This document shows positions 1-64,000 of a stretch of DNA of 64,000 nucleotides, in pieces. The stretch lies in assembly GCA_004431415.1 (NCBI GenBank), contig QPMI01000013.1:121158-185157 (forward strand). Reading direction: 5' to 3'. The notes under the pieces were generated by a model that had not been told where the DNA came from, did no database searches, and saw only the letters and a list, made by a program, of their open reading frames with translations. This DNA is from Cyanophora paradoxa CCMP329 (lineage: Eukaryota; Plantae; Glaucophyta). The translations under genes were made by a program, and so were the position numbers. Position 1 is the first letter of the stretch, and each line of letters opens with the position of its first letter.

Positions 1-1183
1 ATGCTGATGGAGATCGCCGTGAACAAGAAGCGGTACCGCCCCGCCGAGTACTTCTGCGTCTGGTACCCCCGCCACACCCCGCTACCCCCCGTCCGGTGGC
101 CCTGTACCCCCCAAACGCTCCGCCCCGCAGCCTGGTGACGGCGGGCATCTTCATGTTCATGATCCAGAAGGGGGGCGGGGGCGGGGGCCCGCAGGAGGGG
201 GCGAAGGGCGGGGCGCGGACGCTGGGCCTTGCCCTTCTAGGCCTCTCCCTCTGCATGGACGCCTTCACGGGGCCGTTCCAGGAGCGCATCATGCACAAGC
301 ACTCCCCCTCCACCCGCCAGGCGCGTAACCCCCTTCCCTCTCTCGCCTCCTCGCATGCGGATCGATCTGAGTCGGATCGGGCTCAGGTGATGCTGAACCT
401 GAACGCCTGGAGCGTGGCGCTGCTCGTTGCGGCGCTCGTGATCACGGGAGAGGGGGTACGCGCCTTCGCGTTCGTGGCGCGGTACCCCGGCGTCCTCCTC
501 CAGGTCATTCCCCCCTCCCTCCCCCCCTCACCTCTTTCCGTGTCACCTGAGTTCTGAGTCGGGCGCGCGGCTCAGGTGGCCATGTTCTCGTGCTGCTCGG
601 CCGTCGGCCAGAGCTTCATCTTCTCCTGTGCGGCCCTGCGTACCCCGCGGCTCCACCCCGCGCTTGTACCCCTGACTCTCCCCCCCACACCCCCCAGGCA
701 TCCACCACTTCGACGCGCTGGTGTGCACGACGGTGACGACGACGCGCAAGTTCTTCACCATCCTCGCCTCCGTCGTGCGCCCGCCCCGCCCGCCCCGCCC
801 CCTCGGCTCTCCAGCGCCTCTCGTCTCTAGGTCCTTCTAGCTCCTCCCTCTAGCCCCGCCCATCCATCTCCTCTCCATCTCCTCTACCCATCGCCGCCCG
901 CCGGCCCCGCCACCGCTCGGCCCCCGCCGCCCACCCGTCCGCCCACCCTCCCGCCTCCCTGTTCCCTCGCCTCACTCCCTTTTAAGCTTCCCTCGCCTCA
1001 CTCACTCTCCCCTCTCTTCTTCCCCGTCTCCGCCCCCCGCAGCTGTGGTTCCGGCACGCGCTCTCGCTGGGCCAGTGGGCGGGCGTCGCCCTCGTCTTCT
1101 CGGGCCTGGGGTACAACATCTACGTCAAGCACGCCGGCAGCGGCGCCGCGCCCCGCGTCAAGCTCAAGGCCGCCCTCCTCTGA
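1..1183 (+). CDS. Nucleotide-sugar (UDP-galactose/UAA family, SLC35B1/UTr-like) transporter, multi-exon, 5' part outside window
   Basis: Spliced peptides LSLCMDAFTGPFQERI, VMLNLNAWS, CSAVGQSFIF, FDALVCTTVTTTRKFFTILASV and GQWAGVALVFSGL are typical of the UAA transporter family. Stop TGA at 1181-1183. Confidence 0.88.
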
Positions 1184-1963
1184 GGGGGGGGGGGGGGGGG
1201 GGGGGGGCGCCCCGCCCCGCCCCTTCCCCCCTCTTCGATCCATTCCTTTCCTTCCCACCCATCCGACAGACAGTCCGACGGTCCGGCCCGGACCGTTAAA
1301 CCATGCAGTGTCTGTGTCCTGCAAGCAGTGCTCATGTGATCGATTGCGCATGCAATGAATATCCTCAACGAATGCGACAGTCCGGCAGCCCCCTATTCGC
1401 CGAGGCTCCCCCTGAGTCCCCATATGCATTCTAAGAATTCTGATGATCATGAAAAGATGGCCGATTGCGAATTAGAATGCATCATGGCATTCATGATCAG
1501 TGGGATGAGACGACAGTCTTCCCGCTCGTAAGCAGTGCTCGTGTCACTCAGTGTGACTCAGTGATCAATTGCCAAGTTGCAACGAACATTCATATGCCGC
1601 CGGGCCGCATGCAGTGCGACAGTTCGGCAGCCCCCCCGCGGGCGCAGGGCAGATCTAGATCTAGACGGCGCCGCGGCCGCCCCGGCGGCCACAGCAGATC
1701 TAGATGACTACATGCACAGCGCTCAGGAGCTAGCCTAGTAGCGGTCCGCATGCGCATGCAACCCGCAAAAATGCCGCTGCCGGACGCATGAGGATGAAAA
1801 GAACGCTGCCGGCGCCCCGAATGCCATGATGCTCTCCAAGAATGTTGCCAAGTTGAAAAGACGTCCGAATGCATTCATCTGAATCCATGAAGCTACTAGG
1901 CTAATTTCAGAGCCAGAGCCAGCTGCGCCCGGGCGCTGGGCACGGGCGCGGGCGCGGGCCCGG

Positions 1964-4900
1964 CTAGGCCTGGAGGCGGCCCTTCTTGGCGAGGGCGCGG
2001 AGGCCCTCCGCCAGGCCGTCCACCTTCGCGTGCAGCGCCGCAAGGCTCTCCGCCTGCGCGCCCCGGGGCCAGGGCCCCCCGTCATGGTCAGCCTCAGAAA
2101 GAAAGCTAAAGCTAAGGAAGCAAGCTTTAAAGCTGAGCCTTTTCTTTCTAAGGAAGCTAAAGCCAGGAGACTGAGATCCCGGCTGCCCGCCCTCTTAGAT
2201 CGAGAGCTCAGCTACCCCGTCCTACTCTCTTCCTACCCCCGGCCCCTCACCCGGCCCGTCCGGCTCGCACCTGGCGGGCCCCGGCGCCTAGAAAGCAAGC
2301 TTATGCACTAGAAGGAAAGCTTAGCCCGATAAGAACGAGAGCCTCTAGCTTACGAGAGAGGAAGCTAAGCTAGGGACGGACCTGGCGGGCCTCGGCGCCC
2401 TGGACGCGGGCCTGGAGGGCCCCGAGGGCCTCCCCGAGGCGCTCCTCCAGCGCCCCCGTCTTCCGCGCGATCGCCTCCTGCGCGGGGGGTTCAGAGGGCT
2501 CAGAGGGACCGGGGCGCGAGAAGGAGAAGGGGCGAAAAGGGGGGGGGGGGGGGGGGGGGGGCGACGGGGATCAGAGGAGAAGGAGCAGGAGAGGGGAGGA
2601 CGGGAAGCTTGAATTGAAGCCTGAGGGAGGGACCCCTAGGCTGAGGCGCGAATCCCCGGAGACCGGAGGTGAATCAAGCTTTGAGCTAACTTAGTAAACG
2701 CCTAAGAAGGACGGGGCCCCTGGACAAAGCGTGGGGGCATCGGGGCGCATGGACTCGTGCTGGACTTGCCCAGGCAGTTCCAAGCTAGGCGAGCTGCAGG
2801 GGCCGTGTGCTAGACATGGGCGGCGGCTGCAACCTAAGCGTCGCAGGCGGGGGCCCACGGACCTGGATGGCGGGGAGGAGGGTGTGCTTGAGGGCGGCGA
2901 CGGCGGCGTCCTCCTCCCCCGCCCGCGCCCCCGTCGCGACCCCCCGGAACGGCGCCTCGATCCACTCCTCCAGCGCCTCCTCCCCGCCCTCGAGCTCGAG
3001 CTCGCCCAGGCCGGCCCGGAGGCTCAGCGCCCGCGCCGAGGCCGAGAGGAGGGGCCGCCCGCCCCCGCCGGGGGCCGCCCCCGGCGGCTCGTGCTCCAGC
3101 CCCGCGCGGAACGCAGCGGCCGCCATGGCCACGGGCCTGCGCGGGCGGGCGGGCGGGGCCCTGTTCAGCCGGTCGGCCCTCATTAAATAACAAGCGTTCG
3201 CACCGGACGTTCTTGCGCCAGCTCGCGCGGTCGGCGACGGTCCCGGGGGCGGGGCCCTTCCGCGGGCTCGGCTCCTCCCGGGGCGGCGCCACCCGCAGGC
3301 ACCGCTGCAGACAGAAAGAATCGAAAGCAAGCACAGTGGGAGGGGCGAGGGGGGGCGACAAGGGCGGACTGCGAGGGGCACGAGGAGGAGGGCGATGAGG
3401 GGCTCGAGGAGGTTGAAAGGGGGCGGCAGGCGGAAGCCCCCCTCCTCGTACAGCAGCACCCGCTCCGTCAGCTGCGGCGCGGCGGAGGCGAGGAGGCGGG
3501 GAGCGAGAGTAAGTGAGCGGGGCGGGGTCAAGGGGCCGGGGAGGCGGCGCGAGGCGCGGCTAGGGTCGGCTGGGTTCGGCCCGGCCCGGCCCGGCGCGGC
3601 CCGGCGCGGCTCGTCGGGGCCGCGCTCTCTCGCACCTTGAAGAGGAGGGTGTCGCGGGATGCGACGGAGACGGCCGTGATCGTGTTCGAGAAGGAGGCGA
3701 TCAGGAGGTTCTGGGGGGAGGCGGGCGAGGATTAAAATAGAGAGGAGGAGGAGAGGCGGGGAGGGACGCGGGACAGACGAGGAGGAGGATGTTGGTGAGG
3801 ATGAGGAAGGCGGAGAAGATGACGCGCCCGAGGTAGGGCGAGCCCACCATCGACTGCGCCGCGAGGGAGAGGGTTGTCAGCGGGGGCCCGGGGGCAAGGG
3901 ATTAGATCTACGTCAGAGGTCTATCTACGCCCAGAGGCGGGGCGGGCGGGGCGGGACAGAGGCTCGGGGCGGGGGCGAGCCGGGGGCGGGCCCGCTCGTA
4001 CAGGAGGGGCCTATGTGGTCCGAGAGAAGGGAGGAGATCTAAAAGGCCGGGGCCGGGGCCGGGCCGGGGGAGAGGGCCGGGGACGGGGCTACTCGGGACG
4101 GGCCTGCTCGTACCAATGTGAGATCTACTAAGATCTCTCTTAGAGAGGCGGGGCCTATGTGATCCTGTGTCTAAGACCTACTCTTAGATCTACTAAGATT
4201 CAAGGGAGAGGGCCGGGGCGGCCCGAGGCGGTCGACGCCCAGAGGCGGGGCGGGGTGGCTCGGGCCGGGTCGAGCGGGCCCGGGGCGCGCCTGCTCGTAC
4301 TGGATGTCGCCAAGCATGGCGCGGAAGAGGAAGTTGCTCGCCGAGAAGAAGTTCGGCCGGTCCTCCGGGCCCTGCGTACACGCAAGCGGGGCCGTGAGAG
4401 GTAGGATGGGGAGGGAGGGGAGGGGGAGGGGAGGGGAGGGGAGGGGAGGGGGCCCGAAAGGCCTGGCATTGTGGTCAACTAGGGATCTAGGGCGGGTATC
4501 GCGGGCTAGAGCGGCCGGGTGCGGACTAGATCTAGAGCACTGGGCGTGCCCGCGGGGGCGGAGGCGGAGGCGGGCGGTGTCCCCTCTAGCCCCCCCGTCC
4601 CGGAGAGCGCGCGGCGCAGGCAGGCACGGACGGTGGCCCAGAGTGCCTGGAAGGCCTGGGAGAAGCCGATGAGGACGACGCCGAGGATCGCCGAGAAGGT
4701 CAGGAAGTCCGTGAACATCTGAGAGGGGGGTATGGGAGGGCGGGAGGGAGGAGGGAGAAGGGGAGGAGCGGACGCCGATGATGATGGTCAGCATCTCGCC
4801 GAGCTGCGGGTTCGACTCGTCAGAGGCGAAAGAAAGAAGAGCAAGGGCGAAGGCGAAAGCTTGAGGGGGCAATCTAAGCAATCTATGCAAATCCACTTCG

Positions 4901-7900
4901 ATTCGCCCCGCCAGTCAGAGGCGGAGTTGTCCTAGGAGCAGGAGCGAAGGTGAATCCAGCGGGGGCAGGGCGCCTTAAGCTTGCCTTGGGGTGGAAGGAG
5001 AAGATGTTGAGGAGGCGGATCCAGAGGAGCACCGCCGAGCACGCCAGGATGTCGTATGCCTGTTAGGGGGGGAGCGAGGGTGAGGCGGGCGGCGCTGGGA
5101 ACGGCGCTACTAGAGGCTCCTCCGCTCCTGGCGTGGAGCGGACCCGGTCAACGTGCTCGAGGGAGCCCGTGGCGAGGGAGTAGACCCGCACGCACGCCGC
5201 CCCGCCCACCGTCTGCGCTGAAGGGTTCGGGAGGGGAGGGGCGGGGTGGGGAGGGGGCGGTGGGTGGGGAGGGGCGCACCGTGAGCATGACCTGGTCCAT
5301 CACGTTCCTGCGGGGGAAGGGGCGCGCGCGGACGTCTGCTTTCCGTGCGCGAATACATGAATGCGCAGGGAACAGGCAAACTCACCACACGTCCCTGCGG
5401 AACGCGTAACGCGTCAGAGCGCAGCAGAACGAGACGGGGCGGGGCGGGGCTGAACGGACCCGAAGTAGGCGCCGAGGCCGACGGTGTGCATCTGGCGCCA
5501 CTCCTCGATCGCCATGCACAGGATGTACACGTACATCGCCACCTGGAGGGGGAGCGGGGCGAAATGAGACTCGCTGGCAGAAGCTGGATGGGGGGGGGGA
5601 GAACGGGGGTACGCGGGTACCTCGGTGGCGCCGAGCTCGGAGCTGCGCGTCCACAGCACGTACGAGAAGAGCACGAGGTAGATGAAGTACTGGGGGAGAG
5701 GATGGCGGGGGGTACGGCCTCAGAGGGAGTCGAAGCGAAAGAGGGGCGGCAGGGAGCGCACGGTCATCATCTCGAGCCAGAACTTGGTGCGGGGGGAGAG
5801 CTTCAGACGCCCGGTGTCCACGAGGCTGCATGGGGGGGTAAGAAGAAGAAAGAAGGGGGGGGGTGGAGAAGGGGGGTACCTGTAGGGGCGGGCGGCGTCG
5901 GAGGCGCCGGCCATCGAGGCGCTGCGCCCCGTCCACACGTCGTTCACGAAGCTGCGAACGAAGTGAGGGGAGGTCGGGGTGGGAGGGGGGTACGTGCGCA
6001 CTCCTGGACGAAGGCGTGCCCGATGAACTTGTACGCCCTGGGACGGGGGCGCGGTCAGGGGCCCAGGACCCGAGGGCCAGGGCGGGGGCTCTGGGGCGGG
6101 GTGCGCGCTTGGCCTCGAGGGCGAGGGCGAGGATGGACTGGCCCTCCAGCACGTGCCCCAGCAGCCGCTTCGCGTACTCCTGCGGGGGGGTAGAGGCTCA
6201 GAGGGGGAGGGGGGGGAGGGGAGAGGGCGGGTCTGCGTGTAGCTAGCCGTCCGTGCCGCCTAGGAGGAGGAGGAGGGGGATGGGCGGGGGCGGAGGGCGG
6301 GCCTGTGTGTAGGCGTCGAGGAGGCGGGCGGCGAGCTCCACGCACGCGCCCCGCAGCCCGTTCAGCTTGAACGCTGCGGGGCGGAGGGGGAGGGAGGAGG
6401 GAGCTCAGCTGAGCCGAGCTAGGGAGGGAGGGGGGAAGGGGGTGGTGTGCAATGATAAGGTACCCATGAGCTTGTCGGTGTCGGCGGCGGCGGCGAACTC
6501 GCGCGAGAAGAGCAGCGCCGCCCGCACCTTGTGCCTGCGATGAGAGGGATAGCGAGAATGAGAGGGAGAGAGGGACCAGGGCGGGCGGCGGAGCAGAGGC
6601 GGCGGGGGCCGGCGCTGCGGCATTCTTCGAAGCGCCCTCGGACTAGTTTTATCTAGCTAGCCAAGGCCCAACAGCTGGGCGGGGGCCCAGCCGCGGGTTC
6701 GGGATCGGGATCGGGTTCGGGACGCACCGGGAGCACTTCTCGAAGGGGAGGACGTCCCGGCAGCGCACGAGAGCCTGCAACAGCAGCAGAAGCGGATGGG
6801 GCGGGGGCGCCGGTCAGACTGGAAGGGCGCGGCCGTGGAGGGCGGGGCGGGCGGGCGGGCGCTAGCTAGCCAGCCAGCCAGCCGCCCCCTCTAGCTAGCT
6901 TAGAGCGGGCGGGCGGACTAGCTTCGGCCGTGGAGGGCCAGTCAGCCAGCCGTGCCCGGCGCCCTCCAGCTTCGGGCGGGCAAACAGACCTGGAGGAGGG
7001 GCGCGCCGCGCTCGCCGCAGACCTCGATGGCCCCCTCACTCTCCTCGATCAGGTACCGCACCACGTTCTGGGGGGGGGAGGGGGGGGGGTGAGGGGGGTG
7101 AGGGAGAGGGGAAGGGGGGTAGGGAGCACGAGGTGGCCCTTCTCGGCGGCGGCGAGGAGCGCGTTCGAGCCGGCCTCGTCCCGCCGCAGCGGCCTGCGAG
7201 GGGGTTACGGGGGTAGGGGGGGGGGGGAAGAAGAGCCTTGAGCGAGGCGGAGGAGAGGGGAGGGGGAGGGGGGTACGCACGAGGCGCCCTTGTCGACGAG
7301 GTCCTTCACCATCTGCAGATACCCCCCCTGCAAGGCGCGAGGTGAACGGGAGGAAGGATGGGGGGGTACACGAAACGCACGGCGGCGGCGTGCATAATGG
7401 CGGTGCGGCCGCGCGCGTCCACCGCTTCGATCTCCAGAGAGGCCGCGCCCGGCCCCGGCCCGTACAGCTGTACCCCTCCCAGCCCCGACGAGCGGCGCCC
7501 GCCGGCGCCCCGCGGCACCCCCTCCGCCGAGTACGCGAACAGTTCCCTGCACCCTTTTGAGTTGAGGCGGGGGAAGGGGGGGGGGAGAAGAAGGGGGTAC
7601 GGCACCGCATGACGGGCCAGTGGCCGGCGGAGGCGGCGGCGATGAGGGGAGTGTACGCGTCGTGGTCCCGCGCGTTGAGGGCCGCCCCGGCGCGCAGCAG
7701 CTCCTGCACGACGTCGTAGTACCCGTCCCGCGCCGCACGCACCAGCAGCAGGTCCCTGTAGGGAACCATCCGTGAGGAAAGGGGGGCGGGGGGCGGGGGG
7801 TTGGGGGGGGAGCGCGTGCACCGCAGGTTGGGGTGGTGCGAGACGTACGAGATGACCGAGCGGCCGTCGCGGTCCCTCGCCCGCACGTCCGCGCCGAACC

Positions 7901-8483
7901 TCAGCAGCTCCCTGCACGCCCGCCCGCTCGTTCATGCCTCGAGCTACAGCGAGCTGGCGGCGGGTCCCGGCGGGCGGCGGGCGGCGAGCGGCGGGCCGCA
8001 CCGCGCGATATCGACGCGCTCCGTGACGCAAGCGATCAGAAGGCACGTGAATCCGTTCGCAGAGCGCGCCTCGACCGACGCCCCCGCCTCCAGCAGCGCC
8101 CTTCAGCCGCGGCGACCGGCGCGTCAGCGGGGCCCGGCGGCACGCCGAGCGCGCGAAAGGGCTCTCTAGGGCCGCACCGGACTTCGTTGACGTCGCCGCG
8201 CTCCACAGCTGCGCCGCGCGTGAGATCGAGCGCATCCGGGCGGGTCGCGGAGCGGCGCGGCTCTGCGGCCCGTACCGCGGACGAGCAGCGTGCGGCCATA
8301 CTCGTCGGTTTCCTCGATAGCCAGGTTCTCGGTCACTAGCCGCCGTATGCCGCTGCGCGGCGGCTCGAACGAGCTCGCTGTGCACCGGGGCGCGCTACGA
8401 ACGCACCGCTTTGATATCGATGTAGGGATTGGACTGGCGAGCGGCGAGGCGCCGCCGCTGCCGGGCGGGCCGTAGGCGGCCAT
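1964..8483 (-). CDS. Ankyrin-repeat TRP cation channel (TRPA/TRPN-like), many short introns
   Basis: N-terminal ankyrin exons (RAARDGYYDVVQELLRAGAALNARDHDAYTPLIAAASAGHW). TM exons follow (LLWIRLLNIFSFH, PQLGEMLTIII, FTDFLTFSAILGVVLIGFSQAF, LFRAMLGD, VIFSAFLILTNILL, NLLIASFSNT), then a TRP-box-like LPPPFNLL and a C-terminal coiled coil. ATG 8483 and stop 1964 are inferred. Confidence 0.8.
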
Positions 8484-8833
8484 GTCCAGACTTTTTTTCC
8501 CGCCAAGCCGGGGGTAGAACGTGCTTCTTCGCTGACCCGTGCATTCGAAGACCACTTCAATGGCCTTCTCGACTTCGGCGCTGGTGCCGTCATCACGTAC
8601 CGGCCCCCTCTGCGCGGCGAGCCTGCACCGACCGGCAAGGATCGGCAGCGGCCTCGTGCGGCGCGCGTTCCAGGTCCACAGTCTGGAGGGCCCGAGCACG
8701 TGCGTCGGCCGCCGCCGTTCAGATCGCCGCTTTCGATCTCACTCTGCGTCGCTCGCACCGCAGTTCGGCCTGGCTAGGACGGCGCGTGCCGCTGGCCGCC
8801 GCGGGCCCCGCCGCGAGGCAGCAGCGAGCGTGG

Positions 8834-9033
8834 ATGCGGGCGCGTACGGACGCGATGCGCTTGATACGCGCAGCGGCAGACTCCGCGAACGCAAGCAGAG
8901 CGCCGAGCGGTTTCCAGTACGCGCCTCGGCCGCGGCAGCGGAGGGGCGTGGGCGCGGGCAAGCGCACAGCTCACGGCCCCGCGCAGGCCGCTGCAGGAGG
9001 CGGGGCGGGATTCTCTAGCGCCGGGTCCGCACA

Positions 9034-9080
<47 letters not shown>

Positions 9081-12000
9081 GAGCAGCGGCGGCGTGTCGT
9101 GGTGGGGCTCATGGCCCTCGCCATCCTCATCTGCTACGCCGTGCGCGCGCGCGCCTCGCCGCCGCGCCGCCCTGTCCCGCTCACGCTCACGCTCGGTCCG
9201 CCCTCCTTCGATTCGTGGGGGGCAGGACCGGGCGAACTTCAGCGTGGCGGTGATCCCGATGGTGGAGGAGTTCGGCTGGCAGAAGCAGCTCGAGGGCATG
9301 CTCCTCGGTGCGCACCCAGCCGCCCGCCCGCCCGCCCGGCCGCTCTCTTAAGACCGGGCCCTGGGGCGCGCCCCCCCCTGGCCCCCCTAAGCCAACGCCC
9401 TTAGCCCCCCTGGAGCCTCTGCCCAACGCCCCCGGCCGGCCGGCCTGACCGGGGTACACGCGCAGGTAGCTTCTTCTACGGGTACGCGGCGTCGCAGGTG
9501 CCGGGTGGCTGGCTCGCCGAGCGCTTCGGCGGCAAGCGCATCCTCGCCGCCGGCGTCGCCCTCTGGTGCCCCTCCCTCGCACGTGTACCCCCCGGCCCCC
9601 CGGGCCCCCTCACCGCCCCGCCCCGCCCCGCCCCGCCCCGCCCCCCCCGCAGGTCCTTCTTCACGTACCTGACCGCCGACGTGCGCGCGCGCGCGCGCCT
9701 TTCCCTCTGCTCTCTCGTTCTCCCTCCCCCCCTCTTTGCTCACTCTATCTCTCCCTCTGTCTCAGGCGGCGCGGGCGGGCGTCTCGGCGCTCGTCGCCGC
9801 CCGCGTCGGCATGGGCCTCGGCGAGGGTGCGCCCCGCCCGCCCGCCTCGCAAGGCCAGCCGAGGCGAAGCCAGAGCCGGCCGGCTCTAACTAGACCCGGC
9901 CGGCTCTAGAGCTAGAGGCCAAGCTAGCCGCTTCCGAGCTCGCCGCCCTTCGCTCGCAGGGGTTGCATTCCCGGCGGTGCACAGCCTCATCGCCCGCTGG
10001 GTGCCCCAGGTCCGCAGTGCTTCCGCCCGGCCCTGCCCCGCCCGCGGCCGCTTGAACTCCAGGGACCTGGCTAGAGCGCACCAGCCCTCCTCCCTCCCTC
10101 CCTCTCTGCCTTCATCATTCTCGCGCCCCCTGTCCCGTCCGCGCGGCACTCTGGGACCGAGCTAGCCACCACAGATCACCCCCCGCCCGGCCCCCCTCTC
10201 TCCCTTCCGTTCTTCCTTCTCTTCCTGCATCTTTTCGACCCTCGCCCCCCCGCTACCACAGGCGGGGCAGAGCACGGCGGTGGCGGCGGTGACGGCGGCG
10301 AGCTACGCGGGCACCGTCGTCGCCCTCGCCGGTGCGCGGAGGAGGGATAAGGGTTGAAGGGTCTCTGAGGCCTCAGGAGCGGCCTCGACCCTTAGTTCTT
10401 AGATCCCTTCTCGAGGCGTAGCTAAAGGGTCTGAACCCTCTTCCCTCGGGGGCCCGAGTCTAGCCCCGGCTTAGAAGTACAGGAGCGTCCCCGGCTAGCC
10501 CCCGAGCGGGGGACGCTCTGGGGAGGAGCGTCCCCCGCGCCAATCCAAGGGAAGGAACCGCAAGGCCGAAGTCTAGCCTGGGCCAGCCCCCGGCCGGCGC
10601 GAGGCGCCCCCGCAGCCAAGTTACAACCCGCCCCCGCCCCCGCGCAGCGTCCCCCGCGATCATCGACGCCTCGGGCTGGCCCGCCGTCTTCACCGCCTTC
10701 GCCGCCCTCGGATTCCTCTGGCCCGCCCTACCCCGCTCCATCCCTTGTTTTTACTGTTTTCACGTTACGCTGATCGGTTCGCAGGCTGCCCCCCTGGCTC
10801 CTCTTCGCCGCGGACAGGCCCCCGGCCCCCGGCTCTGAGGCGCGCTGCGCCTCTGTTCCCCTGTGCTTCCGGGCCGACCCCGGCCCTCGGCAGGGCGTAC
10901 CTGCCGCAGGGGCGGCGGCGGCGGAGGGTACCCGGGGAGGGTCTGCGACCCTCTCGGGGGTACCCTGGCTCCGCATGGCCACGTCTAAAGAGGCCCGCCC
11001 CTCCCCTCTTCAACCCTACCCCCCCCCCTGACTTCGTTTGCAGGTGTGGGCGATCGCAATGAACCAGTACTGTGCGAGAGCCTGTACCCCCGGCCCCGCG
11101 GGGGGTACGCAGTGACCGCCGAGCAGGCTCCTCCTGGGGGTTCTACGTGCTCCTCTCCTGGCTCCCCACCTACTTCAAGGCACCCTAGCCTCCCCCCCTT
11201 TAGACCCCGTACCCCCCGCTCATTTCGTCACCCCCAGGAGGTGTACCGGGTAGAGCTTTCGGACCTGGCGGGGGTGGCGGCGGGACCCTACGTCGTACAG
11301 GGCCTCGTCGGGCTCGCCTCGGGCGTCTGGGCCGACTCCCTCATCCGCGCCGGCCGCCCCGTCAAGCAGGTGCACTAGCGCTTAGTCAAGCAGGCGCGCT
11401 AGCGCTTTGCTGAAGAAGCTTTGTTAGGTGCGGGCGTTCATGCAGGTGACGGGCATGCTGGGCCCCGCCGCCTTCCTCCTCCTCGCCGGCTTCGGCGCGC
11501 ACACGGCCGCCGAGGGCACCGCCTGCATCACGGCCGCCCTCGCCTGCTCCAGCCTGACCCTCGCCGGCGTCTCCGTCAGGTCGGATCCGATCTGATTTCA
11601 TCGGATTAGATGCGCTCAGATCTGATCTGATCTGATCTAATCTGATCTGAGCAGCCATCTGGACATCGCGCCGAAGTACGCCGGCGTCGTCTTCGGCGCG
11701 GGGAACGCGGCGGGGCAGGCGGCCGGGCTCGTCGGCGTACCCCTCGCCGGGCTCCTCCTCGAGCGCACCGAGGCGCGTCCGCGTACCCCCCGCCCCTTTC
11801 CCCCGCCGTACCCCCCTTCTGAGGAAGCGCGCAGTCGTGGCCGCTGGTCTTCGCGCTAGGGGCGGGCCACTATGTCCTCGGGGCCCTCGTATGGCTCGCC
11901 TGGGTACCCCCGCCCCGCCCCGCCCCGCCCCGCCCCCGGCCCCGCTACATCCCTTTTGGATCGAATTCGAGTTCGGAGATCTAGGGCTGAGCTCACGCCG

Positions 12001-12099
12001 CGTGCCCCGGCCCCGCAGGCGGGGGCCGAGGAGCTCGACTGGGCGCGGGACGACGCAAGTGCTGACGCCGCGTCCGACGGCCCTCCCGCGGCGCCCTAG
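8834..12099 (+). CDS. MFS anion/phosphate transporter, SLC17/PHT4 family
   Basis: DRANFSVAVIPM, SFFYGYAASQVPGGWLAERFGGKRIL, ARVGMGLGEGVAFPAVHSLIARWVP, SWLPTYF and HLDIAPKYAGVVFG across exons. Stop TAG at 12097-12099. Start codon uncertain. Confidence 0.88.
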
Positions 12100-12497
12100 C
12101 CCCGCTAGCCCCAGCCGGAAGCCAAAGCGTTCGTCTATCGTTAACGTTGAGCGTCGCTGGACTCGTGTATACGTACTTTCGCTTCACAGAGTAAGCTGCG
12201 CCTGTGGCATTGTAAAATCGCACAACGTCGACGCTGCGCAGACACGTGCACATGTACATGTACATGATCACGAAATAGCGGGGCGCGGCGGGCGCTCGCC
12301 CGCGTGCGGACTGTGAATAAGCTAGCGCTGGCTAGACCGAGCGAAAGTACAGAGCTAGTGCCGAAATATTGTTTCTTATGGAGTGTAGAGAGGGAGGGGG
12401 CCGGGGGTAGATAGAGATTGCGGTTTTAGGGTGGTTGCGCGCGCGCGCGCGCGCTCACGCGGCGCGCGGGGGGTACGTATACGGTCGTCGGTCGCTG

Positions 12498-15400
12498 TCA
12501 CTGCGCGGCGGCGTCCTCCGGGGCGGCCGGGGCGTCGCCCAGGGCGGGGGCGTCGTCCCCCGCCAGGTCGCGGTCCGAGCGCGCCGGGGACCGGGAGAGG
12601 AGCCCCAGGAAGTCCCGAGGTGGCGTCGCCTTCGCCTCCTCCTCTTCGTCGCGGTCGCCGCCCGTGCGGCGCCGGCTCCGCGGCGGGGGAGAGCCGGAAC
12701 CCGATCTCGAGCGGGCCGGCGACGCCGAGCGGGAGCGGGAGCGGGAGCGGGCGGGCGAGCCGCCGCCCGAGCCCGCCCCGTCCGCCCCGTCCTCCTCCTC
12801 CTTCCCCTCCTCCTCTCCCGACTCGGCGGTGGCGGCGCGGGCCGACGGGCGCTTCTTCTTGGCACCGCCGCGGCGGCGGGGCGGGTAGGAGGAGGTGCGG
12901 CGGCGGGCGGGGCGGCGCCGCGGTGCCGCCTTCTTGCCCTGCGGCGGCGCCGCCTCCTCCCCGTCGTCCCCTATCTCCTCCACCTCGCTCTCGCCCCCGC
13001 CCCCGCCGTCCGACCCCTCCCCGCCGCCCCCGCCCCCGTGCGAGCCCCGCACGGTCACCGGGTTCGAGTCCTGCCGGGAACATTAGGAAGAAGGAGGAAG
13101 AGGAGGAGGGGGAGACGCGCCTGGAAGTTCTCGATGAGGGGGAAGAGGAGCTCTTGGCTCTCGCCTGCGTGTACCCCGTCCTTGACCCACTCGCGCACGA
13201 AGTGGAGGTTCGCCGGCCGCTTGCTGCTGTTCGAGCGGCTCGGGTGCCCCGACCAGGCCGAGAAGGGCAGGACCTCCAGCTTGCGGGCGATGTCCGCCAC
13301 CTCCGTCACGTGCTGGTAGCGCGAGAGCAGGAGCTCGCCGTCCAGCATCGCCGCCGCCTGCGGAACGCAGAGTAAGAAGAGATCGCTCAGAGTTAGTAAG
13401 AGAGTAAGACCTGGCGTGTGTCTGGGCAGTCGTGCTTCATGAAGAACCAGCGGAGGAGGGCCCAGCGCTCGCCCTGGTGCTCGAAGAGCACCTCCAGCGT
13501 GGCCGCCCCCGAGGTCAGCTCCCCGTCCTCGAGGTACTCCACCAGCACCGCGTCCCCGACCCGCAGCCGCACTTCCGACGAGGCGGAGGAGGAAGAGCCG
13601 CCGGCCTCGCGGTCCGCCCGGGCGGGCGACGCGGAGCCGCGCTCGCCTGCGCCGCCGCCCGCCTCGCCGCCCGCCTCGTCGCCCTCCTCGCCGCCGGCGC
13701 CCTGCTGCTGCTGCTCCTTCGGCTGCTTGCGCACGATGGCGCCCTCGTAGACCGCGGCGTCCTTGTACACCGTCACGATCGTGCCGTCCTCGGCGATGGA
13801 CGTGAGCGCCACGTCGGCGCGCTCGGCGATGGGCTCGCCGAGCCAGACCACCTCCTTGCCCGCCGACTTGGGGTTCCGGGGGCGCTTGACCTGCGTGTAG
13901 TCGCGGGGCGGCGGGTTGACGAAGGTCGCGTAGGGCCCCAGGTCGATGCCGAGGACGCGGGCCATCTCCAGCAGCTCGGCCTTGGGAAGCCGGTCGACGT
14001 CCATGGAGTAGGCAAGGTACTTCTTCCGCAGCGGGTGCTGCCGGATCGCCCGCTTCAGCGCCTGCGCGGCGGTGCGCGCGTCAGAGCGAGGCATAAGGTA
14101 GAAGAGAGCGATGGGCGCGCCGTGTGCGTGCGGCGGTACTCCACGTTGGTGTAGCGCTCGCTGTACGTGCCCGGCGCGTTCGGCGCTGCGGGCCGGGCGC
14201 GTGCGTCAGAGGGGCCGTAGAGGGGAGGAAGAAGAGGGTCGGCGCACTCTTGCGCTGCTTGGGGTACTTGTGGGGCCCGTCGTTGCGCATGCGGATGCCG
14301 GTGCCGCCGACGCCGCGGAACATGGTGGGGCCGACCAGCGGCCGCCCGCCCTTCTTGCCCTCCCCGTCGTCGTAGTACTCCTCGTCCCCCTCGTCCCGCG
14401 CCGCCGCCTTCCCCTTCTTCTTCTGCTTCGCCGGCGGGCGCCCGCGGCCCCGCTTGGCCCCCGCCGGATGCCCCGCGTCCGATCCCGAGGCGGCCTCCTC
14501 GCCACCGCTGCCCTCCCCGGCGCCCTCCTCCGCCCCCGACCCGGCATCCGATCCCTCGGGCTCCTCCTCCTTGTCGGCGGCGGCGGCGGCGGCGCCCCCG
14601 CGCTGCCGGCGGCGGGAGGCGGAGGAGCCGGCGCCGGCGCCGGGCCCCCGGAGGAGGGGTACGGGCCCGTCGTCCTCCGAGTCGGAGGGCGGGGGGCCCA
14701 GGTCCGAGTAGTCGAGCGGGGGCGAGCCCGCGTCGCTCTCGCCGCCCGAGCCGCCCTCCCCCACCGGGTGCTCCTTCTTCAGCACCTCCGGCAGCCGCGC
14801 TGCGCATCCGTAAGCGGCAAAGCCGAGGCGAGGCGAGGCGAGGCGAGGCGAGGAAGAGGCGCACTGTGGGGGTGGGGCAGGAGGCCGCCCCGGTTCGTGG
14901 CGTAGACGTACGTGGCGTAGCGGGCGAGGGGGATCTTCAGGCGCCGCGCCGCCGCCACGAGGTTCTCCTTGGGGAGGCAGTCCACGCTCGGGAAGCTGCC
15001 GGGCGGGCGGGTCAGAGAGGAAGCGCTGGAGGCGCAGGATGGGAGGAAGGAGCTGCGAGGGAACTCGCCCGTAGAGGTACTTGAGCGGCTGCATCTTGAA
15101 CCACGGGTGCGTCCGGACGGCGTGGCGCAGCGCCTGCGGGCGGACGGCGAGAGAAGCAGCGATGAGTGCCTGGAGGTGCCTGGAGGCTTGGCCGGCCCAG
15201 GCGCACCTGGTAGGCCTGCTTGTACTCGCGCTTGGCCTTGCTCTGCGAGCTCCCCTGCGTCCGCCCCGACTTCTTCGAGTCCTTCGAGCCCGGCGTCGTC
15301 GTCGCCGCCGCCCGGCTCGAGCGCGGCGTCCGCGCGCTCGAGCCGCGGCCCCCCTCCTCGCCCCCGCTGCCGGCCCCGGTCCCGGCCCCGGCGCCGGCCC

Positions 15401-17936
15401 GGGCCCCGCCCTCTGCCTCGCCCGCGTCGCTGCCGCGGTCCGAGCCGGCGGCACCGTTCTCCTCGCCGCCCTCGCCCTCCTCGCGCTTGACCTTGGCCTT
15501 CTCGGCCTTGGGCCGCGCGCGGGGCGCCCCGCGGCCCCGCACGCGCTCCTCGGCGGCCACCTCCTTGACGCGCGCCGCCGCCGCCTTGGCCGAGGCCCGG
15601 CGCTCCTTGCCGCCCTCGCGCACCGCCTCCTCCTCCTCCTGCTCTTCCTGCTTCACCTCCGGCTTGACCCGCGGCCGCGGGGGCGTCAGCGTCGGCACGG
15701 CCCGCTTCGGCGCCGCCCGCTTCGGCGGCGGCGCCGCCGCCTCCTCCGAGCCAGCGTCGGAGGCCTCCGGCGCCTCGTCTTCCGAGGCGCGCCGGGCCGC
15801 CGGCTTCTTCGGCGCCGCCCGCTTGCGGCCCCGCGCGAAGGCCGGAGAGAGCCGCGAGTGCGTGCTCGTCATGTGCCCGCCCAGCTTCTGCTTCGTCGAG
15901 AACCACTCGCCGCACTTGCGGCACTGGAACCGCGGCGTCCCGTCGTCTGCGGCGGCGGCCGATCTAAGAAGGGGAGAAGGCGGGCCGGGCCGGCGGGGCG
16001 CGCAGGGCGCGCGCACCCGGGACGCGGTGCTTGCTGGACGCCCAGCCGGCCTTGAGGTGGAATCCGGCGATGTGCCCGCCGAGCTGCTGCCGCGTCGCGA
16101 ACTGGCGCCCGCAGTGCTTGCAGACGTGCGTGCCCGTCCCCTGCTTGTTCTGCCCGGCCGCCGCCGCCGCGCGCCTAGGCTTCTTCTTCGGCCGCTCTGC
16201 GCCCCGCCGTCGGCCCCGAGACGCAGCAAACGCCGCAAGCGGCGCGGCGAAGAACGAAGAGAACAAAGAGAGAGGGCGGACCGGTGACGTCGGGGTCGGA
16301 GCTGTCCTCGCCCTCGGAGCCCTCGCTCTGGCTCGGCTCCGCGTCCGGGTCGCTCTCCACGCCCTAGGAGGAGAAGAAGAAGCTCAGCGAGGAGGAGCGG
16401 GAGGAGGAGGAAGTGGTGGGGGCGCCCTCGCCTTTACGACTCCGACGTCGGCCGAGCCCGCCTCCGAGTTCTCCAGGTCCTCCAGGTGGTCCCCGCCCCC
16501 GCCGTCCCCGCCGACGCCCCCGCCGCCCTTTCCGGCCCGCCCCGGCCCGTCCCCGCCGCCCCCGCCGCCGCCCGCGCCGCCCTCCTCACCCTCCTCGCCT
16601 TGTCCTGCGCCTCGGCCTCAGGAAAGAGCGGGAAAGGGGCGCCGCGGCCGGCGCGCACCGCGCTTCTCGTTCGAGCGGCGGAGCCGCCCGGTCGGGCCCG
16701 ATGCGGCGGGGGGAGACGGCCCGGAGGCGCTGGGCGGGCGGCCCGAGCGGCCGCGGGGGGGCCCCTCGCGGCGCATGTCCTCGGGCATGCGCGGGCAGCG
16801 CCACTTGTGCCGGCGCATCCCCGTCACCGTCTCGAACTGCCGCAGGCAGAACGGGCACGTCGGCGCGCCGCCGTCCCCCTCGGCCCCGTCCATGTCCTCC
16901 TCCCCGCCCGACCCTGCCGCCGCGCCCCGTCAGGGCGGAGGAAAAGGGCGGGGCTGGCGGGGCGGGCGGGCGGGGGCGTGGAGGTACCGGCGGAGTTGTG
17001 GCGCTCCTGGGCGCGGGCGGAGGGCCGGGCGCGGCGCTGGGGCTTGACGGGCGTGTCGCCCGGCTCCTCGCCGGCGGAGAGCGTCTCCACGGAGCCGCCG
17101 TCCGAGTGGTGCCCGCCTTCGGACATGGCGTCGCCCCCGTGGTCCGACCCGCCCCCGTCCAGGTTGCGCCGCTTCGCCATCGCCGAGAGCCGCTCCATGA
17201 TCGGCTGCTGCGCGCCCCGCCGCCGCGACCGGTTCGCCGCCAGCCCGCCGCTGTACCCCTCGCCCTCCTCGCCCCCGTCCGCCTCCTCGTCGTCCCCGTC
17301 CGGCCCGGGGTACGACCCGCGGTCCTCCTGGGGACCCGCGGGGCCCCCTCCGTGCATGCGCCCGTAGGGATCGGGCGGGATGGGCGGCACGCCGTAGGGG
17401 CCCGGGTGGTCGTCCTGTCGGAAGCCCATCGGGGCGCCAGGCATGTAGAAGTGGTGCGGGAGCGGCATCCCGCCGGGCGCCGGCCCCGGCCCGGGCCCCG
17501 GCCCGCCCGGCGGGGGGAAGGGCATCACGTGGGCCATGGTGTTCAGGAACTCGCCGGGGCGGTAGTTGAGGCCCCCGAGGGCCGCCGCCGCTGCCGCCAC
17601 GTGCTGCTGCTGCTGCTGCTGGGCGAGCTGCTGTTGTTGTTGTTGCTGCTGTTGCTGCTGTTGCTGCTGGCGCATGAAAGCATCCGCCTGGGCGGGCGCG
17701 TGGCCGGCCCCGAAGAACTGCATCGCGGGGCCCATGGCGCCGGAGCCCACGCTAGGGTGCATCGTCCGCGGCGGCTGCTGCTGCATCCCTTCGCCCGCCA
17801 TGGCCGCCTGGGGCGGGTACAGCTGATTGGGCCCGCCGGCGGGCATCGCGCCGGGCAGGAGCATGCCCTCCTCCCGGAGCCGCCGTCGCTCCTCCTCAGT
17901 GTAGCTGCTCCCCTGCTGGTAGAAGGCCGGCAACAC
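12498..17936 (-). CDS. Large nuclear/chromatin protein: polyQ region, three C2H2-type zinc fingers, AT-hook, C-terminal BAH domain
   Basis: Zinc fingers CPFC..RRHKWRC, CKHC..GGHIAGFH and CRKC..GGHMTSTH. AT-hook KRGRGRPP. BAH-like LRVGDAVLV...WALLRWFFMKHD...ELLLS. Joining these into one gene and the start position are inferred. Confidence 0.65.
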
Positions 17937-19470
17937 TGCGCCGCCGGTCAGGCCCGAGAGATAGGAAAGAAGATTGAAAAGGTGGTTTTGAAAGAAGCAG
18001 ATTAACGCGGAAAAGAAGAAAACGCAAGGAGGAAAGAGGAGCGGTGCGCACTCTTCTGCTGTTCTGCCTTCGACGATGGGGAAGAAGGTTCAGTCACAGT
18101 TAACAGCTGCGACAGGCAATTCACTCTCGATCAGAAAAGAAGCGAGATCGCCACGCAGCACAGATCGCGATTGATATCGGGCACAGAGGCCACGACGGAT
18201 CGGACCTTTCATACGGTATTGATCCCTAGAGCGTCGAAGCTAGCCGTCGATCTCCAACCAACTCGAGGTTCCTGCGTGAGCGCGGAGAATGCGTCAGCAG
18301 CAGACGACAGACATCGAGCGGGCCCCCGCATAGATCTAGAGGACCGGGCAGAGCATTCACGATTCAGGGCACCAACCTGTGCGACCACGAGCTCAGCTCG
18401 AGACAGAAAGAAAGCCTTGAATCAGTAGATCGAACTCGTTCGGGTCGAACGGAGCAAGCTGCGTTGCAGGTTGCGATCAGTGTGGGTCATTGGAGCTTCG
18501 CCGTCATCTCGCGACGGCCCACTAGGCGGGCGTTACGGACTGGAAACTTATCCTACATAAGGGCTATGACGGCGCGAGGAAGAGGTCTAGACGGAAATTT
18601 TGTCTCGGGTTAAGCTCGAGCTCGCAGCCGCGAGTCGACCCGGCCACGGAACGGCCTCGCTAGGCTTGAAGATGCGTCCATGAGGGAGGAAGATTCCGTG
18701 AAGCAGAGCTCGAAGGCCGACCCGCGAAAAGGCCGGCCCCTCGAGATGTTCGCAGCTCTTGCTCGCGCGAGTTCGAGCCCCCAACGCGTCGCGGCCGAGC
18801 GTCGTACCTTGAAGGAAAGCTTCGTGAAGCTGAGAAGAGTCTACGAGACCTTCAGAGGCACGGAGGGTGGAGCTATAGCTGCGTGCTGGATGCTCGAGTT
18901 CGGGAAGCGATCGCTCGAAAAGAAAGCTGCGACCACGTGCAGCTTCCTCGGCGTAGCTGCCCCCGCCCACTGAGGCTGATCGCGCTGGCGGGTTCGGTCT
19001 GCAAGGTGGGGTACGCAAGACGAGCTTTGCTGGGGTACACTGCGATCGAGTCGCGTGCTCTGGATTCGACTCGGCGAACCCGCGCGGCCGGCGCGACGTC
19101 GACCGTGTCGGGCGGCGCGAGCTTTAGTTCTGGATTCCGGTGCGTAACTGACCGAGCACGCGACCGAGCCTTGAATTCGAAGATCAAATCCCGGCCGCCG
19201 GGGGCGTGCGTGGCGCGCGCGCGCGCGCACGCGGGACGGCGTCGATCATGATCAATGCTCGCGCGCGGGCGTCGATCAAAGCGTCAAGACGAATTTCGAA
19301 TACGAGGCGAATTAAAAACACCGTGCACGTGCACCTGGCACATCAATTGCAAGTGAAGGCAATCTGCAAACTAGCCTGGCCCTGTACTTCGCTAAAGAGA
19401 GCGTCGATGACAAATTGTCATCGAGTCAAAACCGAAACTCGTAAATAAAACTGAGAAGCGTTCATATCAT

Positions 19471-19782
19471 ATGTGCAGTGCCGCAATATGCCGCAGTGCG
19501 CGACTCGAGAAGGGCGCCGGATCGAAAACGTACACAGCCCGGCGGCCGCAGCTGCACGAGGGAGACCAGTCTGGAGAACTAGGCCTAGATCGAAAAGACA
19601 GCCACATTCGACCACTCAGAATCAGCAACTCGCAAAGAATCGAAATCTACGCGCATCTTACACCTCCTCGCACAATAAATGAGAAGCATCATGGCATGAA
19701 ATATGGAGCGTATACGTATGGACAAGCGGGATTCAAAATCAAATCGAAAGGAAAACCGTGGGCGGTCTTGGAAGAATATTAA
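19471..19782 (+). CDS. Possible last exon(s) of a small unknown gene
   Basis: Lower-GC ORF with a protein-like C-terminus (HLTPPRTINEKHHGMKYGAYTYGQAGFKIKSKGKPWAVLEEY) ending next to the convergent channel stop. No recognisable family. Confidence 0.2.
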   Translation: MCSAAICRSARLEKGAGSKTYTARRPQLHEGDQSGELGLDRKDSHIRPLRISNSQRIEIYAHLTPPRTINEKHHGMKYGAYTYGQAGFKIKSKGKPWAVLEEY

Positions 19783-19787
19783 CAGGG

Positions 19788-22700
19788 CTACGCCTCCTGG
19801 TTGGAGAGGCGGGAGCCGGCCTCGGACAGCGAGAAGGAGCCGTCGGAGAGGGTCACGAGGTCGAGCCCCGCGAGGGCCCGTTTCGTGCGCCGGGCGACGA
19901 CGCGCTCGCGTACCCCCACGTAGTGCATGAAGCGCGAGAAGACATCCTCGGAGGCCACGATGATCAGGCGCCGCCCGCCGGCCTCCGGGCCCTCCCCAGC
20001 GCCGCTGAGCGCGACGCTCTGGCCGTCCGCCGAGCCCGGCCGGCTCGCTAGCGAGCCGCGGGGCCCAAGGACGCGGCGGTAGGAGCCCAGGCCCGGGCCC
20101 CGCGGGGGGCTGCTGGACCCCGGGAAGCTTGGGAGGGACGCGGGGTGCGCGAACTCGGGGCGGGCCGCCGCCGCGCCCGCCGGCCGCCCCGTTTCGTGGA
20201 GGTCGATGAGGAGGGTCGGGGAGGAGGAGGAGGCGGTCCGGCCGGCCTCCACCACGCGCCGGCTGGAGCCGGGGGCCGCCCCCGCCGCCGCCCCCGCCGC
20301 CGAGGCGCACATCGAGTCCAGCGAGTGGAACGAGGCCGGGCCAACGCCGCCGGCGCCGGGGGGCGGCGAGCCCCGCGCCGAGCGGGCCGTGGCCCTCAGC
20401 GTGTGCGCCAGCCCGCTGCTGAGGTCGCGGTCCGAGTCCGAGGGCCCCAGGGCGAGCGCCGGCGGCTGCGGCGGCGCCTCGGTCGCCTTCCGGGGGGTAC
20501 CGCCGTGGAGCTCGGCGTGCTCGGCGGCGGCGGCGGCAAGGGCGGCGGCGGCCTGCGGGGAGACGGGCAGCAGCACGCCTCCCACGCGCAAGTGGAGCAT
20601 CTCCGTCGGCGTCCGCAGGCCGCTCTCCGACCCGCCCCGCTCCGCGCTCCCGCCCCTGCTCCCGCTCTCGGACGAGGAGGAGGGCAGCGGGCCGCGCCTC
20701 CGCTCGCGGCGGAGGCGGCCCATGACGCGCCGGGCGGCGTGCTTCCACCGGCGGCGGAGGGCGGCGGCGCGGGAGGCGGGGCGCGCCGAGGCGGGTCGGC
20801 TCGGCGCCTCGTCCTCGTCCTCCTCCAGTAGCCGATTGAGGCGGGTCCCCTGCCGCATCACCACCGGCGCCGCCGCCCCCGCCGCCCCGCCGGCCTCCTT
20901 CGACTCGGCCCGGGGGGTACCCCGCGGACTCCCGGGGGGCGTGAACTTGGACACGAGCGTCTCCTGCGCGCACGCGTACCCCCGCACCGTAAGGCGACCG
21001 ACTGGTTGGCCGAGATTGGGATCGAGGGGGGTACGTGTACGCACGGCGCCCTCGGGGACGTTGAGGGGTAGAGCGACGGGGATGGCGAAGGAGGAGGCGG
21101 GCTTCTCGCGGGGGGGCGGGGCAGGGCCCTCGTCCTCGTCCTCGCTGTCCGAGCCGCGGGGCCCGCCCGGCCGCCGCCGCGGCGAGGCCGTAGGCGAGTC
21201 GAAGTTGAAGGGAATGAAGGGGAGGGCCCCGCTGGCCGGCTGCGCGGGCCGCCCGGGGGCACCGAAGGAGCCCGTCCGGTCCGTCTCGTACTCGGACGAG
21301 CGGCTGGTCACTTGGTTCGAGCCGCGCGAGCCGCGCCGCGGGGCCCCGGACCCCTTGAACGCCTGCGACAGTTGCTGCGCCCGCCCCGCGTAAGTCGACT
21401 GCCAGCCCCGCGACTCCTTAGGGAGCGCCCAGCGCACCCGCTCCCTGAGGAGGTTAGCGACGTCCTCGTACCCCCCGCGGAGGGCGTCGTCGAGGGGCGT
21501 GCAGCCGAAGCGGTCGCGCGCGTCGATGTCGGCGCCCATCTTGAGGAGGATCTCGACGGCCGCCAGCTGCCCCTCCGACGCCGCCAGGTGCAGCGCCGTC
21601 CGCTTGTCGTAGTCGCACACGTTCGGGTTCGCCCCGTTCCGCACGTACCGCTGCAGCGTCTCGATGTCCCCCTCTGCGCGCGCGCGCGCCACCGGCGTCA
21701 GCGGCGCGGGGCAAGGGCGGGGGCGGAAGGCGCGGGGCCGGGGCACCGGAGGCGGCGACGTAGAGGGCGTCGCCGACGTCGGCGTCGGTGAGGCGGGCGC
21801 CGTGCTGCCGCAGGATCGCCGCCACCGCGTCGTGCCCGAACTTCACCGCGTTCTGCATCGCCGTCCCGCCCCACCGGTCCCGCCGCCCCGCGTCTGCCCC
21901 GCGCCGCAGCAGCAGCTCCGTCGCCTTGACGTGGCCCTCGGAGGCGCTTATGTGGAGCGCGGTGCGCCCGTCGTAGTCGGCGGCGTTGACGTCGAGGCCG
22001 CCGTCGAGCATGCGCGCCATGTTCTCCACGTCGTTGAAGCCGGCGAAGTAGCAGAGGCGCATCAGCTGCTCCTCCTCCAACCGCCGGATCGCCGCCCGCA
22101 CGCCCTCGAAGGAGCGCCCCAGCGAGGCGGCGCCCATCTTGAGCGCGTTCTGCCGCATCCGCGCCACTTGGTCGATGAACGTGTGCCCCAGCTCCTCGAA
22201 CTTCTCCCGGCCGATGACGTAGAGCGTGCAGTGCGTGTGCGTGAAGGCCGTCTGCGTCTGCTTCACCCTGCGGAGAGGATGAGCGAAGCTCGCCAAGTTT
22301 TGAGCTTAGGCTCGGGCTCAGGATCACCCGAAGAGCATGGAGATCTCGCCGAAGCACTGGCCCCGCCCGATCACCCGCCGCGGCTGCGCGCGGCCCGCTC
22401 AGCGGCGCGCAGGCGGGCGGGGCGGCGGGCGGGGCGGACGTGGCAGATGTCTTCTATCCAGACCTCGACCTCGCCGCCGCCGATGATGTACATCTCCCGC
22501 GACGGGTCGTCCACCCGCGTCACGTACTGCGCACAGGCGTCAGAGCAGGGCCGGGGCGGGGCGGGGCGGGGCGGGCCTGGCCCGGGGTGAAGACGGCGCG
22601 GCGCATGAGGACGGCGAGGGCCTGCACGAAGCGGCCCTCGCAGCCCTCCAGCAGCGCGCACTGCTCCGCCAGCGCGCGGTGCGTGTGGTCGACGACCTCG

Positions 22701-24644
22701 GCCTGCAGCGAGTACGAGTAAGAAAGAAAGCGGGCGAGTCCCCTAGCGTTCCTCCAGCCTCTAGCCTCTAGATTCAGCCTCCTACCCCTCCTCCGACTGA
22801 CCTGCAGCGAGTACGGCAGCTGGTCCAGCATCGTGTCGGCCTCCGTTCGCCGCTGGTTCATGAGCTGACGGGGAGGAAGAGAGGGTTTAGTTTACGAAGA
22901 GGAGGAGGACAAGGGGTAAGGCGCGCGCGCACCACGAAGTACTCGGTGAGGCGGTCCCGGAGGGGCTTGGGGTACGCGTCCCTCTCGAAGCGCTCCTGGA
23001 GCGACCGCATCTGGGAGCGGAAGCGCGCCGTGTCCGCGTCGCTGGAGGCGGAGAGCGAGGCGGTGTGCCCGATGGTCCACGCCACCAGCGCGAAGCCGGC
23101 CGCGAAGACGGCGGCGGAGAAAAGCAGCTCGCCGTCGCTCCGGGCGACGTGGTCGGCGGCGCCCGTGAGCGCCGCCGCCGACCAGTAGAGCGCCCGCGCG
23201 TACTGCGTGGCCGGCGAGCGCGCCCCGCCGAGGTCCAGCTGAGCCCCGGGGGCCTCGTCTCCGCTGAAGACGCCGAACGTCGCGCAGGCCGCCCAGTGGA
23301 CGGCCAGGGCGACCACCGCCACCAGGCGCACCGCCCGCGCCAGCGCGAACGGCACCCGCACTGCCGCGGCCCGACCCGCGTTAGATGCGACGGGGCAGCT
23401 CAGAAACCTTAGCGGAGGGCAGCGCCCACCGCTGCGCTCGAGGCGGCGGAGGCCGGAGAGGAGGTCGCCGATGCGGGCGAGGCGGAGGAGGCGGATCCAG
23501 AGGAACGGGTTCGGCTCCAGCGAGGCCCCGTACATAAGCCGCTCGGGCAGCAGCAGCAGCGACGGCACCGCCGCCAGCGCGTCTGCGGCGAACGAAGTAT
23601 TAGGAGAAGAAGGGGCGGGAAGCGGTGGCAAGGCAAAGCGAGCGAGCAGAGCCGACCCTGGAGGAAGCGGTGGGCGAGGTAGTGGCGGGCCATGCGCCTG
23701 GGCTCGAGGACGAGCCGGCTGCGCTCGACGAAGCCCGTGCGGAACCCGACGGCCACGTCCAGGAGGAAGGCCGCGTCCGCGAGGTAGTCCACGGCCCGCA
23801 GCGCCGCGGACTCGCCGAAGGCCAGCCGGAAGGGGTACGTCAGCGCGCACCACCTGCCGCAGCGCAGTGAGCTTGCCGCGTCTTCTTTGTGCGCGGGGGC
23901 GGGGCGGGGCGAACAGGACGAGGAGGAGGAGGGCGGCGCGGGAGGCGGCGTAGATGGGGCCGGTGCGGGCGAAGAGGAAGGAGCGGAGGAGCGCCCGCTC
24001 GTCCCCCGTGCCCCAGTTGTACTCGATCCCCTGCTCCGCGTGCGAGCGCCGCCGCTTGTACTGCCCCGCCTGCGCCCCGGCCCGAAGGCGTAACCTTAGG
24101 CTCGAGGAGGGGCTGGCTGGCGAGGAGGCAGGCGCACGATGATGGCTCCGGAGCTGTTGAGGCGGGTGCGGCCGGTGCGGGCGGCGTCGCCGCCGCCGCG
24201 GATGGAGCCCCCCGCGAGGGAGGCCGCCTTGCCCCCGTGCACGCTGTCGTCGACCGAGACGAAGTACGCGGACCTGGGCCGCCGCCGACGCCGCCGTTGA
24301 GCCGAGAGCGCGCGCGGGCGGGGCGGGGCGGGGCGGGGCGGCGGCGCGCCCTCGCTTCAGGCTCGGCTCGGGCATGACCGTCAGCGAGTTGAGCGAGAGG
24401 ATCGAGCCTGGCGCGCGGGCGGGCGTCAGCCGCGCGGGTTCGAGGCCTCTCTGTGGGAGGGGGCGAGGATCGGACCTGGGGAGGAGGGGACGACCCCTCC
24501 CCTCGCGCCCCGCATGGCGGGCGTCGAGGAGGGCGTGTGGCGCGAGGCCTCCATCGCCGAGAACGACGCGAGCGGGTGCGTGCTTCGTTCATCGTTCGAG
24601 CTCCGCACCTTCCCGCTCAGCGACCTCACGATCTTATTCAACAT
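19788..24644 (-). CDS. Cyclic-nucleotide-binding-domain ion channel with ankyrin repeats (plant Shaker AKT-like architecture)
   Basis: S1-S4 (DYLADAAFLLDVAVGFRTGF, LLRLARI), pore helix YARALYWS, C-linker LPYSLQ, CNBD (EMYIIGGGEVE, CFGEISMLFG) and ankyrins (DYDGRTALHISASEGH, DYDKRTALHLAASEG, DRFGCTPLDDA). ATG 24644, stop 19788. Confidence 0.85.
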
Positions 24645-25257
24645 CCCGAGGCCTGCGCCTCCAGCCGGGGGCGCCGTCGGAAGCGTTGGTCAAGGTTCTC
24701 CGAGGGTCAAGTTCTTGATGACGCCAGTGCGACTCTGTGCGACCGAGGCGTTGATGGCGTTGCTCCTGCCAGCTGCTCGCCTAGCGAAGCCACGGTACGG
24801 CCCCAGCAGCGGTGGCGGCCAAGAGCCGCGCTCGCATAACGCCTGGGCAGCTCGCCCCGCAGCTCGCCCCCGCGTATTGCGCGGACAAGCTCGCGTTGAC
24901 AAGCTTTCTCGCCGGTGCGCTTGTCACTGATGCCCTCGTTTCCACCGCTGGCCGGGCCGCGGAGTGCTCGCCTGCTGCGGCCGGGGCGAAGGATTTGGAA
25001 TGCGTTTGGCCAGGCCTTGAGTTCGAATTCGCAGTGCGCGTTGATCGGATGCTGTCTAGCTGTACTGCAGCTGCTCGATGCGCGCGCTCACCAGCAGACT
25101 TGGGCAGCGCAGGCTCAGCTGCAGCTAGCTCTGCAATCGCGCATCGATGGCGCTCTCGCATGCACAGACGAACCGCTGCGGTGAACGCAGCGGTGAACCT
25201 GCTGCGAATGCGTGACAAGTGTATTGGCTCGGAAAGGGCGCGCCGCGACCGCTGCCT

Positions 25258-25308
25258 TGTCAACTCGGAACCCTGGGGATTTCGTGGGTCGGCGGTACCC
25301 CCCCGGGA
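25258..25308 (+). repeat. Left terminal inverted repeat (imperfect)
   Basis: TGTC-N8-ACCCTG-N4-TTTCG-N-GGGT..GGTACCCCCCC.GGGA. It matches the reverse complement of 43415-43465 at 38 of 52 aligned columns (manual count), with identical spacing over the first 32 nt. Confidence 0.8.
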
Positions 25309-25373
25309 CCGGCGTGCGGGGGGGTCGAGCCAGGCGTGGCCCGCCACGGGTACGCCGACCCGCCACCGCCACG

Positions 25374-25467
25374 CGTGACCCCCGTGACTCCCGTGACACC
25401 CGTGACGCGGGCGGTGGTCGGACCGGCGGCGAACCGGCGAGTCCGGAATGACGTCACGGTGACGTCA
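25374..25467. promoter_or_regulatory. Subterminal CGTGAC array and paired TGACGTCA (CRE-like) palindromes
   Basis: CGTGAC at 25374, 25383, 25392 and 25401 (9-bp period). TGACGTCA at 25449 and 25460. Confidence 0.45.
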
Positions 25468-25498
25468 GCGCTCGGAACCGAGTACTTACCATGAATCA

Positions 25499-25732
25499 CT
25501 AATCATAATGACTCGGCTGACTCAATCCCATGGCGACTACTGCTCCCATCAGTGCAACGGCGATTAGCTGGCGGTACAGGACCAGCAGTGCCAGGATGAG
25601 CACGAGCACCGGCGCCGACGCCTGCCAGCCGTAGGCGCTGTGGACTCGCCAGAACAGCGAAAATGCACCGAAGCCCGCGAGCCCGAGCCCCACGAGCAGG
25701 CCTGAGCCCAGCCACAGTGCCTGATTCGCCAT
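25499..25732 (-). CDS. Small multi-pass membrane protein (paralog of 28319-28669)
   Basis: Intronless and hydrophobic. Motif FWRVHSAYGWQASAP matches FRGLHGRFGWKGSAP in the paralog. Confidence 0.7.
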   Translation of the reverse strand: MANQALWLGSGLLVGLGLAGFGAFSLFWRVHSAYGWQASAPVLVLILALLVLYRQLIAVALMGAVVAMGLSQPSHYD

Positions 25733-25766
25733 TGATACCAAATGAAAGGATAATGTTCCGATTCAG

Positions 25767-26026
25767 CCGTCGCCAACCCGACGCGACCCGATGCGCGCCG
25801 ACCGTCGAGCGTGCTGTATAAACCGACTCTAGGCGCCGTCACCGTGGTGGTGACGGTAAACCTTGCGGAGTTGAATCAAGGGTTCGAGTCCCCGCGGGCC
25901 CGTCGCCGACCCGACGCGCGCCGAACGTCGAGCGCGCCACCAGAGGCGAGCATAGGCGCCGTCACTCTGACGGTGACGGTAAACCCTGCGGAGTTGAATC
26001 AAGGGTTCGAATCTCGGCGGGTCCCG
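25767..26026 (+). repeat. Two tandem copies of the ~130-bp structured intergenic repeat
   Basis: Units 25767-25899 and 25900-26026. Each has CCGTCGCC(A/G)ACCCGAC, GTCGAGCG, a CCGTCAC..GTGACGG hairpin, TAAACC.TGCGGAGTTGAATC and GGGTTCGA.TC. Confidence 0.85.
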
Positions 26027-26094
26027 TTTGGCCGATGGCGCGTCGGGCGCTGGTGCGGTCCTTTCGCGCCCGCCAGTACGGTCGCGGCGCTCTG

Positions 26095-26688
26095 ATGCAT
26101 GATTGGCAGCGCGAGCAGTTCAACGGACGGGCGGCGGCCGGCGGCGCGCTCGGCGAGGATTTGAACCGCGAGGGCCACGTGGTGGTGCTGGCGAACGCCG
26201 CCGTGCACGTGGCGCACTGCGTGAACGACGCGCTGCACGAGATGCGCGCGGGCGCCGGCGACCCGTTTGTGTACAACCCGCTGCTCGTCGCGGCGGTTGC
26301 CGGCGTCCAATCGGCGCTGGACGGCGTCGCGAGCTTCTGCGACCGGCACTTCCCGAGCGGCGAGCGGCGGGAGGACAAGCTCTACTTCGACAGCTACCGG
26401 TTCGCGCACCAGTGGCTCGAGCCGGTCGAGCGCGCGCGCCTGGCGCTCCGGCGGCCCGACTTCTACAACGGCGGCGACTTTGCCGCCGTCGCCAACCGCG
26501 CCAAGCACACGCTCCCGTGGTTCGGCGCCGCGTCAGCGGACGCGGACGGCGCGCTCGACGTCCGCGACGCCGCCGGCCGCCGCCTGGTCGCCGGCACAGT
26601 CGCGCCCGCCTATCGCCTGCTCTGCCAGTGCGTGGCCGCGCTCGCCGTCCAGTGCGGCGTGCGCCTCCGCGAGTGGCCCGCGGTCTGA
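26095..26688 (+). CDS. Hypothetical helical protein, HEPN-like (paralog of 27556-28173)
   Basis: Intronless ORF (alternative ATG 26035). Motifs SALDGVASFC and ANRAKH. Aligns by eye along its length with 27556-28173. Confidence 0.7.
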   Translation: MHDWQREQFNGRAAAGGALGEDLNREGHVVVLANAAVHVAHCVNDALHEMRAGAGDPFVYNPLLVAAVAGVQSALDGVASFCDRHFPSGERREDKLYFDSYRFAHQWLEPVERARLALRRPDFYNGGDFAAVANRAKHTLPWFGAASADADGALDVRDAAGRRLVAGTVAPAYRLLCQCVAALAVQCGVRLREWPAV

Positions 26689-26746
26689 CGATTGTCCGCG
26701 CTGCCGTGGCCCGTGATGAATGCGAATATATATACGACAGTACTAC

Positions 26747-27469
26747 CTAACCAGTCAAACCAGACTCCTCGGCTATCGAGAGGCTCAGCGATGCGTATCG
26801 GACGGTGAGGGCCAGGCGGTTTGCGACGAAGTACGAGGCTCCGAGCACGCAGGCCTTGCTGAAGTGCGAGTGCGACTCGTACACCGTGGCCGGTCGGCCG
26901 TTGACCAGGAGCGTGGCGCCGAGCGCCGAGACAGACGAGAGGCCGAGCGCCTCGATGACGTCGCCCGAGACGTAGGTGTGCGGCGAGCCCGTGTCGATGA
27001 TGAATGGGGCGAACACGGCGCGCCCGCGCCTCGCGGCGACCGGCAGGACTGCGAGCGGCCGGCTGTTGGGGCCGGCGATCCGGCCCTCGACGGGGAACGC
27101 GGGGCGGCGGTCCGGCGGGGCTTCTGCGAGGTAAGCGACGCCGAACAGCTGAGCGATTGACTCCAGGTCGCTGCGGTCACGGATGTCCGTGAGCAGGACG
27201 TCGAACTGCTTCGGCGTCACGAGCGCCGGGTGCGCGTCCGCGAGCCCGGCGGCCTGCATGCTTCTGAATAGGAGCGCGAGTGGCGCGAGCGCTGAGTCGA
27301 TCTCAGAGAGCTCCGGCGACTTGTCGGGCACGTTGACCCGGATCAACCGAAGCTCCGAAAGAACGTCCGCGATGTTGGCCGCATCGCCGCGCAGGGCTGC
27401 GACTGGTCGGAGCCCGGCCGGCAGCGCGCCGAGCGCCGCTGCAGCCGCCGCCGCCTCGGCGCTTTCCAT
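26747..27469 (-). CDS. Retropepsin-like (clan AA) aspartic protease
   Basis: Catalytic FIIDTGS motif and downstream VLGASYF (the LG motif of retropepsins). Intronless, 240 aa. Confidence 0.8.
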   Translation of the reverse strand: MESAEAAAAAAALGALPAGLRPVAALRGDAANIADVLSELRLIRVNVPDKSPELSEIDSALAPLALLFRSMQAAGLADAHPALVTPKQFDVLLTDIRDRSDLESIAQLFGVAYLAEAPPDRRPAFPVEGRIAGPNSRPLAVLPVAARRGRAVFAPFIIDTGSPHTYVSGDVIEALGLSSVSALGATLLVNGRPATVYESHSHFSKACVLGASYFVANRLALTVRYASLSLSIAEESGLTG

Positions 27470-27555
27470 TGAAGGCCCTAGTTCGAGCCCCCGCGGGCCC
27501 GATTGGCGCCGTGTTCGCTGGCCCGGCGCTTCTTTCGCACGTCGACGGTGAGCCC

Positions 27556-28173
27556 ATGGCGGACGACGCGTTCCCGCTGCTGTCTGACGGTTCGCGCTTC
27601 TGGCAGGTGATGCGCGGCGCGCGGGAACCGGCCGCCAGCGGCCTCAACGCCGCCGGCCACCTGGGCACTGTGCGGGCCGCGGTGTGCGTGGTCGGCGCGC
27701 TCGTCTGCCAGGCCCAGGAGCTGTGCGCCGGGGCCGGGGCGCCGGCGGCGGACGAGCTGAACGGGCTGGCGTTCACCGCCACCGTGAGCCTGGCGGCGCT
27801 GCTGGACAGCGTCGCGCACTACTGCGAGCGCGCGCAGCCGCGCGGCCCGTACCGCCGCGACGGCAACATATACTTCGCAAGCTACCCGTTCGCGCAGAGC
27901 GATTTCCGATTCGTCGCGGAGGCCCGCGCGCGGCTCGGCGAGCTGGCGTTCGCCGGCAAGCCGTTCGCCACGCTCGTCAACGAGCTCAAGCACCACTGCC
28001 CGCACGTCGGCCAGCCGTCGCTCTTCGGCCGCACGGGCCACTACGACCTGCACGACGGCGCGGGCCGCGGTTACGTGTACGACGTCCTCGTGCCGGCGTA
28101 TCGGATCGCGCGCGACGTCGTCGCGCGCCTCGCGGCCCTGTTGCCGCCGCCGCCCGGCTTCCCCCACCCGTGA
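27556..28173 (+). CDS. Hypothetical helical protein, HEPN-like (paralog of 26095-26688)
   Basis: Motifs ALLDSVAHYC, IYFASYPF, VNELKH, DGAGR and PAYR are shared with the paralog. Confidence 0.7.
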   Translation: MADDAFPLLSDGSRFWQVMRGAREPAASGLNAAGHLGTVRAAVCVVGALVCQAQELCAGAGAPAADELNGLAFTATVSLAALLDSVAHYCERAQPRGPYRRDGNIYFASYPFAQSDFRFVAEARARLGELAFAGKPFATLVNELKHHCPHVGQPSLFGRTGHYDLHDGAGRGYVYDVLVPAYRIARDVVARLAALLPPPPGFPHP

Positions 28174-28230
28174 TGAACGCGAACATACGTGCCACCCAGC
28201 ACGCTCGCGGGTCGGGTGCCGGTCCTGGGT

Positions 28231-28320
28231 GTCGAGCGTGCTGTATAAACCGACTATAGGCGCCGTCACCATGACGGTGACGGTAAACCCTGCGGAGTTG
28301 AATCGAGGGTTCGGATCCCT
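28231..28320 (+). repeat. Third copy of the structured repeat, between convergent genes
   Basis: 81/90 identical to 25804-25893 (manual count). Its T-arm-like end overlaps the stop codon at 28319. Confidence 0.85.
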
Positions 28321-28669
28321 ACGAAACCTGAATGAGACCTCGCATGACGTCCGGGTCCATGTAGCCGGCGGTGAGCATGAGCGCGAGCCCTGACGTCATT
28401 GTAAGCTTTGCCGGGCCGACGCGCCCGACCATGAACGTGAGGAGCAGCATCACCACGCCGAGCGGCGCGCTGCCCTTCCAGCCGAAGCGGCCGTGGAGGC
28501 CGCGGAAGGCCTTGTACAGGCCGTACGGCGCCGTCGTGGCCAGCAGCAGCACCAGCGCGTAGAGCGTCAGCTTGAGCTCGAGCTCGCCGCCGTCATCCTC
28601 CGCGGCCTGCTGCTGCGGCTGCGTCGTCGAGGCCTGCGCGCCCGGCGGTCGTGACTCGGCGTTACCCAT
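28319..28669 (-). CDS. Small membrane protein with an N-myristoylation-like start (MGNAES)
   Basis: MGxxxS start and three hydrophobic segments. Paralog of 25499-25732. Confidence 0.7.
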   Translation of the reverse strand: MGNAESRPPGAQASTTQPQQQAAEDDGGELELKLTLYALVLLLATTAPYGLYKAFRGLHGRFGWKGSAPLGVVMLLLTFMVGRVGPAKLTMTSGLALMLTAGYMDPDVMRGLIQVS

Positions 28670-29070
28670 GGTCACTCGTTGCGCTCGAAAAAAACGCGCG
28701 CGGCCCGTCGCCAACCCCACGCGCGCCGACCGCCGAGCGTGCTATGGGATGAATCCGATCCGTCACGGGTCGAAGGCCGGCGGACGCGTCGCCGTCACCG
28801 ACGGTGACGCGTCACCGTGACGCGCGATCATGCGGGAAGCCGGAAAATGCGAGCGCGAAATGCCGCGCGCGCGTTTTCCTGCGGTCGCGTTTCCCGGCGC
28901 TGCGAACTGGGCCCCCGAATGACCTCCCGAGCGCCGGCCTCCGAACCTCATTCCACTCGCCCAGCGAGATTCGCAAAGCCTCAGCGCTAGCTAGCAACTC
29001 ACGGTGCGCGCGGTTTTCCCTTGGCTGCAAAACTTGGCTGACTTTTCCCTTTGCGCGCAGATCTCTCAAG

Positions 29071-32000
29071 ATGAACTCTGCCAAGTCCGACCTCAAGGGC
29101 AAGGGCGCTCTCACGGTAAGGGGATTTTGCCTTGGTGAAAAGCGCATGCCTTGGCTGATTTTGCCCGTTTTGCCGCAGCCCTCTGCGTACTTCACGATGC
29201 TTCAGGAGTTTGTCGTCGAGCCCGATTTCCCCTTCGACGAGCGCCGCTGTTTCCGCCTCAACCACGAGGGCCTTGTGCTCGCCGTGCCGGTGCGCGGGGC
29301 TTGGCTTGCCGATTGAATCGCCTCTAACTCCCGTCCGTCTTTGGCGCAGGCGGACAAGGCCACGTACGTCATGCAGCTTGTCGACAAGGACAAGCAGTCC
29401 CGCGTCCCCGAGGTCATCGACATGACCGATATCGAGGACGAGCCCGCCGGCCAGGGCCCCCCGCCCCCCGCCCCGCGCGCCAAGGGTCCGTGACTCTGCC
29501 GAAATTTCTCGCATGACGTCACGCTGACCTTTTTCGCGCCACAGCGGCCGTCCCCTTGAACTTCCCCAGCCTGGCTGCACCGGCGGCCGCGGCGGCCGCG
29601 GCGCCTGTGGCCGGCCCTTCGAGCCAGCCGGCCGCGGGCCCTTCGAGCAAGCCGGCCTCGGCGGCCTCTACGTCGGACGACGACGACGACAACGTGCCGC
29701 TGAACCGCTGTGAGCCCCGCCCCTTGCCCGCGTGCCTGCCCACGCTCACCGCCTTGCCGGCAGTGAAGCGCGGCCGGGACTCTGAGACTGCCGCCGCCAA
29801 GCCCGCCGCTGCCAAGCCCGCCGCCGCCAAGCCCGCCGCCGCCAAGCCCGCCGCCGCCAAGCCCGCCGGCGGTCTCGCTGCCAAGCTCGCCGCCAAGGCT
29901 GCCAAGTTCGCTGCCAAGTTCGCTGCCGAGCCCGCGGCCAAGCCCGCCGCCGCCAAGCCCGCGAGCCCTAGTGCGTAACCCTGTTTTTCGTCTGTTTGAA
30001 TAGCCCATTGACTCCCGTTGTGCGCAGAGCCGGACGACCCCACGTTCCAGCTCATCCCCTCGGCTCTGATTCCGTCGAGGCCGATCAGCCCGCCGGCCCC
30101 GGCCCCGGCTGCCGCCGCCCCGGCCCCGGCCCCGGCCGACGCCCCGGCCCCGGCCCCGGCCGACGCCCCGGCCGACGCCCCGGCTGCCGCTGCCAGCGAC
30201 GACGAGGACGTTGTCGGTCGCCAGATTCGGGAGGCCACTCAGAAGCCCGGCGGCAAGGACTTCCTCGACAAGGTCGCCAGCGACGCGTGGGAGAACGAGT
30301 CTGTGCGTGCCGAGTACGGCAAGCGCTACCTTGTGTGCGCATCGGAGCTTCGCATGGCCATCATACCCACGAGCCAGCCTGTGTCTCCCAACGCGCCGAA
30401 GAACTACGTGACTCGCGAGTGCAAGGCCCGCATTGCCATCTGCAAGCGCACCGCAGAGTACGACTACGACTCTGGCGAGGTCACGGAGATCCGCGCCAGG
30501 CGCGGGATGGGCGAGTCGAAGATGATTAATGACAGCGAGAGCTCGTACAAGGTGAAGCTGGGCGGCCAGGACGTGCTCCTCACGTTCACTGAGATCGAAG
30601 CCATCAACCGCGAGCTCGTCCACTGGCCCGTCACTCTCGACAAGGACGGCAACTGCTGCATCAAGGGCAAGGCGCGCGACGCCGCCATGGAGCGCTACCT
30701 GGCCGCGAAGGCGCGCCTCAACATGCGGAAGACTGCCGCCCTTATGGCCGAGGTGAACCTATTTCTATTCAATCCGGCACCTCTAGATCTGCGCTGACTT
30801 GGCCGCCGCAGACCGGCGAGGCCGGCGGCAAGGTCTTGAACAGCAAGTTCGGCACGACCGTCCAGCCCAACCGCGAGCTCGGTGGCACTACGAACCCCTC
30901 CTGTTCAGCTGCGGCTCGAAGGCTCGGCTGCAGGCTGCCAGCTTGACGGTGCGCCGCGCGACTGAATCGGTTCAATTTCATTCAATTGGCTCACTTTCCC
31001 GCAGATCGCCAAGGCGTACGTCGACCCCAAGATGCTGCGGGCCCGCGCGATCAAGGCGTTCGACGACACGTTCTTGGACGTCATTTTCCGGCTCTACTCG
31101 AAGCAGGAGGTGGCACAGATGGACGCGGAAGGAATCGTGAAGAGCGTCATCGCCGATATCAAGGAGGACTCAATCAAGTTCCTCGTCGAGGAGGGCATCG
31201 TGCCCGAGAAAATCGTTCTCGTCAAGACCCGCATCCACCGCGCCTTTGTGAGCCGCCGGCCGCCGCACGCGGCGTACATGGGCGTCTGCCGCCTTCTCGG
31301 CGCGCACACCGGCGCCGCTGGCAGCAGCAGCAGCCCCGCCGGCGCCCCGGCCCGCCCCGCGGGCCTGGCGACCCCGCGGCGCCCGGCGCCGCCGCGCGCG
31401 GCGCCCGCGGCGCCCGTGTCCGAGCCCGAGGCGATGGACGTCGACTCGGAGCCGGCGGCGGACCCCGAGCCGGCGGCCGAGTCGGACCACGCGACCGAGA
31501 CCGAGGGCCCCAAGCGCAAGCGCGCGAAGACCTCTGCCGAGGAGCTGACGCCCGAGGCCAAGGCCGAGAAGCGGCGCGAGGCGAACCGCAAGGGCGCTGA
31601 GACCAAGGCCAAGAACGAGGAGGCGTGGGCCCGCGCCGTCCAGAAGGGCTACAAGTTCAACGCCAAGGAACTCGAGGTGCGCGGCTGAACTCAATCGCGC
31701 TCAATCGCACGCCTGACTCCGCGGCGCGCAGAAGGACACCCTGCCGAGCCGCGCGCGGCACGTCGACGACTTCCGCAAGCTCGTCGCCGAGAAGCGCGCC
31801 GAGTTCCTGGCCGTCGCGCGCCCGCTCCGGAACTTCGAGAAGGCCATCTCTAACGCCCGCGCCGTGATTGAGAAGCGCCTCGCGGCTGCCGATTGCAAGC
31901 CCAAGGAGAAGTCGGCGCTCCTGAAGAAGCTCGAGGCCGGCGGGGCGTGCGACAAGGCCGAGGAGGCCCTGCGTGACATCACCGAGGAGATGGTCGCGGG

Positions 32001-32337
32001 GTGGCGCCAGACGATCGACGATCTCGAGTCGGCCTTCTTCACGCGCTACAACATCCCCAACTTCGCGCCCGTGGCGGCCGACTCTGCTGCGGTCGCTGCC
32101 GACTTCAAGAAGATCGTGGAGGCCTCGCAGCGCTACAAGCGGCACAACCCCGGCTTCGGCCCCGCCCCGCCGAGCGACGACGACGGCTTCTTCACCGACG
32201 CCGACGCCGTTGACGGCGACGCCGACGCCGACACCTTGGCCAACGCCGCCAGCGAGGCCGGCGACGCGGCCGGGGACGTGGCAGAGGCGCTGCTCTCGAT
32301 GGCCGCCGAGGCGGCCGCCGGGGACTTCGACGAGTAG
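29071..32337 (+). CDS. Large spliced orphan protein with histone H1-like (AAAKP)n repeats, a basic NLS and an acidic tail
   Basis: GT-AG introns at about 29116-29178, 29290-29349, 29971-30028, 30753-30811, 30949-31004 and 31677-31731. Strong GC3 codon bias. PKRKRAK motif. One -1 frameshift in exon 30812-30948 (137 nt between phase-0 introns). Confidence 0.65.
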
Positions 32338-32668
32338 GCGGCCTCTAGCTAGGAGTTGTGCAGTGTAAATAACTCAGTCAGTTTGGCTTATATTCGTGGC
32401 TTTGTTTGATCGCAAATACTTATATATTCAATTCACACTCGCGACTCTGCCTTGGCTGCCTCTAGCACTACGCGCGACTCTGCTGCCTTGGCTGCCTCTA
32501 GCGTCGTCCAAATACTGTGAAGAAGGCACGAGAGCCTGTTTACTTCTGCGATCTGGCGGTCCTCGGCGCAGTCTTCCAAGTCGAGCGCCAGCACGGCGAG
32601 GTCCCACGCGGCGCCGCTAAGGGACTCGAGCGCCTCGGCCCGCGGCGACTCGGGCGCCCCGCTCGCGC

Positions 32669-33502
32669 TCATGCCTCGGCCCTCGCTAGACGAGCGCGAA
32701 AACCTTGGCGCCGCGCGCTCCGCCCGCGGCCGCCGATCGCGACGGGCGGCTCAGGCGTGCGGGCACGGGCTCGCCGCGAAGAGGAGGCCGTGGGCGGCGG
32801 CGGGAAGGGCGGCGGCGGGCGGACCGGGAGCCCGTGGGACGAGGCCGCCGCGACGGCGAGCGCGAGCGCCGCCTGGCGGTGCTGGCCGAGCGCGGCGTCG
32901 TAGTGCGCCGCGAGCCGCCGCTGGCTGCCGTGGCACGCGTCGCAGAGCAGGTGCCGCTCGCACTGGAACATCCAGCAGGGTGCCCCGGCCGCGGGCGCCT
33001 CGTGGCAGGACGTGCACGCCTCGCCGGGCTCGGCGGCGCCGCCGGCCGCGCAGCGGCGGAAGCCCGAGGGCGCCGCGGGAGAGGGCGCCTTCGACGGGGG
33101 CGGGCAGCGCCGGAGGCGCGCGTGCAGCTGCGCGATCTCGCCGTTCAGGTTCGCCACCACGGCCCGCAGCTCCGCGACGCGCCCCTCGAGGTCCGCGCGG
33201 GCGGACGCGCCCGCGGCGACCTGCGCGGCGAGCTTGTCCGCACGCCTGCGCTCAATGCGCGCACGCTCCTCGGCGGCCTTGGCCGCGAGGGCGCACGCGC
33301 GGCCGGCCGCCTCCTCGGACCGGAGCACCACCTCCAGGGCGGCCGCCCTGGCCTCCGCGTCGGTTGCGCGACGGGTCGCCAGCTCCACCAGGTCGACCCC
33401 GAGCGCTCGGGTGCGCGACTCGGCGCCCTCCGACATGTCAAAATGCAGCCGCGCCAAATCGCGCTCGCATTCCTCAAGGCCGATCGCGACGCAGCTCTTC
33501 AT
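32669..33502 (-). CDS. Coiled-coil/leucine-zipper protein with a partial RING-like zinc finger
   Basis: Heptad LEGRVAE-LRAVVAN-LNGEIAQ-L and CTSC...CERHLLCDAC. The 3' structure is uncertain and may continue into 32433-32672. Confidence 0.55.
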   Translation of the reverse strand: MKSCVAIGLEECERDLARLHFDMSEGAESRTRALGVDLVELATRRATDAEARAAALEVVLRSEEAAGRACALAAKAAEERARIERRRADKLAAQVAAGASARADLEGRVAELRAVVANLNGEIAQLHARLRRCPPPSKAPSPAAPSGFRRCAAGGAAEPGEACTSCHEAPAAGAPCWMFQCERHLLCDACHGSQRRLAAHYDAALGQHRQAALALAVAAASSHGLPVRPPPPFPPPPTASSSRRARARTPEPPVAIGGRGRSARRQGFRARLARAEA

Positions 33503-33699
33503 GATAATGTGTGTGTGCGGGAGAGGCCGCCCCGGTCGAGGGCCGGCGCGGCAGATGGCCGGTCCGCTGGCAGATGGCCGGTTCGCCGGTGACGGTGACG
33601 GGCGGCCATGTGATCATGGCCCGGGACCATGCGTTCGATTTTTCGTGCAAGTTGCAAGAACTTGCAACGATAGGGGTGTTGCGGGGTAAGTGCGGCTAA

Positions 33700-33880
33700 T
33701 TGCGACACTCGGGCTCGTAATTGTATTTATTAATTTTACATCACACTGAAGCGACTCGGATATCAGTAATTACGTACCCCAAAAATATACATAATTTGAG
33801 TTTTAACTTAATTATGTGCATTAATTGCTTGCAAATATTATTTTGACGGTCACCTGACGGCATAATATTGCAATTATCAC
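33700..33880. promoter_or_regulatory. AT-rich island between divergent genes
   Basis: Strongly AT-rich stretch in otherwise very GC-rich DNA. Hairpins just upstream at 33604-33621 and 33651-33668. Confidence 0.45.
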
Positions 33881-33957
33881 TCTCGAGCTCCGACTCGGAG
33901 ACTCTCGGGCCGGCGGGCTCCTAGTATCCAACAGGCATTCAGGCGACTCGAAAGTAC

Positions 33958-36900
33958 ATGTTAGTGGACCGGGCGCGTGCCGGCGGCGGCGACGAATCGT
34001 TGGAGTCTAGCTGCATATGCATAGTCCACGACCATGGATGTGAGCCGTTGGCGCCGTTGCGGATCCGGCGCAATCTTTGCGGGCCCGTGCCTGCGAATCG
34101 GCCGCCGAGTGTAGGTTTTTTTGTCGAACTGGATGAATCACCCCTGGCTCATGTGCGGGGGTACCTCCGACCTACAATCACGCCGGCGGTGCTTCCAGGA
34201 CCTTCGCTCTGGCAATCACTCCAGTTCACGTCTCGCGATTGCGGCGCGTAGCGTAGGCGCAGCGGCGCGCGGCGAAGGCGGCGGGCGGGAGGCAGCGATG
34301 ATGGCGACGAACCAGCTGGTGTGCATGCGCACGCGCGCGCCGATCGTCGCGCGCGCCGCGCGCGCCGAAACCCACGCCCGCGCGCGCAGGGCTGGCCCGC
34401 GCGCGCGAGCCCGATGTGGCAGGACTTCAGCCGCGAGCCGCGGCTGTTGCAGCACGGCCCGTCCGCTTTCCTGCCTCCCATGCGGCCCGCACCGGCGCGC
34501 GTGCCTCGGCCGGCGACGCCCATCCAGGAGCCGTGCTCGCCGGCGGCTTCAATGATCGAGGTGCGCTCCGGGTTCGGGCCCGCCCTCGCTTAGGACTTGG
34601 TCGCGGATCATGGCGCCCGCGCGCCCGCGTGCCGCCGCCAGCCCGTTATCGTGCGCGTACCGGCGGAGCCACTGCCGGAACTCCGGCGCCATAGCCATCT
34701 CTAGCACGCGGGGCAGCGCTGTTGTGCGCGTGTCGCCGCACACGGGGCACGATGTGAGCGCGCAGCACTCGGGGAAGTAGATAATCTCGCGCATGTGCGC
34801 CACCGAGCTGACGCCGCCGTTTTGCATGCAGCCCGGCTTTTTCCAGGAGGTGTTCCTTGCAGAAACGGACCTCAAGGATTTATACGCCGTCTCCGACGCA
34901 TGCCAATACGGGCGCCTTTTGGCCGACGGTGCATTCGACGCATACATCGGCGATGCCGCCAAGCACTGCGCCGCACACAAGCACGTCTGTGGCGACGTCG
35001 GCTGCATGTCCGTTGTGGTCGAGCAGGACAGGATCGTCGCCACGCTGGCGTTCCCCGGCAGGTGCGCCCCGCCCGCGCGCCCCGCCCGCCCCGCCTGACG
35101 CCCGTCGCGCATTTCCAGCACCGGGTCCGTCCAAATCGCGGTTCCGGCCATCCGGCCCGCGGCGGGGGAGGATTTCATCGAGCCGGCGAGATACGCGAAG
35201 GTCTTCGCCGAGGCAGTCTGGCCCGTCGTCGCGGAGGCGCTCGGGCACGGACTGGAGCGGAATCCGGCGGTGGCGCGCAGTGCGCATATGCACGTCGTCA
35301 ACATATGCTGTCACGTTATGGCCGCCGTAATGCGGTGCACGCAAGGTGTCCCGTGCCGCCCGCCATCGCCCGTGTCCGCCGGTGACGCTGTGCTCGCAGG
35401 CGGAAAAGGCCTGGACGTCCCGAACGTCGACGTTGCGCTCCTGCAGTTCGCCCGTGCCGTTGCGGGCGCGAAGCGCGAGACTGGCCTCCTTTACCTCGAC
35501 GGCACCCCCCCCAGCGCCGACAGCCCCTGGGACATCTGGGCGGCCGAGATTCGGACCATCCCTCGCTACACGCCGCTCTCCCCTCCCCCCGTCGTTCACT
35601 CCGCCACCATCGACGCCCCAAGGGGCAGTTTGAGTGCGAAGCATTTTCGTCTCGCCCTGTTCTTCTCGGTGCGCGATTGCGTCCGCCGGCCCGTGCCCGC
35701 CCTCAAAGCCGACCCGCGGCCAGGTCCTGAGTTCGGTGCTGAACGACAACGTTAACGTCGTCGAGTCGCCGGGGAAGGTCATGGAGGCGGCCAGGGATCG
35801 CGTCCCCCGCTACGCCAGTGGCACGTCGGGCCGTCGCAACCTCGGCTCGGAGGCGACGAACGGCGTCAACCCCGGCACCCTCAACAGGGTCGCGAAGGCG
35901 GCCGGCGCGACGGCGGTCGAGATCTTCCGCGCAGAGACGAACGCCAAGGTCGGCGACAACCTCTACGACAGAATCTTCGCAGCCGTGGAAAGGACCGGGC
36001 ACTGCGCCCGGCGGCTGGCCGAGCAGCCCGGGCGGCGACAGGGGGTCGTGCTCGCCATCGAGACGGCCCTCAGCCACCACGGCGGTCCTCGCCTCTTCAT
36101 TCTCCGCTGTGATCCGTCTGTCGCCGCGCACGGCGTGCTGGACTTCTTCTGGACGGCCGTGTCAATCGAGCGCGACGAGGAGTTGCTGGTGGTGAAGAAC
36201 TTCAAGGATATCAACGGGGTCGTTTCCTTCGTGATGGAGAAGCACTCGCCGAAGCAGAAAACACGCCTTGGCGCATGGATTCTCACGTGCGGGGATCACG
36301 GCACGGCGACCGAGCCCCGCGAGTTCATGGCCGCGCTCGGCGACGGCATCGGCTACGTCCACGGGGGAGGCGGCGAGGACGGCAAGGACGACGGCGCCCC
36401 CCCGGACCCCGGCAGGGCCCTCCCGTCTGTCGATAAGAACAAGTCCTATCGCCTGTGGCTGGCCTGCGTGGCGAGCATCCAGGCCCGCCACCGCCACATG
36501 AGCGACCCCATGCGAATGGCGCTCTTCATCGACAAGGCGGATCGCGCGATCAAGGGCCAGATCGCCAAGTACGTCGACAAGCGGTTCCTCGGCTCGCGCG
36601 ACGTGGTCGACTACCGCATGCCGCCGCACCCCGACGATAAGGGGCGGCAGCCCGTCGACGTTCTCCTGCCGAAGATGTTCGAGCTCGCGCTGGCACGGTA
36701 CCGCGGAAAGCCGCTCTCCCACATGGCGTGGTCGATCTACGAGGCCTTCAATGTCTACAACGGAGTCTCCCCCGTGGTCCTCGACTGCGACGCGGAGTTC
36801 CGCGAGATGGCCAAGGGCGAGACATTCAAGAAGACGGCCAAGACCGCGCTCGGAGCCGTGCTCCGGGAGGCCAAGAAGCTCTCCCTGATCGACACGAATA

Positions 36901-37076
36901 TAGACTTTGAGAAGGAGCGGGAGACAAGGGACAAGTGCAATCTCCGGGGAAAGGAGAAGAAGCGCAAGCGCGCTGCCGAGGAGGCCCAGCGCACCCTCCG
37001 CGCCCGGGCACCGTCGCCCACCGACTCGTCGGTCGCCGGCACCGACGACACGGGCAGCGAGTGGAGCGACGAGTGA
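33958..37076 (+). CDS. Large spliced orphan protein with a C-terminal basic NLS
   Basis: Introns 35062-35118 and 35669-35723 join coding-biased ORFs. Long terminal exon ends KEKKRKR...SEWSDE, stop 37076. The 5' structure is unclear. Confidence 0.55.
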
Positions 37077-37163
37077 GATTTTTGCTGCAGCCTTCTGGCT
37101 GCCCATGATGTATGCATAGGGCGGCAGCAGCGGATGACGTTTGTTACAGTTTTCTACGCAGGC

Positions 37164-37380
37164 TAGGTTTTGAAAGTTTCACCCTCGGTAGCCCATGATG
37201 ATTTCATATATGGGCTTCATGTTCGAGATTTTTTTAGAGTCTGTAGGTTTTGAAAGTTGCATTGGAAGCCTGAAATGATTGATCGGGCTTCATGTTAGAG
37301 TACGTAGGCTTTGAAAGTTGCATCCTCGGTAGCCTGTGATGATTCATTGGGCTTCATGTTCGAGTCTAGAGTCTTATAGG
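37164..37380. repeat. Three degenerate AT-rich tandem repeats, each with a hairpin
   Basis: TAGGYTTTGAAAGTTKCA at 37164, 37244 and 37305, each followed by AGCC...GGGCTTCATGTT. Confidence 0.75.
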
Positions 37381-37512
37381 TTCGCATAGAGTTGTGAATT
37401 GACCACCTGACTTTGCTCGCACGTGCGCCGGCCCTTGCTCCCGGCCCCACCTGCCGCCCGGCTTCTGGGAATTCAGGGGGTGATTTTTCTCTGTTTCCCA
37501 GTAGGCCACCCC

Positions 37513-38689
37513 ATGGACGGCCGGAAGGCGGCGATCGCGCTTGCCGTCGCGGCGGGCGCGGCCGCGGCCATCTACGTGGCGGTGAAGTCGGCGACCCGAG
37601 CAGCACCGGAGGGATCCGAGCTTGCGCCAGGCCCCCGCCCGACGGCCGCCACGAGGGCGGCGTCGGCGGGGGGCGAGCCGATCGACGTGGAGAAGGAGCT
37701 CGAAGCGTTCGAACGCGGCCTCGTCGCGGCGCGGGTGGCGCCCTCGCCCAGGCAGGCGCTGGTGGCGCGGCAGGCGGAGGTGGCAGCGCTGCCGCCCGTG
37801 AACTGGGACGCCCTGACGACGGAACTGAACCGGATGCGGGCGTGGCGCTGGCAGGTGCTGAAGGACACCGCGATGATCGCACGCGAAGAAGCGAGACAGA
37901 AGAACGTCCAGCGCGCCCGCGAGGGGGTGCTGTACAGCGAGGCGTACGCCGAGTCGGCGCAGTTCGCCCTGGACTGGGCGCAGGAGAGGTGGCGGGAGAC
38001 GCTGCAGATGCAGGCGGACACGGAGAGGCGCCTCGCGCTCACGAAGGCCATGGTGGAGCAGGTCACGAAGGACACGTCGACGCTCCAGGTCGCGTCGCGG
38101 GCGAGCCGGGGCGCGGGGTCGCGCGTCGCGGTCGCCGGCGAGGTGTGGGGGCTGCCGCCGAACCCCCCACGGGGCTGCGCGGCGAGGTCGTCTCGCGGGC
38201 TCCCGGTCGAAGAAGGCGGAGGACTTCGTCGCCCCGACCGTGCGGCTCACCTGGAGCGAACCGGCGTCGGACGGCACGCCGTCGCTGACCCAGGCGTTCA
38301 GGGTCTACATCAACGGGCTCCCCGACGTCGCCAAGGACGGGACGCCCCGCCTCGTGGAGCCTGGGGAGGGCGGGTCCATCGAGGGGATGTACCAGTGGAC
38401 GGGACCCGCGCCCGTCAGCGGGTTCCAGGACGTGCCGGGGCGGAACTCTTTCTCGGTCTCCGCGCTCCGCGTGTACTTCAGGGAGCCGACGGCGGAGGAG
38501 AAAAAGGGGGACCCCAAGCTGGAGGAGGTGCCGGTCTTCATCGAGGGTCCCGTGAGCGCCTCGATCATCGTCGAAGTGCCCGAGCCGCCCTATGTCGAGA
38601 AGAAACCCGCCGCGAAGAAAACCGGCGATTTGAAGAAGGTGGACGGCGCCGCAGCCTCAGCGGCGACGAAGGCGGCGAAGGCGCTGTGA
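37513..38689 (+). CDS. Membrane-anchored protein: N-terminal TM, coiled coil, C-terminal FN3-like domain (two -1 frameshifts)
   Basis: AAIALAVAAGAAAAIYVAV anchor. PPNPPTGL...VRLTWSEP...FRVY...FSVSA...EGPVS is restored by adding one base in the C-run at about 38163 and one in the G-run at about 38197. Confidence 0.6.
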
Positions 38690-39508
38690 TCGGCGGCGGG
38701 CCCGGGAGCGTGTACGGGGGCGGCGGGCCCGGGAGCGGCGCCGACTGTAACGGCGGCTGGATGCGTTGGGGGCAGGGGCGTCATCCATCCATTCCGAATC
38801 CGGCGGGGGCATGGGCGTCCCGGGTTGCGATCCCGCCGCGGGATCGGGGGGCACCGGGGCAACGGGGCGCAGGTCCACTACTCGGGTTGGCGCCTGTGCA
38901 AGCGAATCCTGTAGGATCATCTTCTCGCGCACGAAGCTGAGCCCAAGCGCCATGGGATGTCTACTGCTCAGCGCCACCCTGGTGCTGGGTCCGACGCGAC
39001 CGGGCCATTTCAAAAGGGCATACCTTGCAGCGGCGTCATACGCGATGTATGCAATGACGTTGCACAGAGCAAGAGTGTCTGGAGTCTCGAAAGCCTCGAA
39101 GCTCAGGTCGAAGATTCGAAGCATTAGAAGAAATCCATATTCGTCCTCCTCTAGGACCAGTTGCAGGCCCACATGCGGAAGAGGGGCCCCCAACAGATCA
39201 AGGGCGCGGCCGCCCGCGGCGGGGGCCTGAGGGATCATGTTAACCTGAATTCCATCGACACTGTCCATCTCATCAAGCCGAAACCTATAGTTGATTTCTC
39301 GCACGTCGCTGGGGTTCTGAGGGTGCAGTATCTGGATTGGAATAATTGACCTCGATTTTATTCCCTCCCCAAACGAACGCCATGGCAGCGTCGGGAGCCT
39401 GGTCTGGTTGTTTATCCGGTCTCGTAGTGTCAATTCGGCAAATCTGCGTCCTTCCCCCCAGTGCCACTTTGACGGGGGCGGGATATCGCGATGGGGCGCC
39501 CGTTTCAT
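38657..39508 (-). CDS. Orphan protein with an Arg/Ser-rich C-terminus
   Basis: Lower-GC intronless ORF from MKRAPHRD, ending SRRYSRRRSRARRPRTRSRARRRS. Confidence 0.5.
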   Translation of the reverse strand: MKRAPHRDIPPPSKWHWGEGRRFAELTLRDRINNQTRLPTLPWRSFGEGIKSRSIIPIQILHPQNPSDVREINYRFRLDEMDSVDGIQVNMIPQAPAAGGRALDLLGAPLPHVGLQLVLEEDEYGFLLMLRIFDLSFEAFETPDTLALCNVIAYIAYDAAARYALLKWPGRVGPSTRVALSSRHPMALGLSFVREKMILQDSLAQAPTRVVDLRPVAPVPPDPAAGSQPGTPMPPPDSEWMDDAPAPNASSRRYSRRRSRARRPRTRSRARRRSQRLRRLRRR

Positions 39509-39534
39509 CTTTACCCAGCTTCTCTGATAATTTC

Positions 39535-39944
39535 TCACACGGGCGCGAACACGAACGCATCGGGCTCCTCGGCGGTGGGGAGCCACAGCCCCAGGTCGAG
39601 CACCACGCCGCTCGCGAGTCGGCGGAAGACGCGGAGGGCGCGGCCGTCCGCGATGTTCCTGCGCATGGCGACGTGCTCGGCGGCGCCGTCGTCCCTGTAC
39701 TTGGCGTACTTGAGCGCCTCCTCGGTCTCCTGGTTGGCGTACGCGGAGGAGGAGCTCGAGTAGACGCTGGCGATGTAGCCGTCCTCGCCGACGTAGAACC
39801 CCGTAGCGTCGGGTGCAGGCGCCGGAACTCGTCGGTGCTGAGGAGGGTCGGCTCGGGGCTGCGGGTCCGCCGGGGCCACCTTCGCGGCAGCTCGCCGAAC
39901 ACCGTCCACGGGGTGGGTTCGGTCTGAACGCCGGCCTCGGGCAT
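39535..39944 (-). CDS. SRA/YDG-like domain protein (one -1 frameshift)
   Basis: With one G added at 39799-39802 it reads RRLHPTLRGFYVGEDGYIASVY..AYANQETEEALKY..HVAMRRNIADGRALRVFRR..VLDLGLW, which follows the order of SRA motifs. Confidence 0.5.
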
Positions 39945-39993
39945 TGCTGCTTTACCGGTGCGCGGGGAAAATAGTGCGGCGCGCGAATCCGCG

Positions 39994-40329
39994 TCACGGC
40001 GCGAAGGGGTCGCGCGAGAACGGGCAGTGGGCCGTGGGGCCCAGGACGCTGCAGGGGATGCGCGCCGGCTTCAAGGCCTCGGACGCCACGATCCGAAACG
40101 CCGGCGCGCTCGAGCCGTCCGAGCCCGATGCGAGGCTCGCGACGGTGTCCAAGGCCACGAACGCCGGCGAGGTCGCCACGTCCTCGGGGGCGGGGGCCGG
40201 TTCGCTCGGGTTGGCGACGGCGGCAACGGGTCGCGCGGTCGGTTCGGCGGGGGGTGGGGTGCGCGACGCCACCCAGGCCGCCACGGCGGCGAGGGCGGCG
40301 AGAACCAGGAGGCCGCGCGCGGAGTCCAT
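39994..40329 (-). CDS. Small protein with an N-terminal signal/TM anchor
   Basis: MDSARGLLVLAALAAVAAWV followed by a Pro/Ala linker, 111 aa. Confidence 0.55.
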   Translation of the reverse strand: MDSARGLLVLAALAAVAAWVASRTPPPAEPTARPVAAVANPSEPAPAPEDVATSPAFVALDTVASLASGSDGSSAPAFRIVASEALKPARIPCSVLGPTAHCPFSRDPFAP

Positions 40330-40356
40330 GGTTCCTGTGAATGGGCCAAAAAATAG

Positions 40357-41307
40357 ATGCAACCCAGTAAGACGCGGGGAGCGATGCCTGTCCTCGACCC
40401 CGCCAGGATCGCCCTGCTGGCGAAGAAGGTGGAGCAGGCGAACACGCAGTACAGCAAGAAGGCCGCCGAGGAGACGCTGATGAGGTACATCGAGAACCGC
40501 AGGGCGCTCACCCCGCCGCGGTACCGCTACCGGTACGGCGGCGGCGGCGGGCGCGTGTACGACCAGTACGAGACGATCGACGGGTTCATGAAGCTCGTGG
40601 AGAAGCGGATGGGCACCGGGGCGGCGGGTGCCCAGGGCACGGCAGAGCTCCAGGATCTCACGAGGCTTCCGGCGGCGGCGTCGGTGGAGGACCGCCTGAA
40701 GATGCTCGAAGGGGTGCGGAAGCACAAGATCGAGCTCAAGGAGGCGGGGGCCACCCCGGAGGAGGTGGGGATACTCGACTACATGTTCCGCGTGCAGAAC
40801 CCCGGGGCGGTCCTGCCCCCCAACGCGCCGAAGATGCCGGTCCCCGGGACCCTGGGCACGCTGGCCGGCGCCATGACGATGCTCCTGGGCCTGGGAGGGG
40901 GGGGTCAGGCGGCGGTGGCGGGCGCGGCCGCGGTCGGCGACGCGGTGGGCCAGATCATGGGCTCGCCGCAGTTCTGGAGGTCCGTGAACCAGCTCGTGGG
41001 CTCGAATAAGCTCATGCCCGAGGACCTCCACCGGCTGCTCGAGTCGCCCGGCTTCCTCCGCGCCATGGAAACGGTCCGGGATGCCCGGCGCGAGGAGACC
41101 GAGGGCAAGCGCATCAGCTCCGCGATCGTGCAGCAGGCGCTGTCGATGATGACCACCGAGCCGGCGTGGGCCCGCAACCGCCGCTGGGGCCGGCGCTCGG
41201 GGCGCCGCGGGCCCGGGGGGACGCGCCGGTCGCGCCGGTCGCGCCGGCGGTCCGGCCGGTCCCGCGGCCCCTCCGTGATCACGCCGCGACCCTACATGAC
41301 CGTCTAG
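40357..41307 (+). CDS. Putative virion core protein with an Arg-rich tail
   Basis: Intronless 316 aa. Contains RYRYRYGGGGG and the C-terminus RNRRWGRRSGRRGPGGTRRSRRSRRRSGRSR. Adjacent to the MCP. Confidence 0.6.
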   Translation: MQPSKTRGAMPVLDPARIALLAKKVEQANTQYSKKAAEETLMRYIENRRALTPPRYRYRYGGGGGRVYDQYETIDGFMKLVEKRMGTGAAGAQGTAELQDLTRLPAAASVEDRLKMLEGVRKHKIELKEAGATPEEVGILDYMFRVQNPGAVLPPNAPKMPVPGTLGTLAGAMTMLLGLGGGGQAAVAGAAAVGDAVGQIMGSPQFWRSVNQLVGSNKLMPEDLHRLLESPGFLRAMETVRDARREETEGKRISSAIVQQALSMMTTEPAWARNRRWGRRSGRRGPGGTRRSRRSRRRSGRSRGPSVITPRPYMTV

Positions 41308-41414
41308 CGCCGCCGAAGTTTTGTTTAGGTACTTTGAGGACCCCGCACTTCCGCCGCCGCGCAAGAACCCGCTCTCGTCCGCGAAGAGGCCGGGGTTGAT
41401 TAGCCACGCAAACA

Positions 41415-42626
41415 CTACTGGTACAGGAGGCGGGTACCGCTCGCGTTCTGCCGCATGACGTTGAAGCCGACGGCGTAGACGAGGAGGTCGAGGTCGGCGT
41501 CGGTGCCGGGCGACGCGAAGGTGAAGTTCATGAGGATCTGGTCGACGGTGCCGAGGTTGAGCGAGCCGGTGGGGCGGTGCGTGTCGGCGTCGAGACAGAA
41601 GGGCAGGCAGAAGATGTCGCGGTCGGGGACGCGACCGTGGACCTCGCGGGGGGTCACCACCTTGTAGTAGGTGGGCGGCAGCGGCGGGACGCGCTCGTTG
41701 CCGCGGAGGGTCAGCGAGAGCGTCTTGAACCGCTCGGGGATGGCGTTGTAGAGGGTGGCGGGGTCGGCGTTGTTGTCCGGCGTGGGGTCGTCGTGCTCGT
41801 AGTCGAAGAGGCGGCCGTTGGTGGCGCGCTCGAACTCGCGGAAGACGAAGAGGAGCTCCTTGCAGGGGCCCGTGAGCCTGATCTCGGCCGCGAAGGTCTC
41901 GGAGCCCTTGGGGACGCGGAACTCCTGGGTCTGCCAGGTCTCGACGAGGCGCTCGAAGGGGCGGTTGACCTGGGTCTTCTCGGGCTCGTCGAGGTAGATG
42001 AAGTTGCAGAGGAGGTAGGCGTCGGTGATCTGGCCGCTGAGGACGCGGTCGAGGGCGGGGATGGGCTCCAGGGCGTCGTCCGTCTGCAGCATGACGAGGT
42101 GCTTGAGGGGGCGGAAGGTGACGGCGACCTTGATGTCGGGGCTGCCCATCACGGGGTGCGCCGTCTGCGGCAGGCGCGTCCACGTGGGGAGCGGGACGAT
42201 GAACTTCTGCGTCTCGTTGGAGACGCGGCGGAGGTAGCCGGGCGTCCAGTCCCAGTCGCCGATGAGGGGCGCGAGCGGCTTGTTGATCTCGTCGACGGAG
42301 AGCGCCGACTGGAGGTCGATGTGCTCGGGGCGGATCTCCTGCACGACCGCGCCGCCGATGGAGATCACGACCTTCTCCCACATCGCGAGCCCCAGCTTGT
42401 TCGTCCAGTGCCAGTAGTTCACGCCGTCCGAGGGGGTCTGCACGAGGGGGCCGACCTCGAGGACGAGGTACACGCGGTGGAGGAGGTCGCACTGGCGCGG
42501 GACGGTCGTCCAGGCCGTGCCGCCGTACGCGGCGCCCATGGGGAAGGAGACGCGGACGGGCTGCGAGACGAAGGCGCTGTGGCGCTTGGTGCCGCCCGTC
42601 CAGAACGTGATCTCGGGGTTGAACGA
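41415..42626 (-). CDS. Double jelly-roll major capsid protein, Nucleocytoviricota type, lacking about 20 N-terminal residues
   Basis: In frame upstream of the tracked ORF is NPEITFWTGGTKRHSAF (cf. NPQITFFKxxYRRHTNF). Also DLLHRVYL, WTNKLG..VISIGG, NFIYLDEPE, PCKELLFV, PFCLD..HRPTGSLNLGTVD (cf. HQPSGTCNFSRID) and VYAVGFNVMR. In-frame TGA at 42641-42639. Confidence 0.93.
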   Translation of the reverse strand, partial: SFNPEITFWTGGTKRHSAFVSQPVRVSFPMGAAYGGTAWTTVPRQCDLLHRVYLVLEVGPLVQTPSDGVNYWHWTNKLGLAMWEKVVISIGGAVVQEIRPEHIDLQSALSVDEINKPLAPLIGDWDWTPGYLRRVSNETQKFIVPLPTWTRLPQTAHPVMGSPDIKVAVTFRPLKHLVMLQTDDALEPIPALDRVLSGQITDAYLLCNFIYLDEPEKTQVNRPFERLVETWQTQEFRVPKGSETFAAEIRLTGPCKELLFVFREFERATNGRLFDYEHDDPTPDNNADPATLYNAIPERFKTLSLTLRGNERVPPLPPTYYKVVTPREVHGRVPDRDIFCLPFCLDADTHRPTGSLNLGTVDQILMNFTFASPGTDADLDLLVYAVGFNVMRQNASGTRLLYQ

Positions 42627-42996
42627 GGGTTCGTCTTCTCACACCACTCGTGGTACAGGTCGAGCAGGTCCTCCTTTCGGATATACCACTTCTTGTAAGT
42701 GCGGTCGTCCCGTGTAATCGTGGCATCCAGCTCGACCTTCAAGGCTTGATGCGCCCGGTCTGCATGAAAGAGGCAAAGCAGCCCTCCGGTTGCGCCGCCA
42801 GCCTCCGTGCACGCGTCCCGCGCTCCAGAGCTGCGTCGTAGGCGCAGCGCCTCTTCTTGACCTCGGTCTCCAGGGCCCGCACCTCCGTCTCCAGGGCCCG
42901 CACCTCCGCTTGAGCTTGCTCGGAGCGCTTGATGACTTCCATCATCTCCTCGAAGGTTGTCGCAATCTCGCGCTCAGCGCCCTCGATGTCCGCCAT
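42627..42996 (-). pseudogene. Coiled-coil plus D5-helicase-type C-terminal winged-helix fragment, truncated at the MCP junction
   Basis: MADIEG...(EVRALET)2...CFASFMQ, then after a -1 shift near 42742 IRKEDLLDLYHEWCEKTN. This resembles the LYxxYxxWC helix of primase-helicase C-terminal domains. Confidence 0.4.
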
Positions 42997-43090
42997 CGCG
43001 CCGCCCAGAGTGAGCTCGCCCCCGCTCGCCCCGCCCCTTTAAGGCCGCCCCGAACCGCCCCCGCCCCCGCCCCCAGGGGTGGTTTCGGGC

Positions 43091-43180
43091 CCGTCGCCAA
43101 CCCGACCCGCCACCCCAGACCCGCCCCGACCGCCAACCCGACCGCCACCCCGAAACGCCAACCCGAGCCGCCAACCCGAG
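43091..43180. repeat. Subterminal cluster of CGCCAACCCGA
   Basis: Exact copies at 43095, 43131, 43156 and 43169. The same motif starts the left-arm repeat (25767, 28705). Confidence 0.65.
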
Positions 43181-43414
43181 CCCCGCCCGCCGCGCAACCC
43201 CATTCGTCCGTTTTTCACGCCCCGTCCAGGGCACCCCCACCCCGCTCAATAGCCCGCCAATCGCAACTCAATAGGCATATATTCGGGTATATGTCCATTC
43301 ACAGGGTGTATACATATACGCATACCGCGCGTCCCCGTCACAATCACCCCCCGTCCCCGTGCCTCCCCGCACCCGTACCCCCGCACGCCTCGCCCCCACC
43401 CGCCCCCCGGTCGC

Positions 43415-43465
43415 TCCCAGGGGGGGTACCACCACCCTCGAAAAACGCAGGGTATTAGGACGACA
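43415..43465 (-). repeat. Right terminal inverted repeat (imperfect)
   Basis: Reverse complement reads TGTCGTCCTAATACCCTGCGTTTTTCGAGGGTGGTGGTACCCCCCCTGGGA, matching the left end. Confidence 0.8.
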
Positions 43466-43641
43466 ACCTCTTCAAGTCGCCGACCGGGGTACGTGGTATT
43501 CCACATAGCGTACCCCAGCTGACGAACCCAAACCAGCTGGCTGGCTGAGCAGGCAGTGTTCTGGTTAGGCGGCAGGCACTCGTCGGCTTCCCGAGAAGAT
43601 TTGCACGTACACGCGCACGCCCACGCCGTAGCTAGGCACAG

Positions 43642-46391
43642 ATGGAGATCTGCGCAGCTCGCGCAGCTCGGCAAGTGCTTGTGTTTGCCCTATTGGCTTG
43701 CTGGCTCGCTTCCAGAGCCAGCGCGCAAGCGTGCTTCGGTGCGCATGCGCCCACGTGCATGGCCCGCGGGCGAATACGCCGGACGAATGCGCGCGCAGAG
43801 AAAACGCAAGTGCAGATCGTCAGCCCATCGACCGACTTCAAGCAGAACCTCGTCTGCATCGGTATGTGCGACGCGCTCGTACTTGCGCCAGCGCTCGCCA
43901 CCATATGCATCAGATCGCGCTCGTCCAGCGCGTCTCACGCGCCCGCAGTGGGCCAGAACTGCACCATCACGTGGCAGGCCGCCACCAGGTGCGACAGGAT
44001 CTCCTTCGATGTCGGCACGTACCACTGGTTCCAGCCCGTGCGCATGCGCTCGTCCGCTCTGCCTCCCCGCCTCTCTTATCAGGCGTTCCCTGCGCAGGCG
44101 ACGGTGCAAGATGATGGTGTGCACTCTGCGAACATCAAGACAATCGTCTCGGGGGTGCGCTCTCGCTGCGGCGCCGCCTCCTACAGCTGCCTCCGGTGAC
44201 GCTGTCGCAGCTCTCGTGCTCCTCGCGCCTCGTGCCGTCTATGTACCCCACGATGTCCACCTGCTCGTACACCTGGTGATTCGCGTGCCTCCGCCTCCGC
44301 CGCCCTGCCTATCGTGCAGAGAGGGCTGAACGCGCGCTGCTCCCGCCCGCAGGATTCCGACCCCAGACTCGATGACCTCGGAATCCATGTGCGTGGTCCC
44401 TTCCTCTCTTCCTTGCGTCTCTCAGTGGAACGCTCTAATCTCTACCGCCCTCGCAGGGGCTTCGTGACTCTCGTTGTTACGGCGAACTTCGGGACCTCGA
44501 CCCTTGTGATCCCGAGACAGGCGCGCCGCGCGCCGCCCGCGCTCGCCCCGGCCCGCGCCGCGTCTGATCATGAGCCTCCCCGCAGGTCTACGGCTACATG
44601 ATCTTTGCGGGCCACGTGCCGCGGGTCCAGAGCCCGTCGACCTTCGCCCAGACTTTCCTGCCCGTGCTGAACGGCCAGCTGGCCATCACCTCCTCCAACG
44701 CCTCCGTCAAGCACCTCCTGGAGGAGGTGCCGGCCGGCTCCGATCCGCCCGCCCGCGGCCCGTGCCTCTGACCGAGCCGCGCTCACGCGCCGCGGCCGCG
44801 GCAGTTCTGGGGCACCGCGACGACCTTCGACCAGCCCGAGTCCTGGGCGACGGGCGAGCAGCGCTCCGTTTCCTTCTCCATCGGCTACCCGATCCTGACC
44901 TCCAACATCTCCGCCCGTGCGCCCGCCGCCCCGCGCGGGCTCCGGCCCGCCCCCGCGCCCGAGCCGAGCGGAGCGAGTCACAGGGTTCTACGACCTGCAC
45001 GGCTTCTTTCAGCGCCTCCGCGCCGCCAACGGCTCCAGCATTCTCTCCATCATCGACAAGCTCACCGTCGACGTGCGCCTCCCGACCTGTACCCCTCGCC
45101 CTGCCCCGCCCCCCCTTCTTACGCCCCGCGCGCAGGCCACGATCAGTGAGGGGAAGCGGTTCGACTACGACCCGGCGAGCCGCCCGGACCTCGACGCCAA
45201 CCCGGACCAGCAGGCGCCGCCGAGCAACGGCACGTTCGACTTCACCGTCCCCGCCATGCTCCCGGGCAGCAACGAGTACTGGCTGAGTGCGACACTTCGC
45301 CGTTTCCTTCGAGCGGCCTTCTGCTCGGACGAGGGCTCACGCGCCGCCGCAGCGATCCGGGCCATCGACAACGATACGCCCTCGGCCACGATGCTGCGCG
45401 TCGAGGTGACGACGCCCGTCACGCCCGCGGGCAACAACGTCCGCCGCCGCCGCCCCTCTCGCCCCCGCCCCGGAGGCGACCGCTCACGCCCGCCGCAGGT
45501 GGCGTACGTCGCGCCCGGGGTGGGGTACAGCGGGTGGACGGACCCGACGACCGCGAACCTCTCGTCGCCGGCGGCGGAGTGCACGGCGGCGCCAAGCCAG
45601 TACAACGTGACCCTCAACTTCACCGCGGGGCCCGGCTCGTCGGTCATGCTCACCCTCCGCGTCGGCTCCGCCGTCAACTACACGTGGTGAGTGAGCGAGG
45701 GCAGCGTTCTCTCTCTGCCCCGATCGCTTTGAGATGTCCGGCGCGCGCCGCCCCGCAGCATGCTGGAGAGCTTCGAGGGCGCGCTGGTAAAGTGCGTGGC
45801 GGACGACCGCGCCGGCGAGCGCGAGCGCAGCGGGCAGCACCTCCCCGTCTGCATGCGCGCCGAGGTCCGCCGGCGCCGCCGTTCGGAGCGCCCCGCGTCT
45901 TCTGAGCGCGCGCCCCGCCCCGCCGGCAGTTCCAGGATCGCTTCCAGTACGCGATGAAGCTGACGTTCACGAACGCGGAGGGCTCCTGCGCCGCCCCCGC
46001 CGCCTCCCCGCCGGCCTGCAGCGCCACGAGCGCCGCGCCCCGGCGGCCGGCCATCCTGCGGGACCAGAGCCTCGTCGGGCGCATGGTCCCGGAGATCCCC
46101 GCCCGCTCGACCTTCACCGCCACCGCGACGCTCGTCCGCGCCGGCGCGTCCCCGCCGCCGACGACCCCCACCCCCACCCCGACGCCCCCCGCCACCGGTA
46201 CCCCGGCGCGCCGCGCGAGCACGACGTCGACGTCCTCGAGCGTCGCCGCCCCCGCCCCCAAGCCCGCACGTGCGTACCCCGCAATCCCCGAACCCCGTAC
46301 CCCGGTCCGAGCCAACGCTACCCCCGCAGACTCGATCCTCCTGATCGGCTTCGTCCTTCTCCTCATCGACTTCTTCTTCGGAGCCAACTGA
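43642..46391 (+). CDS. Secreted/surface glycoprotein, multi-exon, with a Pro/Thr linker and hydrophobic C-terminal tail
   Basis: Signal peptide VLVFALLACWLASRASA, many NxS/T sites and Cys residues, PTTPTPTPTPP linker, C-terminus ILLIGFVLLLIDFFFGAN. Confidence 0.65.
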
Positions 46392-48296
46392 TCCAATTCC
46401 CGACATCCGACCGTCGTCGAAGTTTTGAGAAAGTTTGACGCGATCGACGCGACGACGTTCGCATCACGGCTTCGGTCTCAGAGTCTTGCGCATGCAGGTC
46501 TTCAATTCGAGATCGCCTTAGTGATTATTGGGGAAGGACTCCCTTCCCCTTCCCCCACTTGTTATTGGGGAAGGACTCCCTTCCCCTCCTCCCAAAACCC
46601 GGGTTTTCTCGCCGGATCCTAGCAAGGCATGTCCCTAGGAGTCCGAAAACGTGTACTGGGAGATCCGGGTCCCGTCGGGTCAACCTGGAATGGGCAATAA
46701 CACATTTTCGGAAAATGCAATCTAGCGCCTCACCAAGTGGTGGTATATCTGCCGGACCGAGTGCGCCTGAATGCGCCTGATACGCCCAACGATTCATGTC
46801 ATACATGCCGAGACCGGAGGGGCACAGGGTGGTCCGCTAGGCCGCCTCAAGTACCTGTTGTACCGGACGCTGAAAAAAAAATCGCTCCTGAGAGTTGGAG
46901 GCGATATCGTGTTGCAGTACCCGTGCTTTAAGCCGGCAAGCTAGCCGACAGGCTCGCTAGCTGGCCAACTAGCTGAGCACCGGCTATCGGCTTGTTGGAC
47001 TTCCGCGCGCGCGCGCGTGGCGTCCGTCGACATCGTACCGACCACGGCGAGTGAGCGCCGAGGTTCTGCTCTGCTGCATGGATCGGATCGCTCGCCCGGG
47101 CCGGGCCGCTCGAGCCTCACTCGTGCGCTCGCTCGTGCGCTCGCCGTCGGCGCTTCCACGCTCCACGCTCCACCGATTCCGGCCGCACCAGGTACGAACT
47201 CGTCCACCTCCGGCTGCGCATGCCCGCCGCGCGCGCCGTCCTAGGCCTAGGCCTGAGCGCCCTCTCATGATCACTTCCCGCGAGACACAGCAGCGAGCGT
47301 CGCAGCTGGCCATGGGCATCAACATCGCATCTGTTCCATCGGTGCGCATGCTGCACGGCTGTGCTCGTCGCTTCCTCTGCCGCGGGGGAAGGGTCCGGTT
47401 GCAATTGCACGACTCATGCTTGCCACCCTCAGTCTTGCACCCGCATGCAATCGACCGGGTCGAACCACAAGCAAGCATCACATCACCTCCAAGACCTCGG
47501 CCTCCGCCGCGTACGCGCTAAGCGCCTGCCGCTAGCGCTGCGCCTATAGCTAGCCTCCGCCCGCGCCGACGCCGGCCAACGCCGGCGCGGCGGCGCGGCC
47601 GCGGGCTCCTCCCGCTCCTCGGGGCGGAGGCGCAGCGGGCGGCGGCGCGGCTCGCCGCTCGAGGCGGAGGCGCGGCGGGCGCGGCGCCGGCGCGGCTCGC
47701 CGGGCGGGGCGGAGGCGCGGCGGGCGGCGGCGCAGCTCGCCGGGCGGGACGGGAGGCGCTTCGGGCGGCAGAGCGGCTATCCGGGCGGGGCGGAGGCACG
47801 GCGGGCGCGGCGCGTCTCGACGGGCAGGGCGGAGGCGCGTTCTGCCGCGGGGGCGACGCCGGCGCAGCTCGCAGGGCGGGCGCCGCGGCGGAGGCGCGGC
47901 GGCGGCGGCGCTTCTCAAGCTCTAGTCCTCCGCTGAGCTAGATCTCGTCCTCCCCCACTTCTGAAAAAAGCACCGAGCTGTTATCAGAGTCCACACTATC
48001 TCGGCTCAAAGCTAACGTGACCAGCTACAGGGGTGAACTTTCCTGCTTGACCTTTAGAGGTCCTTCCCTCCAACAGGGGCAGTGCAACTGCAGTGTCCCT
48101 GTTCCGTTCATATTATTTATGTTTCTGTGCAATCCTCCTTGTTGCTATCAGAGTTGCTATTGCAACAGGGCCAGCAGCCGCCCTTTCCGCCCTGGCTTCC
48201 CTTGCGCGCCCCGCACCCCGAGGCCGCTGGCCTCACCCCATCGCAATCGCGCGTAATGGCAGATTGAACAGCCGGGCGCCGCGGGGCCGGGGCCGC

Positions 48297-51200
48297 CTAC
48301 AGCTCCAGCGTCAGGTTGACGACGTGCATCTTCGAGTCCGGGTCGCCCTGCAGCGCACGAGGCGGCGGTCGGTCAGGCCCGAGAGACTGAAGGAGTGGAG
48401 GCGGCGGGGGCCGCACCGGAGCCCGGCGATGTAGTTGTGCATGCGGGGCCCGTTGGTGCCGGCGTCGACGCGCGTCTGCGTGCCCGAGTCCTTGGGGGGT
48501 AGTGCTGCGTCTCGTTGTCGCGCCGGAAGTGGCTGAAGACCGTCTGCGCCGAGTGCGTCTTTCTTGTAGCGCAGGTTCGTCAGCTGCAGCGCCCGCCGCC
48601 GCAGCTCCCACTCGTTCCACGTGTACTGCGCCCCGGCCCCCGGCCCGCCTCAGAGCCGGGCGGGCAGGGAAGCGCGGGGGAGCCGACCTTGGGGTCGATG
48701 TGCTTCTCGATGGGGTGCGTGAGGTCTGGCAGTCGGCGTCGGCCTTGGCGGGCCCTTGCCCGCCTCCTGCCCCTCGGCGAAGAACGAGCGAGCAGCGCGA
48801 AGGCGAGGTTCGCGCCGCCGGCCCGCCGGCCCCCAGGCCCGCCCCCACGACCCGCTGCTGGAGCCGCAGTAGCCGCACCAGCTCCGGCGCCCGCCGCACC
48901 GCCTGCAGCACCCCCTCCACGTACCTGTACCCCGGCCGGCGTGAGCGGCGCGCTAAGTTTCAGAAGGGGGCAGGGGCTACCGCTCGGGGGTGGCCATGAA
49001 GCGCCAGATCGCCTCCTCGCCGGAGATGGCGTAGTACGCGTCCGCGAACTTGACGTACCCAGGTTGGGTTCCCGGATCAGCAGCGCGTCCCGCTCCACCA
49101 GCGTCACCGGGCAGAAGCCTGCGGGGGAAAGGGGGATATGAGGCGCCAAAGCGGGGGCGAGGGAAGGGAAATAACGGGGCGCGCACCCTGAACTCGGCCC
49201 TCGCGTGGGCGAACTCGGGATCCCCCCGCCCGATCCGCACCGGCTTCCTCGCCTCTCGTGCGGCCGCCGCAGCTGCCGCCGCAGCCGCGCCCGCGTCCCG
49301 GCCGCCGCCGCCGCGCCCGAGGCCGACCCGGTCGCCGAGGGCGCCCGCCCCGCGCTCGCCGCCCCTGAGGGCGGGCGCGCCGCCGCGGGGGCCGCCGCCG
49401 CCGCGGAGCCGGCGCGCTCAGAGCGGACGGAGCCCGGGGCGGATGGCGGCTTGGCGGCCTCGACGGCCGCGAGGGCGACGGCGCTCGCGGGCGCGAGCCC
49501 GACGCCGCCGCCGCCGCCGCAGCCTCCGCCACGCCCGCGAGCCCGGCCGCGACCCCGCCGCCGACCCAGCTGCGAGGGCGCCCCCGAGGGCGGCCGCGCC
49601 GCCGCGGCGGAGGCCGAGCCTGTGGGGGTCCCGGCTTGGAGCCGGTGGGCGTCGCCGGCTTGGCGGCCGCCCCCGTGCTCGGCGGCCGCGAGCCGGCCGC
49701 GCTCGGCGCCTTCTCCGCGCTCCTCGCCGACCCTGCGGTCGCCGCCGCCGCCTCCTCCGCCGGCGCCTCGCCCGACGCAGGCCGCGCCTCGCCCGACGCA
49801 GGCCGCGCCCCGCCGACGCAGGCCGCGCCTCGCCGAAGCCGCCGCGCCCCGCCCGACGCAGGCCGCGCCTCGCCCGAAGCCGGCCGCGCCGCTGCCGCCG
49901 AGGACGGGCGCGCGGCCGCCGCCGCCGCCGCCGACGCCGGCCGTCCTCCCGCTCGCCCTCGCCCGCAGCGGGCGCCGCCCCGCGGCCGAGGGCGGCCTCT
50001 CCGCCGCCGCCGCTGAGGGCGGCCGCTCGGCAGCGGCCTCGGCCGGGGCGGCCTCGGCCGGCGCCGGCGCCGCCTCGTCCGACGCGGGGGCGGCCTTGAA
50101 GCTGCCCCGCTGGCTCCCCTTCTGGCTCCCCGCGGCGCTCGCCTGCCGCTCAGCGGCCGCTCACCCGCCGCCGCCGCCTCGCCCTCGGCGGGAGCCGCCG
50201 CCGCCTCGCCCTCCGCCGCCGGCGCCTCCGCAGGAGCCGGCTCCTCCGGGCGGCAGCCGCCTCGCCGTCAGCGGCGGCGGCGGCCGGGGCCTCCGCAGCG
50301 GCCTCTGCGGCGGGGGCCTCCTCGGGCCGGCTCGGCGGCCTCCTCGCGGCCGCCTGGGCGCCGGCCTCGCGCACGATGGACGAGACGCCCGTCTCGTCCG
50401 CCTCGTCTGTCGGCTCGCCCGCCGGCGCCGCCGCCGCCGCCGCCGGCTCCTCTCCGCCTGCACCGCCGCCGACGCGGTCGACGGCTCCGCGCGGGCGCCG
50501 GGGCGCTCGGGGGCCGCTCGGGGGCGGCGGGGGCGGCGGCGGGGGGGACGAGGAGGAGGCGGCCGCCTCCTCGGCTGCGCGGGCGAAAGTGCGGGCGTCC
50601 TGGGCGGGGCCCGCGGCCAGGGCCTGGAAGCCCGCGGCCGCCGCCTCGGCCGCCTCGAAGTCCTTCAGCTGCCGCGCGGCGGCGGCGTCCGCGGCGCGGG
50701 CGGCGCGGGCGGCCTCGAGGGCCTTGGCGTGAGCTCCGTGCGCCGGAGCGCGCGGAAGCGCTCGACGGTCTCGAGGACGCGGGCGAGGCAGGCGACCGCC
50801 TGGCGCTCGTCCGAGAGGGAGTGCCAGAGGTGCGCCAGCGAGTCGAACTTGGGGTAGACCTGCTCCTTCGGCACCGAGGTCTTGGAGCCGACGAGGGCCT
50901 TCAGCTCGGCCATCTCCCGGTCGAAGCCGGCGACGCACTCGTCCACGTGCGAGAGCATGCCCGAGAGGTCCTGCTCGACGGTGTCCAGGCAGGAGCCCAC
51001 CTGCCGCCTGTTGATCAGCTCCGTCCGCAGGTGCCGCATCGCCTGCACGGCGGGCGGGCGTCAGTGGGGGGAAGAAGGGAGGGGGGTTACGACGAAGAGG
51101 GCGGGCCTTCTCGGGGAGGGCGCCGTGGTTGACGACCTCGAGGTACTGGAGGACCTGGGCGCGGAGCTCCTCCTTGTCGGCGCGGACGCGGCCCTCCATG

Positions 51201-52060
51201 GCGCGCGCCTCCTCCTGGGCCAGGGCCGGGATCTCCTCCAGGCCCGCCCCGCCCTTCCCGATGTCCTTGTTGAAGAGGCGGATGCCCAGCACGATGCTCG
51301 CCAGCTCGCGCAGCTGCGTCTTCTTCTCGTCCGTCGGCATCGCGACGAAGGCGCGCAGGCCGATCTTCGGGAAGACGCTCTCCAGCGCCGCCGCGACCTG
51401 CGCCCCGCGCGCCCGCCCGCTCGCTCTCGCCGCGTCCCGCAGAGAGGGCCACGGCGCCGGACTGACCTCGAGCTCGACCGCGCGGTCGACGGTGCCGCCC
51501 TCGGCGGCGGTCCCCGACATGCTCACGAGGTACGCGAAGACCTTTCGGTAGATGGAGGTCAGCGCTGGTGCGCCCCGGCCGGTCAGCGCGCAAGCAGACA
51601 ACGCGGGATGGCGCTGCGGGGCGCGGCCGCACCGTCAAAGTCGTTGTCGTTCTTGCCTTGATGCTGGCGATGTCGGAGAGCATGGCGTTGATCTTCTTCT
51701 CGCGCATCGTCTTCTCGCGCTCCACGCGCCCCAGCTCGGCGGAGTACTGCGCATCAAACTCCACCTGCAGCTTCACCGAGGCGAGCGAGGGGCTGTCCAC
51801 GTCCTTCAGCCGGTTGACACACATCTGCGGGGCGGTCGATCAGGCGGCCCCGCCGGTCCAGGCCGTGCCTAGCTAAGCGCTGCGCACCACAACCAACTCG
51901 CTCATGTCGTCCTCGCTGAGCGGGCGGTCGAGGTGGAGCGGTCCGAGTGCTCCAGGACAATCGCCCGCGCCATGAAGGCGCACAGGGTCTCTGAGGCGTC
52001 CACATTCTCCGCCTTGCACCGGGTCTGTATAGCGCGCACGACTTTCTGGATAGCGTCCAT
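48297..52060 (-). CDS. CFAP206: Cilia- and flagella-associated protein 206, with a long low-complexity insert
   Basis: AALESVFP, QLRELASIVLGIRLFNKD, VPKEQVYPKF, GFCPVTL, HPIEKHIDPKYTWNEWELRRRALQL and THSAQT..SHFRRDNETQ. Confidence 0.9.
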
Positions 52061-52346
52061 GCCTGCCGTGTAGCCGCCCGCGCGTGGCTGCGGGCTGCCG
52101 ATTGTGCGTTGTGCTCCTGGTCTTCAAAGAGCTTCGCTGGTCGCGTGCTGCTCGCCTCCGGGCGCTTTGGGCCGTCGACTATTTTGTTTCGTTGCGTGAC
52201 TATGTACCCAGACGTAACTTGCACCCCTTCATCATTGCGTGTACCCGGCAGAAGCGCTTCCAGAAAGTTTCTTCGCCAATTTAGTCGCCTGGGCCACGCC
52301 TTCCGGTCCATTCTCTCGCGCTCATCAAGCGGCACACTTCAATCAA

Positions 52347-53397
52347 ATGAGGTGAGCCCGGCGCGAGCCGCTAACAGGCCGCGCGGCCTGCCAGCGCGCC
52401 GCGCGGGCCCGCGCGCCCGTGTTGCGAGGGCCGCGCTGACCCCCTGCCGCGGTCGCGCAGCTCGTCCATCGTTCCGACCCTTCTCTGGGCTCAGCGCAAG
52501 AAGGCGCTCTACGTCACAGTCGACGTGAAGGAGCCGGTCATCGCAGAGGACGGGAAGAGCGTCGCGGCCGACGGCACGTTCAAGTTCGCCGGCTCGTCCA
52601 ACGGCAAGTCCTACGCCGTCGAGTGCCAGCTGCACGACGAGGTGCGCTGGCCGGCGCGCTCGCGCGCGTACGTACGCGCGCGCCGGGCCGCCGCCCTCTT
52701 CTCACCTCCGCCTCCGCGCTCTGCAGGTCGTCGCTGAGGAGGCCAAATGGAGCGTTATCGCCGGCCGGTGGCGTCTCACGGGTGAGTTCGCCGTCCTTCG
52801 CGAACCTTCGGTCGAATTTGATCCCGGGGCGCAGTGCCGAAGAAGACGCACGGGGCGTGGCCGCGGCTGCTGAAGGAGAAGAAGCCGTTCGTGAAGTGCG
52901 ACTGGGACCTCTGGATCGAGGAGGACGACTGGAAGTTCGACGACACCCGCGGTGCGCCGAATCTCGAACCTTCCCGAATCGAATCTGCGCGCGGGCGCGC
53001 GCGGGTTAGGCGTCGCTGACCCGAGCGCGCGCGCAGCGTCGAGCGGGGCGTACGACAACGACTTCGACTTCGGCGGGGGCGACTTCGGCGGCGGCGACTT
53101 CGGCGGCGACAACTTCAGCGATGACTCCGACGACGAGAAGCTCCCCGTGCGCCTGCCGGCCAGGCCTTCGGCCCCGCCTTGCATGCTGACGGGTTGGCTT
53201 CGCTTGGGCAGGACATCGACGGGAAGGCGAGCGGCGAGGCGGCGGCGGAGGCGGCGGCGGGCGAGGAGGTGGGCGGCGAGGGTGCCTCGAGCGAGGGCGA
53301 GGCGATGGAGACGGACGGCCCGGCCGGCGCCAAGCCCGAGGAGGCCGCGCAGGCGGGCCCCGCCCAGGAGGCTGAGGCCCAGCCCGCATCCGCGTAG
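52347..53397 (+). CDS. p23 (Hsp90 co-chaperone, CS domain)
   Basis: PTLLWAQRK, WPRLLKEK and VKCDWDLWIEEDD, followed by GGDFGG repeats and an acidic tail. Confidence 0.88.
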
Positions 53398-53561
53398 GCG
53401 GGAGCTCGAGAGCGTTAGTGAGATCTAGGACAGGAGGTACACGTGATGATGCTTTACAGATAGCGGCGCATATTGTAGTAGTAGTTGCATAGGTTTAATT
53501 AACGATAGTAGGTGCATCGATATCCTGCTGCTCTGCGCGGAGGGGAGGGCCGGCCCTGCCC

Positions 53562-55643
53562 TCAGGAGCGGGCGCGGGCCTGCTCCCGCTCCGCCGCCTC
53601 GCGCCGCCGGTCCAGGTCGTCCCGCGCCGCTTGCTCCTGCAAACAAGCGCGGGCCGGAGCGTGCCTCAGAGATGAATTGGATCGGATAGAAGGCGGGGGG
53701 GGGGGGGGGGTACCGCTTCGAGGTCGTCGAGGTAGCGCCGGCGGCGCTCCATCACAGTCAGCATGATCTCCCGCTCCTACCGCGCCCCCGGCCCCGGCCC
53801 CGCCCCGGCTCAGAAAAAGCCGTAGAGCAGCGGGCGCGGGCCCGGGCGCGGGGCGGGCCGGACGGCGGGCGCACGAGCCGAGCCCTGTCCATACTCTAAG
53901 CTAGGGCTCTAGTACTCTAGCTAGGGCTATAGCTAGAGGGCGCTGGCCGGCGGGCCCGCTCGCCGAGCCCTCGCCGTGCTCTAGCCGTGCTCTGCTCTAG
54001 CTATAGGGGCGGGGCGGGCGCACGATCTCGGGGGGCATCTCGCAGGAGCGGAAGTCGACGTCGGTGAGGCAGGACGTCACCCCGTAGATCGCCTCCGCCA
54101 GCGGGCGCGACCCGGAGTCCTTGATCAGGTTGTGCTGCGCGTGCAGCACCAGCAGCGTGCTGTTGCTCATCAGGCCCTGCAGCGCGAGAGTCAGGCCCTC
54201 ATCAGGCGTGGCGTGGCGTGGAGAGGGCGGGCACGGTGGAGATCATGCGGATGCCCTCGGCGCCGATGCGGTTGTGGGAGATGTCGAGGAGCTTCAGGCT
54301 CTGGTTCATGCCCAGGGCCTCCCCCAGCACCGCCGCCCCGGGGTCCCCCAGCGAGTTCCAGCCCTGCGGGCGGGGGGTCAGAGGCGAGGGGCGGGGCCGA
54401 GCGGGGCGCGCGGGGCGCCCGCCCGCACGCACCATGCGGAAGCGTGTGAGGGCCGAGTTGACCTTCAGCACCTGCGGGGCGTAGTAAGAAGAAGCGAGGG
54501 ATGGAGGGCCGGACGGAGGCGCACGTTCGCGAGGGCGACGGCGCCGCGGCGGACGATCTGGTTCCACGAGACGTCGACGTCCGTGAGCGTCGAGTTGCCG
54601 CCCAGCATCTCCCCCACCGCCTCGCCCCCGCTGCAGGGCGTGAGGAGGGCGGCGACGGCGGCGCGGGGCGGAGGGGTACGCGAAACGCGCACCGTTCGCC
54701 GAGAGAATTGTGCGAGATGTCCAGCTTCAGCAGCACGTTGTTCTTCTGCGCGGGGGGGCTTCAGAGGAGCGCGGCGGAGCGGTGGGACGGGGCGGGGAAG
54801 GACGGCCGGGCACGCCACGAGGGCGGAGCAGAGCATGCCGATGTCCTTGTCGCCGAGGCGGTTGCCGCGCAGGCAGAGCTCGACGAGGGCGCACGTGTGG
54901 CTCGCCAGCGTCTCGCCCATCGCCCACGAGAAGCGCGACGCAAAGCGGTTCTCGCTGAGGTCCGCCTGCGTCAGCGCCGCGTTCTGGCCCAGGGCCTGCG
55001 CCAGCGCCAGCCCGCCCTCGTCCCCCTGCGGCCCCGCCCCGCCCCGGCTCGGACCGCAAGCGGGCGAGCGCGGTAGACGCCCGCTGGGCGCCGCAACCGG
55101 GGCCGCACGATGTTGTTGTCCCCGAGGTTGATCCCCTTGATGGTCTTGTTCACCTGCGCGGCCGCGTCGCGCAAGCCGGGCCCGCGCCGACGCCGCGCGC
55201 CCCGAGTCGGAGCGCTCGGCGCGAGCGCGCACCTTGAGGCACTCGGCTACCGCCCGCCCGCCCTTCTCGCCAAGTCCGTAGTGGTGCAGGTCGATGTCTG
55301 CCGTCGCGTCAGCGCGCGGGGGCATGGCAGGAAAGAGAGGAGAGCAGCGGCGCGCACAGTCCTCCTCGATCCGCTCCACGAGCTGGCTGACGGGGACGAT
55401 CTTGAACTCCTCGCACTTCCGTATGTACACTCGCATCCCCGTCGTGTCCGCGCTGTCGTCCGTCTTGAACTCGACGTCCTGCGGCGCGTTCAGCCTCCAG
55501 CTTCGAGCAAGATGCTGCGGGTGGAACGCGCCTCATCCCACTCTTCGTCCGTCAAGTCTGAGTCCTCGTCCCCGAGCCTGAGGCGCTGCGCACTGCGGCT
55601 CGGCGGAGGCGCGACCCGAGCAGCGCTAGGTTCTCACCGACAT
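53562..55643 (-). CDS. RI-type leucine-rich repeat protein, LRRC74-like
   Basis: YIRKCEEFKIVPVS, DLHHYGLGEKGGRAVAECL, and repeated NxxLxxLDLSxNxLG units. Confidence 0.75.
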
Positions 55644-56038
55644 CCTCCTTCGTCGCGCCGCCCGGATAGCTACCTAGAGCGACCGCAGACCTCCAGCTCC
55701 GCCAAGTGCGCGCCACGGGCTGCCCTAGCTAAGTCAAGGCTGTAAAGCTGTGGCCGCGGCGACCGCGTGTCGAGCGTCGGCCCCCGAAAGCTTCCGGAGA
55801 GCTTGGAGCGGTTCAAGAAACCGCGCAGCGAGCAGGAAGCCTGCGTGCGATGAGCTGGCCGCCAAGTCGCCGCCGACTCGCCGCCGAGTCGCCGGCTTGA
55901 GGGGGCTACCGCATTGCGACAAGAATTGCACCTTTTGCAGGCGACGAAAACAGGCGAAGCAGCACAGCGGCGAGCTCGGAGGCGATAGATAGAGCGACAG
56001 AACACCGCGGCGGCGCGTCAGGACGCGCGTAGCTAGGG

Positions 56039-57170
56039 ATGGAGTCCGAGGATTTGCTCCTGAACCTCCCACACATAGCAGCCTACGGCTACACGCTCAC
56101 AGACCATGAGCGGGCAACCCTGGAGTCCTCTCTCATGCTGCTGAAGCTGGAGCACAACTTCGACAGAGTGCACTTCTGGGGCAAAGTGATGACCACCGGC
56201 CCTGTGGACTACATCGTGGCGCAAGGCTTTCCGAAGATTCTGCGGTTGCAGGACAAGAATGTCCGCACGAGCTTTTACAGGTTAGCACGCCGCGCTGCCC
56301 TGCGCCGAGAAGGACGCCGAGGCTGACCGTCTGCAGTGCGAACGGCGGCATGTCCTTCAAGCCGCTGCCTGCGGTGGACCAAGTAACGAAGGATCGCGTT
56401 GAGCAGCTGACAAATCTCTTCTGCGGGGACCCGCTCTTCGAGTACATGGGGAAGGACCCGCCGCCGCCGCCCCGTGCGCCGCCTTCCCCGCCGGAGCCGC
56501 CGCTGCCGCTGACGTGCGGCCGCCCCTTAGCTCCGGAGCCGGAGGAGGAAGAGGGCGCGGAGCCGAAGGAGGAAGCCGCGGAGCCGGAGCCGCCGGCGAG
56601 CCCGTCGAGGGGGAGCTCGCGCCGCGAGTACAAGATCACGGAGGAGCAGCGGCTAGCGACGCTGGTGGAGCAAATCGATCTGGAGTGCTCGATAGTGCCC
56701 CGGGGCGCCATCGCGCTGAGCGTGACGCACTACGCCGCCTTCAACAAGAAGTTCGAGGGTGCGCACGACCGGCGCTCCGCTCTTTCCTTTTCGCGGGCTC
56801 GGGGCGCTGAGCGGGGGCCGCAGGCCTCAGCATCGGCGGTCGCAGAACATGGCGAACTACGGGCACTTCACCAGGTGGAGGACATCGAAGAGAAGCCCTC
56901 CTTCGACAAGGACTTCTTCCCCCCCATCTCCAAGGACGTCCCGAAGGGTGCGCCCGCGCGCCCTCGCTTCGCGCCCGCCCCGCCGCGCCCCGCTGACGAG
57001 GGCCCGCAGGCTGCTGGTCGGTGCAGTTCGAGCCGCTGACGCAGGTGGCGACGCTGCGCAACTTCCTGTGGCCGGGCTTCCTGTTCTACCACATGGCCGG
57101 CACGCGCAACTTCGGGCACGTCTACTTCGGCTACGGCGAGAAGAACCTCGATTTCGGCTTCATGATGTAG
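56039..57170 (+). CDS. RSPH9: Radial spoke head protein 9
   Basis: FWGKV..DYIVAQG, EEQRLA..VPRGA and LRNFLWPG..FGHVYFGYGEKNLDFGFM, stop 57170. Confidence 0.92.
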
Positions 57171-57279
57171 GACGGCGGCGGAGGGAGGGACCGTGTGCGC
57201 CATGCAGATACTTGACATGCTCGGCGAGCAACCACAGCGGGAGTGGGGGCGGGGGCGGGGCGGCGGGGCGGCCGGGCGG

Positions 57280-58610
57280 CTAGAGCTGGAGGATGTAGTC
57301 GAGGCCTGGGTACGGGGGCAGCGCGAGCTGGTACTTCTGGGCGATGGCGGGGGGCACGAAGCGGCCCCCGAGGAAGTGGAGGCGCCCCGCGAAGTGGCGG
57401 GAGCAGGCCTTCGGGGCCGTCAGGCTGATCAGCACGTCCGGCCGGATCGCGTCCGGGCCCGTCGGTCCTGCACGCCCGCGTCGGTGAGTTTAACCTTAGC
57501 AGGGGCTGGCTCTAGCTGCGCGGGGGGTACACACCCTTCTCGAGGTCCCATCCCTGCATGTCCCGCGGACAGTCAGGAGGGGCGAAACATGAGAGGGGAG
57601 GGGAACGGAGGGGCGGGGGCAGGGGGCGGACGGAGGGTACGTCGATGGAGGCGACGGGGAGCTTGGTGCGGGCGAGGGCGGCGAGGATGGCGTCGAAGGG
57701 CGGCCGCACGCCCCCGCTCATGAAGCTGAATCGAAGATCGCGTCCACCACGACCTGTACCCAGGGGCGGCTGGTCGTGAGGGGGCCTAGCCTACGGTCGC
57801 GGGCCGGGGCGGGCGCGGGCGCACGTCAAATGCGGCCTCGAAGTCAGCGGGGAGGGCGTCGAGGACGGGTATGCCCAGCGACTCGCACGTGACGACGAGG
57901 TTCGCGTACAGCGGCTTCGCCGTCCGTTTCGGGTACACGATCGCCCTGCCGTCGGCGTCGGCCGCGCGGAGCGGAACGCAGACAGAGAAGCGAGAATCGC
58001 ACGGCTTGTATCCGAAGTGCGCCAGGTGCCGCGCGGCCACCAGGCCGTCCCCACCGTTGTTACCAGGCCTGCCGCAGGCACGCGTCGTCGGCGCCCGCGA
58101 CAGCCCGGCGAGTCGCCCGACGAACCCGCATATCACGAGCACGCGAGGGTGCTTCTCCAAAGGGTAGGCGCGCGCGACCGAGAGGGCGCACGCTTGGCCG
58201 GCCTGCGCCAACATCCCGACGTGCGAGCGGCGGCGCTTGTAAGCGACGCGTATGCGAACAGCGCCGGGGGCGGAACGCACGAGCTCCATCAGCTGATCGA
58301 CAGAGAAACCAAGAGGGCCCATGAGCTCCTCATCGATCTTCTGGGCCTCCGTCTGCGAGAGGTACTTGATCGGCGCTCCGCTGCCGGACGCCATGGTAAC
58401 GGTGCGCTGAGGTAGCTGACGTCCGCGCGATGCGAATGCGTATCGCGGCTGCTGTCCGAAGAAGCTCGCCGACGGGCGGGAGAGGGCGCCGGTGTGGACG
58501 GCGGACGAAGGAGAGCGGGCGGCGCGCCGGACGGATGCGGCTGGTCGCGGCGTCAGTCTGGCTGGCGTGCGCGCGTATGCGAGTGCCGCGGCCGCAGCGA
58601 ATGCTTGCAT
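57280..58610 (-). CDS. NAXE: NAD(P)HX epimerase (YjeF-N) with a transit peptide
   Basis: [61 protein letters not shown] and HFLGGRFVP. One -1 frameshift near 57732. Confidence 0.9.
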
Positions 58611-58679
58611 GAAGCGTGGCAAGCAAGCAGCAAGCTGGTCGCGGGGGTAGTGGCACACTTAGTTGACCAGCACCGCGTC

Positions 58680-61149
58680 ATGGCCAGCTTCGCAGCAAGC
58701 GCACTCGCCACGCCCGTGCAGAGGCAAGCGGTTGGATGGAGAGGGACGATCTGCCCGCTCCCGCGGGCTTCCCCGTCCCGCCCAGCACGCAGCGAGGGCG
58801 CCACGTGCTCCGGCGAGCCCAGCACGAGCGCCGCCGGGTCGGATAGAAAGTATGCGGTAGCTTCATCTCTACGACAAGGTCTGGCCGCTGCTCTGGCCGC
58901 TGCTGCTTTGGCCGCGGCGCCTCTGGCGACGTCCGCCCCCGCACTCGCCGCCGCAAGCGCACCCCCCGCGGTGTCGGGGCCCGTCGATCCCAACTCTCCC
59001 TTGAACTTGTCCGTTGACGACCTGCTTAAGGTGCGCCGCGCCAGGGGCGCCGCAGCCACGCCCCACGCCTCACGTGCACGCGCTCCCACTCTCTGCCGCA
59101 GCTGCGCAAGCTTTTCGACCGCGCGTTCGAGTGCGTTCTTCATTCAATTGCATGCCGCACTCTCTGAAGTGTCGGCCCGCAGCCTGACGAACGTCGGGAA
59201 CTTCGAGGAGGCTGAGAGTGCGCACGCTCTCTCTCTCGCGGGCGGCGGGCGCAGCCCTCTGATGATGCGGCGCGGCAGAGGTGTGGACGGAGATCATCGG
59301 GATGGTGCCGGACCGGGCGGAGGGCTACAGCAACCGCGGGAACGCGCGGACGTCGCAGAACAAGCTCGAGCTGGCGCTGGCCGACTACAGCAAAGCCATC
59401 GAGCTGGAGCCCGGAGCCATCGATCCTTACCTCAACCGCGGCGTTGCCCTCGAGGGACTCGGCCGCTTCGAGGAGGTGCTACCCCCCCCCGTCCCCCCCC
59501 CCCTTTCTTCCACCCCGGCCCTACCTTGTCTCCTGGGATGGGGGTACAACCGCGCGTTTCGTTTGCACGGTTGACAACCCCGGGTTCCGCGTGCGCAGGC
59601 GATCAAAAGCTACGACAAGGCCCGTACCCCCCTTCCCTCCCCCCCCCTTGAACGGCTCGTTAAATCTACCCCCGCACCGCGCAGGTTCTTTCAATGGACT
59701 CGAACGACCCCGTCGTGCGCCCCCGCCCCCACCACCCCTACCCTAGGCCTCTCCCTCTCCCCCGCCATACCCTCTCCCTCTCCCCTCCCCTTCCCTCCCT
59801 CCCCCCTCTCCATCCACCCTCTCCTGTCCCCCCCCCCCCCCCCCCCCAACCCGCCCTCTCTCTCACTCCTCCACACACCCTCTCTCCCCTCTCCCCCTCT
59901 GCCCCCCCCCCTCCCTATCTGACTCGTCTTCTTCTTCTTCCTCTGCAGGCGTGGAACAACCGGGGCAACGCGAACGCCGGCCTCGGGCGCTGGGAGAAGG
60001 CACTCTCGGACTACGAGCGGGCCACCAAGATCGCCAAGGTCGGCAGCCTACAGCTACTAATCTAACTAACTGATCTAAATCTAAACGTCTCCTACAAGGA
60101 CTTTGTCTTCGCGCGGGCGAACTACGCGCTTGCGCTCTACGAGACGGGCAGGACGGGCGAGGCGGTCGGCATCTTCCGCGGCCTCACCGCGAAATACCAG
60201 GCGAGCTTCCAGATTTGATCCGGATTTGATCCGGATTCGATCCGGATTTGATCCGGACTTAGGGCTTCGCGGACATGAGCGCGGCGCTGGCGGCGGGGCT
60301 GGCGGCCTCGGGGCAGCTGGACGAGGCGGATCGCCAGTGGGAGGCGGCGCTGAGCACCGACCCGCGCTACGCCGACCTCGACTGGCTCCGCACTGTCCGC
60401 CGCTGGCCCCCGCGCGTGCGCGCGCCCCTTCCAGCCTAGGCGCCCTGCCCTGCCCTGCCCTGCAGCTGCCCCGCCCGGTCCTGCCCTTCCAGCCCCCGCA
60501 GGCCCTGCAGCTGCCCCTCTCCTTTCCCCTCGCCCGATCCGCCTAGTCGGGCCTGGCCTTCTAGCCTAGTCGGGCCTGGCCCTCTATCTAAATATCCCCC
60601 CCCCCCCCCCCCCCTGCGGACCGTCCGCCGCTGGCCCCCGCGCGTGCGCGCGCCCCTTCCAGCCTAGGCGCCCTGCCCTGCCCTGCCCTGCAGCTGCCCC
60701 GCCCGGTCCTGCCCTTCCAGCCCCCGCAGGCCCTGCAGCTGCCCCTCTCCTTTCCCCTCGCCCGATCCGCCTAGTCGGGCCTGGCCTTCTAGCCTAGTCG
60801 GGCCTGGCCCTCTATCTAAATATCCCCCCCCCCCCCCCCCCCCCTGCGGACCGTCCGCCGCTGGCCCCCGCGCGTGCGCGCGGCCCTTCCAGCCTAGGCC
60901 TCCTGCCCTGCCCTGTCCTGCAGCTGCCCCGCTCCCGGCCCTCGATCTGCCTAGTCGGGCCTGGACCTCTATCTAGATCGCTGGCCCCCGCGCGTGCGCC
61001 CCGCGAGCTCCCGGCCCCTACCAGCCTCCTGCCCTGCCCCGCCCCGCACCTTAAGCTTTCCGCCTCGCCCACGCCTCCCTCAGATCTACGGGGACCTGGA
61101 GAAGTACGTGCGCCTCGCGGGGACCGTCTCCGGCTCCGGCTCCCGCTAG
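58680..61149 (+). CDS. Plastid-targeted TPR protein of cyanobacterial type (Pitt-like)
   Basis: MASF transit peptide plus an Ala-rich hydrophobic segment. TPRs (YSNRGN, YLNRG, WNNRGNA). C-terminal FADMSAAL...DPRYADLDW...RRWPP. Confidence 0.75.
60395..60998 (+). repeat. ~229-bp tandem triplication spanning an exon end and intron
   Basis: GTCCGCCGCTGGCCCCCGCGCGTGCG restarts at 60395, 60623 and 60853, with a partial fourth copy near 60979. Confidence 0.85.
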
Positions 61150-61580
61150 CTGTGGCTGGATGTAGCCGCTCCCTGCCTTCAGACCTACGGCCTATAGCTA
61201 GCTAGGGCCTGTTCCGGTTCTTTTGTTCCGGCGCGCGCGAGCTCACTGAGTCAATCGATATCGATACCGGATATCGCGAGCTCGAGGCGCATCATGAGTC
61301 GCCGATCGCGATCGCGAGTCGACGTCATGATCATGAGTACATGTACACATGCAGTTGAGGGGAACGTACGTAACTATAGCCAACTATTCATTATTTATAC
61401 ACGGCAATTGAGGTCGCATGGAGCTCGAGACCCCGCTATTTTCCCTGCGCCGTACCTGTACGGTGTGAAGCCACTACATCATGCTACAAGCTCTCGAAGA
61501 ACGGGCTGCCGGCTGCCTGGGGTCCGCCGCTGCACCCAAGGGCTGCACATCCCGTGCAGGGGCCGCGGGAGCGCTGGTAG

Positions 61581-64000
61581 CTATAGCGCTAGCCCGCGTG
61601 GCGCCGGCACGGTCGAGCTCCACCAGCTCCGCCTCCAACTGCGCCAGAGGAAGTCATGATCAGCAGGTGAAAGGGAGGGAGGGCCCAATCTCGGGATTAA
61701 TATTCGTACCCGCGCGTGCTCGGCGTCGAGCTTCGCGATCGCGGCCCTGAGTGCCTCGCGATCGCGATCGCGAGAGGAGGGCGCCCCCGGCACGGCGGAG
61801 TGATCGTGCCAGACGGGCGCAGCCGCCGGCGCGGCGTCCGGCCGCGGGCCCCTCGCATCGATATCCGCCAGCAGAGCGTCGAGAACCTGAGTGCGGTCAG
61901 GTTCGGAGGGCTCGCGATCGGGGGGCCTGCAGGGGGCGGACGGCAGGGTCGACGTCGACGTCGTCCGCGGCGCCGCCGCGGGGTACGAGGGGGAAGCCCC
62001 GCGTCCTCGCGAGGGTGTACTCCAGCGCGAAAGGCACCTGGCAGCGGGTTTGGCTCGGATCGCAACGGGAGATACATAGATCCAACGCGAGAGGAAGGGA
62101 ACGCGCCCGCGTGCCGGAGAGGACGAGCGGGCGGACGGGTACGGAGTGGGCGGCGGCCGCCTGCGGCCGCGGGCGCCGGCTCGACTCTCGACTCTACGAG
62201 AGAAATCAAAGGGCGGGGCGGGCCGCCGGGCACCTTGAGGCGGGAGGCCAGGGCGGGGGAGGAGGAGCTCGAGGCTCCTAGGAGGGGCACGAAGGCGGCG
62301 CAGGCGGCGAGGGCGCGGGAGGCCCCCTCCTCCGGCGGGCCGTCCTGCGAGACGTACTCTCGATCAGAGGCCGCGCGCGAGGGTGCGGCGAGAACGAGAA
62401 AAAGAGCGAGGGCGGCACGGAGCAGTCGACGAAGCAGCGGACGCCGCGCAGCGCCGCCGCGCCGACGGCGGCCGCCGCGTGGGGCGCGTCCTGCAGGCCG
62501 GCCGGGCTCGGCGGCGGGGCGGCGCGGGGGCGGGGGCGGGGGCGGCCCGGGCGGGGCGGGGCGGACCTCGGGGCTGCTCCAGACGAAGCAGAAGGGGCCG
62601 GCGGCGGGGTCGCAGCGCGCGTTCGGGTGGGCGAGCAGGCCTAGGGCCCCCTCCGCCCCCTCCCCCCCGCCGTCTGCCGGCAAGCGCTCATGATCAGCGC
62701 GGCACCGATCACACCGCGGTGGGGGACGCGGGGCGCCTTCGGAGGGGAACGGCCGCGAGGGCGGCTTTCAGGCCAGCCAGGAAGGAGCTGTACCCGGACT
62801 CGAAGAGCTCGTCGCTGCGGCCGCGGGCGCCGTGGCGTCAAAAGAGCCGATGAAGGAGAGGGGGTACGGGTGCGCGCGTCGTGAAGTCCGCGATGGCGAG
62901 GCCACGGAGGAGCCCCTGCCGGGGGATACGTATACGTCGGCTCGCCGAGCCGGCTCGGAGGAAGTGGAAGAAGGGGCCGGACCGCGGCGCGGGGGTCCAG
63001 CTCAGTGCGGAGGCGCCAGGCGGGGACAACGGCTTTCCCGAGGTCCAGCGCCCGGCTCAGCTCCAGCATGCTGCGGTCGCCGTGATCATAAGCTCAAGGT
63101 CGGGGTTTTTCGCGGGGTGCGGGGTCCACGCGCCACCAGTCCGAGGCGCAGGAGTGCTGCGCGGGCGGGGGCTCGGTGAGACGGAGAAAGCGCCGAGGAG
63201 AAAGATCTGGCGCCGAAATCGAAGGCACCGGGGAGGCGACGAAGACGACGGCTTTGGCCATTCGGAGCCCGCGGCCGATCTCCTCCCGCCACTGCCGCGG
63301 GCGTCATGATCACCGAGTCAGACCCGCACCGAGAGGGAGGGGGCGGGGGAGACCTCGGTGCCGGCCTCGATGCCGTAGCCTTCATCTCGTCCATCTGCGC
63401 TGCTTTTTAGCGGGGCGGAGCGCCTCCTCCGGCCAGTCGAACCGCACCCAGCACTGCGCAGAACGTTCAGCCGCAGCAGAGAGGGGTGGGATCGGAGCTC
63501 GAGGGGCGGCGGGGCCGCGCCATTACGCCGTCGGATTGGAGTCGGTCGCGGAGGCGGAGGGCGAAGCGCGCGACGTCGACGGGGTGGTGCCCGTAGCTGC
63601 GAGGCGTCGGCGGGACCCGAGCGCGAGCGCGAGCTCTCGCGATCGAGGGCGAGGCCTAGGGCGGGTGCAGCAGACCTGATGAAGACCTGGCGGAGGGCGG
63701 CGCGCTCCTTGAGGGCCGCCGGAACTCGCCGTCCCGCGTCGCGTTCAGCACCGCCGGCGTCAGCTCGGCGCCTGCGCGGGCGCAGCGAGCTCGAAATTAA
63801 AGCCGGCGCAGATTGAGAGTGGATTCCGGGCTCGGCCGGGCTCGGGGGGGGGTACCTCGGTCCAGGAGCGCCCCGCAGACGTCCGCATGGCGGGCCCCGG
63901 GCCGCCGCGTGGTACAGCGGCGCGCGCCCTAGGGCGTCGGCCGCGGTGTGCTGCACGGGCCGGGGCGGGGCGCGTTAGATGGGGAGCTCGAGGGGCGGCG
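61581..64000 (-). CDS. Multi-exon protein with an ankyrin-like repeat and TIR-like segments (5' part outside window)
   Basis: DALGRAPLYHAAARG, MLELSRALDLGKAVVPAW, LRGLAIADF, and FCFVWSS...ACAAFVPLLG..SSP. The 3' end is uncertain. Confidence 0.4.

Follow-up and report, generated by a model that had tools for sequence, protein, structure and literature searches.

The 18,208-bp block at positions 25258-43465 of the window analysed here, a stretch of 64,000 nucleotides from the genome of Cyanophora paradoxa, is probably an internally deleted remnant of a much larger integrated nucleocytovirus-type virus, estimated at about 100 kb, whose ends were probably joined to host DNA by DDE-type chemistry. 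The boundaries are exactly those given in an initial annotation made from the same DNA, which had described a transposon-like integrating virus of a size far below that of giant viruses. A discrete, integrated element is borne out, and it is multicopy, as set out below. The small size of the virus is not supported, since the block contains an internal junction and the two genes that meet there lie intact 64 gene models apart in another copy.

The two ends of the block (TGTC…GACA) form imperfect terminal inverted repeats (TIRs) at 25258-25308 on the plus strand and, as found by end comparison, 43415-43465 on the minus strand. Across their first 51 nt, identical bases occupy 40 of 53 alignment columns (75%, close to the ~73% previously stated), and a fainter similarity extends to about 110 nt. 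TGTCA opens the left end, and TGTCG the right end when it is read on the opposite strand; both fit the TGTNR termini of Ginger transposons, as had been suggested, and the length of the TIRs falls within the 40-270 bp of that group. Left and right ends are reciprocal best matches among 127,831 positions. Indeed, when the left 55-mer was scored against these positions on both strands (background mean -6, sd 7.8), the right end reached 51.5 and the top unrelated site 29. The 11-nt core of the TIRs is enriched in this genome (15 matches with at most one mismatch, four of them exact, vs 1.8 expected), hence it is the match of the whole ends that constitutes the evidence. Flank contigs stop 28 nt inside the left TIR in all four runs. 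Four subterminal CGTGAC hexamers with 9-nt spacing, read directly at 25374-25406 (plus strand), are possibly protein-binding sites.

Immediately outside the TIRs, flank comparison yields a candidate target duplication, GCCT on the left (25254-25257, plus strand) and ACCT on the right (43466-43469, plus strand), with three of four positions identical. Since an identity of at least 3/4 has a chance probability of 0.068 at local composition, uncorrected for the nine lengths tried, the 4-bp duplication is suggestive only and weak taken alone; at a length of 6 bp, two of six positions match. The genes bordering the block are host-type, and the block sits between them with discrete ends. Viral genes running on past the boundaries, which for homologous loci had been named as evidence against such an element, were found beyond neither end at the window locus. 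Composition was ruled out as a mark of the block (GC 0.68 vs 0.71), and the 15 joints listed, out of 111 from short-read contigs, included no empty site.

Genes of the block recur on five other contig labels with 97–99.5% identity; the left genes stand on 4-5 contig labels and the capsid gene on three. Of the two ends, it is the left one for which the evidence shows more than one copy. With the left flank as reference, three runs reach a contig depth of 6.5-7.5x close to the left end and a fourth 3-7x; depth falls to 2.2-4.7x across the left genes and to about 0.9-2.7x in the right half. A contig depth ratio does not equal copy number, as the tool itself warns; the gradient nevertheless agrees with the distribution of left genes and capsid gene over the contig labels.

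The capsid gene is the only gene of the block that is recognisably viral. It is an NCLDV-type major capsid gene (41415-42627, minus strand) that lacks its first 19 codons, the full N-terminus being present in P0002; this 5' truncation had gone unnoticed in the initial annotation. All three motifs listed there (NPxITF, HxPxGxxN and YAVxxNV.R) are present, and the open reading frame (41415-42539, minus strand) scores 72.8 bits with PF04451 (cut-off 34.8) and 41.5 with PF16903 (cut-off 24). The earlier assignment to the NCLDV rather than the polinton or virophage type is thus upheld, as both NCLDV Pfam cut-offs are passed. The protein matches PBCV-1 MCPv1 (E 1e-21), aligns over its full length with Megaviricetes capsids, and has 2,214 relatives at E<=0.001, the nearest of which, in a search of 1.84 billion representatives, is 34% identical. 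Across copies the capsid is 99% identical, with the frame open over 403 codons.

In a capsid tree, the gene forms a long branch outside the clade of all sampled giant-virus contig capsids; the tree was midpoint-rooted, its sample had no labelled references for the other orders, and rows longer than 600-620 aa were dropped. The capsid groups with P0023 (support 96-99), both being long branches, and when either is removed the other still falls outside a 13-row clade that holds 10 viral-contig capsids. As such, "giant-virus ancestry" is based on Pfam and PDB similarity and not on a placed branch. Capsid searches in viral contigs gave no close locus, a narrow capsid alignment gave no locus in metagenomes and broader queries gave other capsids only, and 16 other queries from the element had no match in 235 capsid loci.

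The junction lies at the truncated 5' end of the capsid gene, at 42627/42628; agreement of the window with P0176 reaches as far as 42629, and agreement with P0002 sets in at 42626. The capsid model on the contig labelled 249 shares the internal methionine start of the capsid frame seen here. Read through the junction, the sequence follows P0176 to residue 113 and then P0002 from residue 20. The P0176 part (42628-42996, minus strand) is a frameshifted 5' remnant of a 182-aa gene, for which a winged-helix identity was considered and received no support from Pfam. P0176 corresponds to gene model g1492 (P001541) and P0002 to g1557 (P001606), both on the same contig label (tig00000492). On this long-copy contig both genes are whole, with 64 gene models between them, and g1492 lies on the 5' side of the capsid gene g1557, the same arrangement as in the window. 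On all four other contig labels with more than one shared gene, these genes are collinear with the window, from which we take it that model numbering tracks position. Shared sequence of 16.6 kb takes up 13 model numbers, and on this scale the 64 models come to about 82 kb, against 248 kb if the genome-wide density is applied; it is the local density that leads to a parent of about 100 kb. The 64 models likely represent the deleted middle, with the packaging, replication and integration genes, yet g1493-g1556 could also be host genes that separate two copies.

Could the junction, or the element as a whole, be an artefact of long-read assembly? Short-read contigs do show small indels relative to the window at several places, and no listed contig crosses the junction or the whole block. 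However, capsid contigs stop at 42627 in the three runs that list one, and they end exactly there with no loose end, the pattern that a branching into two real continuations would produce; moreover, 20 of the 24 listed runs contain 80-92% of the sampled words from 40000-43600. We thus regard an artefact as very improbable.

A second reading takes the element for an integrating virus that is small by nature (20-30 kb), similar to Zoravirus, VC218 or VC40, with a deletion of a few kb and g1492 belonging to a separate copy. Such viruses exist: the available text of a recent report describes small viruses that have TIRs, rve integrases and capsids detectable as NCLDV, among them VC40, which has 15-20 kb and no replication genes (bioRxiv 10.64898/2026.06.19.733378). 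The short ends also fit small elements, as does the position of the capsid outside the sampled giant-virus clade. Yet this reading requires a second whole right-hand gene beside g1557, and no second long homolog of g1492 was found (1,124 candidates of 150-2000 aa yielded a single hit, and the cluster of the gene has one member). Multi-exon genes, the full-length alignment with Megaviricetes capsids, and the lack of any ATPase, minor capsid, HUH or methylase hit in this copy likewise speak against it. We consider it unlikely, and a deleted remnant of a large virus the better account.

The left half of the block carries genes that recur on more contig labels than the capsid gene. Most of a 77-aa hydrophobic ORF (25499-25732, minus strand) is missing from an alternative form of the element, which joins 25474 to 25719 in 4/4 short-read runs. 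It is followed by an 89-nt repeat in three copies (25804-25892, plus strand; 25927-26015; 28231-28319) that share a conserved 8-9 bp hairpin with a variable loop; just one of the three folds better than shuffled sequences. As a candidate tRNA or Rfam family, the repeat matched neither. Two paralogous HEPN-like proteins, one of 217 aa (26035-26688, plus strand; N-x-x-K-H motif as lead; copies on three other contig labels) and one of 205 aa (27556-28173, plus strand; four other contig labels), share 38% identity (E 2e-19) and are candidates for HEPN (Cthe_2314-like) RNases, a group with an R/N-x4-6-H site. The Atlas connects the pair (0.91, 166 shared features) to a cluster with PF18730 on 56% of its members, and fold comparison gave HEPN at Z 8.0-8.8 and rmsd 2.8-4.2, for a model of pLDDT 53 and with unrelated bundles tying. 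The pair has no Pfam hit, the paralog model no Foldseek match at E<=0.001, and the pair as query found no viral locus. Between the two lies a 240-aa protein with a retropepsin-like DTG motif (26747-27469, minus strand; PF13650 at E 0.003, below cut-off), which has copies on three other contig labels, and beyond them a predicted 116-aa membrane protein (28319-28669, minus strand; three other contig labels, two C-terminal forms).

Towards the middle, 29071-32337 (plus strand) holds one or more predicted multi-exon genes with Ala/Pro/Lys repeats, in which eight acceptor-like sites with branch-like motifs predict splicing; four of its frames belong to no Pfam or PHROG family. A 277-aa coiled-coil protein with a Cys/His cluster (32669-33502, minus strand) has weak RING-like scores below cut-off. 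The 683-aa gene model at 34793-37076 (plus strand) comprises four exons, given by four exact segments of P0003; it has one other copy (P0005), no Pfam, PHROG or Atlas hit, and a fold model that is unusable (pLDDT 37). A search with its 431-aa exon returned its own gene model alone and no Atlas hit. Several of the "compact orphan genes" of the initial annotation are exons of genes that are predicted to be spliced, which had been missed there.

The right half continues with AT-rich intergenic repeats spaced by about 60-80 nt (37154-37387, plus strand) and a reading frame of no known family with a hydrophobic N-terminal anchor, a helical part and a C-terminal part in a second frame (37513-38689, plus strand), possibly a virion protein. 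On the minus strand follow two orphan ORFs without a matching family that together cover 38657-39944, one at 38657-39508 and the other, which is broken, at about 39535-39944, and then a 111-aa protein with an N-terminal hydrophobic helix (39994-40329, 98% identical to g1559 of the long-copy contig) that may be a virion membrane protein. A 307-aa protein with an Arg-rich tail (40384-41307, plus strand) might serve as a DNA-condensing core protein. PHROG and PADLOC scans of the element gave nothing significant, and a six-frame scan for Walker A, PolB and rve motifs together with Pfam detected no ATPase, polymerase or integrase in this copy; one HUH-like motif match falls within the 683-aa gene, in what is predicted to be an intron.

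This gene content bears on a third reading, that of a large Ginger-type host transposon which captured giant-virus genes, moves by cut-and-paste without virions and has shorter, non-autonomous copies. The TGTNR ends, TIRs of about 50 bp and candidate 4-bp duplication fit Ginger elements as described in the available text (PMC2836005), and subterminal hexamers, introns, a retropepsin-like gene and an excess of end copies over capsid copies point the same way. Against it, Ginger elements are described there as 2.6-7 kb long, and the same motif and Pfam scans found no transposase, and in particular no Gypsy-like DDE integrase, in this copy. The capsid is also kept at 99% identity with 403 open codons, and its neighbours, small hydrophobic and Arg-rich ORFs, look structural. 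We consider this reading, too, unlikely, to about the same degree as that of a small virus.

Under the preferred reading, a remnant of a large virus, a linear virus genome would enter the nucleus, where a retroviral-type (DDE) integrase would cut the TG…CA ends and, staggered by 4 bp, insert them into the interval that separates two divergent host genes. During latency, the host machinery would read the intron-bearing genes located towards the ends, and the middle would subsequently be lost from most insertions. A lone copy such as that in the window would make no virions, while its intact ends would allow mobilisation in trans. TIRs unlike those of punuivirus, a mismatched duplication, the lack of a visible integrase, a single recognisably viral gene and a capsid outside the sampled giant-virus clade weigh against this reading. 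More speculatively, and on balance doubtful in its entirety, the parent could be a nucleus-dependent, intron-bearing nucleocytovirus of ~100 kb with Ginger-like short ends, an unnamed deep lineage and the first defined for glaucophytes, whose transposon-like derivatives, copied in trans, keep the HEPN RNase pair above the copy number of the capsid for superinfection or antiviral defence.

As to how large DNA viruses integrate, the ends described here point to a specific enzyme class, that of retroviral-type DDE integrases. Since a candidate undeleted copy can be located in a public assembly (models g1492-g1568), some 100 kb of sequence would suffice to test the integrase question. Given that no relative of the capsid exceeds 34% identity, the parent would contribute a deep branch with a known host. 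The case also calls for caution where a "dwarf" NCLDV bounded by TIRs turns up in a genome, as it may be the relic of a deletion.

Among known systems, the available texts on a punuivirus integrated in Chlamydomonas reinhardtii describe an endogenous giant virus (GEVE) of 617 kb with TIRs of 10.8-14.8 kb, ACC-GGT ends and a 6-bp duplication (bioRxiv 10.1101/2024.09.03.611062; 10.64898/2026.10.09.758095). In relics of 48.2 and 5.28 kb the two ends are retained together with the target duplication, and no integrase matching the duplications was identified there (bioRxiv 10.1101/2024.09.03.611062); spliceosomal introns occur in 61 of 506 genes, enriched among latency genes (bioRxiv 10.64898/2026.10.09.758095). 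As far as these texts go, the present block resembles punuivirus as an integrated NCLDV-capsid element with inverted ends, end-keeping deleted relics, predicted intron-bearing genes and no identified integrase, but differs by its glaucophyte host, imperfect TIRs of ~50-110 bp, TGT…ACA termini, a duplication that is a candidate one of 4 bp, and a parent whose size is estimated at ~100 kb.

Zoravirus VC102, VC218, VC134, VC40 and Mriyaviruses, of 15-45 kb, have NCLDV-related capsids and, in part, TIRs and rve integrases (bioRxiv 10.64898/2026.06.19.733378, available text). An A32 ATPase is common to these small Nucleocytoviricota-related viruses, and the majority also encode a minor capsid, HUH or Mriya48 gene, whereas this copy has neither a detectable A32 ATPase beside the capsid nor a HUH endonuclease; the 18 kb here is moreover probably a deletion product. 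Ginger1 and Ginger2, in the text cited, have TGTNR termini, TIRs of 40-270 bp, a 4-bp duplication, introns and, within 2.6-7 kb, one Gypsy-like integrase and no capsid (PMC2836005); no integrase was found in this copy. Polintons, polinton-like viruses (PLVs) and virophages are endogenous in C. paradoxa with 366 capsid genes (PMC10120064, available text) and are likewise integrated and of similar length, but their capsids were placed by profile-profile search only, whereas the present one passes NCLDV Pfam cut-offs. The Polinton/Maverick hallmarks (pPolB with rve integrase, long TIRs, 6-bp duplication), like the ATPase, are absent here, the TIRs being short.

Of the nucleocytovirus traits, the block has the double-jelly-roll capsid and integration among host genes, but not the A32 ATPase and PolB in this copy. 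GEVEs have been reported from C. paradoxa as clustered methylated genes of giant-virus origin (PMC12344493); the main text of that report mentions neither capsid nor inverted repeats, and they could belong to the same family. No description of the element family was found in the openly accessible text of the literature searched. The earlier suggestion of an undescribed family may hold for the parent lineage, but small TIR-bounded viruses that pair NCLDV-like capsids with retroviral integrases have already been described, and so have relics of an integrating giant virus with both ends preserved. Deleted relics with both ends retained, as in punuivirus, and GEVEs in C. paradoxa are already known; the present element differs by its short imperfect Ginger-like ends and a capsid only 34% identical to its nearest relative.

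The block at 25258..43465, put forward in the initial annotation as an integrated viral element, proved to be real and correctly delimited, with a length of 18,208 bp. Its two ends are identical in 40 of 53 columns across the first 51 nt, and of 127,831 positions compared with the left end, the right end alone scores highest (51.5, against 29 for the top unrelated site). The 11-mer core of the ends is a common motif in this genome, whereas the whole-end match is uncommon. The flanking bases GCCT and ACCT agree in three of four positions (chance expectation 7%). The left-hand neighbour is a minus-strand gene rich in introns, which scores weakly as an ion channel (PF00520, E 0.016), and to the right lies an ORF starting at 43642 with a signal-peptide-like N-terminal start; from the types and strands of these genes, the insertion hence lies between two divergently oriented host-type genes. 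The expectation that viral genes do not continue past the boundaries was borne out at this locus, as they stop at both block ends. Elsewhere in the window, 60386..60932 holds a 228-nt tandem repeat (~2.4 copies, 99% identical), 47586..47902 and 49264..50726 contain repeats of 40–45 nt together with an extended low-complexity coding region rich in Ala and Pro (~82% GC), and at 18001..20000 the GC content is 58–59% over 2 kb vs ~71% in the surroundings.

Both NCLDV Pfam models score the capsid ORF above their cut-offs, in agreement with its earlier assignment to the NCLDV type, and its best relatives of solved structure are PBCV-1 MCPv1 (E 1e-21) and entry 8rbs (E 4e-17). Outside this genome, the closest capsid in a set of 1.84 billion representatives is P0023, at 34% (E 2e-50), and the next match at 29–33%; the ten nearest relatives sit on contigs of 2.5–51 kb. 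In all four trees, which have midpoint roots only and are without labelled references for other orders and mriyaviruses, the capsid sits on a long branch. Three of them sample loci broadly, and in these it falls outside a strongly supported clade of fetched giant-virus contig capsids, and it stays there after P0023 is removed. Sixteen other element queries had no match in the 235 fetched loci. P0023/P0172 is found on Logan contigs of up to 14.8 kb, and the surroundings of P0023 may show that another host carries a related element. NCLDV-type capsids of ~400 aa (P0024–P0048 and kin) form a 24-row tree group separate from every giant-virus capsid fetched from IMG/VR and JGI; they were not recovered as loci and may represent an undersampled lineage.

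The window's capsid frame lacks the first 19 residues found in P0002, a C. paradoxa capsid protein with full N-terminus. The gene immediately upstream is frameshifted and matches P0176, the whole version of the right-hand gene, to residue 113 of 182, the match ending at 42629. Both truncations meet at 42628/42627, an internal junction that cuts two genes, and capsid contigs stop at 42627 in all three short-read runs listing one. The block, first read as a miniature virus, is thus probably a deletion remnant. Deleted copies might be able to move in trans, and on contig label 249 the capsid model takes its start from the internal methionine that also begins the window's ORF, which hints weakly at a junction common to both copies. 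P0176 (g1492, accession P001541) and P0002 (g1557, P001606) share a contig label, with 64 entries between them. Gene-model numbering was taken as positional because, on each of the four other labels with more than one shared gene, the gene order follows that of the window. At 13 model numbers per 16.6 kb of the shared part, the gap would be ~82 kb, and at genome-wide gene density up to ~250 kb (genome size and gene count as stated in PMC6704402). From gene-model numbering alone, we infer a parent element of ~100 kb.

Contig labels 147, 403, 492 and 984 carry further copies of genes from the leftmost 3.4 kb, with 97–99.5% protein identity, and labels 249 and 492 carry copies of the capsid. On labels 403 and 147, the 116-aa membrane gene takes a 120-aa form with a divergent 3' end (window 28315..28377) and lower C-terminal identity. 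The flank contig stops 28 nt within the left terminus in all four short-read runs. Contig depth, which is not equal to copy number, rises from flank to end region, falls over the left genes and falls again over the right half (59, 444, 235–279 and 114–135 in run X1); the ratios are lower in runs X8 and X14, and the stepped pattern agrees with the protein counts. Other copies skip 25474..25719 (244 nt), which contains most of a small hydrophobic ORF, in all four runs. Small indels between window and short-read contigs at 29530, 30894, 32787, 37209, 42737 and 42866, seen in most or all runs, are either assembly errors or between-copy differences.

Six-frame searches of the block found no Walker A, PolB, rve or tyrosine-recombinase motifs, and Pfam, PHROG and PADLOC scans returned, beyond the capsid, only a retropepsin-like motif below cut-off. 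Splicing is predicted for the 683-aa gene model, P0003, which maps as four exons, and for 29071..32337, with eight acceptor-like sites. Small hydrophobic ORFs and one ORF with an Arg-rich tail adjoin the capsid and may encode virion proteins. Near the left end stand two paralogous proteins, 38% identical and both with N-x-x-K-H. The Atlas places a Cthe_2314-like HEPN cluster 16th of 30 for them, with 0.91, and HEPN structures match at Z 8.0–8.8, equal to unrelated helical bundles; we treat a HEPN identity as a lead only. Three 89-nt repeats (25804..25892, 25927..26015 and 28231..28319), with a conserved hairpin, a variable loop and a GGTTCGA stretch reminiscent of a Pol III B-box, flank the gene cassette of highest copy number on both sides. 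A related palindrome occurs at ~25448..25468 and 28789..28825. A 25-nt motif at 25767, 25900, 28705 and 43091, upstream of genes near both element ends, might serve as a promoter element; the contig joint from 43183 to 42628 suggests that element copies elsewhere have one more instance of the motif after the intact right-hand gene.

Ginger transposons are described with TGTNR ends, TIRs of 40–270 bp and 4-bp duplications (PMC2836005), and IS481EU likewise has TGT…ACA ends with 4-bp duplications (PMC10045372). By likeness to these ends, we think that a retroviral-type DDE integrase probably inserted the element. As its most likely history, which we hold with fair confidence, a mid-sized nucleocytovirus-type genome would have integrated repeatedly, and the integrated copies would then have lost their middle part. 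Punuivirus relics of 48.2 and 5.28 kb, as presented in bioRxiv 10.1101/2024.09.03.611062, are a precedent for such middle loss.

GEVEs have been reported for C. paradoxa, in a text without ends or capsid detail and a supplement without contig labels, as far as available (PMC12344493), and PMC10120064 gives 366 capsids for this species, which belong to PLV-like groups in the rows covered. Published work also describes small viruses that are bounded by TIRs and have rve integrases and capsids related to those of NCLDVs (bioRxiv 10.64898/2026.06.19.733378), as well as Megaviricetes that depend on the nucleus and have a reduced set of replication genes (10.64898/2026.08.29.747986). In the accessible parts of the literature searched, including 10.64898/2026.10.13.758929 and PMC12220804, we found no description of this element family. 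The element is of interest for its unusual ends and deep capsid, and because its candidate parent is open to reading. In its way of working it resembles an integrated virus of the punuivirus type and its relics; it is assigned to no named family.
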